64,000 nt of DNA from an uncultured Actinomycetota bacterium (GTDB taxonomy: Bacteria; Actinomycetota; Actinomycetes; Mycobacteriales; SCTD01), in contig CAVXMC010000001.1 of NCBI GenBank assembly GCA_963762795.1, positions 251,148 to 315,147 of the forward strand. The letters are read 5' to 3'. Shown here one piece after another: positions 1 to 64,000 of this stretch. The notes beneath the pieces are model-generated. The model saw only the letters and a list, made by a program, of their open reading frames with translations. It was not told the DNA's origin and ran no database searches. Within the stretch, counting starts at the first letter, position 1. The number at the start of each line of letters is the position of its first letter. Both the position numbers and the translations under genes were made by a program.

Positions 1-1884
1 GGAGGCCGCCACCGGGCCGGTGGCGCAGGGCCTGACCTTCGCCATGCCGGCCCTGGACGTCCTCGCGGTGTCGGTCGCCGTCGTGGTCCTCGACCGCCTG
101 CGGAGCCGGCCCGGCCCCGCGGTCGTGCTCGCGTGCCTGGCCCTCGCCGCCACCTGCACCAGCGAGGCGGTGTACGTCGCGGCCGCGGCGGCAGGGGCGT
201 ACCAGGTGGGCGGCCTGCCCGACCTGTCCTGGTGCGCCGGCTTCGCGCTGCTCGTCGTCGCCGCCGGGGTGCCCGAGCGGGCGCCCGCCCCGGAGCCGGA
301 CGCCGTCGAGGGGCTGCGGCTGCTCCCGCTGCTGCCCGCGGTCGCGGCCACCGGCGCGCTGGCGCTGACCGGGCGGCTGTCGACCGGCCTGGACCACGTC
401 CTGACCGTCTGCCTGGTGGTGCTCGGCGCCTCGCTGGTCCTGCGGCAGTACCTGCTGCACGGCGAGAACACCGCCCTGCACCGCTCCCTCGAGGCCACCG
501 TGACGGCGCGGACCCGCCAGCTCAGCGAGGCGCACGAGCGCGAGCGCCTGCGGGCGCGCACGGACGAGCTGACCGGGCTGGCCAACCGCCCCGCGCTGCT
601 CTCGGCCATCGCCGAGGCCGTGGTCGAGGCCGGTGGTCGAGGGCGTGGCCGGGGACGACGCCTCGTACGTCGCCGTCGTCCTGCTCGACCTCGACGGCTT
701 CAAGGCCGTCAACGACGGGCTCGGCCACGCCCACGGCGACAACGTCCTGGTGGCCGTCGCCTCGCGCCTGCGAGGCGTGCTGCGGCACGGCGCGCTGGCC
801 CGGCTCGGCGGCGACGAGTTCGCCTGCGTGCTGACCGGGCTGGACGAGCCGCAGGAGGCCGTACGGGTCGCCCGGCGCCTCGTCGAGGTCCTGTGCGAGC
901 CGCTGGCCGTGGACGGCCGCGACGTCGTCCTGGGCGCGAGCGCGGGCGTGGCCGTGGCCCTGCGGAGCGCCGCGCGCACGCCGCACGACCTCCTTCGCGA
1001 GGCGGACACCGCGATGTACGCCGCCAAGCGCGCGGGCGGCCACGACGTCCGCGTCTTCGACCAGCCGATGCACGCCGCTGTGCTGTCTCGCGTCGCGGTC
1101 GAGAGCGCGCTGCACGTCGCGGTGCGCGAGGGGCAGGTCGGCCTGCACTACCAGCCGGTGCAGCAGCTGGCGACCGGGCGGATCGTCGGCGTCGAGGCGC
1201 TGGCGCGCTGGCACCAGCCCGGGTCCGGGCCGGTGCCCCCGGACGTGTTCATCCCGGCCGCCGAGCGGACCGGCCTGATCGTCCCGCTCGAGCGCCACCT
1301 GCTCGACCTGGCCTGCCGGCAGACCGCGGTGTGGCGCCGGGACAACCCCGAGCTCAAGTGCGGCGTCAACCTCTCCCCGCGGCACCTGCGCGAGCCGGAC
1401 GTGGTGGAGGCGGTGCTCGGCATCGTCGACCGCCACGGGCTCGACCGGTCGGCGATCATCGCCGAGGTGACCGAGGGCCTGTTCTTCTCCGACGAGGAGC
1501 CACGTCGCGCGCGTCCTGCAGCAGCTCGCCGACGCCGGCATCACCCTGGCGCTCGACGACTTCGGCACCGGCTGGTCGTCCCTGTCCCGGCTCACCCGTC
1601 ACCCGTTCCGGGTGCTGAAGGTCGACCGGTCGTTCCTCACCGGGCTCGTCGCCGGTGCCCTGCCGCCCGAGCTCCTCGCCGTGATGGCCGTCGGCCGGGA
1701 GCTGCAGATGGACGTCGTGGCGGAGGGGGTCGAGTCGCAGGACCAGCTCGACGTGCTCGCCGGGCTCGGCTGCCACTTCGCCCAGGGCTTCCACCTGGCC
1801 CGGCCGGGCCCCGCCGAGGCGGTCTCGGCGCAGGTGCTCAACCAGGAGCCGGTGCCCGTGCCGTCCCGCCTGCTGCCGGTCTAG
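1..1884 (+). CDS. Membrane-anchored GGDEF-EAL protein (diguanylate cyclase / c-di-GMP phosphodiesterase); N-terminus outside window; frame-disrupted
   Basis: One protein is spread over three + frames. ORF 20..1618 has hydrophobic TM segments then [18 protein letters not shown] 633..1940 has [30 protein letters not shown] and [12 protein letters not shown]. The third frame from ~1500 (listed only as ORF 1612..1884) has [23 protein letters not shown] and VVAEGVES. The frame is open back to nt 2. Breaks are at 620-645 and ~1495-1505. Confidence 0.85.
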
Positions 1885-2556
1885 CCCAGCGAGGCAGCGA
1901 TCGCCGCAGCGGCCTGCGCCGGGTCCGGTCGCGCCGGTGATGGGGCGGCCGATCACCAGCAGGTCCGCACCGTCCGCCAGCGCCTGCTGCGGGGTCGCCG
2001 TACGCGCCTGGTCGCCCGTGTCGGCCCCGGCGGGGCGTACGCCGGGCGTGATGAGGACGACCCCCGGCCCGACCTCGGCGCGGACCGCGGCGACCTCCTG
2101 CGGCGAGCACACCAGCGCCCCCGCACCGGCGCCGACGGCCAGGGCGGCGAGCCGGCGCACGGCGTCGAGCGGCGGCCCGGCGAGCCCGACGGCGTCCAGG
2201 TGCGCGGCCGTCAGGCTGGTCAGCACCGTGATCGCGGTGATCGTGACGTCGGGGGCCGCCTCGACGGCGGCCCGCACCATGTCGGCCCCGCCGGCGGCGT
2301 GCACCGTGAGGAACCGCGGTCGCAGCGGGGCGACGGCCCGGGCCGCGCCGGCGACCGTGTTGGGGATGTCGTGCAGCTTGAGGTCGAGGAAGACCTCGCG
2401 CCCGGAGCGGACCTGCTCGACGACCCCGGGCCCGGCGGCGCAGAACAGCTCGAGACCGACCTTCAGCACCTGCACGTGCGGGGCCACGGCCGCCGCCCAG
2501 CCGGCCGCGGTGGCGGCGTCCGGCGCGTCGAGCGCGACCGCGATGGGCGCCGTCAC
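1881..2556 (-). CDS. pyrF: Orotidine 5'-phosphate decarboxylase; one frame break near the 3' end
   Basis: ORF 1456..2556 starts (V)[12 protein letters not shown] and carries [11 protein letters not shown] and [10 protein letters not shown]. After ITGA the listed frame becomes nonsense. The neighbouring frame reads [14 protein letters not shown]-stop (TAG at 1881-1883), so there is an indel near 1922-1932. The GTGA start overlaps the pyrD stop. Confidence 0.85.
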
Positions 2557-3569
2557 GACGCGTCCCCGACCGGGTCAGGGCCTTCCGGCACGTACGCCTC
2601 GGGTGGCCGGTGGGCCAGCCCGACGGCGTCGGAGAAGCGGTCGAAGCCCCGGTCGGAGAGCGCCTGCGCCAGCTCGGCCAGCACGCGCACCGGGGCGGTC
2701 GGGTCGCCGAACACCGTCGTGCCGACGCTCACCGCCGACGCGCCGGCGAGCACGAACTCGAGGGCGTCCAGACCGGTGCGGATCCCGCCCATGCCGAGGA
2801 TCGGCACGTCGGGCAGCGCCTGGTGCACCTGCCAGACGCAGCGCACCGCGACCGGCCGGATGGCCGGCCCGGACAGCCCGCCGGTGACGCCGCCGAGGAC
2901 CGGGCGCATGGTGTCGGTGTCGATCGCCATGCCCAGCAGCGTGTTGATGACCGACAGCCCGTCGGCCCCGGCGTCGACGCAGGCGCGGGCGATCGCGGTG
3001 ATGTCGGTGACGTCCGGCGAGAGCTTGGCGAAGACCGGGACGTCCGACGGCGTGGCCTTGCGGACCGCGGCGACGACCTCCGACGACGCGCGCGGGTCGC
3101 AGGCGAACACCTGCCCGCGGTCCTCGACGTTGGGACAGCTGATGTTGACCTCGAGCATCGCGAGACCGGGGGCGCCGCGCAGCTTCTGCGCCAGCGTCGC
3201 GTAGTCCTCGACGCTGCCCCCGGCGATCGACACGACAGCGCGCGCGCCGCGGTCGGCGAGCCAGGCCAGGTCCTTCTCCAGGAAGGCCGCGATCCCCGGG
3301 CCCTGCAGGCCGATCGAGTTGAGCATCCCGCTCGGCGTCTCGGCCATCCGCGGCGTCGCCCGGCCCGAGCGCGGCGCCAGCATGATCGACTTGGTGACCA
3401 CGCCGCCGAGCGCGGTGACGTCGAAGAACTGGTCGAGCTCCTGGCCGGCGGCGGCGCAGCCCGACGCGGTGAAGACCGGGTTGGGGAAGGTCCTCCCGGC
3501 CAGGGTGGTGCTCAGGTCGACCCGCGGCGCGGGCGACGGCGTGTCGCGGCGCACGGTCAGCTCGGTCAT
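2553..3569 (-). CDS. pyrD: Dihydroorotate dehydrogenase, class 1B catalytic subunit
   Basis: This is the last 338 aa of ORF 2553..4175, from MTELTVRRD. Motifs: [25 protein letters not shown] overlap with the pyrK stop. Confidence 0.9.
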
Positions 3570-4419
3570 CGGTGCCCTCCGGTCGGCGCGCCCAGGGTGT
3601 CGGCGGGGACGGTGCCGACGTCGTCCCAGCGCACGCGGTCGCCGAGGAACACCGGTCCCTCGACGCAGCTGCGGACCATGCGCGTCACGTCGTCCTCGCC
3701 CCGCACCGGCAGCACGCAGGTCATGCACACCCCGATGCCGCAGGCCATCGACTCCTCGACGGCGACCTGGGCCGGGATGCCGCGCGCGGTGGCGATGTCG
3801 GTGACGGCGCGCAGCATCGCCATCGGCCCGCAGGCGTAGACGACGTCGCTGCCGGTCTTGTCCAGGACCTGCGGCAGCACGTCGCTGACGCGCCCCTTCT
3901 CCCCCGCCGAGCCGTCGTCGGTCGTCACCGCGATGACGCCGGCGATCCGCTTCGCGTCGAGCTGGCCGAACAGCTTGTCGGAGCTGCCGGCGCCGAGCAC
4001 GAAGTCGACGGTGCAGCCGCGCTCGCGCAGCGCCACCGCCAGCGGCAGCAGCGGCGCGCTGCCGTAGCCGCCGCCGACGAGCGTCGCGCGTACGGGCGTG
4101 GTGGGCAGGCGGAACGGCTTGCCGAGCGGGCCGACGACGTCGATCTTGTCCTGCGGCTTGCGCTGCGACAGCCACTCGGTGCCCTTGCCGTGCACCGAGA
4201 AGACGAACTGCACGGTCCCGCCGTAGACGCCGCGGGCCTGCACGTCGTAGATGGCGAAGGCCCGGCGCAGCAGCATGCTCGACTCGAGACCGCCGACCTG
4301 GACGGCCACGAACTGCCCGGGGCGGTAGAGCTCGGCCATCCCGGGCGCGACGACCGTGACCGCCTGGTAGGCGCCCACCCTGCGCATCGACAGGATCTCG
4401 CCGAGGACCTGCACGGGCA

Positions 4420-4420
<1 letters not shown>
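3566..4420 (-). CDS. pyrK: Dihydroorotate dehydrogenase electron-transfer subunit (FAD / 2Fe-2S)
   Basis: This is the last 284 aa of ORF 3566..5980, from VPVQVLGEILSMRRVG. It has a ferredoxin-reductase-like fold and the cluster motif CGIGVCMTC. The GTG start overlaps the carB TAG (TAGTG). Confidence 0.85.
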
Positions 4421-7703
<3,283 letters not shown>

Positions 7704-7704
<1 letters not shown>

Positions 7705-8825
7705 TAGCGCGGGCCTTCCATGAGCGAGGCGAACTGCGAGAACAGGCCGGTGGCGTCGTGTGGGCCGGGGGCGGCCTCGGGGTGGTACTGCACGGAGAAG
7801 GCCGGCACGTCGAGGCACCGCAGGCCCTCGACCACGTCGTCGTTGAGGTCGACGTGGCTGACCTCGACAGAGCCGTACGGCGTCTGCACCGGCGTCCCGT
7901 CGGTCGGCGCGTCGACCGCGAAGCCGTGGTTGTGGCTCGTGACGTGCACGCGCCCGGTCGCGCGCTCCATGACGGGCTGGTTCACGCCGCGGTGGCCGTA
8001 GCGCAGCTTGTAGGTGCCCAGGCCCAGGGCGCGGCCGAGGATCTGGTTGCCGAAGCAGATGCCGAAGACCGGCACGCGCTGCTCGAGCACGCCCTGCATC
8101 GCCGCGACCGGGCCGTCGGTGGTCGCCGGGTCGCCGGGGCCGTTGGAGAAGAAGACGCCGTCGGGCTCGAGCGCGAGCAGCTCGTCGGCCGTCGTCGTGG
8201 CCGGCAGCACGTGCACCTCGCAGCCGTGCTGCGCCATGTAGCGCGGGGTGGCCCGCTTGATGCCGAGGTCGACCGCCGCGACGCGGAACCGCCTCTCGCC
8301 GACGGCCGACACGACGTACGCCTCGGGGGTGGTGACCTCGTGCGCGAGGTCGGCGCCCTCCATCGGCGGGGACGCCAGCACGCGCTGGGTGAGGGCGTCG
8401 GTGTCGGCGAGGGCGTCACCGGAGAAGACGCCGGCGCGCATCGCGCCGCGCTCGCGCAGGTGACGGGTCAGGGCGCGGGTGTCGACACCGCTGATGCCGA
8501 CGACGCCCTGCGCGGCCAGCTCGTCGTCGAGGCTGCGGCTGCTCCGCCAGCTGCTCGCCATGCGGGCCGGGTCGCGGACGACGAAGCCGCTGACCCAGAT
8601 GCGGACCGACTCCATGTCCTCGTCGTTGGCACCGGTGTTGCCGATGTGCGGGGCCGTCATGGCGACGACCTGGCGGTGGTAGCTCGGGTCGGTCAGCGTC
8701 TCCTGGTAGCCGGTCATGCCGGTGTTGAAGACGGCCTCGCCGAAGGTCTCGCCGACGGCGCCGTAGGCCTCGCCGCGGAACGTGCGGCCGTCCTCGAGGA
8801 CGAGCACAGCGGGGGTGCGCGTCAT
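7704..8825 (-). CDS. carA: Carbamoyl-phosphate synthase small (glutaminase) subunit
   Basis: This is the last 373 aa of ORF 7704..10217, from [16 protein letters not shown]. Motifs: [26 protein letters not shown]. Confidence 0.95.
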
Positions 8826-9346
8826 GCGCTCTCCTCCTGGGTGGGGCTCTGGGTGGGCAGGTGGGCGTGCACCGCGTCGGCGAGCCGGCGGTGGGCGGCG
8901 TGGTCGTCGGCCCGGAAGCCGGACTGCACGGTGCGGCCGCCGAGGCGCCAGGTCACGACGAGCATCCCGTCGCGGCCGACGACCTTGCCGGCGAGCGCCT
9001 CGCCCGGCTCGGCGGCGTCGACGAGGTCGTAGGGCAGGTAGACGTCGTCGCCGCCCTCGCGCTCGACCAGCAGCCCGTCGGTGCGGACCGTGAGCCAGCC
9101 GGACGACCGGTCGGACAGGCCGTGCACGGCGACGCGGTCGAGCCAGTCGCCCTCGAACACCGTGCCGATGAACAGCCCCGGCGTCGCCCCGACGACGACC
9201 AGACCCGGCTCCTCGGGCGGCTGCGGCGGTGGCGGGAGGTCGCCCTGCCGGCGCTGGCGGCCCCGCCAGCCCTTGAGCATGAGCAGGTAGACCAGCACGA
9301 CGAACGCGAGGACCGCGGCGGTCGCGAGGACCCGGTCGGAGCTCAT
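8822..9346 (-). CDS. Small membrane protein conserved inside actinobacterial pyr operons (one N-terminal TM helix)
   Basis: ORF 8822..9346 has the TM segment [20 protein letters not shown] followed by a soluble domain. It sits between pyrC and carA, the position of the membrane-protein gene in the mycobacterial pyr operon (from memory). ATGA overlap with the carA start. Confidence 0.6.
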
Positions 9347-9385
9347 GCCGGCGTCCCGTGGCGGTCTTGGGGACGCGGTCCTGGC

Positions 9386-10672
9386 TCACGCAGGCTTCCC
9401 GTCGAGCACGGTCGGCGTCCCGCGCAGGAAGGTCGCGCGGACGCGTACCGGCAGTGACCGCCCGGCGAACGGCGTGTTGCGGCTGCGGGTGGCCATCGCG
9501 GCCGCGTCGACCGTCCAGGGCGCAGCCTCGTCGACCAGGCAGAGGTTGGCCGGCGCGCCGACCTCGAGCGGGCGGCCGTGGCCCTCGAGCCGGCCGATCC
9601 GCGCCGGGGTGCTGGACAGCCGCTCGGCCACCTGCCGCCAGGTCAGCCGGCCGGGCAGGACCATCGTCTCGGCGACGATGCCGAGCGCGGTCTCCAGGCC
9701 GGTCATGCCGGGCAGGGCGGCGCCCCACTCGGCCTCCTTGTCCTCGAGAGCGTGCGGAGCGTGGTCGGTCGCGACGCAGTCGATGGTCCCGTCGGCGAGG
9801 CCGGCCCGCAGGGCCTCGACGTCCTCGGCGGTGCGCAGCGGCGGGTTGACCTTGAAGACCGGGTCGTAGGACGCGGCGAGGTCGTCGGTCAGCACCAGGT
9901 GGTGGGGCGTGACCTCGGCCGTGACGTCCCAGCCCTTGCTCTTCGCCCAGCGGATGAGCTCGACGCTGCCGGCGGTGCTGACGTGGCAGACGTGCAGGCG
10001 GCTGCCGACGTGGGCGGCGAGCAGGCAGTCGCGGGCGATGACCGCCTCCTCCGCGACGGCCGGCCAGCCGGTCAGGCCGAGGCGGCTGGAGACGACGCCC
10101 TCGTTCATCTGCGCGCCGACCGTCAGCCGCGGCTCCTGCGCGTGCTGGGCGATGACGCCGTCGAAGGCCTTGACGTACTCGAGGGCCCGGCGCATCAGGC
10201 TGGCGTCGCTGACGCACTTGCCGTCGTCGCTGAACACCCGCACGCGGGCGGCGCTGTCGGCCATGGTCCCGAGCTCGGCCATCTGCTCGCCGCCGAGGCC
10301 GACGGTCACCGCGCCGACCGGCGCGACGTCGCAGTGGCCGGCCTCCTGGCCGAGCCGCCAGACCTGCTCGACGACACCCGCGGTGTCGGCGACCGGGTCG
10401 GTGTTGGCCATCGCGTGCACGGCGGTGAAGCCGCCGAGGGCAGCAGCGAGGGTGCCCGTCTCGACCGTCTCGGCGTCCTCGCGTCCGGGCTCGCGCAGGT
10501 GCGTGTGCAGGTCGACCAGGCCCGGCAGCAGGACCGCTCCCCCGCCGTCGTACGCCCGGCTGCCGCCCTCGGACAGGCCGGTGCCGATCTCGGCGATGAC
10601 GCCGTCCACGAGGCGGACGTCGACGGGCGCGCCCTCGCCGTACAGGCGGACGTCGCGGACCAGGGCGCTCAC
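9386..10672 (-). CDS. pyrC: Dihydroorotase
   Basis: This is the last 428 aa of ORF 9386..11713, from [14 protein letters not shown]. Motifs: [28 protein letters not shown] overlap with the pyrB stop. Confidence 0.92.
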
Positions 10673-11607
10673 AGTGCTTCTCCTCCGATGGCGGGCGAGG
10701 CTCCGCCGAGCAGCAGGTACAGGACGGCCATGCGGACGCTGACGCCGTTGCGGACCTGCTCCACGATGGTCGAGCGGACGCCGTCGGCGACCTCGGGGGC
10801 GATCTCCATGCCGCGCACCATCGGGCCGGGGTGCATGACGACGGCGTCGTCGTGCAGCGCCGCGGCCCGGCGGACGTCGAGGCCGTAGCGGCGGGCGTAC
10901 TCGCGCTGGCTGGGGAAGTAGGCGGCGCCCATGCGCTCGCGCTGCACCCGCAGCATCATCACGACGTCGCTCTTGGCGAGCACCGCGTCCAGGTCGTACG
11001 ACACCTGCGCCGGCCACGACTCGACGCCGACGGGGAGCAGCGTCGGCGGGGCGACGAGGGTGACGTCGGCCCCGAGCGTGGACAGGAGCAGCACGTTGCT
11101 GCGGGCGACCCGGCTGTGCAGCACGTCGCCGACGATCGTGACCTTGAGCCCCTCGACGCGGCCGAGGCGGCGGCGCATCGTGAAGGCGTCGAGCAGCGCC
11201 TGCGTGGGGTGCTCGTGCGTGCCGTCGCCGGCGTTGACGACCGAGCCGCGCACCCAGCGAGCCAGGTTGACGGGCGCGCCGGACCACGAGTGGCGCACGA
11301 CGATGGCGTCGGAGCCCATCGCCTCCAGCGTCATCGCGGTGTCCTTGAGGGTCTCGCCCTTGGACACGCTGGAGCCCTTGGCCGAGAAGTTGATGACGTC
11401 GGCGGACAGCCGCTTGGCGGCCAGCTCGAAGCTGGTGCGGGTGCGGGTGGAGTCCTCGAAGAAGAGGTTGACCACGGTGCGGCCGCGCAGGGTGGGGAGC
11501 TTCTTGACCGTGCGCTCCTCGACGAGCGCCATCTCCTCGGCGGTGTCGAGGACGAGGGTCGCGTCCTCGCGGCTGAGGTCGGCGGCGCTGAGCAGGTGGC
11601 GCTTCAC
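10669..11607 (-). CDS. pyrB: Aspartate carbamoyltransferase catalytic subunit
   Basis: This is the last 312 aa of ORF 10669..12369, from [11 protein letters not shown]. Motifs: [31 protein letters not shown] overlap with the pyrR stop. Confidence 0.92.
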
Positions 11608-12176
11608 CGGCCCCCCTCCAGCTCGACGCCGTCGCGCCCGTCGTGCTCGGTGAGCAGGACGTGCACCGACTCCTTGAGCGAGGTCGGGATGTTCTTGCCG
11701 ACGTAGTCGGCACGGATCGGCAGCTCGCGGTGGCCCCGGTCGACCAGGACGGCCAGCTGGACGGCGCGCGGGCGGCCGAGGTCGGCCAACGCGTCGAGCG
11801 CGGCGCGGACGGTGCGGCCGCTGAACAGGACGTCGTCGACCAGCACGACCAGCGCCCCGTCGACGCCCTCGGGCGGGATCTCGGTCTGCTCCAGCGGGCG
11901 CGGGCCCTTCAGGCGCAGGTCGTCGCGGTAGAGCGTGGTGTCGAGGCAGCCGGTCGGGACGACCAGGCCCTCGAACGCGCGCACCCGCTCGGCCAGCCGG
12001 CGGGCGAGGGTGGCGCCGCGGGTGGGGATGCCCAGCAGCACGACGTCGCTGGCGCCGGCGGTCTTCTCCAGCAGCTCGTGGGCCATCCGGTCGACCACGC
12101 GGGAGACGTCCGCCGCCGAGAGCACCGCCTTCACCGGACCACGCGGTGGCGGGGTCGTGCCAGGGGCAGCCGTCAT
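11604..12176 (-). CDS. pyrR: Bifunctional pyrimidine operon regulator / uracil phosphoribosyltransferase PyrR
   Basis: ORF 11604..12203. It has the PRTase motif [17 protein letters not shown] and is the first gene of the pyr operon. I prefer the ATG at 12176 (MTAAPG), preceded by GGAGG at ~12181-12186; 12203 is the alternative start. Confidence 0.85.
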
Positions 12177-12189
12177 CGGCAGGAGCCTC

Positions 12190-12212
12190 CTTCCCCGCCT
12201 CACGGGACGGGC
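12190..12212 (-). promoter_or_regulatory. Candidate PyrR-binding RNA loop abutting the pyrR ribosome-binding site
   Basis: The minus-strand leader reads GUCCCGUGAGGCGGGGAAGGAGG. This gives a small hairpin (CCCG/CGGG) whose loop and 3' side resemble the PyrR-binding core CCAGAGAGGC (8 of 10 positions; consensus quoted from memory). It is directly followed by the RBS. Confidence 0.3.
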
Positions 12213-12292
12213 TCGGTGGAGGACGTGCGAGCGGCTGCGACGTTACCGCACGGCGACCGGACACCCGACGGGGTGACACGGCCTGCACCTGC

Positions 12293-12321
12293 TTGACCGG
12301 CCTGTACCCTCCCCCTATCGT
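12293..12321 (+). promoter_or_regulatory. Candidate sigma-70-type promoter of bldD
   Basis: TTGACC (12293-12298), a 17-nt spacer, then TATCGT (12316-12321). It lies about 175 nt upstream of the bldD GTG, in the pyrR-bldD divergent region. Confidence 0.4.
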
Positions 12322-12343
12322 CACTCTCCGTAAGCGGCGAGGC

Positions 12344-12370
12344 AGTGACGCCGGGGGGACATCGGTCACC
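12344..12370. promoter_or_regulatory. Candidate BldD operator (AGTGA-N17-TCACC inverted half-sites)
   Basis: AGTGA is at 12344-12348 and TCACC at 12366-12370, just downstream of the putative -10. This matches the AGTgA(n)TCACc operator type described for Streptomyces BldD (from memory). A second pair, GTCACT...AGTGAC, lies at 12320-12349. Confidence 0.35.
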
Positions 12371-12495
12371 CCGTCCGCGACGACCCTTCAGCAGGGGCCG
12401 TCTCCGGGCGGCCCCCCGGACGAGCCAGTGGTGAGACCGGCGCCCGCACGGCAGCGAGGACCGACCTCGCGACGTTCGACGGGAGCCCCGACCAC

Positions 12496-12987
12496 GTGAC
12501 CGACTACGCCAAGGCACTCGGTGGCCGCCTGCGCGCCATCCGCACGCAGCAGGGCCTGTCCCTGCACGGGGTCGAGGAGAAGTCCCAGGGGCGCTGGAAG
12601 GCCGTCGTCGTCGGGTCGTACGAGCGCGGCGACCGCGCGGTGACCGTGCAGCGGCTGTCCGAGCTGGCCGAGTTCTACGGCGTGCCGGTCAGCGAGCTGC
12701 TGCCCGAGGGCGCGTCGGTCGCGACCAGCGAGCCGGCAGCCGCGCGCATCGTCATCGACCTCGAGCAGCTCTCGCAGGTCCCGGCCGACCAGGCGGCGCC
12801 GCTCGCCCGCTACGCCGCGACCATCCAGAGCCAGCGCGGTGACTACAACGGCCGGGTGCTCTCGATCCGCCACGAGGACCTGCGGTCGCTCGCTGTCATC
12901 TACGACGCCTCCCCCAGCGCGCTCACCGAGCAGCTGATCGGCTGGGGCGTGCTCAGCCCCGACGCCCGCCGCGCCGTCGACGCCTGA
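12496..12987 (+). CDS. bldD: Developmental transcriptional regulator BldD (XRE-type HTH plus c-di-GMP-binding C-terminal domain)
   Basis: ORF 12496..12987 is near-identical in motif content to Streptomyces BldD as I remember it: LRAIRTQQGLSLHGVEEKSQGRWKAVVVGSYERGDRAVTVQRL and YAATIQSQRGDYNGRVLSIRHEDL. The latter contains RGD-X8-RHED, the bipartite c-di-GMP motif RXD-X8-RXXD. Confidence 0.92.
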   Translation: MTDYAKALGGRLRAIRTQQGLSLHGVEEKSQGRWKAVVVGSYERGDRAVTVQRLSELAEFYGVPVSELLPEGASVATSEPAAARIVIDLEQLSQVPADQAAPLARYAATIQSQRGDYNGRVLSIRHEDLRSLAVIYDASPSALTEQLIGWGVLSPDARRAVDA

Positions 12988-13063
12988 GGCACCGCCCGCG
13001 CGCCCCCGCGGGGCCGGCGCCCGCCCGCGCCACCCGGCCGGCTCCGCGCCAACTGCCCGACCT

Positions 13064-13263
13064 CCGCGATCGTGCAGGTGGTGCGGGGTGCCTGAGCGTA
13101 GCGGGACCGGACGACGTGCAAGATCGCGATGCGCAGGGGGTCCCGGCGGGGCGCGCGGACCCCAATCTCCCCGCGATCTTGCAGTGGTGCGGGGCGCGTG
13201 AGCGTGGCGGGACCGCACGACGTGCAAGATCGCGATGCGCAGGGGGTCCGGCGGGGCGCGCGG
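13064..13263. repeat. Two tandem copies (period ~107 nt) of a hairpin-containing intergenic module
   Basis: Copy A is ~13064-13158 and copy B ~13171-13263. Both read ccgcgatc(g/t)tgcag(g)tggtgcgggg...gacgtgcaagatcgcgatgcgcagggggtcc(c)ggcggggcgcgcgg. Each copy folds with arms cgcgatcttgca / tgcaagatcgcg plus gtgcgg / ccgcac. They lie between the convergent bldD and lipoprotein genes. Confidence 0.85.
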
Positions 13264-13302
13264 TGCGCGGGGGGCCGGGCGGCACGCGGGGCGCCGCGGG
13301 CC

Positions 13303-14190
13303 TCAGCCCTCGGCGGGGCGGAAGAGCTGGGCGCAGGCGCTCGAGCCGTACGCCGCCAGGCCCACCGCCGCCCTGGCCTGGGCGGCGCGACCGCCGCCGC
13401 GGCGCAGGTCCTGCAGGGGCGTGAGGACCGTGCGGGTCAGCAGCGCGGCGTCGCCCTTCGGCCGGGCGACGGCAGGCAGCTGCTGCGCGGCCGTGACGGC
13501 CTTGGTCGTGCGTCCGCAGACCCGGCCGGCGGCGAGCAGCCACGCGCCGCGTGACAGCGGGGCGCGACCGCCGACCGCCCCGGCGCGGTCGGGCGCCGGG
13601 ACGCTCGGGACCTGGGCACCGGCGTACAGCGCGGTGACGGCCCGCTGCCAGCCGCGCAGGGCGACCTCGAGGGCGCGCTCGCCGCGGACGTACTCCTGCA
13701 CGACCCCGTCGGCGCCGGGCTGCGCCCGGGTGGCGGCGACCAGCGAGACGGCGACCTGCTGGAGCTCCCCGAGCCGGGTGTCGAGCGCCCCGACGGCGAG
13801 CCTGAGCGCCGGCGGCGGGGCGGTCGCGCGGATCTCGCGGCGGCGGGCGGCCAGGGCGTTCTGCGCGCCGGCGGCGGCGAAGACGTCGTCACGGACGAGG
13901 GCGCTCTCCGGGCGCGGCCGGTCGAAGGCGTCGAAGGCGTCCTGCAGCGGCTGCACCTGGTCGAACACCGACTCGAGCGTCGGCCGCAGGGCGTCCCGGT
14001 AGGCCGCTGCGGCCACGGCGGGTGCGACCGTCGGCGACGGCGCAGCTGTTGGGCTCGGGGTGGCGCTGGGGCTGGTGACGGGTGACGCGGACGGCGACGG
14101 CGCGGCGACCGGGTCGTCGGAGCCGGTGCAGCCGGCGAGCAGCAGGCCGGCGACGAGCACGGCTGTGCCCTGGAGGCGAGAGGTGCGCAC
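13303..14190 (-). CDS. Hypothetical lipoprotein
   Basis: This is the last 295 aa of ORF 13303..14400, from VRTSRLQGTAVLVAGLLLAGCTGSDD (lipobox LAGC). A Pro/Ser/Thr/Ala-rich linker and an Ala/Arg-rich helical part follow. I recognise no family. Confidence 0.6.
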   Translation of the reverse strand: MRTSRLQGTAVLVAGLLLAGCTGSDDPVAAPSPSASPVTSPSATPSPTAAPSPTVAPAVAAAAYRDALRPTLESVFDQVQPLQDAFDAFDRPRPESALVRDDVFAAAGAQNALAARRREIRATAPPPALRLAVGALDTRLGELQQVAVSLVAATRAQPGADGVVQEYVRGERALEVALRGWQRAVTALYAGAQVPSVPAPDRAGAVGGRAPLSRGAWLLAAGRVCGRTTKAVTAAQQLPAVARPKGDAALLTRTVLTPLQDLRRGGGRAAQARAAVGLAAYGSSACAQLFRPAEG

Positions 14191-14192
14191 CG

Positions 14193-14603
14193 CTAGACCG
14201 CCAGGGAGGGCTTGAGCTGCATCAGCCGGGCGAGCAGGCCGTTGACGAAGCGCGGGCTCTCGTCGGTCGACAGGCTGGCGACGAGGTCGACCGCCTCGCT
14301 CACGGCGACCTCGTCGGGGACGTCGTCGCACCACAGCAGCTCGAAGGTCCCGACGCGCAGCACGGCGAGGTCGACGGGCGGCATCCGGTCGAGCGTCCAC
14401 TCCTCGGCGTAGGTCGTCAGCAGCTCGTCGATGCGCGCGCGGTGCGCGACGACGCCCTCGACGAGCTCGACGGCGTACTCGGGGATCGGCGGGTCGGCGT
14501 GCACCAGCCGGGCGCGCAGCGTGGCCATGACGTCGCCCTCGCGCTGCGCGGCCTCGTACAGGACGTCGACGGCACGCTTGCGGGCCTTGCTGCGAGCACC
14601 CAT
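14193..14603 (-). CDS. nusB: Transcription antitermination factor NusB
   Basis: ORF 14193..14603, 136 aa: ARSKARKRAVDVLYEA...DESPRFVNGLLARL. Confidence 0.9.
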   Translation of the reverse strand: MGARSKARKRAVDVLYEAAQREGDVMATLRARLVHADPPIPEYAVELVEGVVAHRARIDELLTTYAEEWTLDRMPPVDLAVLRVGTFELLWCDDVPDEVAVSEAVDLVASLSTDESPRFVNGLLARLMQLKPSLAV

Positions 14604-15167
14604 CTAGCTGGAGATGCGGCCCAGGTAGGAGCCGTCCCGCGTGTCGACCTTGATCTTCTCGCCGGACGTCAGGAACAGCGGCACCTGGATCTCGGCGCCG
14701 GTCTCCAGCGTCGCGGGCTTGGTGCCGCCGGTGCTGCGGTCGCCCTGCAGGCCCGGGTCGGTGTGCTGCACGAGGATCTCGACGCTGGCCGGCAGCTCGA
14801 CGTAGAGCGCCGCGCCCTCATGCACGGCGACGATGGCGTCGGTGTTCTCGAGCATGAAGTTGGCGGCCGTGCCGACCGTCGTCGCCGGGACGTACAGCTG
14901 GTCGAAGGTGTCCTTGTCCATGAAGACGAAGTCCTCGCCCTCGCGGTAGAGGTAGGTCATGTCGCGCTTGTCGACCTGCGCGACCTCCACCTTGGTGCCG
15001 GCGTTGAAGGTCTTGTCGACGACCTTGCCGCTGACGACGTTCTTGAGCTTGGTACGGACGAACGCGCCGCCCTTGCCGGGCTTGACGTGCTGGAACTCCA
15101 CGACGGACCACAGCCCGTTGTCCTGGCTGAGCACCATGCCGTTCTTGAGGTCGTTCGTCGTCGCCAC
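14604..15167 (-). CDS. efp: Elongation factor P
   Basis: ORF 14604..15215. Conserved sequence begins at [13 protein letters not shown]...[19 protein letters not shown] prefer the GTG at 15167 (187 aa). Confidence 0.92.
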
Positions 15168-15215
15168 GCGGGAGCACCAGACTGTCGAGGTCGTTGTCGC
15201 TCCCAGGGTAGCCAA

Positions 15216-17997
<2,782 letters not shown>

Positions 17998-18043
17998 CCG
18001 CACAGTCTCCCACTGCGGGCCGCCGACGCTGCCGGCGGCGCGG

Positions 18044-18849
18044 TCAGCCGAGCGGGACCGCCACGCCGATGACGGCGTCGAACGGCTCGCCGGCACCGAC
18101 CTTGAGCACGGCGGTCCAGCGGTTGTCCTCGGGGTCCTGCTGCAGCGACAGCAGGCGGATGCCCGTCTCGCCGAGCTGCTCGCCGATCTTCGCGCTCACG
18201 GTCGTGCCGTCGAGGAGGAAGCTCGGCCGTGACGTCGGCGCCCTCGCCGACGACGCGCTGCAGGGTGACCTCCTGCGCGGTCGTGGTCGGCGAGCCGGAC
18301 GGCGCGGCCGACGGGGCTGGCGGCGCTGTCGGCAGGCTCGGTCCGGCTCGGGTCGACGGCGGGTCGGCGGCAGCCGGGTCCGAGGCTCGGCATGGTCGGG
18401 AACGGACTCGAGGACCGGGCACCTCGGGCTCGGCACGAGGGTCGGCTCGACGCGGGGCACCGGGACCAGCGGCGGCGACGTCGTGTCACCCGGCCCCGCG
18501 CCGGCGCCACCGTCGGCCGCCGCGGGCGCGCCGCGCTGCCGTCCCGGCGTCCGCGACGTGCAGCGACGCGGAACGGGTCGCGGGGCCGGCCGGCCGGGCG
18601 CGACGGCGGTCGGCGACGGCGACGGGCGGGCGAGGCGGCGCTGACCTGGTGGACACCGTCGGCGCGCTGCCGACGCGCCGTGGCGAGCTCGATCGGCTCG
18701 CGTCTCGCCGCCACCGAGCAGCAGCACGCCGCCGCCGCCGAGGGCCAGGGCCGCAAGGGCGGCGCCGGCCGCGAGCACGACGCGCCGGTCGCGCGCGGCG
18801 CGGACCGCCGGGTCCCGACGTCTCCCGGCGGAGGGTGTGGTGGAGGCAC
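18044..18849 (-). pseudogene. Pilus-locus protein: N-terminal TM helix, Pro-rich linker, C-terminal beta-rich domain (PilP-like position); frame-disrupted
   Basis: A GTG at 18849 follows AGGAG. The TM segment LAAGAALAALALGGGGVLLLGG and the C-terminus [58 protein letters not shown] lie in ORF 18044..18778. The segment EVTLQRVVGEGADVTA lies in ORF 17991..18422. There are at least 2 breaks. Assignment as PilP-like is by position only. Confidence 0.4.
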
Positions 18850-18858
18850 GGTCCGCTC

Positions 18859-19602
18859 CTAGTTGTCGGGGACGATCGGGGTGGCCGTGGCCGGCTGCCG
18901 GCGGGGGCCGGCGGCAGCGGTGCCGGCGGCCGGGCGCTGGCGGCGGGGTGCCGGCGGCAGGCGGCCGGCGGTCGTGGCGACCCCGGCGGCCGGAGTCGCC
19001 GCACCCGCGACGTACACCTCGGCGGTGATGCTGGCGATCAGGTCGCGGCCGTCCTGGAGCGAGCCGGCGGCGGACGGCGCCACAGGGTTCGGCGCCGGGC
19101 GCCAGCTGCAGCGCGGTGACCCGGGTGGCCCGGGTCGTGCCCTCCAGGCCGGCGAGGAACTGCTGCAGCGGGAAGAAGCCGCCCGCGCGCGTTGAGCGTC
19201 AGGGTGACCGCGGACAGCGGCAGGCCGGTCGTGCTGCCGGCGTCGGTCGCGGCGACCGGGGTCGGCGCAGCTGCGGCGAGACCTCGACGCAGCTCGACGC
19301 CGTTGGCGGCGGCGCGTCGCGTCCAGCGAGCGCAGCAGGTCGGGCAGCTCGGCGCGCGAGCGGGATCTGCTGGCCGATCGCGTCGAGCTTGCCTGCTGCG
19401 CGGGCAGCTCACGGGCCTGCGCGGCCAGCACCTGCAGCTTGGTGCGCAGGCTGGCGTTGGTCGACTCCTGCAGCGACCTTGGCCGACCCGGAGCTCCTCG
19501 GCGTCGGCGCGCTGCGGGAGCGACGAGCAGGAACCAGCCCGCGGCGAGGACGGCGAGGCAGGCGACGACCGACAGCGCGATCCACTGCTTGAGGGCGTCC
19601 AT
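18859..19602 (-). pseudogene. pilO: Type IV pilus assembly protein PilO-like; several frame breaks
   Basis: An ATG at 19602 gives MDALKQWIALSVVACLAVLAAGWFLLVAP (TM). Coiled-coil pieces follow (LQESTNASLRTKLQVLAAQARELPAQQA, ELPDLLRSLDA), and the C-terminus is LQDGRDLIASITAEVYVAG, all in ORF 18859..19773. Other conserved pieces (ANGVEL..., LSAVTLTLNARG) lie in the frame of ORF 19038..21356. Confidence 0.6.
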
Positions 19603-19603
19603 G

Positions 19604-20336
19604 TCAGCCTCCGGCCGGGACGTAGCGGCGGGAGAGCGCGTCGGCCGTGAGCGTCGGCCGTGCCCTGGAAGGTGACGATCCGGCGGGTGCCGGACAGCGA
19701 CTCGCGTGGACTTGGTGAACGTCGGGGCGGCGTAGGTCCTGGTGCCGGCGAGCGCGTCCAGCCAGGCAGCCACGCCGTCGTGGTCGAAGCCGACGCCGGT
19801 GAAGGTGACGGTGCCGACGGCGCTCGCCGCGGTGGCCGTCGTCGCCAGCGGCGCCCGGCCGCGGCGGCCGCGCTGGCTGAGCGGCGAGGTCCTGGAGCCA
19901 GACGCCCTCGGGGAGCGTGGTGCTCAGGTCGCCGAGCAGGCGGGAGAAGCGGACCTCCTTGCCCATGGCGGTGGCGAGCAGCGCCGTCGGCCGCGTCCGC
20001 CTGCTGGCGCACGGCGGTCACCTCGCGGTACTTGCCGGCCTCGGCCTGCAGCTGCTGGCCGGTGGCCGCGGAGCGCGTCCAGGTCGGCCTGGGCGTCGGC
20101 GACCGGAGCCGGTGGCACCGAGGTAGAGCAGGCCGACGAGGCCGACGCAGGCGACCACGGCACCGCCGAGCCCGAGCTTGACGTCGCGGACGCGCCGCAG
20201 CGGCCAGGAGCTCCGGCGGGAGCAGGTTGACGCGGGGCAGGCACGGCAGGGCAGCAGGACCGGGTCGGCGGACGCCTCGAAGGGCGAGGCCGCGTCGTCC
20301 TCGACGACCGGGCGCTTGCGCAGGGTGAGTCGTCAC
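19604..20336 (-). pseudogene. pilN: Type IV pilus assembly protein PilN-like; several frame breaks
   Basis: The GTG at 20336 overlaps the pilM TGA. Pieces lie in three frames: PRVNLLPPELL, RRVRDVKLGLGGAVVACVGLVGLLYLG (TM), VADAQADLDALR, QQLQAEAGKYREVTAVRQQ, and MGKEVRFSRLLGDLSTTLPEGVWLQDL (ORF 19604..19966). Confidence 0.6.
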
Positions 20337-21399
20337 GACGCCCTCCCGAGGGCCAGGCCGAGCGGGACGGCGAGGCCGGCCTCGACCTCGCCGAGCTGCT
20401 CGGCGCGTGAGGCCGGTGCGGCCCAGGCGCAGCGAGGACAGCGGGTGGGCCGCCTGCACGGGCAGGCGGGTCGCCGCAGCGAGCCGGTCGGCCAGGCCGG
20501 CCAGGCGGGAGCCGCCGCCGGACAGGACGACGCGGCCGATGCGGACGGCGCCGGGCTGGGCCATGTAGTAGTCGAGCGAGCCGCGGACCTCCTCGACGAG
20601 GGCGCCGCCGGAGGTCTGGATGGCGCGCACCGCGGGGTCCTCCTCGATGGTGTCCGGCGGCGCCGAGGCCGAGCGCCCGCTTGTAGGCCTCGGCGCTGTC
20701 TCGGTCGGCACGCCGAGGCGGTCGGACAGCGAGTCGGTGATGTCGCCGCCGCCCATCAGCAGGATGCGGACGAAGCGCGGGACGCGGCCCTGGTGCACCA
20801 CGATGTTGGTGATGCTCGCGCCGATGTCGACGAGCGCCTCGGCCTCGGGGCGACCGAACTCCTCGCCGTCGGTGACCAGGCTGCGCAGCACGGCGAAGCT
20901 GGTGAGGTCGACGGCGGCGGCGCGCAGGCCGGCCAGCTCGACCGCTTCAGCGCGTTGCCGATCATGTCCCGGGAGGCCGCGACGAGCAGCACGCGCAGCA
21001 TGCGGGCGCCGTTGTCGCCGGCGAACTCCTCGAGCGGGTGGTAGTCGAGGATCGCCTGGTCGACCGGCATCGGGATGAAGTCCTGGACCTGGAAGGCCAG
21101 CGACGCGCGGAACTCGCCGTCCGGGCAGCCAGGGCAGCTCCACCTGACGGACGACGACGCGCTGGTTGGCGACGCCGACGACGGTCTTCTTCGTCCGGAA
21201 GCCGGCCTGCGCCCACAGCTCGCGCAGCGCCTCAGCGACGACCTCGGGCTCGATGACCTCGCCGTCGCGGACCGCGCCGAGCAGGGAGCGCCACCTGGCC
21301 GAACCGGTCGAGCGTGGTCCCGCCCTTGCCGAGCGTGAGCTCGGCGGCACGGACACCGGACGTGCCGATGTCCAGGCCCACCACTGGTCTTCCAGCCAC
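20333..21399 (-). pseudogene. pilM: Type IV pilus assembly ATPase-like protein PilM; about six frame breaks
   Basis: A GTG at 21399 follows GAGGGGA. Pieces: VVGLDIGTSGVRAAELTLGKGGTTLDRFGQVALP (ORF 21232..21435); GAVRDGEVIEPEVVAEALRELWAQAGF...VVRQVELPWLP and AVDLTSFAVLRSL...LVDIGASITNIVVHQGRVPRFVRILLMGGGDITDSL...LDYYMAQPG...VVLSGGGSRLAGL (ORF 19038..21356); DGEFRASLAFQVQDFIPMPVDQAILDY (ORF 20756..21445). Confidence 0.8.
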
Positions 21400-21490
21400 T
21401 GCAGGTTCCCCTCGTGCCGAGGTCCTCGTTGTCAAGAGGAGGCATCGGACGGGATCGGCGAACCCTTGAGCGCGGACTGCGCCGTTCGGC

Positions 21491-22281
21491 TCAGCGCACG
21501 GTCAGGTCGAGGTAGCCCTCGGCCAGCGGCGTGCCCGACCAGCACGGCCACCAGCGCCGCCGCGAGCATGAACGGCCCGAACGGCAGGGCCGTCTTGCGC
21601 CCGCCCCTGCCGCGTGGCGACGACCGCGATGCCGGCGACGCCGCCGAGCAGGAACGCGAGGAACAGCCCGACGGCGCAGGCGCCCCAGCCCACCCAGCCG
21701 GTCGCCATGCCGAGCACGCCGGCCAGCTTCACGTCGCCGAAGCCCATGCCGGCCGGGTGGGCCAGGCACAGCGCGACGTAGACGGCGAACATGGCGACGC
21801 CGCCCAGCAGCGGCGCGCAGCAGGGATCCCGCTGTCGCTGCCGGCCAGCGCGGCGACCCCGAGCAGCACGGCGACGACCGGGTAGCTGGCAGGGTCAGCG
21901 CGTCGGGCAGCCGCTTGACGTCGAGGTCGATCAGGGCCAGCGCGAGCCCGACCGCCGCCGAGGTAGAGGTAGGCGGGCAGCGCCGGGTCGGCGCCGAAGC
22001 GCAGGGCCAGGACCGCGAACAGCACGGCCGTGCCGCAGCTCGACCAGCGGGTAGCGCGCGCTGATCGGCGCCGCGCAGTCCCGGCAGCGGCCCCGCAGCA
22101 GCAGCCAGCTGAGCGACCGGGACGTTGTCGCGGGGTCGGACCGGCGCGGCGCAGCGCCGGGCAGGCCGACGGCGGGCGGACCACCGACTCTCCGCGCGGC
22201 ACCCGCCACACGACGACGTTGAGGAACGAGCCGATCAGCAGGCCCAGCAGCCGCGCAGGCCACCGCCAGGGCTGGGCCCAC
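21491..22281 (-). pseudogene. pilD: Prepilin peptidase (A24 family) PilD; six or more frame breaks
   Basis: A GTG at 22281 follows AGGAGA. Pieces: [84 protein letters not shown] (the GxGDxK aspartyl box, ORF 21502..21792), and ALPFGPFMLAAALVAVLVG...TVR-stop (ORF 21491..21769). Confidence 0.8.
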
Positions 22282-22312
22282 GCTGCTCTCCTCGTCTCGG
22301 TCGGTCGTCCGG

Positions 22313-24113
22313 TCAGTCGCTGACCTGGACGACCTTCCAGGGCGACTGCCGCGGCTGCAGGAAGTACGGCGGCGGGATGCGCTGCAGCCGCTTGTCGTAC
22401 TGGTAGTTCTTCTGGTAGCCGGTCACGCTGTTGCCGGACGAGTCCGCCGTCCCGGTCGGCCCACGGTACTTCTGCGAGATGCTGCCCGTGACGTTGAGCT
22501 TCTGGCCGCTGTAGGCGACCGGCGCGCCGTAGTCCGAGCTCTGCACCAGGAAGCTGTGCCGGACCGAGAGGATCGCGGCGGCGACGTTGTGGACCTCGTT
22601 GACCCCCGTCAGCAGGTTGACGCCGGACGCGTTGACCGGGTGGTAGACCCACACGTAGTTGTTCGCGACCAGGCCCAGGACGTCGGTGCTCTTGGTGAGG
22701 TCGGGGTTGGCGTACTTCACGTCACCGGTGATGACGATGTCGTTGTCCGTAGCCAGCGTGGTGCGTCCGCTCACGGTGCCGGAGATGTACGCGTCACCGT
22801 CCGCGCAACGGTGGCTGGGCGTCGCCCCGAGCGTCGACTCGTTGGCGATCGGGTAGCCCAGGTTGCCGTTGGTGCAGGCGTTCGCCGTGCTCGACACGTA
22901 GACGATCGGCGGGATGGGCGTGATGGTCTGCGTGCTGGCCCGGAGCGCGGCGTTGAAGCAGCCCGCCTTCGACGTGGTCGTGCTGGGGCTCAGCACCTTC
23001 ATCGACGTCGACGTGTAGGTGATCTTCGTGCCGCCGGTGTAGACGCACCCGTAGGCGTTGGCGGACGCGAGCATCGCGCTGTTGGAGTCCGGCAGGTCGA
23101 CGGTGGGCCAGGCGACGGGGAGCTCGCTCGAGGGGTCCGGCGTACCGCCGCCCCACCAGCGGCCGGTGGCCGGCGGGGCCGGCGTCGTCCCGTCCTGCCA
23201 GCTGGTCTCGGTCTGGTCCTTGAAGTTCACCGCACCGATGATCTTCAGCGCGTCGTTGGTGTGCAGGACGCCGTTCACCTCGTCACCGGTCGTCCACCGA
23301 GGTCGCGGCAGCCGCTGCTCGACTTCCCCAGGAGGTCCACGGTCGCGGCGGTGGTCACCTTCGTCGGGCTGCTGCTGCCGTCCGTCGGGCGTACCAGTAG
23401 GGCAGCGTCGTCGAGGACGTGTAGGTGGGGGCTGTTGCGGCCGGTGTACCAGTACTTGGAGCACATGGCCGTCAGCGCGGCAGGGTCCACGTAGTAGCGG
23501 CAGGTCTTGGCGTTGCCGTTGCCGGGCCCGCCGCACGAGAACGAGGAGCTGCCGTTCACCGTCGCCAGCAGGTGGTCGCCGTCGTACAGCGCCGGGTCGA
23601 TCGCCTCGACGTCGGTGTAGTAGACGTACTTCAGGAAGCCGACCGGGGTCAGGGTCACCGTGAGGGTGCGCGCGGTCGAGCGGCTGCGGCCGGTCACCTC
23701 GAGCTCGAGCAGCCCGGTGCTCGCGACTGCCGAGACGTTCGACAGCACCCGGTAGGTGAAGCGGCCCTTGTCCCGCCGGTGCCGGCGACCGGCAGCCCCG
23801 CCGCGGTGAAGGCGGCGTTGGTCGCGTCGGTGGCCTGCCAGTAGTTGCCGTTGACGTTGAGCCGGGTCAGGTAGTCGTCGACCCCGGCCTGGGCCGAGGC
23901 GAAGGCCGCCTTCGCGTCCTTGTCGTCCGAGCCCGAGACCGACGAGGGGCTGTTCTGCATGGCGTAGCTCATCGTCGCCATGAGGAACATGGTCAGCACC
24001 GCCATGCTGCCGAGCACGGGGACGAGGGCGAAGCCGCCGTCGCCGCGCAGGCGCGCCCGCAGCGCGAGCAGGAGGGTCCTGGTCGGTCGGCGCATCGCAG
24101 GCTCCGGGATCAC
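22313..24113 (-). pseudogene. Large PilX-N-type minor pilin / pilus tip-associated protein; two or more frame breaks
   Basis: The N-terminus (VIPEPA)MRRPTRTLLLALRARLRGDGGFALVPVLGSMAVLTMFLMATMSYA is a pilin-like hydrophobic start, in ORF 23694..25358. The middle (GRFTYRVLSNVSAVASTGLLELEVTGRS...) is in ORF 23275..24423. The C-terminal 400 aa, ending [32 protein letters not shown], is in ORF 22313..23536. Breaks are at ~23780 and ~23290. Confidence 0.65.
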
Positions 24114-24824
24114 GTGGTGGGCAGGAGGTCTGGTGAGCGTCACGGACGTGGTGGCGGCGACGGGACGCGGCGTGCCGGTCCCCGCGGACAGCCGGACGTC
24201 CAGCTGCACGCTCGAGATGTTGTCGAGCAGGGTGGTGGCCACGCCGGACGTCGCGTCGGCCGTCGCCGGGAGCAGGACCGCGGCGGGCCGCGCGACGCCG
24301 GTGGCCAGGGGGGCGTTGGCCGCCGCGGTGTCGTAGTAGGTGAACAGCGCTCCGCCGGAGCCGCCCGTGACGGTGCCGGCGCTGAGGCAGGAGCTCTTCA
24401 CCACGGTCCCGGCGACGCTCCACGACAGCGTGCCGTCGGCCTGGACGACCGGCGTCGTGCGGGTCTCGCGCAGCCCCGGGCAGCCGGCGGTCGCGAGGGC
24501 GTACTTCACCAGGGTCGGCTTGGCCGTCGTCGTGGCACCGGGCGGGGTGATGCTGGCGAAGAACTGGACCTCGGTCGGCTTGGCCACGACGAACGCGCTG
24601 ACGTCCACGTCGGGCCGTACGGCCACGCGCAGCCGGCGGACCATCACGTCCATCGCCTGGCGCAGCTCGCTGGTGCTGGTCACCCGGGTGCTGGCCTGCG
24701 ACGAGGTGCGCAGCGTCTGGCCGGTGACGGTCGCGACGCCGATGAGGACGACGCTGGACACGATCATCGCGACCATGAGCTCGGGCAGGCTGCTGCCGCG
24801 GTCGCCGCTCAGGCGCCGGCTCAC
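24110..24824 (-). CDS. Minor pilin (prepilin-type N-terminal cleavage/methylation domain, PilW-like)
   Basis: The GTG at 24824 (GTGA overlap with the upstream gene) gives VSRRLSGDRGSSLPELMVAMIVSSVVLIGVATV, with a G/S cleavage context and Glu at +5. There is no in-frame stop before the next gene. The TGA at 24110-24112 is in the +1 frame, so the 3' end is uncertain. Confidence 0.6.
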
Positions 24825-26082
24825 GGCGCGCTCACCGTCTGCGGAGCGGCCGCGGCGCCGTAGGCGTCCAGGGCCACGGTCGGCCAGCCGCCGACCGGCG
24901 GGGCGCTGCCGTCTGCGGTCAGCGACAGGCGCCAGGTCCCGGAGGGCAGCGACGTCCGGACGACGCCGGACGCGTCGGAGGTGACGCTGTAGGACTCCGA
25001 GCAGGCCGTGCCGGTCACGGCGATGAGGTAGAGCGCACGGTTCGGGAGCACGACCCCGGTGTTGGACTTGAGCGTCGCCGTCACCGGCGCGAGCTTCACC
25101 GTCAGGTCGACCGGCTGCCCTCCGGTGACCGTGGCGGTCGTCGGGGCAGCGGGAGCCGTCGCGCAGCGTCCGCCCCAGACGGCGTAGTTGCCCGGGAAGA
25201 GCCGGCCGGCCGTCCGCGGCGAGCCGCTCAGGCAGCCCTTCGGCGCCGTGCCGACGGCGCTGCAGTCCGGGAAGGGCAGGAAGCCCTCGGACCAGCCGGT
25301 GAAGCGCAGGGTGGCGCCCATCGTGGCGGCCGGGGCGAAGCCGACGGGCACGTCCCACGTGATGCGGGCGCTGCCGGCCCGGTCGTAGCTGACGGTCGGC
25401 GCCCGGGTGACCTGACCCGCGGTGACCGCCATGGACGGCACCGCGACGCTCTGGTCGCCGCGCAGGCCGGTGTAGCCGGTCGAGTTGACGGTCGCGGTGT
25501 AGCTGCCGGGGGTGAGCTCGGGAAGAGCGCGCAGCCGTCGCTGCCGGTCGAGCGCGTCGTCCCGTTCGACAGCGTGACGCCGGCGCCGGCGAGCGGCTGG
25601 CCGGTGCTGTCCAGCAGCCCGACCGTGGCCACGCCCTTGGTCGTGCTCAGGCCGTTGCTTCCGAGCCCGAGCGCCTTGAGCGTGTCCGTGCGGACCGTCT
25701 TGGTCCGGCTGCCGGCCTGCCAGCTGACGCTGGCGGTGATCAGCTTGTAGACGATGTTGCCGCCCGACCCGGCGCACAGGCTGGTCGGCGCGTCGGACGA
25801 GACGTAGTTCGCGGTCCGCAGGACGGTGTACGTCGTGCTGCCGACGGTGACCGTCGGCGGCACCGCGCTGTCGGCGCCGTCCGGGATGTCGAGAGCGCGC
25901 ATGCCGCGGACGTCCTCGATCAGCTTGTTGGCCAGGTTGGCCGCCTCAACACGCTGCTGGTTGCCCTTGGTCACGCCGAGGACGTTGACCAGCAGGGTCG
26001 CCGTGGACACCGCCACGACGGCGAGCACGAAGACCGCCACCACGGCCTCCACCAGGCTGAAGCCCTCGTCGTGGTCGGACAC
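24821..26082 (-). CDS. Minor pilin with carboxypeptidase-regulatory-like beta domains (PilV-like); one frame break
   Basis: The GTG at 26082 gives (V)SDHDEGFSLVEAVVAVFVLAVVAV, with G|F cleavage and Glu at +5 (ORF 25228..26082). After ...STGSDGCALFP it continues as ELTPGSYTATVNSTGYTGL... to the stop in ORF 24821..25777. The break is at ~25528. Confidence 0.7.
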
Positions 26083-26096
26083 CTGGTGCTCCCCTC

Positions 26097-26185
26097 GGGT
26101 CGGTGCGTGGCTGGCGGGTCGGTGCGTGGCTGGCGGGTCGGTCGTGCGTGCGGGTCGGTCGTCCCGGTGGGTCGGCCTGGCCGGT
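26097..26185. repeat. Five contiguous direct repeats (19,19,17,17,17 nt) with GGGTCGG core
   Basis: gggtcggtgcgtggctggc occurs twice (26097-26134). It is followed by gggtcggtcgtgcgtgc, gggtcggtcgtcccggt and gggtcggcctggccggt. The array lies between the pilA terminator hairpin and the start of the minor-pilin genes. Confidence 0.9.
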
Positions 26186-26193
26186 GACGCAGC

Positions 26194-26227
26194 ACGGGGG
26201 TGACCGGGTGGACCCGGTCACCCCCGT
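26194..26227 (-). terminator. Perfect 16-bp-stem hairpin 22 nt downstream of the pilA stop
   Basis: acgggggtgaccgggt (26194-26209), loop gg, acccggtcacccccgt (26212-26227); the arms are exact reverse complements. There is no U tract, as is common in high-GC actinobacteria. Confidence 0.65.
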
Positions 26228-26248
26228 GGGCAGTGCGTGCAGGCGGTG

Positions 26249-26680
26249 CTACGGGCAGGCGCCCGTGCCGAGGCCGGCCTGGTTGTACTTGTAGATCGCG
26301 GCGCTGGTGCCGTTCTTGATCGACACGCAGAAGACGTCCGCGCTGGTGATCGTGCCGCCGGTCACCACGTTGCCGCTGGAGAGCGCGCCGCTGGCGACCG
26401 TGGTGGCGCCGGACAGGAGGGCCCAGGTGCCGGTGGCGGTGGCCGAGCCGCCGCTGGCGGTCAGGGTGCCGGAGTTGTCGACGTAGTAGGAGACGATCTC
26501 CTTGCCGATGGTCGCCACGTCGGCCTTGGCCGAGGCGTCCCGCGCCTTCTGCTTCTGGTTGAGGAACGTCGGGATGGCGATCGCGGCAAGGATGCCGATG
26601 ATGATGATGACGACGAGGAGCTCGATCAGGGTGAAGCCCTCGTCCTTCTCCTCGGTGGACTTGCGGATGCGGGCGAGCAC
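26249..26680 (-). CDS. pilA: Type IVa major pilin (prepilin)
   Basis: The GTG at 26680 follows AAGGGGA and gives (V)LARIRKSTEEKDEG|FTLIELLVVIIIIGILAAIAIPTFLNQ, with Glu at +5. The C-terminal Cys pair (VFCVSIK...TGACP) is typical of the D-region. The gene is 143 aa and uninterrupted. Confidence 0.92.
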   Translation of the reverse strand: MLARIRKSTEEKDEGFTLIELLVVIIIIGILAAIAIPTFLNQKQKARDASAKADVATIGKEIVSYYVDNSGTLTASGGSATATGTWALLSGATTVASGALSSGNVVTGGTITSADVFCVSIKNGTSAAIYKYNQAGLGTGACP

Positions 26681-26810
26681 GATTTTTCCCCTTGTAGGAC
26701 GATGTACGGGGAGCCGGCCCCGGTAACCAGGCGGACCTGCTGGTGCACGGGTTCCTCGGCTTTGCGAACCCGCCTCGCGACGGGTGTGCCTTTTCGGCCG
26801 GTGCGGCTCG

Positions 26811-26829
26811 TTGACAATTACTGTATCGG
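26811..26829 (-). promoter_or_regulatory. AT-rich island upstream of pilA; candidate -10 (TACAGT) / operator
   Basis: ttgacaattactgtatcgg is the most AT-rich stretch in this part of the window. The minus strand reads CCGATACAGTAATTGTCAA, with TACAGT at 26820-26825 about 140 nt upstream of the pilA start. The imperfect palindrome is ACAGTAATTGT. No convincing -35. Confidence 0.25.
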
Positions 26830-26889
26830 CCGGCCGGGGCGCGCCTTGAGGAGCCGAATCTGGTGACACGCGGTGCTTCCGGCACCGGG

Positions 26890-27207
26890 TCACCCGTCGG
26901 GCCTCACGTGCTCGGAGTGCCGCCGTGCGTGGTGGCTCAGCCGTCGCATGCCGCCGCCGTTGGGCGGGATCTCGAGCCGGCGGCTTCTCCTTCACCGGCA
27001 GGGTCGTGGAGGTGCAGCCGGCAGCCTTGGCCGTGTTGCCCTTCTCGTTGTAGGTCGCCGGCGCGTAGTCGTTGTTGCCGCCCTTGCCGTTGCTGCAGCT
27101 GGCGTTGGTATGCCCTGCGCCGGCAAGGCTGGTCCGCGAGCGGTGCGACGGCGCGGGGACCAGCATCGCCGCGGTCGTCGCCAGGACGACGTGAGAGTCC
27201 TTCTCAT
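26890..27207 (-). CDS. Small secreted Cys-containing protein candidate between pilC and pilA; frame-disrupted, 3' end uncertain
   Basis: GGAGGA-acc-ATG is at 27207. One nt downstream, the adjacent frame gives EKDSHVVLATTAAMLVPAPSHRSRTSLAGAGHTNASCSNGKGGNNDYAPATYNEKGNTAKAAGCTSTTLPVKEKPP. It has strong GC3 bias and Asn/Lys/Tyr content atypical of out-of-frame sequence. It is signal-peptide-like (SLA|GAG). Possible continuations end at 26937 or 26890. Confidence 0.35.
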
Positions 27208-27311
27208 GGTTCCTCCATCAGTGCGAGCGACCCGGTCGGGCCGCCTCACACCTTGTCTCGGCGGCATCCTGCCGGACCCTGCGTTGAGCCGTTCGGCGCA
27301 ACTTCCGCGGG

Positions 27312-28544
27312 CTACTTGACAGGTCGAAGACGCTTGAAGATCGGCATGTACAGGGCGACGATCATGGAGCCGACGACGGCGCCCAGGAAGGCGATCATCA
27401 GCGGCTCGATGAGCGCCGTCAGCGCCTCGGTGGTCGCCTCGACCTCCTGGTCGTAGAACTCCGAGATCTTCAGCAGCATCGCGTCCAGGGCGCCGGTGTC
27501 CTCGCCGACCGCCATCATCTGCACGACCATCGGCGGGAAGACCGGGTGGTTGAGCAGCGGCGCCGGCCAGGGACTCGCCGCTGCGCACGCTGTCCTGCAC
27601 GTCGCGGATGGCCCGTGCCAGCACGACGTTGCCCGTCGTGTCGGCCACGATGTCGAGGCTCTGCAGGATGGGGACGCCCGACTTCATCATCGTGCCGAGG
27701 TTGCGGGAGAACCGGCTCAGGGCGATCTTGCGGAACAGCGTCGCCGAAGACCGGCACCTTCAGCTTCAGCGGGTCGACGACGTTGCGCACGCGCTCGGTG
27801 TGCTTCGTGCGCTTAACGCCACCGAGGCCGCGATGAGCAGGACCAGCAGGACGGGGAAGAAGGTCTTGATGCCCGTTGCTCAGCGCCGACCAGCACGCGG
27901 GTCGGGCAGCGGCAGCTCGCGCGCCGAGCGTCGGCGAACATGTTGGCGAAGACCGGGACGATGAACAGCAGCATGGCCGTGCACATCAGGATGGCCATGA
28001 CGAAGACGACGACCGGGTAGGTCATGGCGGCCTTGACCTTGCCGCGCAGCTTGACCTCGGCCTCGTAGTTCGCGGCGATCTGCAGCAGCACGGCTGTCGA
28101 GGAAGCCGCCGACCTCGCCGGCCTTGGTCATGTTGACCAGCAGCGGCGGGAACACCTTCGGGTGCCTGCCCAGGCGGCCGACAGCGAGTTGCCGGTCTCG
28201 ATGTCGTTGCGGACCTCGCCGAGGACGCGGGCGAGCTCCTTGTTCTCCGTCTGGTTGGTGAGGATGCGTCAGCGAGCGCAGGAGCGAGAGGCCGGAGTTG
28301 AGCATCGTCGCGAACTGCCGCGAGAAGACCGCCAGGTCCTTGAGCTTCACCTTGGGCGTGCAGCCCGGGAGCTTGATCTCCCGCTGCAGCCCGGTGTTGG
28401 TGCCTCGTTGATGCTGACCGGGGCGAAGCCCATGCTCTTGAGCTCGAGCAGCGGCCTGGGCCTCGCTGTCCGCCTCCAGCCGCCCGTTGGTCAGGGCTCC
28501 CGGTCCGGTCCCTGACCTTGTAGTCGAACGTCGCGGCTGCTCAT
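27312..28544 (-). pseudogene. pilC: Type IV pilus platform protein PilC (GspF family); at least ten frame breaks
   Basis: An ATG at 28544 (MSSR) is followed by conserved pieces alternating among all three frames. These are FDYKVRDRTG, ALTNGRLEADSEAQAAA, LLELKSMGFAPVSINEA, TNTGLQREIKLPG..KVKLKDLAVFSRQFATMLNSGLSLLRSL, ILTNQTENKELARVLGEVRNDIETGNSLSAA, LGRHPKVFPPLLVNMTKAGEVGGFLD, VLLQIAANYEAEVKLRGKVKAAMTYPVVVFVMAILM..., VRNVVDPLKLKVPVFG, MMKSGVPILQSLDIVADTTGN..., and MVVQMMAVGEDTGALDAMLLKISEFYDQEVE...-stop. They fall in ORFs 27880..28350, 27813..28091, 27515..27790, 26992..27690 and 27312..27530. Confidence 0.85.
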
Positions 28545-28552
28545 GGCGCGCC

Positions 28553-29894
28553 TCAGGCCCGGCCGCAGAGGCGGTTGAAGTCGTCGACGTGGTGGCACTT
28601 CTCGAGCGCCGCCTCGTAGGTGATCCGGTTCTGCCGGACCAGCAGCGACAGGTGGGCGTCCATCGTGGACATGCCGAACTTCGCCCCGGCCTGCAGCGCG
28701 GAGTAGATCTGGTGGGTCTTGCCCTCGCGGATGAGGTTGCGGATCGCCGGGGTCGCGCGCAGCACCTCGGTGGCCACGACCCGGCCCTTGCCGTCCGCGG
28801 TCTTGACCAGCTGCTGGCAGACGACGCCCTGCAGCGCGCCGGCGAGCTGGACGCGCACCTGCTGCTGCTGGGCCGGCGGGAAGACGTCGATGATGCGGTC
28901 GATCGTCTGCGCGGCGTCCTGGGTGTGCAGGGTCGCCATGACCAGGTGGCCGGTCTCCGCGGCGGTGAGCGCGATCTCGATCGTCTCGAGGTCGCGGAGC
29001 TCGCCGACCAGGATGATGTCCGGGTCCTGCCGCAGCACGTGCTTGAGCGCGTTCTGGAACGACCAGGTGTCCTCGCCGACCTCGCGCTGGTTCACCAGGC
29101 AGCCCTGGTGCTGGTGCAGGAACTCGATCGGGTCCTCGACGGTCATGATGTGGTCGTGGCGGGTGCGGTTCGCCAGGTCGACCAGGGACGCGAGGGTCGT
29201 CGACTTGCCGGAGCCGGTCGGGCCGGTGACGAGGACGAAGCCGCGGGTCAGCCCGGCCAGCTCGGCCACCGCGTCCGGGACGCCCGAGCGCCTCGAGCGG
29301 CTTGATCTCGGCCGGGATCAGGCGGAAGGCGGCGCCGAGGGCGTCGCGCTGGCGGTAGACGTTGACGCGGAAGCGGGCGCGCCCGGGGACCGAGTAGGCG
29401 AAGTCGAGCTCGAGGGTCTCCTCGAAGCGCTCCCGCTGCTTCTGCGACAGGATCGCGTACATCGTCTTCTGGATCATCGCGGCCGACAGGACGGGGAAGC
29501 CGCCGACCGGCATGAGCGCGCCGTGGTGGCGGACGGTGGGCGGCGCACCGACGGTCAGGTGCAGGTCCGAGGCGCCGTGCTCGAGCACGTGCATGAGCAG
29601 GTCGACCAGGAAGCTGCTCGAGTCGCTGTTGTCCTCGCTGCCGAGGCGCACGGCGGCGGGCTCCTCGCTGCGCACGGCCTGGGCCGGGACGGCGGCGACG
29701 GCGACGGGGGCCGGCACGGCGGCCAGCTGCGGCGCGGCGACCGGCGCCGGCGCGGCGAGGGCCACGGACGAGGCGCGCGCGGGGACGGCGCCCAGCTGCG
29801 GCGCGGGCGCGGCGACGGCCGGCACCTGGATGCTCGGCTCGAGGCCGGGCACCACGACGGGTGCCTCGCTCGACGGCGTCTGGGGTCGCTCCAC
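28553..29894 (-). CDS. pilT: Twitching-motility ATPase PilT with ~90-aa Ala/Pro-rich N-terminal extension; one frame break
   Basis: The GTG at 29894 lies 6 nt after AGGAGGA. The N-part lies in ORF 28491..29915 (...FLVDLLMHVLEHGASDLHLTVGAPPTVRHHG...RFRVNVYRQRDALGAAFRLIP). The C-part lies in ORF 28553..29269 (GFVLVTGPTGSGKSTTLA...ILVGELRD...ATLHT). The break is at ~29280. Confidence 0.85.
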
Positions 29895-29978
29895 GGGACG
29901 TCCTCCTGTCGGCACCGGACCGACCGGTGCTCCTCGTCAGGACATCGGCGGTGCGGAGCCGGACCCTTGAGACCCCGT

Positions 29979-31644
29979 CTAGACGACGACGCGCAGGATC
30001 TCCTCGACCGAGGTCTCGCCCAGCAGCACCTTCGCCAGGCCGTCGTCGCGCAGGCTGATCATCCCCTGCTCGCGGGCCACCCGGCCGATCACCGCCGAGG
30101 GGCGCTGCTCGATGGCGAGCCGCTCGACCTCCTCGGTGACCGCCATGACCTCGTGCAGGGCGAGCCGACCCTTGTAGCCGGTGCGCGCGCACGCGCTGCA
30201 GCCGACCGCGCGGTACAGCGTCGGCAGCTGGTCCGAGGCCCACGGGATGCGCGCCTGGTGCAGGAACTCCAGCGTCGGGACGTACGCCTGCTTGCACTTC
30301 GTGCACAGCCTGCGGGCGAGGCGCTGGGCGACGACGCAGTCCAGCGCCGACCCGACGAGGAACGGCTCGATGCCCATCTCGCTCAGCCGCGTGATCGCCG
30401 ACGGGGCGTCGTTGGTGTGCAGCGTCGAGAGCACCAGGTGGCCGGTGAGCGCCGCCTCGGTCGCGATCTGCGCGGTCTCGTGGTCGCGGATCTCGCCGAG
30501 CAGCACGATGTCGGGGTCCGAGCGCAGGATCGACCTCAGCGCCGCCGCGAAGGTCAGGCCCGCCTTGGCGTTGGTCTGCACCTGGTTGATGCCGGGCAGC
30601 CGGTACTCCACCGGGTCCTCGACCGTGATCACGTTGACCTCGGGCTTGCTGACCACGTTGAGCGTGGCGTACAGCGTCGTCGACTTGCCCGAGCCGGTCG
30701 GGCCGGTCACGAGGATCATCCCGTACGGCTTGGTGTAGCTCTTCGCGAAGACCTGCTGGTTGGCCTCGCTGAAGCCGAGGTCGGCGAGCCGGAGCATCGC
30801 CGTGGAGTTGTCCAGGATGCGCATGACGATCTTCTCGCCCCACACCGTGGGCAGGGTCGCCACGCGCAGGTCGAGCTTGCGGCCGTTCACCGCCGACCGA
30901 CAGCCGGCCGTCCTGCGGCAGCCGCCGCTCGGCGATGTCGATGTCAGCCATGATCTTCAGGCGGCTGGTGACACCGGAGGCGACCGTCTTGGGCGAGCGC
31001 ATGACCTCGTGCAGCACGCCGTCGATGCGGAACCGGACCCGCAGGTCCTTCTCGGTCGGCTCGATGTGGATGTCGGAGGCGCGGTCCTGCACGGCCTGCG
31101 TGATGAGCAGGTTGACGAACTTGACGATCGGCGCGTCCTCGACCACCTCGGTGACCGCGCTCTGGTCGACCTCGGTCTGCGGCCGGCGTCCATGGCGCGT
31201 CGTGAGGTCGTCGAGCTGGGCGTCGCCGCGGTGGTAGCGGTTGAGCGCCTCGAGGACGTCCGGCCGGGTGGCCACCACGGGCCGGATCTCGTAGCCGCTG
31301 ACCGTGCGCATGTCGTCGACGGCGAAGACGTTCGCCGGGTCGGCCATGGCGACGACGAGCTTGCCGTCCTCGTAGCCGATCGGCAGCGCGGTGTGCCGCC
31401 GGCAGACGCCCTCCGGCACCAGCGCGACGGCGGAGATGTCCACCGGGTGGTCGGAGAGGTCGACGAAGCGCATGCCGATCTGGGTGGCCAGCGCGACGAC
31501 CAGCTGGCCCTCGGACAGCACGCCCAGGTCGACGAGGACCCGGCCGAGGCTGCGGCCGAGCCGGCGCTGCTCCTCGACCGCGCTGCTGAGCTGCTCGGGG
31601 GTGATCTGGCCACCCTCGAGCAGGACGTCACCGAGCTGCTTCAC
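29979..31644 (-). CDS. pilB: Type IV pilus assembly ATPase PilB (GspE family, MshEN-type N-terminus); one frame break
   Basis: The GTG at 31644 starts the N-part in ORF 29248..31644 (KQLGDVLLEGGQITPEQL...ASDIHIEP...RLPQDGRLSV). The C-part is in ORF 29979..30890 (NGRKLDLRVATLPTVWGEKIVMRIL...VTGPTGSGKSTTLYA...LLGEIRD...STLHTNDA...CTKCK...CSAC). The break is at ~30890. Confidence 0.9.
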
Positions 31645-31696
31645 AGGCGGTGTCCTCGGAGGGGGCGCAGGACGGGCACGTCGTCCCCATCGGCCG

Positions 31697-32477
31697 TCAT
31701 GGGCCGATGTGGAGCAGTGCGGCGCGCATCACGTCGAGCGGCGGCGTCCGGCCCGTCATGAGCTCCACCTGGCCGACGGCCTGGTGCAGCAGCATCGCCT
31801 GGCCGCCGACCACCGTCCCGCCGCAGGCGGCGGCGAGCGGCGTCGGCCACGGGGCGTAGACGACGTCGAGCAGGGCGGGCACGTCGCGCGCGTGCGAGGC
31901 GTACGGGTCCGCCGCTCCGGCGGGCAGGGTGGAGACCAGCAGGTCGCAGCCGCGCAGGACCGCCGGGTCCCAGGCCCGCACCTGCGGGCGCACCCCGAGC
32001 CGTACGGCCGCGGCCAGCGTCTCGGTGGGGTGCGAGCGCACGACCAGCACGGGGTCGAGGCAGCCGAGCCGGGCCAGCGCGGCGAGGGCGGAGCGGGCGG
32101 TCGCTCCCCCGCCGAGCACCACCGCGCGCCCGGCGGCGGTCACCCCGGCCTCGGCCAGCGCGCCCACGATGCCGTCGACGTCGGTGTTGTGGCCGTGCCG
32201 CCGCCCCGTCGCGCAGCACCACCGTGTTGGCCGCCGCGACGTCGCGCGCGAGGTCCGAGCAGGTGTCCAGCAGCGGCAGCACAGCCTGCTTGAGCGGCAT
32301 GGTCAGCGACAGCCCGCCCCACTCGTCGCCGAGGCCGGCCAGGAAGCCGGGCAGCCCGGCCTCGTCCACCTCGACGGCGTCGTAGGTCCAGTCCAGGCCG
32401 AGCGCCGCGTACGCCGCCCGGTGCAGCGCCGGCGACAGCGAGTGGCGGACCGGCGACCCGAGGACGGCGGCGCGCAC
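31697..32477 (-). CDS. aroE: Shikimate dehydrogenase; one frame break
   Basis: The N-part is in ORF 31641..32477 (RAAVLGSPVRHSLSPALHRAAY...LSLTMPLKQAV...AANTVVLRDG). The continuation HGHNTDVDGIVGALAEAG...VLGGGATARSA...-stop is in ORF 31697..32167. The break is at ~32195. Confidence 0.85.
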
Positions 32478-32480
32478 GGG

Positions 32481-33574
32481 CTAGAAGACGCCCTCGCGCT
32501 GGGACTTGGCCTTCTGCGCCAGGAACTCGTCGTAGGACGCCGTGAACAGCGTGCGCCCGCTCTTGTCGGCCAGCACGTAGTAGACCCAGTCGCCGGTCGC
32601 CGGCTGCGAGCGCCGCCTGCAGCGTGGCCTCGCCCGGTGACGCGATGGGCGTCGGCGGCAGGCCCTTCTTGCGCCGCAGGTTGTAGGGGTTGTCCGACTC
32701 CAGCTCCGACTGCTTGATGGCGCCCGAGGTGCGGCCCAGGCCGAACAGCAGCGCCGCGTCGATGCCCAGCGGCTCGCCGCGCTCGAGCCGGTTGTAGACG
32801 ACCCGGGCCACCTTGGGCAGCTCGTCCTTGAGCCGTACCTCGCGCTCGATGAGGCTCGCCACGACCACGGCCTCGTACGGCGTGAGGTCGAGCGCGGCGG
32901 CGCGCTCCTCCAGGCCGGTCTCGGCGGCGGCCTTCTCGAAGCGCGCGACCATCATCTTCAGCGCCTCGACCGCGGTGGTGCCGGGCTCGAGCTCGTAGGT
33001 CGCCGGGAACAGGAAGCCCTCGAGCCCCTTGGCGTAGCTGGGCAGGCCGAGCGCGGCGGTGTCCTTGGCGGCGGCCTGCAGCTGGGCGAGCGGGATGTCG
33101 GTGGAGCCGGCGATGCGGGCGAGGGTCTGCGTGACGGTGAAGCCCTCGGGCACGACGACGCGGCCGCGCAGGCGGCTGTCCGGGTCGAGCAGCAGCGTCA
33201 GGGCCGCCTCGCCGCTCATCTGCTTGCGCAGCGTGTAGGTGCCGGGCTGCAGCTTGCGCGAGTCGGGGTTCTCCAGCGCCGCGGCGGTGAAGGCGCGGGT
33301 GCTCTTGACCACGCCCTTCTGGAGCAGCGTCGCGGCGACGTCGGAGGCGGTCTGGCTGGGCTGCACCTGGACGACGACCTCGCCGCTGCCGGCGCCGGCG
33401 TAGTCCTCGACGCTCGGGCGAGCGGAAGCTGTCGAGCACGGCCCGGCCCCCGAGCACCAGCCCGACCACCAGGGCGAGCACCAGGGCCAGCACGAGCAGG
33501 GGGCCGAACCGCCGGCGGCGCCGGCGCCCGCGGGGCGGCGGCGGGTCGGACCGGAGGTCCAGCAGGTCGCTCAC
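32481..33574 (-). CDS. mltG: Endolytic murein transglycosylase MltG (YceG-like); two frame breaks
   Basis: N-terminus MSDLLDLRSD...FGPLLVLALVLALVVGLVLGG (TM) lies in ORF 32303..33574. The core (QPGTYTLRKQMSG..., VVASLIEREVRL..., SDNPYNLRRKKGLPPTPIASPGEATL) lies in ORF 32140..33366. The tail RSQPATGDWVYYVLADKSGRTLFTASYDEFLAQKAKSQREGVF-stop is in the third frame. Breaks are at ~33420 and ~32615. Confidence 0.8.
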
Positions 33575-33610
33575 GCGGCCGAGACTACTGGCCGGGGTGT
33601 GAGGTCCCCG

Positions 33611-34028
33611 TCAGCGCCGCGCGTCGAGCACGCCCTGCAGCAGGGCCACCGCCGCCGCCTGGTCGATCACGGCGCGCTGCTTCTTGGCCGACCTGCCCGG
33701 ACGCGCGCAGCGCCGCGGTGGCGCTGACCGTCGTCAGCCGCTCGTCGACGAGCTCGACGGGGACCGGAGCGACGAGCGGCTCGAGCTTCGCCGCCCAGGT
33801 CCGGGCCATGTCGGCCGAGGCAGACGCGCTGACGCCGGACATGCTGGTCGGCAGGCCGACGACGACGAGCACCGCCTCCCGCTCGGCCACCAGCGCGGCG
33901 ACCCGCCGGTGACCCGGCGCCGGGACGGTCTCGACCGGGCTGGCGAGGATGCGGTGCGGGTCGCTGGCGGCGACGCCGACCCGGACCGTGCCGACGTCGA
34001 CCGCCAGGACCACCCCGGGCAGGGTCAC
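33611..34028 (-). CDS. ruvX: Holliday-junction-resolvase-like pre-16S rRNA nuclease RuvX/YqgF; one frame break
   Basis: ORF 33585..34028 reads (V)[22 protein letters not shown]...[11 protein letters not shown]...VDERLTT. The tail [24 protein letters not shown]-stop is in the adjacent frame. The break is at ~33685. Confidence 0.8.
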
Positions 34029-36693
34029 GGGCTGGTGGTGCGCCCGACGAGCTGCTCACCGAGGCGCAGCGCCTCCGCGATGCCGGACGCGTCGGTGCCG
34101 CCGCCCTGGGCGACGTCGTCCTTGCCGCCGCCCTTGCCGCCGACGGCCGGGGCGACCTCGCGCAGCAGCGCGCTGGCGGACAGGCCACGGGCCCGGCCGG
34201 CGTCGTTGACCGCGGCGACCAGGGTGACCCGGTCACCGCCGGCCGCGACCAGCACGGCCGCGGGACGGTCGGCCGGGATGCGGCCGCGGACGTCGAGCGC
34301 CAGGCTGCGCACCAGGTCGCCGGGGGTGCCGGCCGGCGCCTCGATGCCGACCCAGGCCACGCCGCCGACGTCGGTGGCGCCGGTCGCGAAGGCGGCCGCC
34401 TGCTGCAGGACCTGGCCGGCCTTGAGCTGGGCCAGCTCCTTCTCCACGTCGCGCAGGCGGGCCAGCGTCGACGCCACGCGGTCGGGCACCTCGGCGGACG
34501 GCACCTTGAGCGCCGACGCGAGCTGGCTCATGAGCACGTGCTCGCGGGCGAGGTAGTCGTAGGCGTCCAGGCCGACCAGGCCCTCGACCCGGCGCACGCC
34601 GGAGCCGATGCTCGACTCGCTCAGCAGCTTGACCATGCCGAGCTGGCCGGAGCGGGCGGCGTGGGTGCCACCGCACAGCTCACGGGCGTAGTCGCCGACC
34701 TCGACCACGCGGACGGCGTCGCCGTACTTCTCGCCGAACAGCGCCATCGCGCCGATCCGGCGGGCCTCCTCCTGCGTGGTGACGAAGGCGCGCACCTCGA
34801 GGTCGGCCAGGGCGATCTCGTTGATCTCCTGCTCGACGTCGGCCAGCACCGAGGCCGGCACGGCGCCGGGCGAGGAGAAGTCGAAGCGGAAGCGGCCCGG
34901 GTTGTTCTCCGAGCCGGCCTGGGTCGCCTGCTCCCCCAGCGCCGCGCGGAACGCGCTGTGCACCAGGTGGGTCGCGGTGTGGGCGCGGCTGATCGCCCGG
35001 CGGCGCTCCACGTCGACGCGGGCGTCGACCTGCGCGCCGACCCGGGCCGCACCGCGTACGACGCGACCGCGGTGCACGACCAGGCCCGGCAGCGCGGTCT
35101 GGACGTCCTCGATGCGCACCTCGGTGCCGTCGGACAGCAGCAGCACGCCCTGGTCGGCCTTCTGGCCACCGCCCTCGGCGTAGAACGGCGTGCGGTCGAG
35201 CACCAGCTCGACCAGGTCGCCCTCGCCGGCCTCCTGCGCGGGCTCGCCGTCGACGCAGCAGGCCGCGCAGCACCGACTCCGAGCGCACCTCGGCGTAGCC
35301 GGTGAAGCTGGTGCTGCCGGCCGCGTCGAGCAGCCCGCGGTAGGCGCGCGACGTCGACGTGGCCGGTCTTCTTGCTCCTTGCTGTCCTGCTTGCCCAGCT
35401 CCCGCTGCTCGGCTGCATGAGCGCGCGGAAGCCGTCCTCGTCGACCGACAGGCCCTGCTCGGCCGCCATCTCCAGCGTCAGGTCGATCGGGAAGCCGTAG
35501 GTGTCGTGCAGCTTGAAGGCGCCGTCGCCCGGCAGGACACCGCCGGACTGCTTCGCCGCCGGGACCGCCTGGTCGAAGACGGTGGCGCCCTTGCTGAGCG
35601 TCTCGAGGAAGGGCGCCTCCTCGGCCGCGGCCACCGCGTGGATGCGCACCGCGTCGGTGTCGAGCTCGGGGTACTGCGGGCCCATGGCGAGGATCGACGC
35701 GTCGACCAGCTCACGCATCACCGGCTGGTCGGCGCCGAGCAGGCGCATCGCCCGGATCGCGCGGCGGACGATGCGGCGCAGGACGTAGCCGCGGCCCTCG
35801 TTGGACGGCGTGACGCCGTCGCCCATCAGCATCACGGCGGTGCGGGCGTGGTCGGCGACGACGCGCAGCCGCACGTCGGCGGTCGGGTCGGCGCCGTAGC
35901 GGGTCCCGGTCAGCTCCGCGGCGCGGTCGAGGATGGTGCGGCTGGTGTCGATCTCGTACAGGTTGTCGACGCCCTGCAGGACGGTGGCGACCCGCTCCAG
36001 GCCCATGCCGGTGTCGATGTTCTGCGCCGGCAGCGGGCCGGCGATGTCGAAGTCGACCTTCGTGCGCACCGTCGACAGCTGGTACTGCATGAAGACGAGG
36101 TTCCACAGCTCGAGGTAGCGGTCCTCGTCGGCGACCGGCCCGCCCTCGCGGCCGTGCTCCGACCCGCGGTCGTAGTAGATCTCGCTGCACGGGCCGCCGG
36201 GGCCCGGGACGCCCATGTGCCAGTAGTTGTCGGCCTTGTCGCGGCGCTGGATGCGCGACTCGGGGACGTAGCGCTTCCAGAGCTCGATCGCCTCGTCGTC
36301 GTCGAGGTAGGCCGTCGTCCAGAGCCGGTCCTCGGGCAGGCCGTAGCCGCCGTCCTCGACCGAGCCGGTCAGCAGCGACCAGGCGAAGTCGATCGCCGCT
36401 TCCTTGAAGTAGTCGCCGAAGCTGAAGTTGCCGGCCATCTGGAAGAAGGAGCCGTGCCGCGTGGTCTTGCCGACCTCGTCGATGTCGAGCGTGCGCACGC
36501 ACTTCTGCACGCTGGTCGCCCGCTCGTACGGCGGCTGCAGCTCGCCCAGGAAGTACGGCTTGAACGGCACCATGCCGGCGTTGACCAGCAGCAGCGTCGG
36601 GTCGTCGGCGATCAGCGACGCCGAGGGCACGACGGTGTGGCCGCGGGCCTCGAAGTGGCCGAGGAAGCGGCGGCGGATCTCGTCGGACCTCAT
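34025..36693 (-). CDS. alaS: Alanine--tRNA ligase; cluster of about four frame switches at 35215-35415
   Basis: The N-terminal 430 aa lie in ORF 34621..36693 ([27 protein letters not shown]...[15 protein letters not shown]...). The C-terminal 392 aa lie in ORF 34025..35203 ([13 protein letters not shown]...HTATHLVH...CGGTH...). The linking ~70 aa ([13 protein letters not shown] / KKTGHVDV / [30 protein letters not shown] / [17 protein letters not shown]) hop between frames. Confidence 0.9.
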
Positions 36694-36953
36694 GGCCGGT
36701 AGGAGTCCGCGTCGATCGCGTCGTTGGAGCCGTCGAGGCCCAGGCCCTCGCGCAGCTCCGCCTCGCGCTCGGCCATGGCCACGCGCATCTCGGCGGTGAA
36801 GTCGCGGATGCTCTCGGTCAGGCCGCCGAACGCGCCGGCGAGGGAGTTCTGGACGCCGACCGGGGTGAAGCGGGCGGCCGCCTGGCTGGCCCGGCGCACG
36901 ACGAGCACGCCGACGGTGGCGCCCAGGGCGATGTAGAAGAGCCGGCGGGTCAT
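36690..36953 (-). CDS. Small membrane-associated protein (one N-terminal TM helix), conserved partner of the DUF948-type gene
   Basis: ORF 36690..36953, 87 aa: [26 protein letters not shown]... ATGA overlaps on both sides (alaS downstream, DUF948-type gene upstream). Confidence 0.55.
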
Positions 36954-37348
36954 CGGCCCGCCTTCAGCTCACTGCGCACGCGCTTGGCCATGTCGTCGTG
37001 CTGGCGCTTGCTGACGGTGCGGCGCACGCCGTAGGAGAAGGCGGCGACCTTGATGATCGGGCTGCCGAGGGTGGCGGCGAACAGCGACGTCAGCGAGGAG
37101 ACGTTGGCCGAGATGCTCTGCACGTTGGAGGTGATGGCGTCGACCCGGACCAGCTCCTGGTTGACGTGGGTGACCGAGGTCGTCACCTCGCCGAGCAGCG
37201 GCACCGTCTTGTCGGTGATGCCGGCGACCAGCCGCTGGGTCTCCTCGACGACCTTGCCCAGCTTCACGAGCACCAGGCAGAGCACGAGCACGAGGATCGC
37301 GAAGAAGACCGCGACGATCAGTCCGGCGACCTGTCCACCTGTCAGCAC
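36950..37348 (-). CDS. DUF948-type membrane protein (N-terminal TM helix plus helical domain)
   Basis: ORF 36950..37348, 132 aa: [58 protein letters not shown]... The family assignment is from memory of this architecture. Confidence 0.55.
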
Positions 37349-37354
37349 GTTGTC

Positions 37355-38767
37355 CTACTCCTTGGTCTGCTCGAGGGCTGCGAGCTCCTCGGGCGTGGGT
37401 GGCGCCGGCCTGCACCTGGGGCGGAAGCCTGACGCGACGTCCTCCGGGACCACCCCGCGGTCGCCGCGCAGCACCTCGCGCAGCCCCGCGAGCCGCTCTC
37501 CGGCGACGCGCTCGACTCCCAGACCGCCGGGCGAGTAGTACTCCCGTCCGACGACCGGGTCGGGCGCGTACTGCTGAGCCACGACCCTCCCCGGGAAGTC
37601 GTGAGGGTAGCGGTAGCCGGTGTGCCCGAGCTTCTTCGCACCGCCGTAGTGCGCGTCGCGCAGGTGCGGCGGCACCGTGCCGGTCCGGCCGGACCGCACG
37701 TCGGCCAGCGCGGAGTCCACCGCGGCGATCACCGCGTTGCTCTTCGGGGCGAGCGCGAGGTGGATGACGGCCTGCGCCAGGTTGATGCGCGCCTCGGGCA
37801 TCCCGATCAGCTCGAGCGCCTGCGCGGCGGCGACCGCGGTCTGCAGCGCGGAGGGGTCGGCCATGCCGATGTCCTCGCTGGCGTGCACGACCAGCCGCCG
37901 GGCGATGAAGCGCGGGTCCTCCCCCGCCTCGACCATCCGGGCGAAGTAGTGCAGCGCCGCGTCGACGTCCGAGCCGCGGATCGACTTGATGAAGCCGCTG
38001 ATGACGTCGTAGTGCTGGTCGCCGTCCCGGTCGTAGCGCACCGCGGCCCGGTCGACCGCCTGCTCGAGCACCTCGAGCGTGATGACGTCCGTGGCGCCGG
38101 CGGCGGCCTCCAGGGCGGTGAGGGCGCGGCGCGCGTCGCCGCTCGCCAGGCGTACGAGGTGGTCCTCGGCGTCCTGCTCGAGCCGGACCGTCCCGCCGAG
38201 CCCGCGCTCCTCGGTGAGCGCCCGCTGGACGACCGCGCGGACGTCGTCGTCGGTGAGCGGCTCGAGGGTGAGCAGCAGGCTGCGGCTCAGCAGCGGGCTG
38301 ATGACCGAGAAGAACGGGTTCTCGGTGGTCGCGGCCACCAGCGTCACCCAGCGGTTCTCGACGCTGGGCAGCAGGGCGTCCTGCTGGGTCTTGGAGAAGC
38401 GGTGCACCTCGTCGACGAACAGCACGGTCTGCGCGCCGCTCTCACCGAGCGCCCGCTTCGCGTCCTCGACGACCTGGCGCACGTCCTTCACGCCGGCCGT
38501 CACCGCCGACAGCTCGCGGAAGCGGCGTCGGGTGGAGGCGGCGATGACGTACGCCAGGGTGGTCTTGCCGGTGCCGGGCGGGCCCCACAGGACGACGCTC
38601 AGCGGGGCGTCGCCCTCGACCAGCCGCCGCAGCGGGGCGCCCGGGCCGAGCAGGTGGCGCTGCCCGACGACCTCGTCGAGGGTCCGCGGGCGCATCCGGA
38701 CGGCGAGCGGCGCCACGGCCTGCGCCGCGCGTCGCTCGGCGTCGTCGAACAGCGAGTCCCCGTCCAC
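37355..38767 (-). CDS. rarA: Replication-associated recombination protein A (AAA+ ATPase RarA/MgsA)
   Basis: ORF 37355..38767, 470 aa, uninterrupted: [62 protein letters not shown]. Confidence 0.9.
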
Positions 38768-38776
38768 GGGACGAGG

Positions 38777-39566
38777 CTATGGGCTCAGGCCAGGGTGCGC
38801 GGTGCGTCGAGGCGCAGGGAGCCGCTGCCGCCCCGGCGGACCGGGTGCTGGGGGCCGTGCGGCTGCTGCGGCCTTCGTGTACTCCGCGGCGTGCGGCCCG
38901 GCCCAGTGCACCGCCTCCTGGACGCTCACCTTGCCGTCGCGGTCGGCGTCGGCCGCCCCGTCGCGGATCGCGCGGTCGAACAGCAGCCCGCTCCAGACCG
39001 ACAGCCCGGTGCGCGGGTCCTCGTACGACTTCTCGGTCACCGTGCTGGACCCGGTGAACAGGTGCCGACTGCTGGACAGGCCCTCGTCGAAGCCGCCGGC
39101 CTCGCAGCCGCTGATGCTGGTCCAGGCGGTGCCGCGGACCTGCCTGAGCGACGCCGGCGACGTCGGTGTCGCGCAGGTAGCGGTTGTCGACGGGCCACAG
39201 GTGCTCGGCGCCGCCCTTCTGCTTGACGTGCCCCGAGTAGTGGAAGAGCGAGAACGTCCTGTCGCTGCTGCTGCTGGCGAGCCAGGACAGGCCGTCGGAG
39301 ATCGCCGCCGCGGTGGCCTGGCCGTCGACGAGCAGCCGGATGTGGTCGTCGCGCCACCCGTTCTTGAGCAGCACGTCGCGGACCAGCCGGGCGTCCTGGG
39401 CGCCGCCGACGGTGTCGTGGACGTTGCCGCGGTACTCCGTGACGCCGACGAGCAGGGCGTAGCGCTCGGCCGGCGAGGCCGTCGGCGGCGTGCTCGCGGC
39501 ACCGGCCGTCACCACCAGGACGGCGAGCTGCACCGCCACCAGCGCCACCAGGACTGCTCGTCGCAC
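38777..39566 (-). CDS. Secreted caspase-like (peptidase C14) protein with C-terminal EF-hand-type loop; one or more frame breaks
   Basis: The GTG at 39566 follows GGAGG. The signal-like N-terminus [24 protein letters not shown] is followed by YALLVGVTEYRG...FSLFHYSGHV (His box), all in ORF 38442..39566. The continuation LRQVRGTAWTSISGCEAGGF (Cys box) and DADRDGKVSVQEA is in ORF 38777..39502. The break is at ~39150. The C-terminal frame after EYTK is ambiguous. Confidence 0.65.
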
Positions 39567-39678
39567 GTCGTACCTCCGCGGATCGCCTCCGTCCGGTGTG
39601 CCCGGTCTGGAGGGGGTTGTCCCTCCTTCGACGTCCCGTGACCCGGTCCTGCCGCCCGGCCGCGACTAGCGTGAGCCG

Positions 39679-40428
39679 GTGCCTGTCCTGACCTCCCTGG
39701 GCTCCGCGGCCGAGGTGCTGCTGGCGACCGACCACGACCCGTTCGCGCGCGGCTCGCTGCGCCGGCCGCTGCTGCAGGGCTGGATGTCCGGCGGCGCGAT
39801 CGCCTGGATGGGCGTCGACGCCTACGAGCACGTCCCCTACCTGTCGGTCCTGGGCGAGCCGCCCGCGGCCGCCGGGCTCCTCGCCGAGCTGCTCACCGAG
39901 CTGCCGCCGGCCCAGCGCGTCACCCTGCCGCGCGGCACCGGCCGGCTGCTGCCCGCCTGGGTCGGCCTGGACGGCACCGACTGGGACTTCCGCTGGACGC
40001 CGTCGCCCTTCCCGCTCGCGTCCGGGGAGGAGCGCGTCGAGGTCGTCGCGGACGACGCGGCGGTGACGGCGCTGCTGGACGAGGCCAGCCCGCGGGCCTC
40101 GGTCCAGCCCGGCGACGACACCGTCCGGGAGTGGGTGGGCGTCCGCGACGCCTCCGGCCGGCTGCTCGCGTGCGCCGCCGACACCAGCCAGGTCGACGGC
40201 GTCGGCCACCTCGCCTCGATCGCCGTCTCACCCGCTGCCCGCGGCCAGGGCCTCGGCCGGGCGGTCACCGGCGCGCTGGTCCGGCGCATGTTCGAGGCGG
40301 GCTGCGACGTCGCCACACTCGGGATGTACGCCGACAACGCGCCCGGCCGGGCCCTCTACGACGCGATGGGCTGGCGCGACGAGCACCGGTTCACCAGCGG
40401 TCCCCTGCAGGTCCGCAGCCGCTGGTAG
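39679..40428 (+). CDS. GNAT-family N-acetyltransferase
   Basis: ORF 39679..40428, 249 aa. The C-terminal acetyl-CoA motif is HLASIAVSPAARGQGLGRAVTGALVRRM...YADNAPGRALYDAMGW. Confidence 0.75.
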   Translation: MPVLTSLGSAAEVLLATDHDPFARGSLRRPLLQGWMSGGAIAWMGVDAYEHVPYLSVLGEPPAAAGLLAELLTELPPAQRVTLPRGTGRLLPAWVGLDGTDWDFRWTPSPFPLASGEERVEVVADDAAVTALLDEASPRASVQPGDDTVREWVGVRDASGRLLACAADTSQVDGVGHLASIAVSPAARGQGLGRAVTGALVRRMFEAGCDVATLGMYADNAPGRALYDAMGWRDEHRFTSGPLQVRSRW

Positions 40429-40453
40429 CGCGCCGCTCGCCCGCCCGCCCCCG

Positions 40454-40517
40454 CGACTTCCCCAGGGTTCTGCGCGTCGGCGTCGGCGTGTCGCGTACGA
40501 CAGCCCTGGGGAAGTCG
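40454..40517. terminator. Long hairpin (perfect 14-bp stem, 36-nt loop) between convergent GNAT and aspS genes
   Basis: cgacttccccaggg (40454-40467) and ccctggggaagtcg (40504-40517) are exact reverse complements. Confidence 0.55.
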
Positions 40518-40530
40518 GCGCCGGGCGGCG

Positions 40531-42297
40531 CTACGCGGTCGGGTCCTCCGGCGGCGGGGCGTCGATGCCGGCCTCGGTGCGCTGCTGCGGGGTGATCGGG
40601 GTCGGCGCGCCGGTCAGCGGGTCGAAGCCCGCGCCGGTCTTCGGGAAGGCGATGACCTCGCGCAGCGACTCCGCGCCGGCGAGCAGCATGACGACGCGGT
40701 CCCAGCCGAGGGCGATGCCGCCGTGCGGCGGGGCGCCGAAGGAGAACGCGTCGAGCAGGAAGCCGAACTTCTCCTGCGCCTCCTCCGGCCCGATGCCCAT
40801 CATCGCGAAGACCCGCTCCTGCACGTCCTTGCGGTGGATGCGGATGGAGCCGCCGCCGAGCTCGTTGCCGTTGCAGACGATGTCGTACGCGTAGGCCAGC
40901 GCCTCCCCCGGCGACTCCTCGAACCGGTCGAGCCACTCGGGCTTGGGCGAGGTGAAGGCGTGGTGCACCGCGGTCCAGGCGCCGCCGCCGACCGCGACGT
41001 CGCCGGTCGAGCCGGCCGGCTCGAACAGCGGCGCGTCGACGATCCAGACGAACTCCCAGCGGGTGGCGTCGATCAGCCCGCAGCGCTCGCCGATCTCGAG
41101 CCGGGTGGCCGCCAGCAGCGACCGGGCCGAGGACGGCCTCGCCCGCCGCGAAGAACGCGCAGTCGCCCGGCGGCCGCGCCCGACGTGCGCGCGCAGCCCG
41201 GCCTGCTCCGCCTCGGACAGGTTCTTGGCGACCGGCCCGCCGAGGGTGCCGTCCTCGTTGAACAGGACGTACGCCAGGCCGCGGTGCCCCCGCTGCTTGG
41301 CGAACTCCTGCCACGCGTCGAGCACCTTGCGCGGCTGCGAGGCCCCGCCGGGCATGACGACGGCACCGACGTACGGCGCCTGGAAGACGCGGAACGGCGT
41401 CGACGCGAAGTACTCCGTGCACTCGACGAGCTCCTGGCCGAAGCGCAGGTCGGGCTTGTCGTTGCCGAAGCGGCGCATCGACTCGGCGTAGGTCATGCGC
41501 GGGATCGGCAGCGGGACCTCGTGGCCGATCAGCGCCCACAGCGCCGCGACGACCTTCTCGCCGACCGCGATGACGTCGTCCTGGTCGACGAAGCTCATCT
41601 CGACGTCGAGCTGGGTGAACTCCGGCTGGCGGTCCTTGCGGAAGTCCTCGTCGCGGTAGCAGCGGGCGATCTGGTAGTAGCGCTCGAGCCCGCCGACCAT
41701 GAGCAGCTGCTTGAACAGCTGGGGCGACTGCGGCAGCGCGTACCAGCTCCCCGGCTGCAGGCGCACCGGCACGAGGAAGTCGCGGGCGCCCTCGGGCGTC
41801 GAGCGGGTCAGCGTCGGGGTCTCGACCTCGAGGAAGCCCTCGGCGTGCAGCACCTCGCGGGCGGCGCGGCTGACCTCGCTGCGCAGGCGCATCGCCGCGG
41901 CGGGGCCGGAGCGGCGCAGGTCGAGGTAGCGGTAGCGCAGCCGCACCTCCTCGCCGACGTCGACGTGGTCGTCGATCGGGAAGGGCAGCGGGGCGGCCTC
42001 GCTGAGCACCTCGAGCTCGTCGGCGACGATCTCGACGGCGCCGGTCGGCAGGGCGTCGTTGCGGTTGCCCTCGGGCCGGGCGCGGACCTCGCCGGTGACG
42101 CGCACGCAGTACTCGTTGCGCAGGCCGGAGGCGACCGCCTCGTCGCGGACGACGACCTGCACGACGCCGCTGCGGTCGCGCAGGTCGAGGAAGGCGACGC
42201 CGCCGTGGTCGCGCCGGCGGGCGACCCAGCCGGCCAGCGTGACGGTCGAGCCGGCGTGCTCCTCGCGGAGGGTGCCGGCGTCGTGAGTGCGGATCAT
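40531..42297 (-). CDS. aspS: Aspartate--tRNA ligase; short out-of-frame excursion (two breaks ~50 nt apart)
   Basis: The ATG at 42297 (ATGA overlap with the hisS stop) gives [25 protein letters not shown]...[20 protein letters not shown]...[11 protein letters not shown]...[13 protein letters not shown]...GGGSIRIH... in ORF 40531..43560. The segment [13 protein letters not shown] at ~41125-41185 is in the frame of ORF 40391..42430. Confidence 0.9.
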
Positions 42298-43560
42298 CGG
42301 AGCAGCTCCCTGAGGTGGTCCACGAGCGTGTCGAGCGGCGCAGCGGACTGCTCGCCGCTGCGCAGGTCCTTGACCGGCACGGTGCCGGCCTCGAGGTCGC
42401 GGTCGCCGAGCACGACGGCGTACGGCGCACCGCTGCGGTCGGCGGCCTTCATGGCGCCCTTCATGCCGCGGTCGCCGTACGCGAGGTCGGCCGGCGTGCC
42501 GAGCCGGCGCAGCTCGGTGACGAGGCGGAACGCACGTCGCCTTGGCCCGCGCGCCGAGCGGCACGAAGAAGACCTGGCACCCCTGCGCAGCCGGCAGCTC
42601 GACCTGCTCGGCCTCGAGCGCGAGCAGGGTGCGGTCGACGCCGAGCGCCCAGCCGACGCCCGGCAGCGGCGGGCCGCCGATGGCCTCGGACAGCCCGTCG
42701 TAGCGGCCGCCGGCACCGATCGTCGACTGCGCGCCGAGCAGCGGGTGGATGAACTCGAACGTCGTGCGGCGGTAGTAGTCGAGGCCGCGCACCAGCCGCG
42801 GGTCGTCGACGTACGGCACGCCCGCGTCGGTGAGGTGCTGGCGGACGGCGTCGTGGTGCGCGCGGGCCTCGTCCGACAGCGCGTCGGTGAGCAGCGGCGC
42901 GTCGGCGGTCTTGTCCCTGACCTCGGGCCGCTTGTCGTCGAGCACCCGCAGCGGGTTGAGCCGGATCCGCTTGTCGGTCTCCTCGTCGAGCCCGCCCACG
43001 CGCTCCTCGAGCCACGTCCGCAGCCGCGCGCTGTAGTCGGCGCGGTCCTGCGGGTCGCCGAGGGAGTTCAGGTGCAGCTCGGTCCGGGTCAGGCCCAGGG
43101 AGCGGTACGCCGCGTCCGCCAGCGCCACGAGCTCCGCGTCGAGGGCCGGGTCGTCGGTGCCGAGGGCCTCCGCGCCGACCTGGGTGAACTGCCGCTGGCG
43201 CCCGGACTGCGGCTGCTCGTAGCGGAACATCGGCCCGGCGTACCAGAGCTTGACCGGCAGCGCGCCGCGCTCCAGGCCGGCCTCGAGGACAGCGCGTACG
43301 GCACCGACCGTGCCCTCAGGGCGCAGCGTGATCGAGCGGTCGCCGCGGTCGGTGAAGGTGAACATCTCCTTGCTGACCACGTCCGTCGTCTCGCCGACCC
43401 CGCGCGCGAACAGCGCGGTGTCCTCGAAGACGGGCAGCTCGAGCGCGCCGTAGCCGGCGAGCCGGAGCTGGTCGACCATCGCGTCGCGGACGGCCAGCAG
43501 GGCGGTGGACCGGGGCGGCACGTAGTCCGGCACGCCCTTCGGCGCGGTGAACGCAGCCAC
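42294..43560 (-). CDS. hisS: Histidine--tRNA ligase; one frame break
   Basis: The N-terminal 340 aa lie in ORF 40531..43560 ([16 protein letters not shown]...[11 protein letters not shown]...[19 protein letters not shown]...GGRYDGL...). The anticodon-binding tail [46 protein letters not shown]...-stop lies in ORF 42294..42716. The break is at ~42538. Confidence 0.9.
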
Positions 43561-43563
43561 GGG

Positions 43564-44269
43564 CTACAGCCCCCGGCTCGGCGGCGGCTCCGCGAGGTCC
43601 TGCAGGAAGGGGTTGGTCGCGCGCTCGCGGCCGATGGTGGTGGCCGGCCCGTGGCCGGGCAGCACGACCGCGTCGTCCGGCAGCGGCAGGACGACGGTCG
43701 CGAGGGACTGCTGCATCTGCGCCCACGAGCCGCCGGGCAGGTCGGTCCGGCCGATGCTGCCGGCGAAGAGCACGTCGCCGCTGAGCACGACCGGGGCGGT
43801 CGCCTCGCCGTCGGCCTCGTCGCCGGGCAGCCGGAACATGACCGAGCCCGGCGTGTGCCCCGGCGCGAAGTCGGTCGAGATGCGCAGGCCGGCCAGCTCC
43901 ATCGGCTGCGACGGGTCGAGCGCGACGACGTCGGTCGGGCGGGTCCACTCCAGGCGGCCGCCGAAGATCCCGGACGTGCCGGGCGGACATGCCGACCATC
44001 GGGTCGGTGAGCATCTCGTCGTCGGCCGGGTGGATGTAGGCCGGGATGCCGCGGGCCCCGCAGACCGGCGTGACGGAGAACGTGTGGTCGAGGTGGCCGT
44101 GGGTCAGCAGCACCGCGACGGGACGGAGGTCGTGCTCACGCAGCAGCGCGTCGAGCTGCTCGTCGACACCGATGCCCGGGTCGACGACGACGCACTCGCC
44201 GCCGGGTCCGGGTGCGACGACGTAGCAGTTGGTGTCGAACGCAGCGGCGGGGAACCCGCGGACCAGCAC
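43564..44269 (-). CDS. MBL-fold metallo-hydrolase (glyoxalase II-like); one frame break
   Basis: The N-part is in ORF 43316..44269 (NCYVVAPGPGGECVVVDPG...VLLTHGHLDHTFS). The C-part is in ORF 43564..43902 (APGHTPGSVMF...GDVLFAGSIGRTD...LPGHG). The break is at ~43985. Confidence 0.8.
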
Positions 44270-44444
44270 GGTCGTCCTCTCTGAGCAGCCGGGGGGCCGG
44301 GCGACAGGCGTCCGGCGGGCGCCTCGACCCTACCGGCGCGGCGGGTCCGGACCGACCCCCGCCCAGGGCTCCGGCTCCCTACACTCCGAGCCCACGTACC
44401 ACCCCGCGCCGTACGGGCCGGGACCCGACCGCAGGAGGAGCAGC

Positions 44445-45264
44445 GTGACGGCCAGCAAGCGCGAGAAGGACCTGGCCCGCCAGCGGGCCGAGCGGCAGGC
44501 GGCGCGCAAGGCCGCGGCTGCCGCCAAGGCGCCGCCAGCGCCGGGCGATCATCGGCGCCGTCCTGGCCGTGCTGCTCGTCGCCGTCGGCGTCGGTGCCCT
44601 CGCCGGCGTGCTCGCCGGCAACGACGACGACACCGACACCGTCACCCCCGCGGCGGCCCCGTCCGGCTCCGCCCCGGCCGCCGCGTCGGGCGCGCCCGCC
44701 GCCGCAGGCACCTGCTCGTACGCCAAGAGCGGTGACGCCTCGCGCAAGGTCGAGCTGCCGCCGACCACCGGCGTCGAGACCAAGCAGCCGTTCAAGGCCA
44801 CGCTGAAGACCAACAACGGGACCATCGCCTTCGAGCTGCTGACCGCCAAGGCGCCCTGCACCGTCAACAGCTTCCGGTCGCTGGCCCACTTCGCCTTCTT
44901 CGACGACACCCCCTGCCACCGCCTGACCACCGGCGGCATCTTCGTGCTGCAGTGCGGCGACCCGACCGGCAGCGGCTCGGGCGGCCCGGGCTACCAGTTC
45001 GCCGAGGAGAACCTCACCGGCGCGACCTACCCGCGCGGCACGGTCGCCGGCGCGAAGACAGCCGCACCAGGCACCACCGGCAGCCAGTTCTTCCTCGTCT
45101 ACAAGGACAGCCCGCTGCCGGCGCAGTACACGCCGTTCGGCACGATCACCGAGGGGCTCGAGGTGCTCGACAAGATCGCCGCGGCCGGCTCGGACCCCGA
45201 GGGCGACGGCAAGCCCAAGCTCGAGACGACCATCCAGACCGCCCGGGTGACCGCCCTCGGCTGA
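44445..45264 (+). CDS. Membrane-anchored cyclophilin-type peptidyl-prolyl isomerase; one frame break
   Basis: The GTG at 44445 follows AGGAGGAG and gives VTASKREKDLARQRAERQAARKAAAAAKA, in the frame of ORF 44229..44735. Then AIIGAVLAVLLVAVGVGALAG (TM) and the cyclophilin domain (FHRLT-like CHRLTTGGIFVLQCGDPTGSGSGGPGYQF...GTTGSQFFLVY) lie in ORF 44569..45264. The break is at ~44530. Confidence 0.85.
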
Positions 45265-45287
45265 CCGTCCCGCTTCGTCTGCACGCC

Positions 45288-45317
45288 GGAGCCGGGTCCC
45301 GTACGGGGCCCGGCTCC
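45288..45317 (+). terminator. Hairpin after the PPIase stop (GGAGCCGGGTCCCG-TA-CGGGGCCCGGCTCC)
   Basis: The ~14-bp stem has one mismatch and is centred on CGTACG. It begins 24 nt after the TGA at 45262-45264. Confidence 0.55.
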
Positions 45318-45391
45318 TGCGCTGCACGGGCCCGCCGCCGCCGCCAGCTCTGACCGCCGAGCGCCCCGTGACCGCCGACGCGCCCCCTGAC

Positions 45392-45628
45392 CGCGAACGT
45401 AGCGGTGCGCCCCGTACGGACCGCCCAGAGCAACCGCACCGCTACGTTCGCGCCGCGGGCCGGCGGCGAGTGTCGGGGTACGCCCCGCTCGCAGCCCGGA
45501 AAGCGGGCCGCAGCCCGACACTCGCGGGGGCCGGCGGGCCCTGGCCCGCGAACGTAGCGGTGCGCCCCGTACGGACCGCCCAGAGCAACCGCACCGCTAC
45601 GTTCGCGCCGCGGGGGCGGCCGCGAGTG
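45392..45628. repeat. Two copies of an ~80-nt module, each with a perfect 18-bp-stem hairpin, flanking a third hairpin
   Basis: Arms cgcgaacgtagcggtgcg / cgcaccgctacgttcgcg lie at 45392-45409 / 45435-45452 and again at 45547-45564 / 45590-45607. Both have the identical 25-nt loop ccccgtacggaccgcccagagcaac and similar tails ccgcggg..cgagtg. Between them lies a hairpin cgagtgtcggg (45467-45477) / cccgacactcg (45514-45524). Confidence 0.9.
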
Positions 45629-45635
45629 CCGATGC

Positions 45636-48230
<2,595 letters not shown>

Positions 48231-48281
48231 CGGGCGAGGCGGCAGCCCCGTGCCGGTGTGACGTACGACAGGGACAGCCCC

Positions 48282-48848
48282 TCAGTCGCCGAGCAGCGCC
48301 AGGACGTCGAGGTCCGGCTCGGCCTGGGCGACCCGGGCCCGGCCGCCGAGGGCCGGCAGCTCGAGCAGGACGGCCAGGCCGACCGGCTGGGCACCGGCCG
48401 AGCGGACCAGGCTCAGCGCCGCCGCGGCGGTGCCGCCGGTCGCGAGCACGTCGTCGACGACGAGCACCCGCTCCCCCGGCTCGAACGCGTCGCGGTGGAC
48501 CTGGAGGCGGTCGGTGCCGTACTCGAGGGCGTACTCCGCCTCGAGGACCTCGCCGGGCAGCTTCCCGGGCTTGCGCACCGGGACGAAGCCGGCGCCGAAG
48601 TGGTAGGCCACCGGAGCGGCGAGCAGGAACCCGCGCGCCTCGATGCCGACGACCTTGTCGACCGAGCCCCGCCCGTGGTGTGCGACGACCGCGTCGACGG
48701 CGGCGGCGAAGGCCACGTGGTCGGCGAGCAGCGGGCTGATGTCCTTGAACATGATCCCCGGCGTCGGGAAGTCGGCGACGTCGCGGATCCTGGCGCGCAG
48801 CAGGGCGGCCAGGTCGAGCGGCCGGGCGTCCGAGAGCGAGGCGCTCAC
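48282..48848 (-). CDS. apt: Adenine phosphoribosyltransferase
   Basis: This is the last 188 aa of ORF 48282..49622, from VSASLSDARPLDLAALLRARIRDVADFPTPGIMFKDISPLL...VLVVDDVLATGGTA. GTGA overlap with the secF stop. Confidence 0.9.
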   Translation of the reverse strand: MSASLSDARPLDLAALLRARIRDVADFPTPGIMFKDISPLLADHVAFAAAVDAVVAHHGRGSVDKVVGIEARGFLLAAPVAYHFGAGFVPVRKPGKLPGEVLEAEYALEYGTDRLQVHRDAFEPGERVLVVDDVLATGGTAAAALSLVRSAGAQPVGLAVLLELPALGGRARVAQAEPDLDVLALLGD

Positions 48849-50014
48849 CGGCGCTTGCCGGTGGGACGGCCCGGGCGGCCCTTCTTCTTGTTGGCGCTGC
48901 CGCCGGGCCGGCGGGCAGCGGCCGGGGCGGCCGTCGCGGGGGGCACCGAGCCGCCCACGGGAGCGACCTCGTCGACGACCCCGGCCGGCTCCTTGGTCAG
49001 GGCCACCGCGCCGCCGCGGCGGGCCGCCGCACGATCGGTCCGGGCGCCGACGCCGGAGCGACGGGCGAGCACGCGCTGGGTGAGCGCCTTGTACTGCGGC
49101 TCGCGCTCCTTGAGCTCCACGAACAGCGGGGTGCACAGGAAGATCGAGGAGTAGGCGCCGGCGGTGATGCCGACGAACAGCGCCAGCGACAGGTCCTTGA
49201 GGGTGCCCGCGCCGAGCAGGCCGGCGCCGACGAACAGCAGGCCGGAGACCGGCAGCAGCGCGATCAGCGTGGTGTTGACCGAGCGCATGAACGTCTGGTT
49301 GAGCGCCAGCTCGGCAGCCTCGGTGTAGGTCTGCTGGCTGCCACCGGCCAGACCACGGGTGTTCTCCTGCACCTTGTCGAACACGACGACGGAGTCGTAC
49401 AGCGAGAAGCCCAGGATCGTGAGCAGCGCGATGATCGTCGAGGGCGTGACGACGAACTGCAGCAGCGAGTAGACGCCTGCGGCGAGCACGAGGTCGTGCA
49501 GCAGGCCGACGATCGAGGCGAAGGCCATCTTGGGCTCGAAGCGCACCGAGATGTAGATGATGACCGCGATGAGGAATCCGATCAGGCCCTGCAGCGCCTT
49601 GTTGGTGACCTGCTTGCCCCACGCCGGCCCGACGTTGGACGGGTTGATCTCGTCCTCCTCCACCCCGGGGAAGCGCTCGGTGATGGCGTTGATGGTGTCG
49701 TCGATCTGCTTCTCGGTCAGCGGCGGGGTCTGGACCCGCAGGTCCGTGCTCGAGCCGCGGCCGACCGTCTGCACGATCGGCTCGTCGAGCTGCAGGTCCT
49801 CGAACAGGTCACGGGCCTGCTCGACGGTCGCGCCGTTGGCCGGCCACTGGAAGGTGGCGCCGCCCTTGAACTCCACGCCCAGGTTGAAGCCGCGGGTGAG
49901 CATGCTGACCAGCGCGACGAGGACGAGCACGCCGGCGATCCAGTAGAAGCGCTTGCGCTTGCCGACGATGTGGAAGTCGGTCTCGCCCCGGTAGAGCCGG
50001 CTCGCGATGCCCAC
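48845..50014 (-). CDS. secF: Protein translocase subunit SecF
   Basis: ORF 48845..50014, 389 aa, uninterrupted: GFNLGVEFKGG..., LHDLVLAAGVYSL..., FDKVQEN... It has a basic C-terminal tail. Confidence 0.9.
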   Translation of the reverse strand: MGIASRLYRGETDFHIVGKRKRFYWIAGVLVLVALVSMLTRGFNLGVEFKGGATFQWPANGATVEQARDLFEDLQLDEPIVQTVGRGSSTDLRVQTPPLTEKQIDDTINAITERFPGVEEDEINPSNVGPAWGKQVTNKALQGLIGFLIAVIIYISVRFEPKMAFASIVGLLHDLVLAAGVYSLLQFVVTPSTIIALLTILGFSLYDSVVVFDKVQENTRGLAGGSQQTYTEAAELALNQTFMRSVNTTLIALLPVSGLLFVGAGLLGAGTLKDLSLALFVGITAGAYSSIFLCTPLFVELKEREPQYKALTQRVLARRSGVGARTDRAAARRGGAVALTKEPAGVVDEVAPVGGSVPPATAAPAAARRPGGSANKKKGRPGRPTGKRR

Positions 50015-50015
50015 G

Positions 50016-51789
50016 TCAGGCCTCCTTCGTGGTGGTGGTGGTCGGACGCGCGCGGAGCGGGTCGAGCGCCGGCGGCGGGTTGTCCTTGGAGACGGCCATG
50101 CCGGACACCGTCGGGTTGGTGAACCAGCGGTAGCGGACCAGCCACGACACGAGCGGCCGGGTGAAGAGGAAGACGACGAGGACGTCGATCAGCGTGGACA
50201 GGCCGAGGGTGAACGCGAAGCCGCGGACCGAGCCGACCGACAGGAAGTACAGGATGATCGCGGACAGGAACGACACCGTGTTGGCCGACAGGATGGTGCG
50301 CCGGGCGCGGACCCAGGCCCGGTCGGCCGCGGTGCGCGGTGTGCGTCCGTCCCGGATCTCGTCCTTGAGGCGTTCGAAGAACACGACGAACGAGTCGGCG
50401 GTGATGCCGACGGCGACGATGAAGCCGGCGATGCCGGCGAGCGACAGCGCGAAGCCGATGACGTCGCCGAGGATCGACACCGCGGCGAAGGTGATGATGC
50501 CGGACACCGTCAGGCCGAGGACCGTGACGAGCCCGAGCACGCGGTAGTAGGCGAGCGCGTAGAGCACGACGACGGCGAGGCCGAGACCACCGGCGAGCAG
50601 GCCGGCGCTGAGCTGGTCGTCGCCGAGGGTCGCCGAGACGACCTCGACCTGGCTGTTCTGGAACGACAGCGGCAGGGCGCCGTACTTCAGGGTGTTGGCG
50701 AGGTCGTTGGCGCTCTTCTGGTTGAAGTTGCCGGTGATCTGCGCGTCGGAGTCGATGCGGCTCTGGATGGTCGGCGCCGACAGGACGACGCCGTCCAGGA
50801 CGATCGCGACCTGCTTGCCGAGGGTGGCCGCGGTCAGGTCGGTGAACTTGTTCTGGCCCTTGCCGGTGAAGTCGACGATGACCTGCCACTCGTTGCCGAG
50901 CTGCTGGTCGAGCTGCGCGCTGGCGCCCTGCACGTCGGTGCCGATGACCTTGGCGACGTCGAGCTGGTACTTCGCGGAGCCGTCGGACTCGCAGGCGATG
51001 ATCTGCTGCTCGGGCTTGTCGGTGGAGCCGCCGCGGCGCGCGTCCTCGTTGCTGCAGTCGAGGGCGGCGAAGGACTGCGGGGTGTACGGGTCACCGCTGC
51101 GCGGGCCGGTCGCGGCGGGTGAGCCGCTCGGCGCCGGGGTGGCTGCCGGACGGGGCGACGCGGCGGCGGAGGCCGCCGGGGCGGCAGGAGGCCGCCGGCG
51201 CGGCGGAGGCGGCGGGGCTCGCCTGGGCGAGCAGGCCGGAGGTCAGCGCGCGGCCGGCCGGGGCCGGGCTGGCGGCGGCGCTCGCCGCGGCGCTCGGCGG
51301 GCGGACCACCGCGCTGGCGGCAGCGCTCGGCGCGCCCGACGGCGGCGTCAGCAGGCTGGGCTCGGCGGTCGGCACGGCGGCCTGGGGGCTGCCCGGCGCG
51401 CTCTGCAGGACCTCGCGGAACCGGAGCTGCGCGGTCTGGGCGAGGCTGCGCAGCGAGTCGCGCGTGCCACCGGGCACCGAGACGACGATGTTGTCGCCCT
51501 GGGTCACGACCTCGGCCTCGGCGACGCCCAGGCCGTTGACGCGGCGCTGGATGATGTCGACCGCCGTCTCGAGCTGGTCCTGGCGCGGCGAGCGGCCGTT
51601 GTCGGTGACCGGGGTCAGGACGACGCTGGCGCCGCCCTGCAGGTCCAGGCCGAGCTTGGGCGTGAGCGGCGTGCTGCCGGGGCCGGCGAGGAACACGGTC
51701 ACGTAGAGCGCCGCGATGATCAGGGCGAGCGCGCCGAGGTAGCGGCCGACGTGCAGCTGCCCCCTCGGCGAGGAGCCGGGACGTGACAC
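50016..51789 (-). CDS. secD: Protein translocase subunit SecD; at least one frame break inside the Ala/Pro-rich linker
   Basis: The GTG at 51789 follows GGGAGA. The N-part lies in ORF 51091..51849 (RYLGALALIIAALYVTVFLAG...LGLDLQGGASVVL...IIQRRVNGLGVAEAEV). The C-part lies in ORF 50016..50933 and the upstream open frame (DCSNEDARRGG...LKYGALPLSFQ...GITADSFVVFFERLKDE...). The break is somewhere in 51130-51300. Confidence 0.88.
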
Positions 51790-51873
51790 GGGGAGGGTCT
51801 CCCATTCTCGGGCCCGGGCCGGCGGGTCGCGCGGCGCGGTCGGGTTCATCGGTGGAGCGGGGCAAGGGTCGGG

Positions 51874-52176
51874 CTAGGCGGAGGGCGGGGCCCCCGGCCC
51901 GTCGGCGCCCTGCGGCTCGAGCACGCGCACGACCGCGCCGGTCGCGAACCGGGCGCGCACGCCGGGCGCGATCTCGAGCAGCACCGCGCCGTCCTGGAGC
52001 TCGGCGACGGTCGCGTAGAGGCCGGCGGTGGTCATGACCGAGGCGCCGACGACGAGGGCGGACTGCACCTGCTTCAGCGCGCGGGCCCGCGCCCGCTGCG
52101 GACGCAGGACGAGCAGGAGGAAGCCGGCGACGACGACGAGCAGGAACAGCAGCTGCTGCCCGGCCTCGGACCCCAC
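51874..52176 (-). CDS. yajC: Preprotein translocase subunit YajC
   Basis: ORF 51874..52176, 100 aa: LLFLLVVVAGFLLLVLRPQRARARALKQVQSALVVGASVMTTAGLYATV. Confidence 0.85.
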   Translation of the reverse strand: MGSEAGQQLLFLLVVVAGFLLLVLRPQRARARALKQVQSALVVGASVMTTAGLYATVAELQDGAVLLEIAPGVRARFATGAVVRVLEPQGADGPGAPPSA

Positions 52177-52344
52177 GGCTCCTCCGTCTCCTGTGCGCGC
52201 GCATGGTCCCGCCCCGGCAGGCGTCCCGTCGGCGGCGGGGCCGCGGTCAGGACGTCGCGCGAGGAACGGGACGGACCGGGCGAGTGTACGGCGCAGCTGC
52301 GCTGGGCAGAGGCGACGGCGCGCGCGGGAGACCGCCCGGGGATC

Positions 52345-53397
52345 TCAGTCGGGCAGGTCCAGCGGCAGCGGCTCGACCGCTCCGGGGCGGGGCGGCTGCA
52401 GCCCGAGGTGCCGCCAGGCGGCCGGCGTGGCGACCCGCCCGCGGGGGGTGCGGGCCACCAGGCCGGTGCGGACGAGGAAGGGCTCGGCCACCTCCTCCAC
52501 CGTGGTCGGCTCCTCCCCCACGGCCACGGCGAGCGTCGACAGCCCGACCGGGCCGCCGCCGAAGCGGCGGACCAGCGCCTCGAGCACCGCGCGGTCGAGC
52601 CGGTCGAGCCCCAGCTCGTCGACGTCGTAGACGGCCAGCGCCTCCTGCGCGACCGGCAGGCTGACGACGCCGCCGGCCCGGACCTCGGCGAAGTCGCGCA
52701 CCCGGCGCAGCAGCCGGTTGGCGACCCGGGGCGTGCCGCGCGACCGGCCGGCGATCTCGTCGGCCGCGTCGCCCTGCAGGCGCACGCCGAGCAGGCCGGC
52801 GCTGCGGACCAGGACCTGCTTGAGCTCGGCCGGCGAGTAGGGCTCCATGTGGGCGGTGAAGCCGAAGCGGTCGCGCAGCGGGCCGGTCAGCAGGCCGGAG
52901 CGGGTCGTGGCGCCGACCAGCGTGAAGGGCGGGACGTCGAGCGGGATCGCCGTCGAGCCCGGGCCCTTGCCGACGACGATGTCGACGCGGAAGTCCTCCA
53001 TCGCCATGTAGAGGAGCTCCTCGGCCGGGCGGGCGATGCGGTGCACCTCGTCGATGAACAGCACCTCCCCCTCGGTCAGGCTGGTGACGAGGGTGACCAG
53101 GTCGCCGGCCCGCTCCATGGCGGGGCCGCTGGTGATGCGGACCGGCGCACCGAGCTCGCTGGCGATGATCATGGCCAGCGAGGTCTTGCCGAGGCCGGGC
53201 GCGCCGGACAGCAGCACGTGGTCCGGGGGCCGGCCGCGCAGCTTGGCGCTCTCCAGCACGACGGACAGCTGCTCGCGCACCCGCTCCTGGCCGACGAAGT
53301 CGGCGAGCGTGCGCGGGCGCAGGGCGGCGTCGACGGTCTGGTCGTCGGGCGCGGCCTCCGGGCGGACCAGCCCGTCGTCCTCGGGCACGGCGGTCAC
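52345..53397 (-). CDS. ruvB: Holliday junction DNA helicase RuvB
   Basis: ORF 52345..53397, 350 aa, uninterrupted: [51 protein letters not shown]. Confidence 0.95.
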
Positions 53398-53996
53398 CGG
53401 CCCCGGCCCAGCAGGGCGAGCGCCTCGCGCAGCAGGACCGGCACGTCGGCGTCGGTCGCGTCGGGGTGCTTGTCAGCGACCTTGCCGACGACGTCCTCGG
53501 CCTGCGGGGCGGTCCACCCGAGGCCGACGAGCGCGGCGCCGACCGTGTCGCGCCAGCCGGGCAGCCCGGTGGCCACCGCCGGGGCGGGGCCGGGCGCGGC
53601 GCCGACCTTGTCCTTGAGCTCCAGCACCATCCGCTGCGCGCCCTTGCGGCCGATGCCGGGCACCAGGCAGAGCGCCGCGAGGTCCTCGGTCACCAGGGCC
53701 CGGCGGACGGTGTCGGGCGTGTGCACGGTCAGCACCGCCTGGGCCAGACGGGGGCCGACCCCGGAGGAGGTCTGCAGCAGCTCGAACAGCACGCGCTCGT
53801 CGTCGTCGGCGAACCCGTACAGCGTCAGGCTGTCCTCCCGGACGACCAGGCTGGTGGCCAGCTCGGCGTCGTCACCGACCCGCAGCCGGGCGCGGGTGCC
53901 CGGCGTGACCTGGACCGCGAGCCCCACGCCGCCCACCCGGACGACGACGCCGTCGGGCAGCAGGCCGGTGACGGTGCCGGCGACGCTGGCGATCAC
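53394..53996 (-). CDS. ruvA: Holliday junction DNA helicase RuvA
   Basis: This is the last 200 aa of ORF 53394..54476, from [28 protein letters not shown]...[27 protein letters not shown]...[12 protein letters not shown]. Confidence 0.9.
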
Positions 53997-54511
53997 CGGG
54001 CGGCCAGGGCGGCAGCGGCCGCGGCGAGCCGGGCCTGCGCAGGAGCCCGCCAGAGGTGGCAGATCGCGAGCGCGAGGGCGTCGGCCGCGTCGGCCGGGCG
54101 CGGCGGGCCGTCGAGCCGGAGCAGGCGGGCCACCATGGTGCCGACCTGCGCCTTGTCGGCGCGGCCGGAGCCGGTCACGGCCGCCTTCACCTCCGACGGC
54201 GTGTGCAGGGCGACCGGGAGCCCGCGGCGGGCCGCGCACAGCACGGCCACCGCCCCGGCCTGCGCGGTGCCCATCACCGTGCGGACGTTGGCCTGGCTGA
54301 ACACCCGCTCCACCGCGACCGCGTCGGGGCGGTGGTCGTCGAGCCAGCGCTCCAGCTCGACCTCGAGGGCGGCCAGCCGGGGCCCGAGGTCGAGGTCGGG
54401 CGAGGTGCGGGCGACGCCGACGGCGACCAGCACGGGCGGGCGGCCGGGGGCGCCGTCGACCACGCCCAGACCGCACCGGGTCAGCCCGGGGTCGACGCCC
54501 AGCACGCGCAC
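53993..54511 (-). CDS. ruvC: Crossover junction endodeoxyribonuclease RuvC
   Basis: ORF 53993..54511, 172 aa: [18 protein letters not shown]...AVERVF...[13 protein letters not shown]. Confidence 0.92.
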
Positions 54512-54596
54512 GCCCTCGCCTCTCGTCAGGGGAACACCTGTTCGAGCGGGGAGCGTACGGCGACCGTCGGCCGGCAGCGGGCGCGACGCGCCGGGC

Positions 54597-56447
54597 TCAG
54601 GCCGGGCGCTCCTCCAGCAGGACCATCGCCCCGGTCACGCCGCCGGTGCCGTCCTGCAGCCGGCTGCAGGTGACCACGCACACGACCTCGCGACCGAACC
54701 GGTTGCGTGCCGGCACCTCGGTCTCGAAGCGGGGCTCCCCGCCGTGCAGCACGCCGAGCAGGCCCTCGCGCAGCGCGTCGACCGGCAGCCCGATGTCGAG
54801 GGAGAGGAAGGCGCGGCCCTGGGCCTCGTACGCCCGCAGGCCCCACATCTGCTCGGCCCGCTCGTTCCAGACCCGGATGACCAGGCCGGGGTCGACGACG
54901 ACGACCGCGGCGTGCAGGCCGAGCAGGATGCTCTCCAGGAAGGCGTTGACGCGGTGCACCTCGGAGGTGCGCTCGCGCAGCTCGTCGTTGACCGACTGGA
55001 GCTCCTCGTTGGTGCTCTGGAGCTCCTCGTTCATCGTCTCGAGCTCCTCGTTGGTGCTCTGGAGCTCCTCGTTGGTGGTCTCGAGCTCCTCGATCGCGCT
55101 CTGGAGCTCCTCGTTGGTGGTCTCGAGCTCCTCGTTGGAGCTCTGCAGCTCCTCGTAGGCCGTCTCGAGGGCGCGGTTGGCGGCGTCGAGGTCCTCGGCG
55201 AGGTGCCGGTAGCGGGTGACGTCGACGAAGGTGATCTGCACGCCGAGGTCGGTCGCCGCGTCGCGCAGGGGGGCGACCTGCACGTCGTACCAGGCCTGGT
55301 CGGTCCCCCGGCCCCAGGTGACGTCGCGCAGCTCGACCGGGGTGCCGTCGGCCTGCGCGGTGGCCACGGGGCGGCGCAGCTCGACCGGCGCCCAGGACAG
55401 CGGCAGCTCGAAGAAGGGCCGCCCGACGTCGGCGCGGGAGACGCCGAGCCGGCGCACCGCGCTCTCGTTGACGAGGGTCAGCAGGCCGTCGGCGTCGAGG
55501 ACCACCTGCGGGTCGGGTGCGCCGGCGAACGCCGCCTCGACGACGCGCGAGCTGCCCGCCTCGCCGTGCCGGCCCCGCGGCGTGAAGGGCGGCCGCGGGG
55601 GCTCGCGGTGGCCGGTCTTGACGAACATCCGGTGCTTGAGGTCGACCGGGGCGAAGAGGTCGCCGTGCGTCAGGAGCATCTCGGCCTTGCCGAGCAGCAG
55701 CAGCCCGCCGTCGCTGAGGGAGAAGCTGAAGCGCTCGAGCACCCGGGCCTGGGTCTCGTGGTTGAAGTACATGAGGACGTTGCGGCAGGTCAGCAGGCTG
55801 ACCCGGCCGATCGGGGCGTCCTGGATGAGGTCGTGCCGGCCGAAGATCACGGCGTTGCGCAGCTCGGAGCGGATCGTGAGCACGTCCTCGTCGCCCTCGA
55901 ACCAGCGCTCCACCAGCTCCGGGTCCAGGGCCTCGAGCGCGGACCGCTTGTAGCGGCCGGCCCGCGCCACGGCCAGCGCCGACTCGTCGACGTCGGTGGC
56001 GTAGACCTTGACCCGCTCGGCGAACTGCTCCGGACCCAGCACCTCGGCCAGCACGATGGCCAGGGTGTAGGCCTCCTCGCCGGTCGCGCAGGCGGCGCTC
56101 CAGACCCGGATCGGGCTGTTCGGGGGCAGCGACAGCAGCAGCTCGGGCAGCGCCCGCTCGCGCAGGACGGCCCAGCTCTCGGGGTCGCGGAAGAACGCCG
56201 TGACGTTGATGAGCAGCATGTCGAACAGCTGGCGGAACTCGCCCGGGTCGACCTCGAGGTGGTCCTGGTACTCCCGGACCGTCGCGTGACCGGTCGTCTG
56301 CATGCGCCGGGCCACCAGCCGCATGAGGCTGGACCGCTTGTAGCCGGTGAAGTCGGCCCCGCGGTGGACGCGCAGGTGCTCCAGCAGCGCCTCGAAGTCC
56401 GGGTCCGGCTCGGGCTGCGAGCGGGAGCCCCGGGCGGAGGCGGTCAC
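54597..56447 (-). CDS. CheR-type protein-glutamate O-methyltransferase fused to PAS - heptad coiled coil - PAS (no kinase output domain)
   Basis: ORF 54597..56447, 616 aa, uninterrupted. The CheR SAM-MTase core has [41 protein letters not shown] and [11 protein letters not shown]-like segments flank [59 protein letters not shown]. Confidence 0.85.
54996..55163. repeat. Eight in-frame 21-nt repeat units inside the CheR-PAS gene (heptad NEELxxx coiled coil)
   Basis: Units of the form ct(g/c)(g/c)agctcctcg(t/a)t... run at exact 21-nt spacing from 54996 to 55163. Several units are identical (ctggagctcctcgttggtggt occurs twice). Confidence 0.9.
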
Positions 56448-57580
56448 TGCCCGACGGCCGTGTCGCCGCGGTCGGTCTCGGCCTGGAGCTCGTCGCTGAG
56501 CACCGGCAGGTCACGCGGCGGCGGCATCGGGCTCGAGGCCTCCTGGATGAGGAGCCGGCGCAGCACGGCGGCGTTGCTCTCGGCCTCCGCCGCCCGCTCG
56601 CGGAAGTGCCGGCCGGACCAGGTGCGGCCGGCCGCCTCGGCCGCCTCGGCGACGCGCACCGCGATGGCGTGCCGCTCCTCGAGCGCGCGCAGGGCCATCC
56701 ACAGGGCGGTCTCGACGCCCCGGTCCTGGCGCTCGGCCAGGCTCTCCAGGGACCAGGCGTGCCCGGTGCGGCAGCGGAAGCGCAGCAGCGGCCCGTCCTG
56801 GATCTCCCACAGCACGCCGCTGCAGTCGGGGCAGGACCAGGCCGACGGCACGCCGGGGTGGTCGCCCGTGTAGGGCCCGACCGAGTGCCCGAGGCTCATC
56901 GCGACCTCGGCCCGGTCGGCCCTCTCCACCGCCGGGGGGAGCTGCACCGGCTCGGGCGCGGCCGCGTGGACGAGCTCCTCGACGACCGCGGCGAGGTCGG
57001 CCAGGGAGACGGTCTGGGCGGTCGGCACTGCGGCCAGGGCGTTGCGGGGCATGCCGGGGAACAGCGCGGTGTCGGGGTCCTGGACGACGGCCGAGCCGCC
57101 GTGGCGGTCGACGGCCAGCAGGCCGGCGCTGCCGTCGTCGAGGTTGCCGGTCAGGACGACGCCCACGACCCGGCCGCCGGCCGCGTGGGCGGCGGAGCGG
57201 AAGAGCACGTCGACCGCCGGCCGGAAGCCGTTCTCGTCCGGCCCGGACGTCAGCTCGACGTGGTCGCCCTGGACGACGAGGTGGCGACCGGGAGGGGCGA
57301 CGAGGACCGTGCCCGGCACCAGCGGGTCGCCGTCGGCGGCGGCGCGCACCGGCAGGGCGCTGACCCGGCGCAGGATCTCGGGCAGCACGCTGGTCGCGCC
57401 GCTGCGCGGCAGGTGCAGCACGACGAGGACGCAGGCGGGCAGGTCGGCCGGCAGCGCCGCGACCAGGGTCCGCAGCGCCTCCACCCCGCCGGCCGAGCCG
57501 CCGATGACGACGACGTCGTGGCCGCCGCCCCCGGCCGCGGGGGGCGGCGCGCTGACGACCTCGTCGTGCGCTGTGGACAT
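56444..57580 (-). CDS. CheB-type protein-glutamate methylesterase domain protein without receiver domain, with Cys-rich/helical C-terminal extension
   Basis: ORF 56444..57580, 378 aa, uninterrupted. The ATG follows AGGAGG. Motifs: VVVIGGSAGGVEAL, VVLHLP, VVLTGNLDDGSAG. The C-terminal part is WSCPDCSGVLWEI...FRCRTGHAW plus a helical tail. 4-nt overlap with the CheR-PAS start. Confidence 0.8.
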   Translation of the reverse strand: MSTAHDEVVSAPPPAAGGGGHDVVVIGGSAGGVEALRTLVAALPADLPACVLVVLHLPRSGATSVLPEILRRVSALPVRAAADGDPLVPGTVLVAPPGRHLVVQGDHVELTSGPDENGFRPAVDVLFRSAAHAAGGRVVGVVLTGNLDDGSAGLLAVDRHGGSAVVQDPDTALFPGMPRNALAAVPTAQTVSLADLAAVVEELVHAAAPEPVQLPPAVERADRAEVAMSLGHSVGPYTGDHPGVPSAWSCPDCSGVLWEIQDGPLLRFRCRTGHAWSLESLAERQDRGVETALWMALRALEERHAIAVRVAEAAEAAGRTWSGRHFRERAAEAESNAAVLRRLLIQEASSPMPPPRDLPVLSDELQAETDRGDTAVGQ

Positions 57581-57652
57581 CTCGGGATCCTCCTGGCGTC
57601 GCGGTCTGGTGAGGGCTACCCGCTGACGCGCCGCTCCCCCGTGGAGGCGGGC

Positions 57653-58408
<756 letters not shown>

Positions 58409-58441
58409 GGTGCTCCTCCTCGATCGGTCCGGCCCGCGAGT

Positions 58442-59027
58442 CTAGTGGAGCCCCTCGACGAACAGGGCGTGCACGCGCGCGTCCCCGGTCAGCTCCGGGT
58501 GGAAGGACGTGGCCAGCAGCGCGCCCTGGCGGACGGCGACGGGGTGGCCGCCTGGCTCGCGGGCCAGCACCTCGACGCCGTCGCCGACCCGCTCCACCCA
58601 GGGCGCCCGGATGAAGACGGCGTGGACCGGCTCGGCCAGCCCCTCGAGCGGCAGCTCGGCCTCGAAGCGAGTCGACCTGCCGGCCGAAGGCGTTGCGCCG
58701 CACGCTGACGTCCAGGCCGCCGAGCGTCGGCTGCCCGGGCTTGCCGTCGAGCACCTCGTCGGCCAGCAGGATCATGCCGGCGCAGGAGCCGTACGCCGGG
58801 AGGCCGCCGCGAAGGGCCTCGCGCAGCGGCTCCAGCAGGCCGAAGACGGTGAGCAGGCGGCCGATGGTCGTCGACTCCCCACCGGGCACGACGATGCCGT
58901 CGAGCCCGGCCAGGTCCTCGGGCCGGCGCACCGGTACGGGGGCGGCGCCCGCGCTCACCAGGGCAGCGCTGTGCTCGCGGACGTCCCCCTGCAGCGCCAG
59001 CACCCCGACCCGGGGTGCTGCCGTCAC
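58442..59027 (-). CDS. pdxT: Pyridoxal 5'-phosphate synthase glutaminase subunit PdxT; one frame break
   Basis: ORF 58284..59027 reads [14 protein letters not shown]...PGGESTT...[10 protein letters not shown]...[10 protein letters not shown]. The continuation [10 protein letters not shown]...[22 protein letters not shown]-stop (TAG 58442-58444) is in the adjacent frame. There is an apparent single-c insertion at ~58672. Confidence 0.88.
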
Positions 59028-59932
59028 CAGCCGCGGGTGGCGAGCAGGTCGCCGGCGCCCAGCTCGTCGGCGGCGATGCCGACCATGGCCTCGCCGAGGC
59101 CGCGGCTGACCTTGGCGATGCGCTCGGCGTCCTCGAAGGAGGCGGTCGCCTCGACGCAGGCGCGGGCGCGCTGGGCCGGGTCGCCGCTCTTGAAGATGCC
59201 GGAGCCGATGAAGACGCCGTCGGCGCCGAGCTGCATCATCATCGCCGCGTCGGCCGGGGTGGCCACGCCGCCGGCGGTGAACAGCACGACGGGCAGGCGC
59301 CCGAGCTCGGCCGTCTCGCGGACCAGGTCGATCGGCGCGCTCATGAGCTTGGCGGCCTCGTACAGCTCGGTCTCGTCCATGACCGTGAGCCGCTTGATCT
59401 CGCCGAGGATGGTGCGGATGTGCGTGGTGGCCTGGCTGACGTCGCCCGTGCCGGCCTCGCCCTTGGAGCGGATCATGGCCGCACCCTCGGAGATGCGGCG
59501 CAGCGCCTCGCCGAGGTTGGTGGCGCCGCAGACGAAGGGCACGGTGAAGCGGCGCTTGTCGATGTGGTGGGCGTAGTCGGCCGGGGTGAGGACCTCGGAC
59601 TCGTCGACGTAGTCGACGCCGATCGCCTGCAGGACCTGCGCCTCGACGAAGTGGCCGATGCGTGCCTTCGCCATGACCGGGATGGAGACCTCGGCCTGGA
59701 TGCCGTCGATCATGTCGGGGTCGCTCATGCGGGCGACCCCGCCGTCGCGGCGGATGTCGGCCGGGACGCGCTCGAGCGCCATGACCGCGACCGCGCCGGC
59801 GTCCTCGGCGATGCGCGCCTGCTCGGGCGTGACGACGTCCATGATGACGCCGCCCTTGAGCATCTCGGCCATGCCGCGCTTGACGCGGTCGGTGCCCTGG
59901 GCGGTGGTGGCGGCGGCGCTGTCGGCGGGCAC
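59024..59932 (-). CDS. pdxS: Pyridoxal 5'-phosphate synthase lyase subunit PdxS
   Basis: ORF 59024..59932, 302 aa, uninterrupted: [14 protein letters not shown]...[13 protein letters not shown]... Confidence 0.95.
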
Positions 59933-59969
59933 GGAGGTTCCTCGCAGTCGGGGGTCGAGACCGCCGAGT

Positions 59970-60644
59970 CTACGGCCCGCGGGGCGGTCCGGCCTGGCTG
60001 CGCTCGGTGACGTAGGCGTCGTCGATGTCGAAGTGCAGGGGCATCACGCGGTGCCCGGCCAGGTGCAGCGCGCGCACCAGCCGGCGGGTGCGCACGACCC
60101 TGGTGTCGGTCACCGCGGCGTTGTGGAACGAGCGGGCCAGCCCGACCCGGGTGGCCGCGGTCGTCAGCTCGTCGACGAGCGCCGGGGCGGTGTCGGCCGG
60201 CACGAGCGGGGCCGCCGCGCGCAGCGCCCGGGACAGGTCGTTCTCCAGCGCCTCGCGGTCGACCGGGCCCGCGGTGAGGGCGGCCTGCGCGGCGCCGACG
60301 AGCCGTCCTGCCTCCGGCCCCGGCGGCAGGGTGGCCGCGACGGCCCGGGCCGCGGCGGCCCGCCGGACCAGCTGGGCGTCGAGGGCGGCCCAGGCGGCGT
60401 CCACCCGGGCGTGCAGGCGGTCCAGCCGACCGGCGGTCCAGGTGACGTAGACGGCGAGCAGCACGACGACCGCGACGGTGAGGACGACGGTCGTCACGGC
60501 GCGACCCGCTCCCGTCACCACCGCGAGCCAGCGGCGCAGGGTCCCCGACAGCCGCCCCGGGTCGTCGTCGCCGAGCCGGTCGAGCTCGTCCTCGACGTCG
60601 GGCAGCGCGTCCTCGTCGAGCAGCGCCGCCTCGTCCAGCCACAC
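59970..60644 (-). CDS. Membrane protein with LemA-like helical domain; start uncertain (same frame as the pimA 3' part, no intervening stop)
   Basis: This is the C-terminal ~225 aa of ORF 59970..60914. Candidate GTG at 60644 ([20 protein letters not shown]...). TM segment [19 protein letters not shown], then [29 protein letters not shown]...[17 protein letters not shown]. Confidence 0.45.
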
Positions 60645-61749
60645 CGGCGTGCTGACGGCGACCGTCTCGTAGACCTCGACGACGGCGCGGGTCACTGTCG
60701 ACCAGTCGTACGCCCGCACCGCCCGACGGCCCTCCGCGGCCAGGCGCTCGCGCCGCGGCGCGTCGGCGAGCAGGCCGGCCAGCGCGGTCGCCAGCGCTGC
60801 GCCGTCGCCGACCGGGAACAGCACCCCGGCGGCGCCGTCCTCGAGCACCCGGCGGAACGCCTCCAGGTCGCTCGCGACGACCGGCGTGCCGGTGGCCATC
60901 GCCTCGATGAGCACGATGCCGAAGCTCTCGCCGTGGGTGTTGGGCGCGCAGTAGACGGTGGCGGTGGCGTAGAGCGCGCGGCTTGTCCTGCTCGCTGATG
61001 CGGCCGAGCAGCTCGACCGCGTGCTCGGTGCCGGGTGGCGGCGCGACCTCGCGCGGGTCGCCCGGGCCGGCCACCAGCACGCGGACGTCCGGCACCTGCG
61101 CGACGAGCGCGGGCAGCGCGTCGAGCAGGACGGCGAGCCCCTTGCGCGACTCGTCGACCCGGCCGAGGAAGACGACGGTCGGCCGGTCCGGCTGGTCGGG
61201 CAGCGGCTGCGCGCCGTCGTAGCGGTCGACGAAGACGCCGTTCGGGATGAGCACCGCGTCGCCGCCGAGGTGCTCGACCACCACGCGGCGGGCCGCCGGC
61301 GACACGGCGATGCGCCCGGTGATCTTCTCCAGACCGGGCTGCAGGACGGTGCCGAAGACCTGGAGCATGCGGCTGCGCGCGGTCGCCGTGTGGAAGGTCG
61401 CCACCATGGGACCGGCGGCGGCGAAGCAGGCCAGCATGGACAGCGACGGCACCGTCGGCTCGTGCAGGTGCAGCACGTCGAACCGGCCGTGGCGCAGCCA
61501 CCGCCGGGTCCGCGCCAGCGACAGCGGGCCGAAGCAGAGCCGCGCGACGCTGCCGTTGTAGGGCACCGGCACCGTGCGCCCGGCCGGCACGACGTAGGCC
61601 GGCAGGTCGGCGTCGTCGGGGTCGTCGACCGGGGTCAGCACGCTGACCTCGTGGCCGAGCTCGAGCAGGCTGTCGGCGAGGTCGCGGACGTGCGCCTGCA
61701 CGCCGCCGGGCACGTCCCAGGAGTACGGGCAGACGATGCCGACCTTCAC
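60645..61749 (-). CDS. pimA: GT4 glycosyltransferase, phosphatidylinositol mannosyltransferase PimA-like; one frame break, 3' end uncertain
   Basis: The GTG at 61749 (GTGA overlap with the acyltransferase stop) gives VKVGIVCPYSWDVPGGVQAHVRDLA...HLHEP...VFLGRVDESRKG..., in the frame of ORF 59725..62253. After DK(P)RA it continues LYATATVYCAPNTHGESFGIVLIEAMATGTPVVASD... in ORF 59970..60914. The break is at ~60975. Synteny with pgsA and the acyltransferase supports the PimA call. Confidence 0.8.
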
Positions 61750-62642
61750 GCCTGCGCGGCCCGTCGGGGGTCGTCGGCGGCCAGGTCGTCCAGCCACAGC
61801 CGCTGCAGCATGTGCCAGTCGGCCGGGTGGGCGGCGATGCCGGCGGCGAAGGCGTCGGCCAGCGCCTGCGTCATGGTCGCGACGTCGGTGTGGGCGACCT
61901 CCTCGTGCCAGGTGCAGAGCCAACCGTCGTCGGTGAAGGCCAGCGTCACCGGCAGCAGCACCGCACCGGTGCGCAGGGCGAGCGACGCGGGGCCGGCCGG
62001 CATCCGCGCGGTCGCCCCGAAGAAGGTCACGTCGACGCCGCGCGCGGACAGGTCGCGGTCGGCGAGCAGGCAGAGGGTCCCGCCGGCCTCGAGCCGCTCG
62101 ACCAGCACGTCGTACGGCGGGCGGGCGCCCCCCGTCAGCGGCAGCACCTCCATGCCGAGCGACTCGCGGAAGGCGACGAAGCGGTCGAACAGCCCCTCGG
62201 GCTCCAGCCGCTCCGCGACCGTCGTGAAGGGCGCGCCGGTCAGGCCGCACCACGCGCCGGCGTGGTCCCAGTTGCCGCTGTGCGGCAGCGCGAGGATCAC
62301 GCCCCTGCCGCTCGCCAGCCCGGCCCGGAACCGCTCCTCGCCGACGACCTGCATGCCGCCGACGATGCGCTCCGGCGGGGTCACCGGCAGGCGGAAGACC
62401 TCGCGCCAGTAGCGGGCGTACGAGCGCAGCGCCGCCTGCGTCAGGTCCTGCCCCGGGGCGACCCGGGCCAGGTTCGCGCGCAGCCGGTCGACCCCCTTGC
62501 CGCCGCGCCGGGCGGCCAGGTCGGCCCCGGCGTCGAACAGCCGCACCGCGACCGGCTCGGGCAGGGCCCGCACGAACGCCCAGCCCCCGGCGTACGCCCC
62601 GAGCGTGAGCAGGTCGGCCACCCGCTGGAGCGGCGGCCTCAC
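61746..62642 (-). CDS. Lauroyl/myristoyl-type (LpxL/HtrB family) acyltransferase, PIM acyltransferase-like
   Basis: This is the last 298 aa of ORF 61746..63671, from VRPPLQRVADLLTLGAYAGGW...ILALPHSGNWDHAG...LLADRDL...FFGATARMPAGPA. It lies between pgsA and pimA, as in the mycobacterial PIM locus (from memory). Confidence 0.8.
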   Translation of the reverse strand: MRPPLQRVADLLTLGAYAGGWAFVRALPEPVAVRLFDAGADLAARRGGKGVDRLRANLARVAPGQDLTQAALRSYARYWREVFRLPVTPPERIVGGMQVVGEERFRAGLASGRGVILALPHSGNWDHAGAWCGLTGAPFTTVAERLEPEGLFDRFVAFRESLGMEVLPLTGGARPPYDVLVERLEAGGTLCLLADRDLSARGVDVTFFGATARMPAGPASLALRTGAVLLPVTLAFTDDGWLCTWHEEVAHTDVATMTQALADAFAAGIAAHPADWHMLQRLWLDDLAADDPRRAAQA

Positions 62643-63253
62643 GACTGCGCGAGCGCTGCCTGCTTGCGCACCTCGACGAGGCGCTGCACGACCGTGACCG
62701 CGGTGACCGCCGCGAGGACCCACAGCAGCACGGCGAGCACCCAGTGCGGGGCGCCCAGGCCGACCAGCAGGGTGCCGAGCAGGACGAGGATCAGCCGCTC
62801 GGCCCGCTCCGCGATGCCGACGTTCGCCGACAGCCCGAGCCCCTCGGCGCGCGCCTTCTCGTACGACACGACCTGGCCGGAGGCGAGGCAGAACAGCGCC
62901 ACGGCCAGCAGGGTCGTGTCGTCGCCGTCGCCGGCGTACCAGAGGACGAGGCCGCCGAAGATGGCGGAGTCGGCGACCCGGTCGCAGGTGGAGTCGAGCC
63001 ACGCGCCGAAGCGGCTCGTCGTGCCGCGCTGGCGGGCCATCGCGCCGTCGAAGAGGTCGGTGATGACCCCGAGGAAGACGATCGCGGTGCCCGTGAAGAA
63101 CATGCCCCGCGGGAAGAACACCAGCGCGCCGACCACCGCCCCGAGGGTGCCGAGCGAGGTCAGGACGTCGGGCGTCACGCCTGCGCGCAGCAGTCCCGCG
63201 GCGACCGGGTCGACCACCTTGGCCAGCGCGGGGCGTACGTGCAGGTTGAGCAT
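62639..63253 (-). CDS. pgsA: CDP-alcohol phosphatidyltransferase (phosphatidylinositol phosphate synthase-like)
   Basis: ORF 62639..63253, 204 aa: DLFDGAMARQRGTTSRFGAWLDSTCDRVAD, i.e. the motif D-x2-DG-x2-AR...G-x3-D-x3-D. It has multiple TM helices. Confidence 0.85.
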   Translation of the reverse strand: MLNLHVRPALAKVVDPVAAGLLRAGVTPDVLTSLGTLGAVVGALVFFPRGMFFTGTAIVFLGVITDLFDGAMARQRGTTSRFGAWLDSTCDRVADSAIFGGLVLWYAGDGDDTTLLAVALFCLASGQVVSYEKARAEGLGLSANVGIAERAERLILVLLGTLLVGLGAPHWVLAVLLWVLAAVTAVTVVQRLVEVRKQAALAQS

Positions 63254-63399
63254 CGGGGTCCGTCCGGTCGGGAGTGGCAGCCAGAGGGTAGCGAGGGCGG
63301 ACCCGCGCGACCGGCAGCGCCGCGGACCCCGGTGGTCGTACCTTCCTCGTGTCCGCGGGAGGGTGTGCGCGGGCCGGCACGGCCCAGGGAGGTCGGCGG

Positions 63400-64000
63400 A
63401 TGAGCAAGAGCACAGCAGCAGGGACGGCGCCCGCGCCGAGGGACGCCGGGCAGGTGCGCAACGTCGCCCTCGTCGGGCACGCGGGCGCGGGCAAGACGAC
63501 GCTCCTGGAGGCGCTGCTCGCGCGGGCCGGGGCGGTCCCCCGGGCCGGCCGGGTCGAGGACGGGACGACGGTCAGCGACACCGAGCCGTACGAGGTGCGC
63601 AGCCAGCACTCCGTCGCGCTCGCGTGCGCGGCGCTGGAGCACCGCGACGTCAAGGTGAACCTGCTGGACACGCCCGGCTCCCCCGACTTCGTCGGCGAGC
63701 TGCGGGCCGGCCTGCGCGCCGTCCGACGCCGCGCTGTTCGTCGTGTCGCCGGTGCAGGGCGTCGACGCCGTGACCGTGCAGCTGTGGGAGGAGTGCGCCG
63801 CCGTCGGCACCCCGCGCGCGGTCGTCGTGACGCAGCTGGACAAGCCGCGGGCCGACTTCGACGAGGCCGTCGCGGTCTGCCAGCGGGTGCTCGGCGAGGG
63901 CGTCCACCCGCTGCACCTGCCGATGCTCGCCGACGACGAGTCGGTCGCCGGCCTGATCGGGCTGCTGGACCAGAAGGTGCAGGACTACAGCAGCGGGACC
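63400..64000 (+). CDS. EF-G-like translational GTPase (second EF-G paralogue type), 3' end outside window; one frame break
   Basis: The ATG at 63400 gives [40 protein letters not shown]...[22 protein letters not shown]. After ~63722 the conserved sequence [45 protein letters not shown] continues in the adjacent frame. The ORF is not in the supplied track because it has no stop in the window. Confidence 0.8.

Follow-up and report, generated by a model that had tools for sequence, protein, structure and literature searches.

The window, that is, the whole 64,000-nt stretch of actinobacterial DNA that was analyzed, carries a GGDEF-EAL gene, a pyrD-nusB block, a type IV pilus locus and a long series of housekeeping genes, many of which are interrupted by frame breaks (Table 1). 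Sites were placed by codon-usage Viterbi segmentation combined with frameshift-aware protein-to-DNA alignment against coding segments from 120 related loci. The alignment references were trimmed to Viterbi coding segments; stop-to-stop ORFs gave false shifts at gene boundaries. The resulting list, kept conservative, comprises 73 frame-shifting indels (plausible range, ~68-85) spread over about 27 genes. At 53 of the sites, the shift was found with at least two references and a majority of the covering references, and the further sites were supported by 1-2 references or by Pfam. The breaks are confirmed as a real feature of the deposited sequence. An initial annotation of this DNA had estimated roughly 60-70 breaks, very unevenly spread, and our mapping bears this out, with at least 73 breaks and a dispersion beyond chance; all of the genes that it named as broken proved to be broken according to Viterbi segmentation, references or stitched Pfam matches.

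Table 1. Genes and blocks of the window with the frame breaks mapped in them.
Feature	Position	Strand	Observation
GGDEF-EAL gene	1..1884	+	Three frames (Viterbi +1/+2/+0), breaks near 632 and 1500
pyrF	1882..2559	-	One +1 insertion near 1940, ~15 codons ahead of the stop; read from three frames
Break-free block pyrD-nusB	2553..14603	-	One frame per gene, own stop each
bldD, within the first break-free block	12460-12984	+	
aroB	15216..16321	-	Breaks ~15687 and ~16235; 45-46 of 46 references agree
Dense patch of pilus assembly genes: pilP-like gene, pilO, pilN, pilM, prepilin peptidase pilD	18044..22313	-	~28-37 events
Large pilus-associated and minor-pilin-like genes	22313..26091	-	Sparse breaks ~23297, ~23773, ~25518; 1-2 references, 33-39% identity
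pilC	27312..28540	-	11-13 frameshift events, net +12 nt vs 406-residue relatives
pilT and pilB	28553..31643	-	pilT +1 at 29285, possibly more ~29895-29930; pilB +1 ~30890
aroE, mltG, ruvX	31697..34028	-	aroE ~32207; mltG ~32607 and ~33424; ruvX ~33692; 35-59 references per site, nearly all covering
alaS	34025..36693	-	Four insertions (2+1+1+1 nt), 35255-35411
Caspase-like (Peptidase_C14) gene	38777..39572	-	Frame change near 39143 (Viterbi); break count uncertain, lacking a close reference
aspS and hisS	40531..43560	-	aspS three +1 at 41134-41185; hisS +1 at 42534
MBL-fold gene and PPIase	43564..45261	- (MBL), + (PPIase)	MBL +1 ~43960 (47/47 references); PPIase +1 ~44532 (33/37 references)
relA	45636..47942	-	Two +1 insertions near 46270-46291, one ~47579; DNA alignment to L004
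secD	50016..51765	-	+1 ~51192 in Pro/Ala/Ser-rich linker; may have another near the 3' end ~50054; alignment to L083 SecD
Second break-free block: yajC, ruvB, ruvA, ruvC, cheR-PAS, cheB, yebC	~51200..58600	-	Single-frame matches to L082, L083, L084
pdxT and pimA	58442..61752	-	pdxT +1 ~58667; pimA +1 ~60979
EF-G-like GTPase	63442..64000	+	Break ~63724; GTP_EFTU profile 2-150 continuous through the joint

After frame correction, every gene was full length, and the corrected genes contained no in-frame stop. Codon usage was coding-like in all fragments, and GC3 was intact according to the Viterbi analysis. Stitching and correction thus confirmed the earlier observation that the pieces on either side of the breaks read as conserved protein without stops. 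The stitched products of GGDEF-EAL (two joints), pyrF, pdxT, pimA and the EF-G-like gene each gave one continuous Pfam domain match over the joint, the GGDEF (profile 2-159) and EAL (3-236) domains running through both joints of the first and the pyrF protein matching OMPdecase 3-221 of 221. In the caspase-like gene, the Peptidase_C14 match lay in the N-terminal piece only and ended exactly at the joint.

Genes were hit regardless of essentiality: alaS, hisS, secD, relA, aroB, aroE and pyrF are all broken, and the statement that essential genes are affected stands for the first four. The insertions in alaS, seen in a DNA alignment to a 90% identical relative (L001) and agreed on by 63-66 of 66 references, throw the C-terminal ~410 codons out of frame. 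In aspS, the three insertions lie within ~50 nt and sum to +3, which restores the frame; aspS and hisS are read jointly as one chimeric 1009-residue ORF, and intact 421-residue HisS relatives align over residues 0-421 with one +1 event. The extra C placed in pdxT at ~58672 by the initial annotation was recovered as the +1 listed in Table 1. For pimA, it had proposed a lost nucleotide at ~60975; an extra nucleotide fits better, the length difference being +1 in both references, and a probable additional +1 near 60500 removes the stop of this gene.

The pilus genes carry ~45 of the ~73 events, about 60%. Corrected PilD and PilM are 77% and 72% identical, respectively, to their counterparts in one relative (L089), and stitched PilM aligned without interruption to 36 metagenome loci. 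The best homologues of PilC are full length in 120 of 120 cases (403-415 residues), and the corrected PilC is stop-free and 83% identical to its homologue P0144. All covering references agreed on the breaks in pilT (8/8) and pilB (5/5), and the latter was resolved as a one-base insertion in a DNA alignment to L009. The genes between 22313 and 26091 are read in long single-frame Viterbi segments. The major pilin gene itself is unbroken and is preceded by a conserved c-di-GMP-I riboswitch.

The distribution of the breaks is significantly patchy (P<1e-5). The index of dispersion per kb was 3.45, a value that none of 5000 simulations reached (highest, 1.92), and the largest break-free gap, 13.7 kb, was reached in 0 of 100,000 simulations. 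The pattern is two-state: patches hold 7-22 events per kb, and stretches of 13.7 kb and 7.5 kb hold none. The densest patches are the 18.0-22.3 kb region (~7 per kb), pilC (~10 per kb) and alaS (4 events in 160 nt). Both of the break-free blocks initially described, pyrD-nusB and ruvB-yebC, were confirmed by single-frame matches to NCBIfam and to three relatives (L082, L083 and L084): PyrD, PyrK, CarB, CarA, PyrC, PyrB, PyrR and BldD gave essentially end-to-end, single-stretch NCBIfam matches, and RuvB from the second block is 100% identical to a catalogued protein (P0002). Regional GC was considered as a cause of the patchiness and rejected, as it bore no relation to break density (0.766 and 0.678 in dirty patches vs 0.739 and 0.758 in clean blocks). 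Conservation was likewise rejected, with a weak trend only. The mean conservation percentile of the break sites was 0.37 compared with an expected 0.5, some breaks lie in highly conserved stretches (e.g., hisS 42534), and the alaS patch does not coincide with the most divergent part of alaS. The initial annotation's caveat that random error would not predict the clustering was fair, and the clustering is real; the supposed enrichment in variable linkers was weak.

The indel spectrum is strongly one-directional and context-independent, as expected of a technical process. All 11 events resolved at the DNA level were insertions, and the overall insertion:deletion ratio was ~10:1 or more; the length difference was usually +1, and -1 was seen at just ~4 sites, such as aroB ~15687, where window nucleotides minus three times the reference residues gave -1. 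The mixture of insertions and deletions described initially is thus replaced by a marked excess of insertions. Its companion claim, that the breaks are not confined to homopolymers, was upheld: no homopolymer or repeat enrichment was detected at the break sites, where run lengths of 1, 2 and 3 occurred 15, 6 and 3 times against background frequencies of 58%, 31% and 8%. C and G predominated among the inserted bases, as the base composition would predict. The codon phase of the inserted base was considered as a way to recognize doubled wobble SNPs and set aside as non-discriminating, since insertion at two of the three places in a codon leaves the same ambiguity. No substitution excess was found at near-invariant columns, of which 2 of 205 were altered in corrected PilC and 3 of 226 in unbroken RuvB.

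The initial annotation had proposed aligning the broken genes to orthologues to see whether the same indels recur. In this comparison, no relative carried the same breaks: none was shared by L001, which at ~90% identity was the closest DNA relative available, by three HisS proteins that are 91-93% identical, by the 120 PilC homologues or by the 36 PilM loci. A secD break common to the relative L084 was considered and rejected, as the 1.09-Mb L084 contig has its own secD frameshift at a different site and the two breaks lie 36 residues apart. The name 'contig_9985' and the size of L084 suggest a long-read assembly. The top-scoring RuvB match (L081), a 560-residue product with a duplicated domain from a short contig, yielded no DNA alignment to the window that could be used. 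The divergence of the pilus genes from their relatives, divided by the divergence among those relatives, gave ratios of 0.90-1.06; these ratios are limited to the pilus genes and efp, which have one common reference set, the housekeeping sets being confounded and dominated by Streptomyces.

Overall, we infer that the frame breaks are very probably errors of the deposited consensus rather than mutations of the organism. This artefact reading is preferred to decay because essential genes are broken, the corrected genes are stop-free, the breaks are unshared, and the damage is insertion-biased without repeat context. The initial annotation had leaned the same way, and the breaks in essential genes, the full-length corrected products and the unshared +1 indels support it. 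Stray single bases very probably stayed in the consensus at some assembly stage; in some patches they account for ~1-2.5% of positions, and other stretches have none. As for the patchiness, uneven building or polishing of the consensus is the probable origin. It could stem from long-read depth fluctuating on the kilobase scale in a low-abundance genome, short-read coverage gaps closed with unpolished long-read consensus, or reads of diverged co-occurring strains piled up by a caller that kept bases over gaps. Gene callers would then split or fuse the affected genes, as in the HisS-AspS chimera. Long-read and hybrid metagenome assemblies that are low in coverage or heterogeneous are known to vary in consensus quality from place to place (10.1101/2021.08.23.457338).

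Several observations sit uneasily with an artefact. About 60% of the events are concentrated in the type IV pilus genes, a single non-essential locus, a picture that real decay would give as well. The most strain-variable genes, the pilins at 22.3-27.3 kb, are the cleanest in the locus, so that a simple equation of variable with unpolishable fits poorly. Moreover, the insertion:deletion ratio of at least 10:1 exceeds that given in the literature for raw PacBio reads (~8% insertions vs 3% deletions) and is unlike that of Nanopore, whose errors are typically homopolymer indels (PMC9262707).

Within the consensus-error reading, a collapsed strain mixture is a possible, though rather doubtful, sub-cause. 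Reads or contigs of co-occurring strains of intermediate divergence would have been merged, and misaligned stretches would have kept the bases of both, leaving insertion-only errors where the strains differ. The almost insertion-only damage without a substitution excess is consistent with such a merger, as are the weak lean of the sites towards less conserved columns and the concentration of breaks around the pilin island; pilin islands are a locus type that often differs between strains. However, mosaic substitutions would be expected as well and none is evident at invariant columns, the pilin and minor-pilin core has comparatively few breaks, and both the position of the patch within alaS relative to L001 and the hisS break in a highly conserved stretch run against it. 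According to the literature, local population heterogeneity can make regions unpolishable (10.1101/2021.08.23.457338). If the breaks belonged to the organism, relaxed selection could be letting inactivating frameshifts build up, in the type IV pilus locus if not throughout the genome. The concentration of events in the pilus genes would suit such decay, as would the presence of indels in all fragments with no large rearrangements. We consider it very unlikely nonetheless: essential alaS, hisS, secD and relA are also broken, nonsense codons are absent, GC3 and codon usage are intact, the divergence ratios are ~1, no break is common to the closest lineages, and insertions alone without repeat context are unlike spontaneous indels. 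The lack of excess change at near-invariant residues strongly disfavours decay. It is extremely improbable that the organism really underwent a very recent burst of untemplated +1 insertions, such as a defective replicative or repair polymerase might cause, and was sampled before selection or new substitutions took effect; the patchiness would then reflect local exposure, e.g., in transcription-coupled or break-repair tracts. Programmed recoding or phase variation would let ribosomal frameshifting or transcriptional slippage bypass the breaks, or would make them reversible simple-sequence-repeat switches. Its sole support is that the sequence before and after each break still encodes good protein. 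Programmed frameshift sites are conserved, and here the breaks are absent from all relatives, which read a single frame; with up to 13 shifts in one gene and break sites outside homopolymers, this explanation has a negligible chance and is already refuted in practice.

Besides frameshifts, true pseudogenes formed by reductive evolution, as in Mycobacterium leprae, contain stops and deletions and have more substitutions at conserved sites; such decay spares essential genes, and its lesions recur in sister strains. The window resembles M. leprae in its many frameshifted genes, actinobacterial background and conserved gene order, but none of these pseudogene traits holds in it. Phase-variable pilus and contingency loci are driven by simple-sequence repeats. 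They likewise concentrate frameshifts in genes for surface structures such as pili; in contrast, the sites in the window lack repeat tracts, a single gene can carry many shifts, and the damage extends to housekeeping genes. A further likeness is found in the residual indels of long-read or hybrid genome and metagenome assemblies, as addressed by proovframe and IDEEL-type checks, in which frameshifts and locally unpolishable regions are documented (10.1101/2021.08.23.457338; PMC9262707; PMC7423617). These indels are also frameshift-only, blind to essentiality and restored via related proteins. The errors in the window differ in that they are almost all insertions, independent of homopolymers and unusually sharply divided between patches and clean stretches.

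The breaks themselves are without biological novelty and very probably no feature of the organism; the contig serves as a data-quality warning. Split and fused gene calls of this kind raise the apparent number of pseudogenes and skew pangenomes and protein clusters, and they could be mistaken for a lost type IV pilus. The insertion-only, context-free, sharply patchy and substitution-neutral signature provides a fingerprint for the same pipeline fault elsewhere. The window belongs to a 331,590-bp contig from an uncultured, high-GC actinobacterium closely related to Frankiales MAGs; in the public record (NCBI/ENA), RuvB, NusB, YebC and the HisS-AspS chimera all derive from a single contig of that length. 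The exact 1009-residue chimera is present in a public protein collection as P0121 (NCBI and ENA), where it is clustered at 90% with three authentic HisS proteins of 421 residues.

On the evidence of the sequence, the reading-frame breaks in the window are not biological. They were mapped by three independent approaches: a codon-usage Viterbi model, frameshift-aware alignment and a Pfam scan of stitched pieces. The Viterbi model, for which the clean genes of the window served as training set, divided the window into coding-frame segments and placed dozens of frame changes away from stop codons. Our own frameshift-aware protein-to-DNA aligner drew its references, 1,493 coding segments in all, from 120 related loci; these loci came from a genome-collection scan centred on alaS, a metagenome scan centred on the stitched PilM and contigs carrying RuvB homologues. 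It returned 53 break sites for which the supporting references numbered two or more and formed the majority of those covering the site, and additional sites resting on one or two references. For genes with no available relative, the pieces were stitched and scanned against Pfam; a single continuous match spanned the joint in the GGDEF-EAL protein (two joints), PyrF, PdxT, PimA and the EF-G-like GTPase, and the caspase-like gene gave a match in its first piece only. The conservative list comprises 73 events in about 27 genes, and the initial annotation's count of 60-70 breaks in about 30 genes was accurate. Beyond this list, a further probable +1 in pimA abolishes the stop.

The initial annotation had favoured an artefact over long-term gene decay, and the affected genes and their relatives support that reading. 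Essential genes are broken: alaS is left without its C-terminal half, hisS lacks the final 80 residues, and breaks also fall in secD and relA. Three intact HisS proteins of 421 residues, 91-93% identical, match over their whole length (0 to 421), and the single +1 in hisS falls within a highly conserved stretch. PilC homologues were full length in all 120 of the 120 best matches. Real decay of pilC, a long-inactive gene carrying a dozen indels, would be expected to bring loss of invariant residues and stop codons, neither of which was found in PilC. Across about 120 homologues, the columns with a conservation of 95% or more were compared: frame-corrected PilC differed in 2 of 205, both conservative changes, and the unbroken RuvB in 3 of 226; as a sequence-based test, we consider this comparison decisive against real decay. 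Moreover, the divergence of the pilus genes from their relatives, set against that among the relatives, gave ratios of 0.90-1.06 with no excess, and codon bias was preserved in every fragment. In practice, these findings rule out real decay, phase variation and programmed frameshifting.

The mixture of insertions and deletions initially described proved to be far from balanced. Where the DNA could be aligned to a sufficiently close relative, all events were insertions on the side of the window: alaS has four (2+1+1+1 nt) inside 160 nt, relA two, pilB one and aspS three, the last together restoring the frame. One insertion in pyrF was found by direct reading. We also subtracted three times the number of reference residues from the window length between flanking anchors; most sites gave +1, patches with several events gave +2, +3 or +4, and only about four sites gave -1. 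In pilC, the 11-13 events add a net 12 nt compared with relatives of 406 residues. Taken together, the DNA-resolved events, the length differences and the net gain in pilC give an insertion:deletion ratio of 10:1 or more. The run holding the best-fitting inserted base had a length of 1 in 15 cases, 2 in 6 and 3 in 3, which matches the background (58%, 31% and 8%); homopolymers and simple repeats therefore play no part.

The breaks are spread unevenly, far beyond chance. Their index of dispersion per kb was 3.45 compared with a simulated maximum of 1.92, an empty gap of 13.7 kb was reached in 0 of 100,000 simulations, and 44% of spacings were 150 nt or less compared with an expected 16%. Both blocks initially described as free of breaks proved to be so: eight proteins of the pyrD-nusB block match NCBIfam models essentially end to end, each in one stretch, and the genes from ruvB to yebC each align in one frame to three relatives. 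Regional GC did not explain the patchiness. Conservation among relatives explains little (mean percentile 0.37); another part of alaS is more divergent than its patch, and within the pilus locus the breaks are fewest in the hypervariable pilin genes. Uneven consensus building would fit a pattern with two sharply separated states and almost no substitution errors. Candidate causes would be long-read depth fluctuating at the kilobase scale, unpolished long-read consensus filling short-read gaps, or diverged strains collapsed locally by a caller favouring bases over gaps. Residual frameshifts and locally unpolishable regions are known from long-read metagenome assemblies, and errors are insertion-rich in PacBio continuous reads and homopolymer indels in Nanopore reads (10.1101/2021.08.23.457338; PMC9262707; PMC7423617).

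Features and break densities of the window
Feature	Position	Strand	Remark
GGDEF-EAL protein	1-1884	+	stitched Pfam match
CTAG shared by pyrF and GGDEF-EAL	1881-1884		palindromic
pyrD-nusB block	2553-14603		break-free
BldD regulator	12460-12984	+	NF050110, full-length match
Dense section	18.0-22.3 kb		about 6.5 events per kb
pilC patch			about 9.5 events per kb
Type IV pilus locus	18044-31643	-	complete
Type IV major pilin gene	26258-26683	-	
c-di-GMP-I riboswitch aptamer	26719-26800	-	RF01051, 46 bits, model 1-87 of 87 (full length)
Alignment with closest relative	34201-38427		90% DNA identity
alaS, 180-nt window			about 22 events per kb
HisS-AspS fusion ORF	40531-43560	-	1009 residues
hisS break	42534		single +1
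CheR-PAS methyltransferase and CheB methylesterase	54597-57568	-	between ruvC and yebC
pimA break	near 60500		further probable +1
13.7-kb and 7.5-kb blocks			0 events per kb

NusB, YebC and the fusion ORF of the window are present in a public protein catalogue, listed under an NCBI/ENA contig with the length given for that of P0002, the RuvB match (331,590 bp); the window therefore belongs to a public record. The fusion (P0121) is an artefact caused by the hisS error, and at 90% identity it clusters with HisS proteins that are genuine and 421 residues long (P0121-P0124 together), which shows a route by which such errors enter databases. A related contig, L084 (ENA ERZ25039498 contig_9985, 1.09 Mb), which looks from its name and length like a long-read assembly, carries a +1 frameshift of its own in secD (11100-13400) at a site different from that in the window. 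Another, L081, has a RuvB of 560 residues whose domains are duplicated (2322-4004), probably a misassembly.

The window has a G+C content of 74% and no tRNA genes. Almost every gene is on the minus strand, and the order is the one conserved in actinobacteria: pyrF, pyrD, pyrK, carB, carA, pyrC, pyrB, pyrR, bldD (plus strand), nusB and efp; aroB, aroK and aroC; the pilus locus; aroE, mltG, ruvX and alaS; aspS, hisS, relA, apt, secF, secD and yajC; ruvB, ruvA, ruvC, cheR, cheB and yebC; and pdxT, pdxS and pimA. Among public sequences, the window is closest to MAGs of uncultured Frankiales and Mycobacteriales, with L001 (isolate RYN_170) nearest of all, and the window RuvB is 100% identical to the catalogued protein P0002. 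The cheR-cheB placement, unusual within such a housekeeping cluster, is common to three related loci (L082, L083 and L084). The minus-strand pyrF and the GGDEF-EAL gene converge so that both TAG stops share the same four bases.

The one item with biological content is the c-di-GMP-I riboswitch, which precedes the major pilin gene by about 36 nt. Riboswitches belonging to its clan occur in the pilus locus of five of the seven related loci scanned: about 80-90 nt upstream of a pilin-homologous segment in L086, L089, L090 and L097, and as a GGC variant in L104. The pilus locus itself (pilB, pilT, pilC, the major pilin, several large minor-pilin-like proteins, pilD, pilM, pilN, pilO and a pilP-like gene) sits between aroC and aroE, with the rest of the aro-alaS order conserved; Streptomyces loci lack it in the stretch leading from the aroB-aroC region to that of alaS. 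Three c-di-GMP-related elements lie within 64 kb: the BldD regulator, the GGDEF-EAL protein and the pilin riboswitch.
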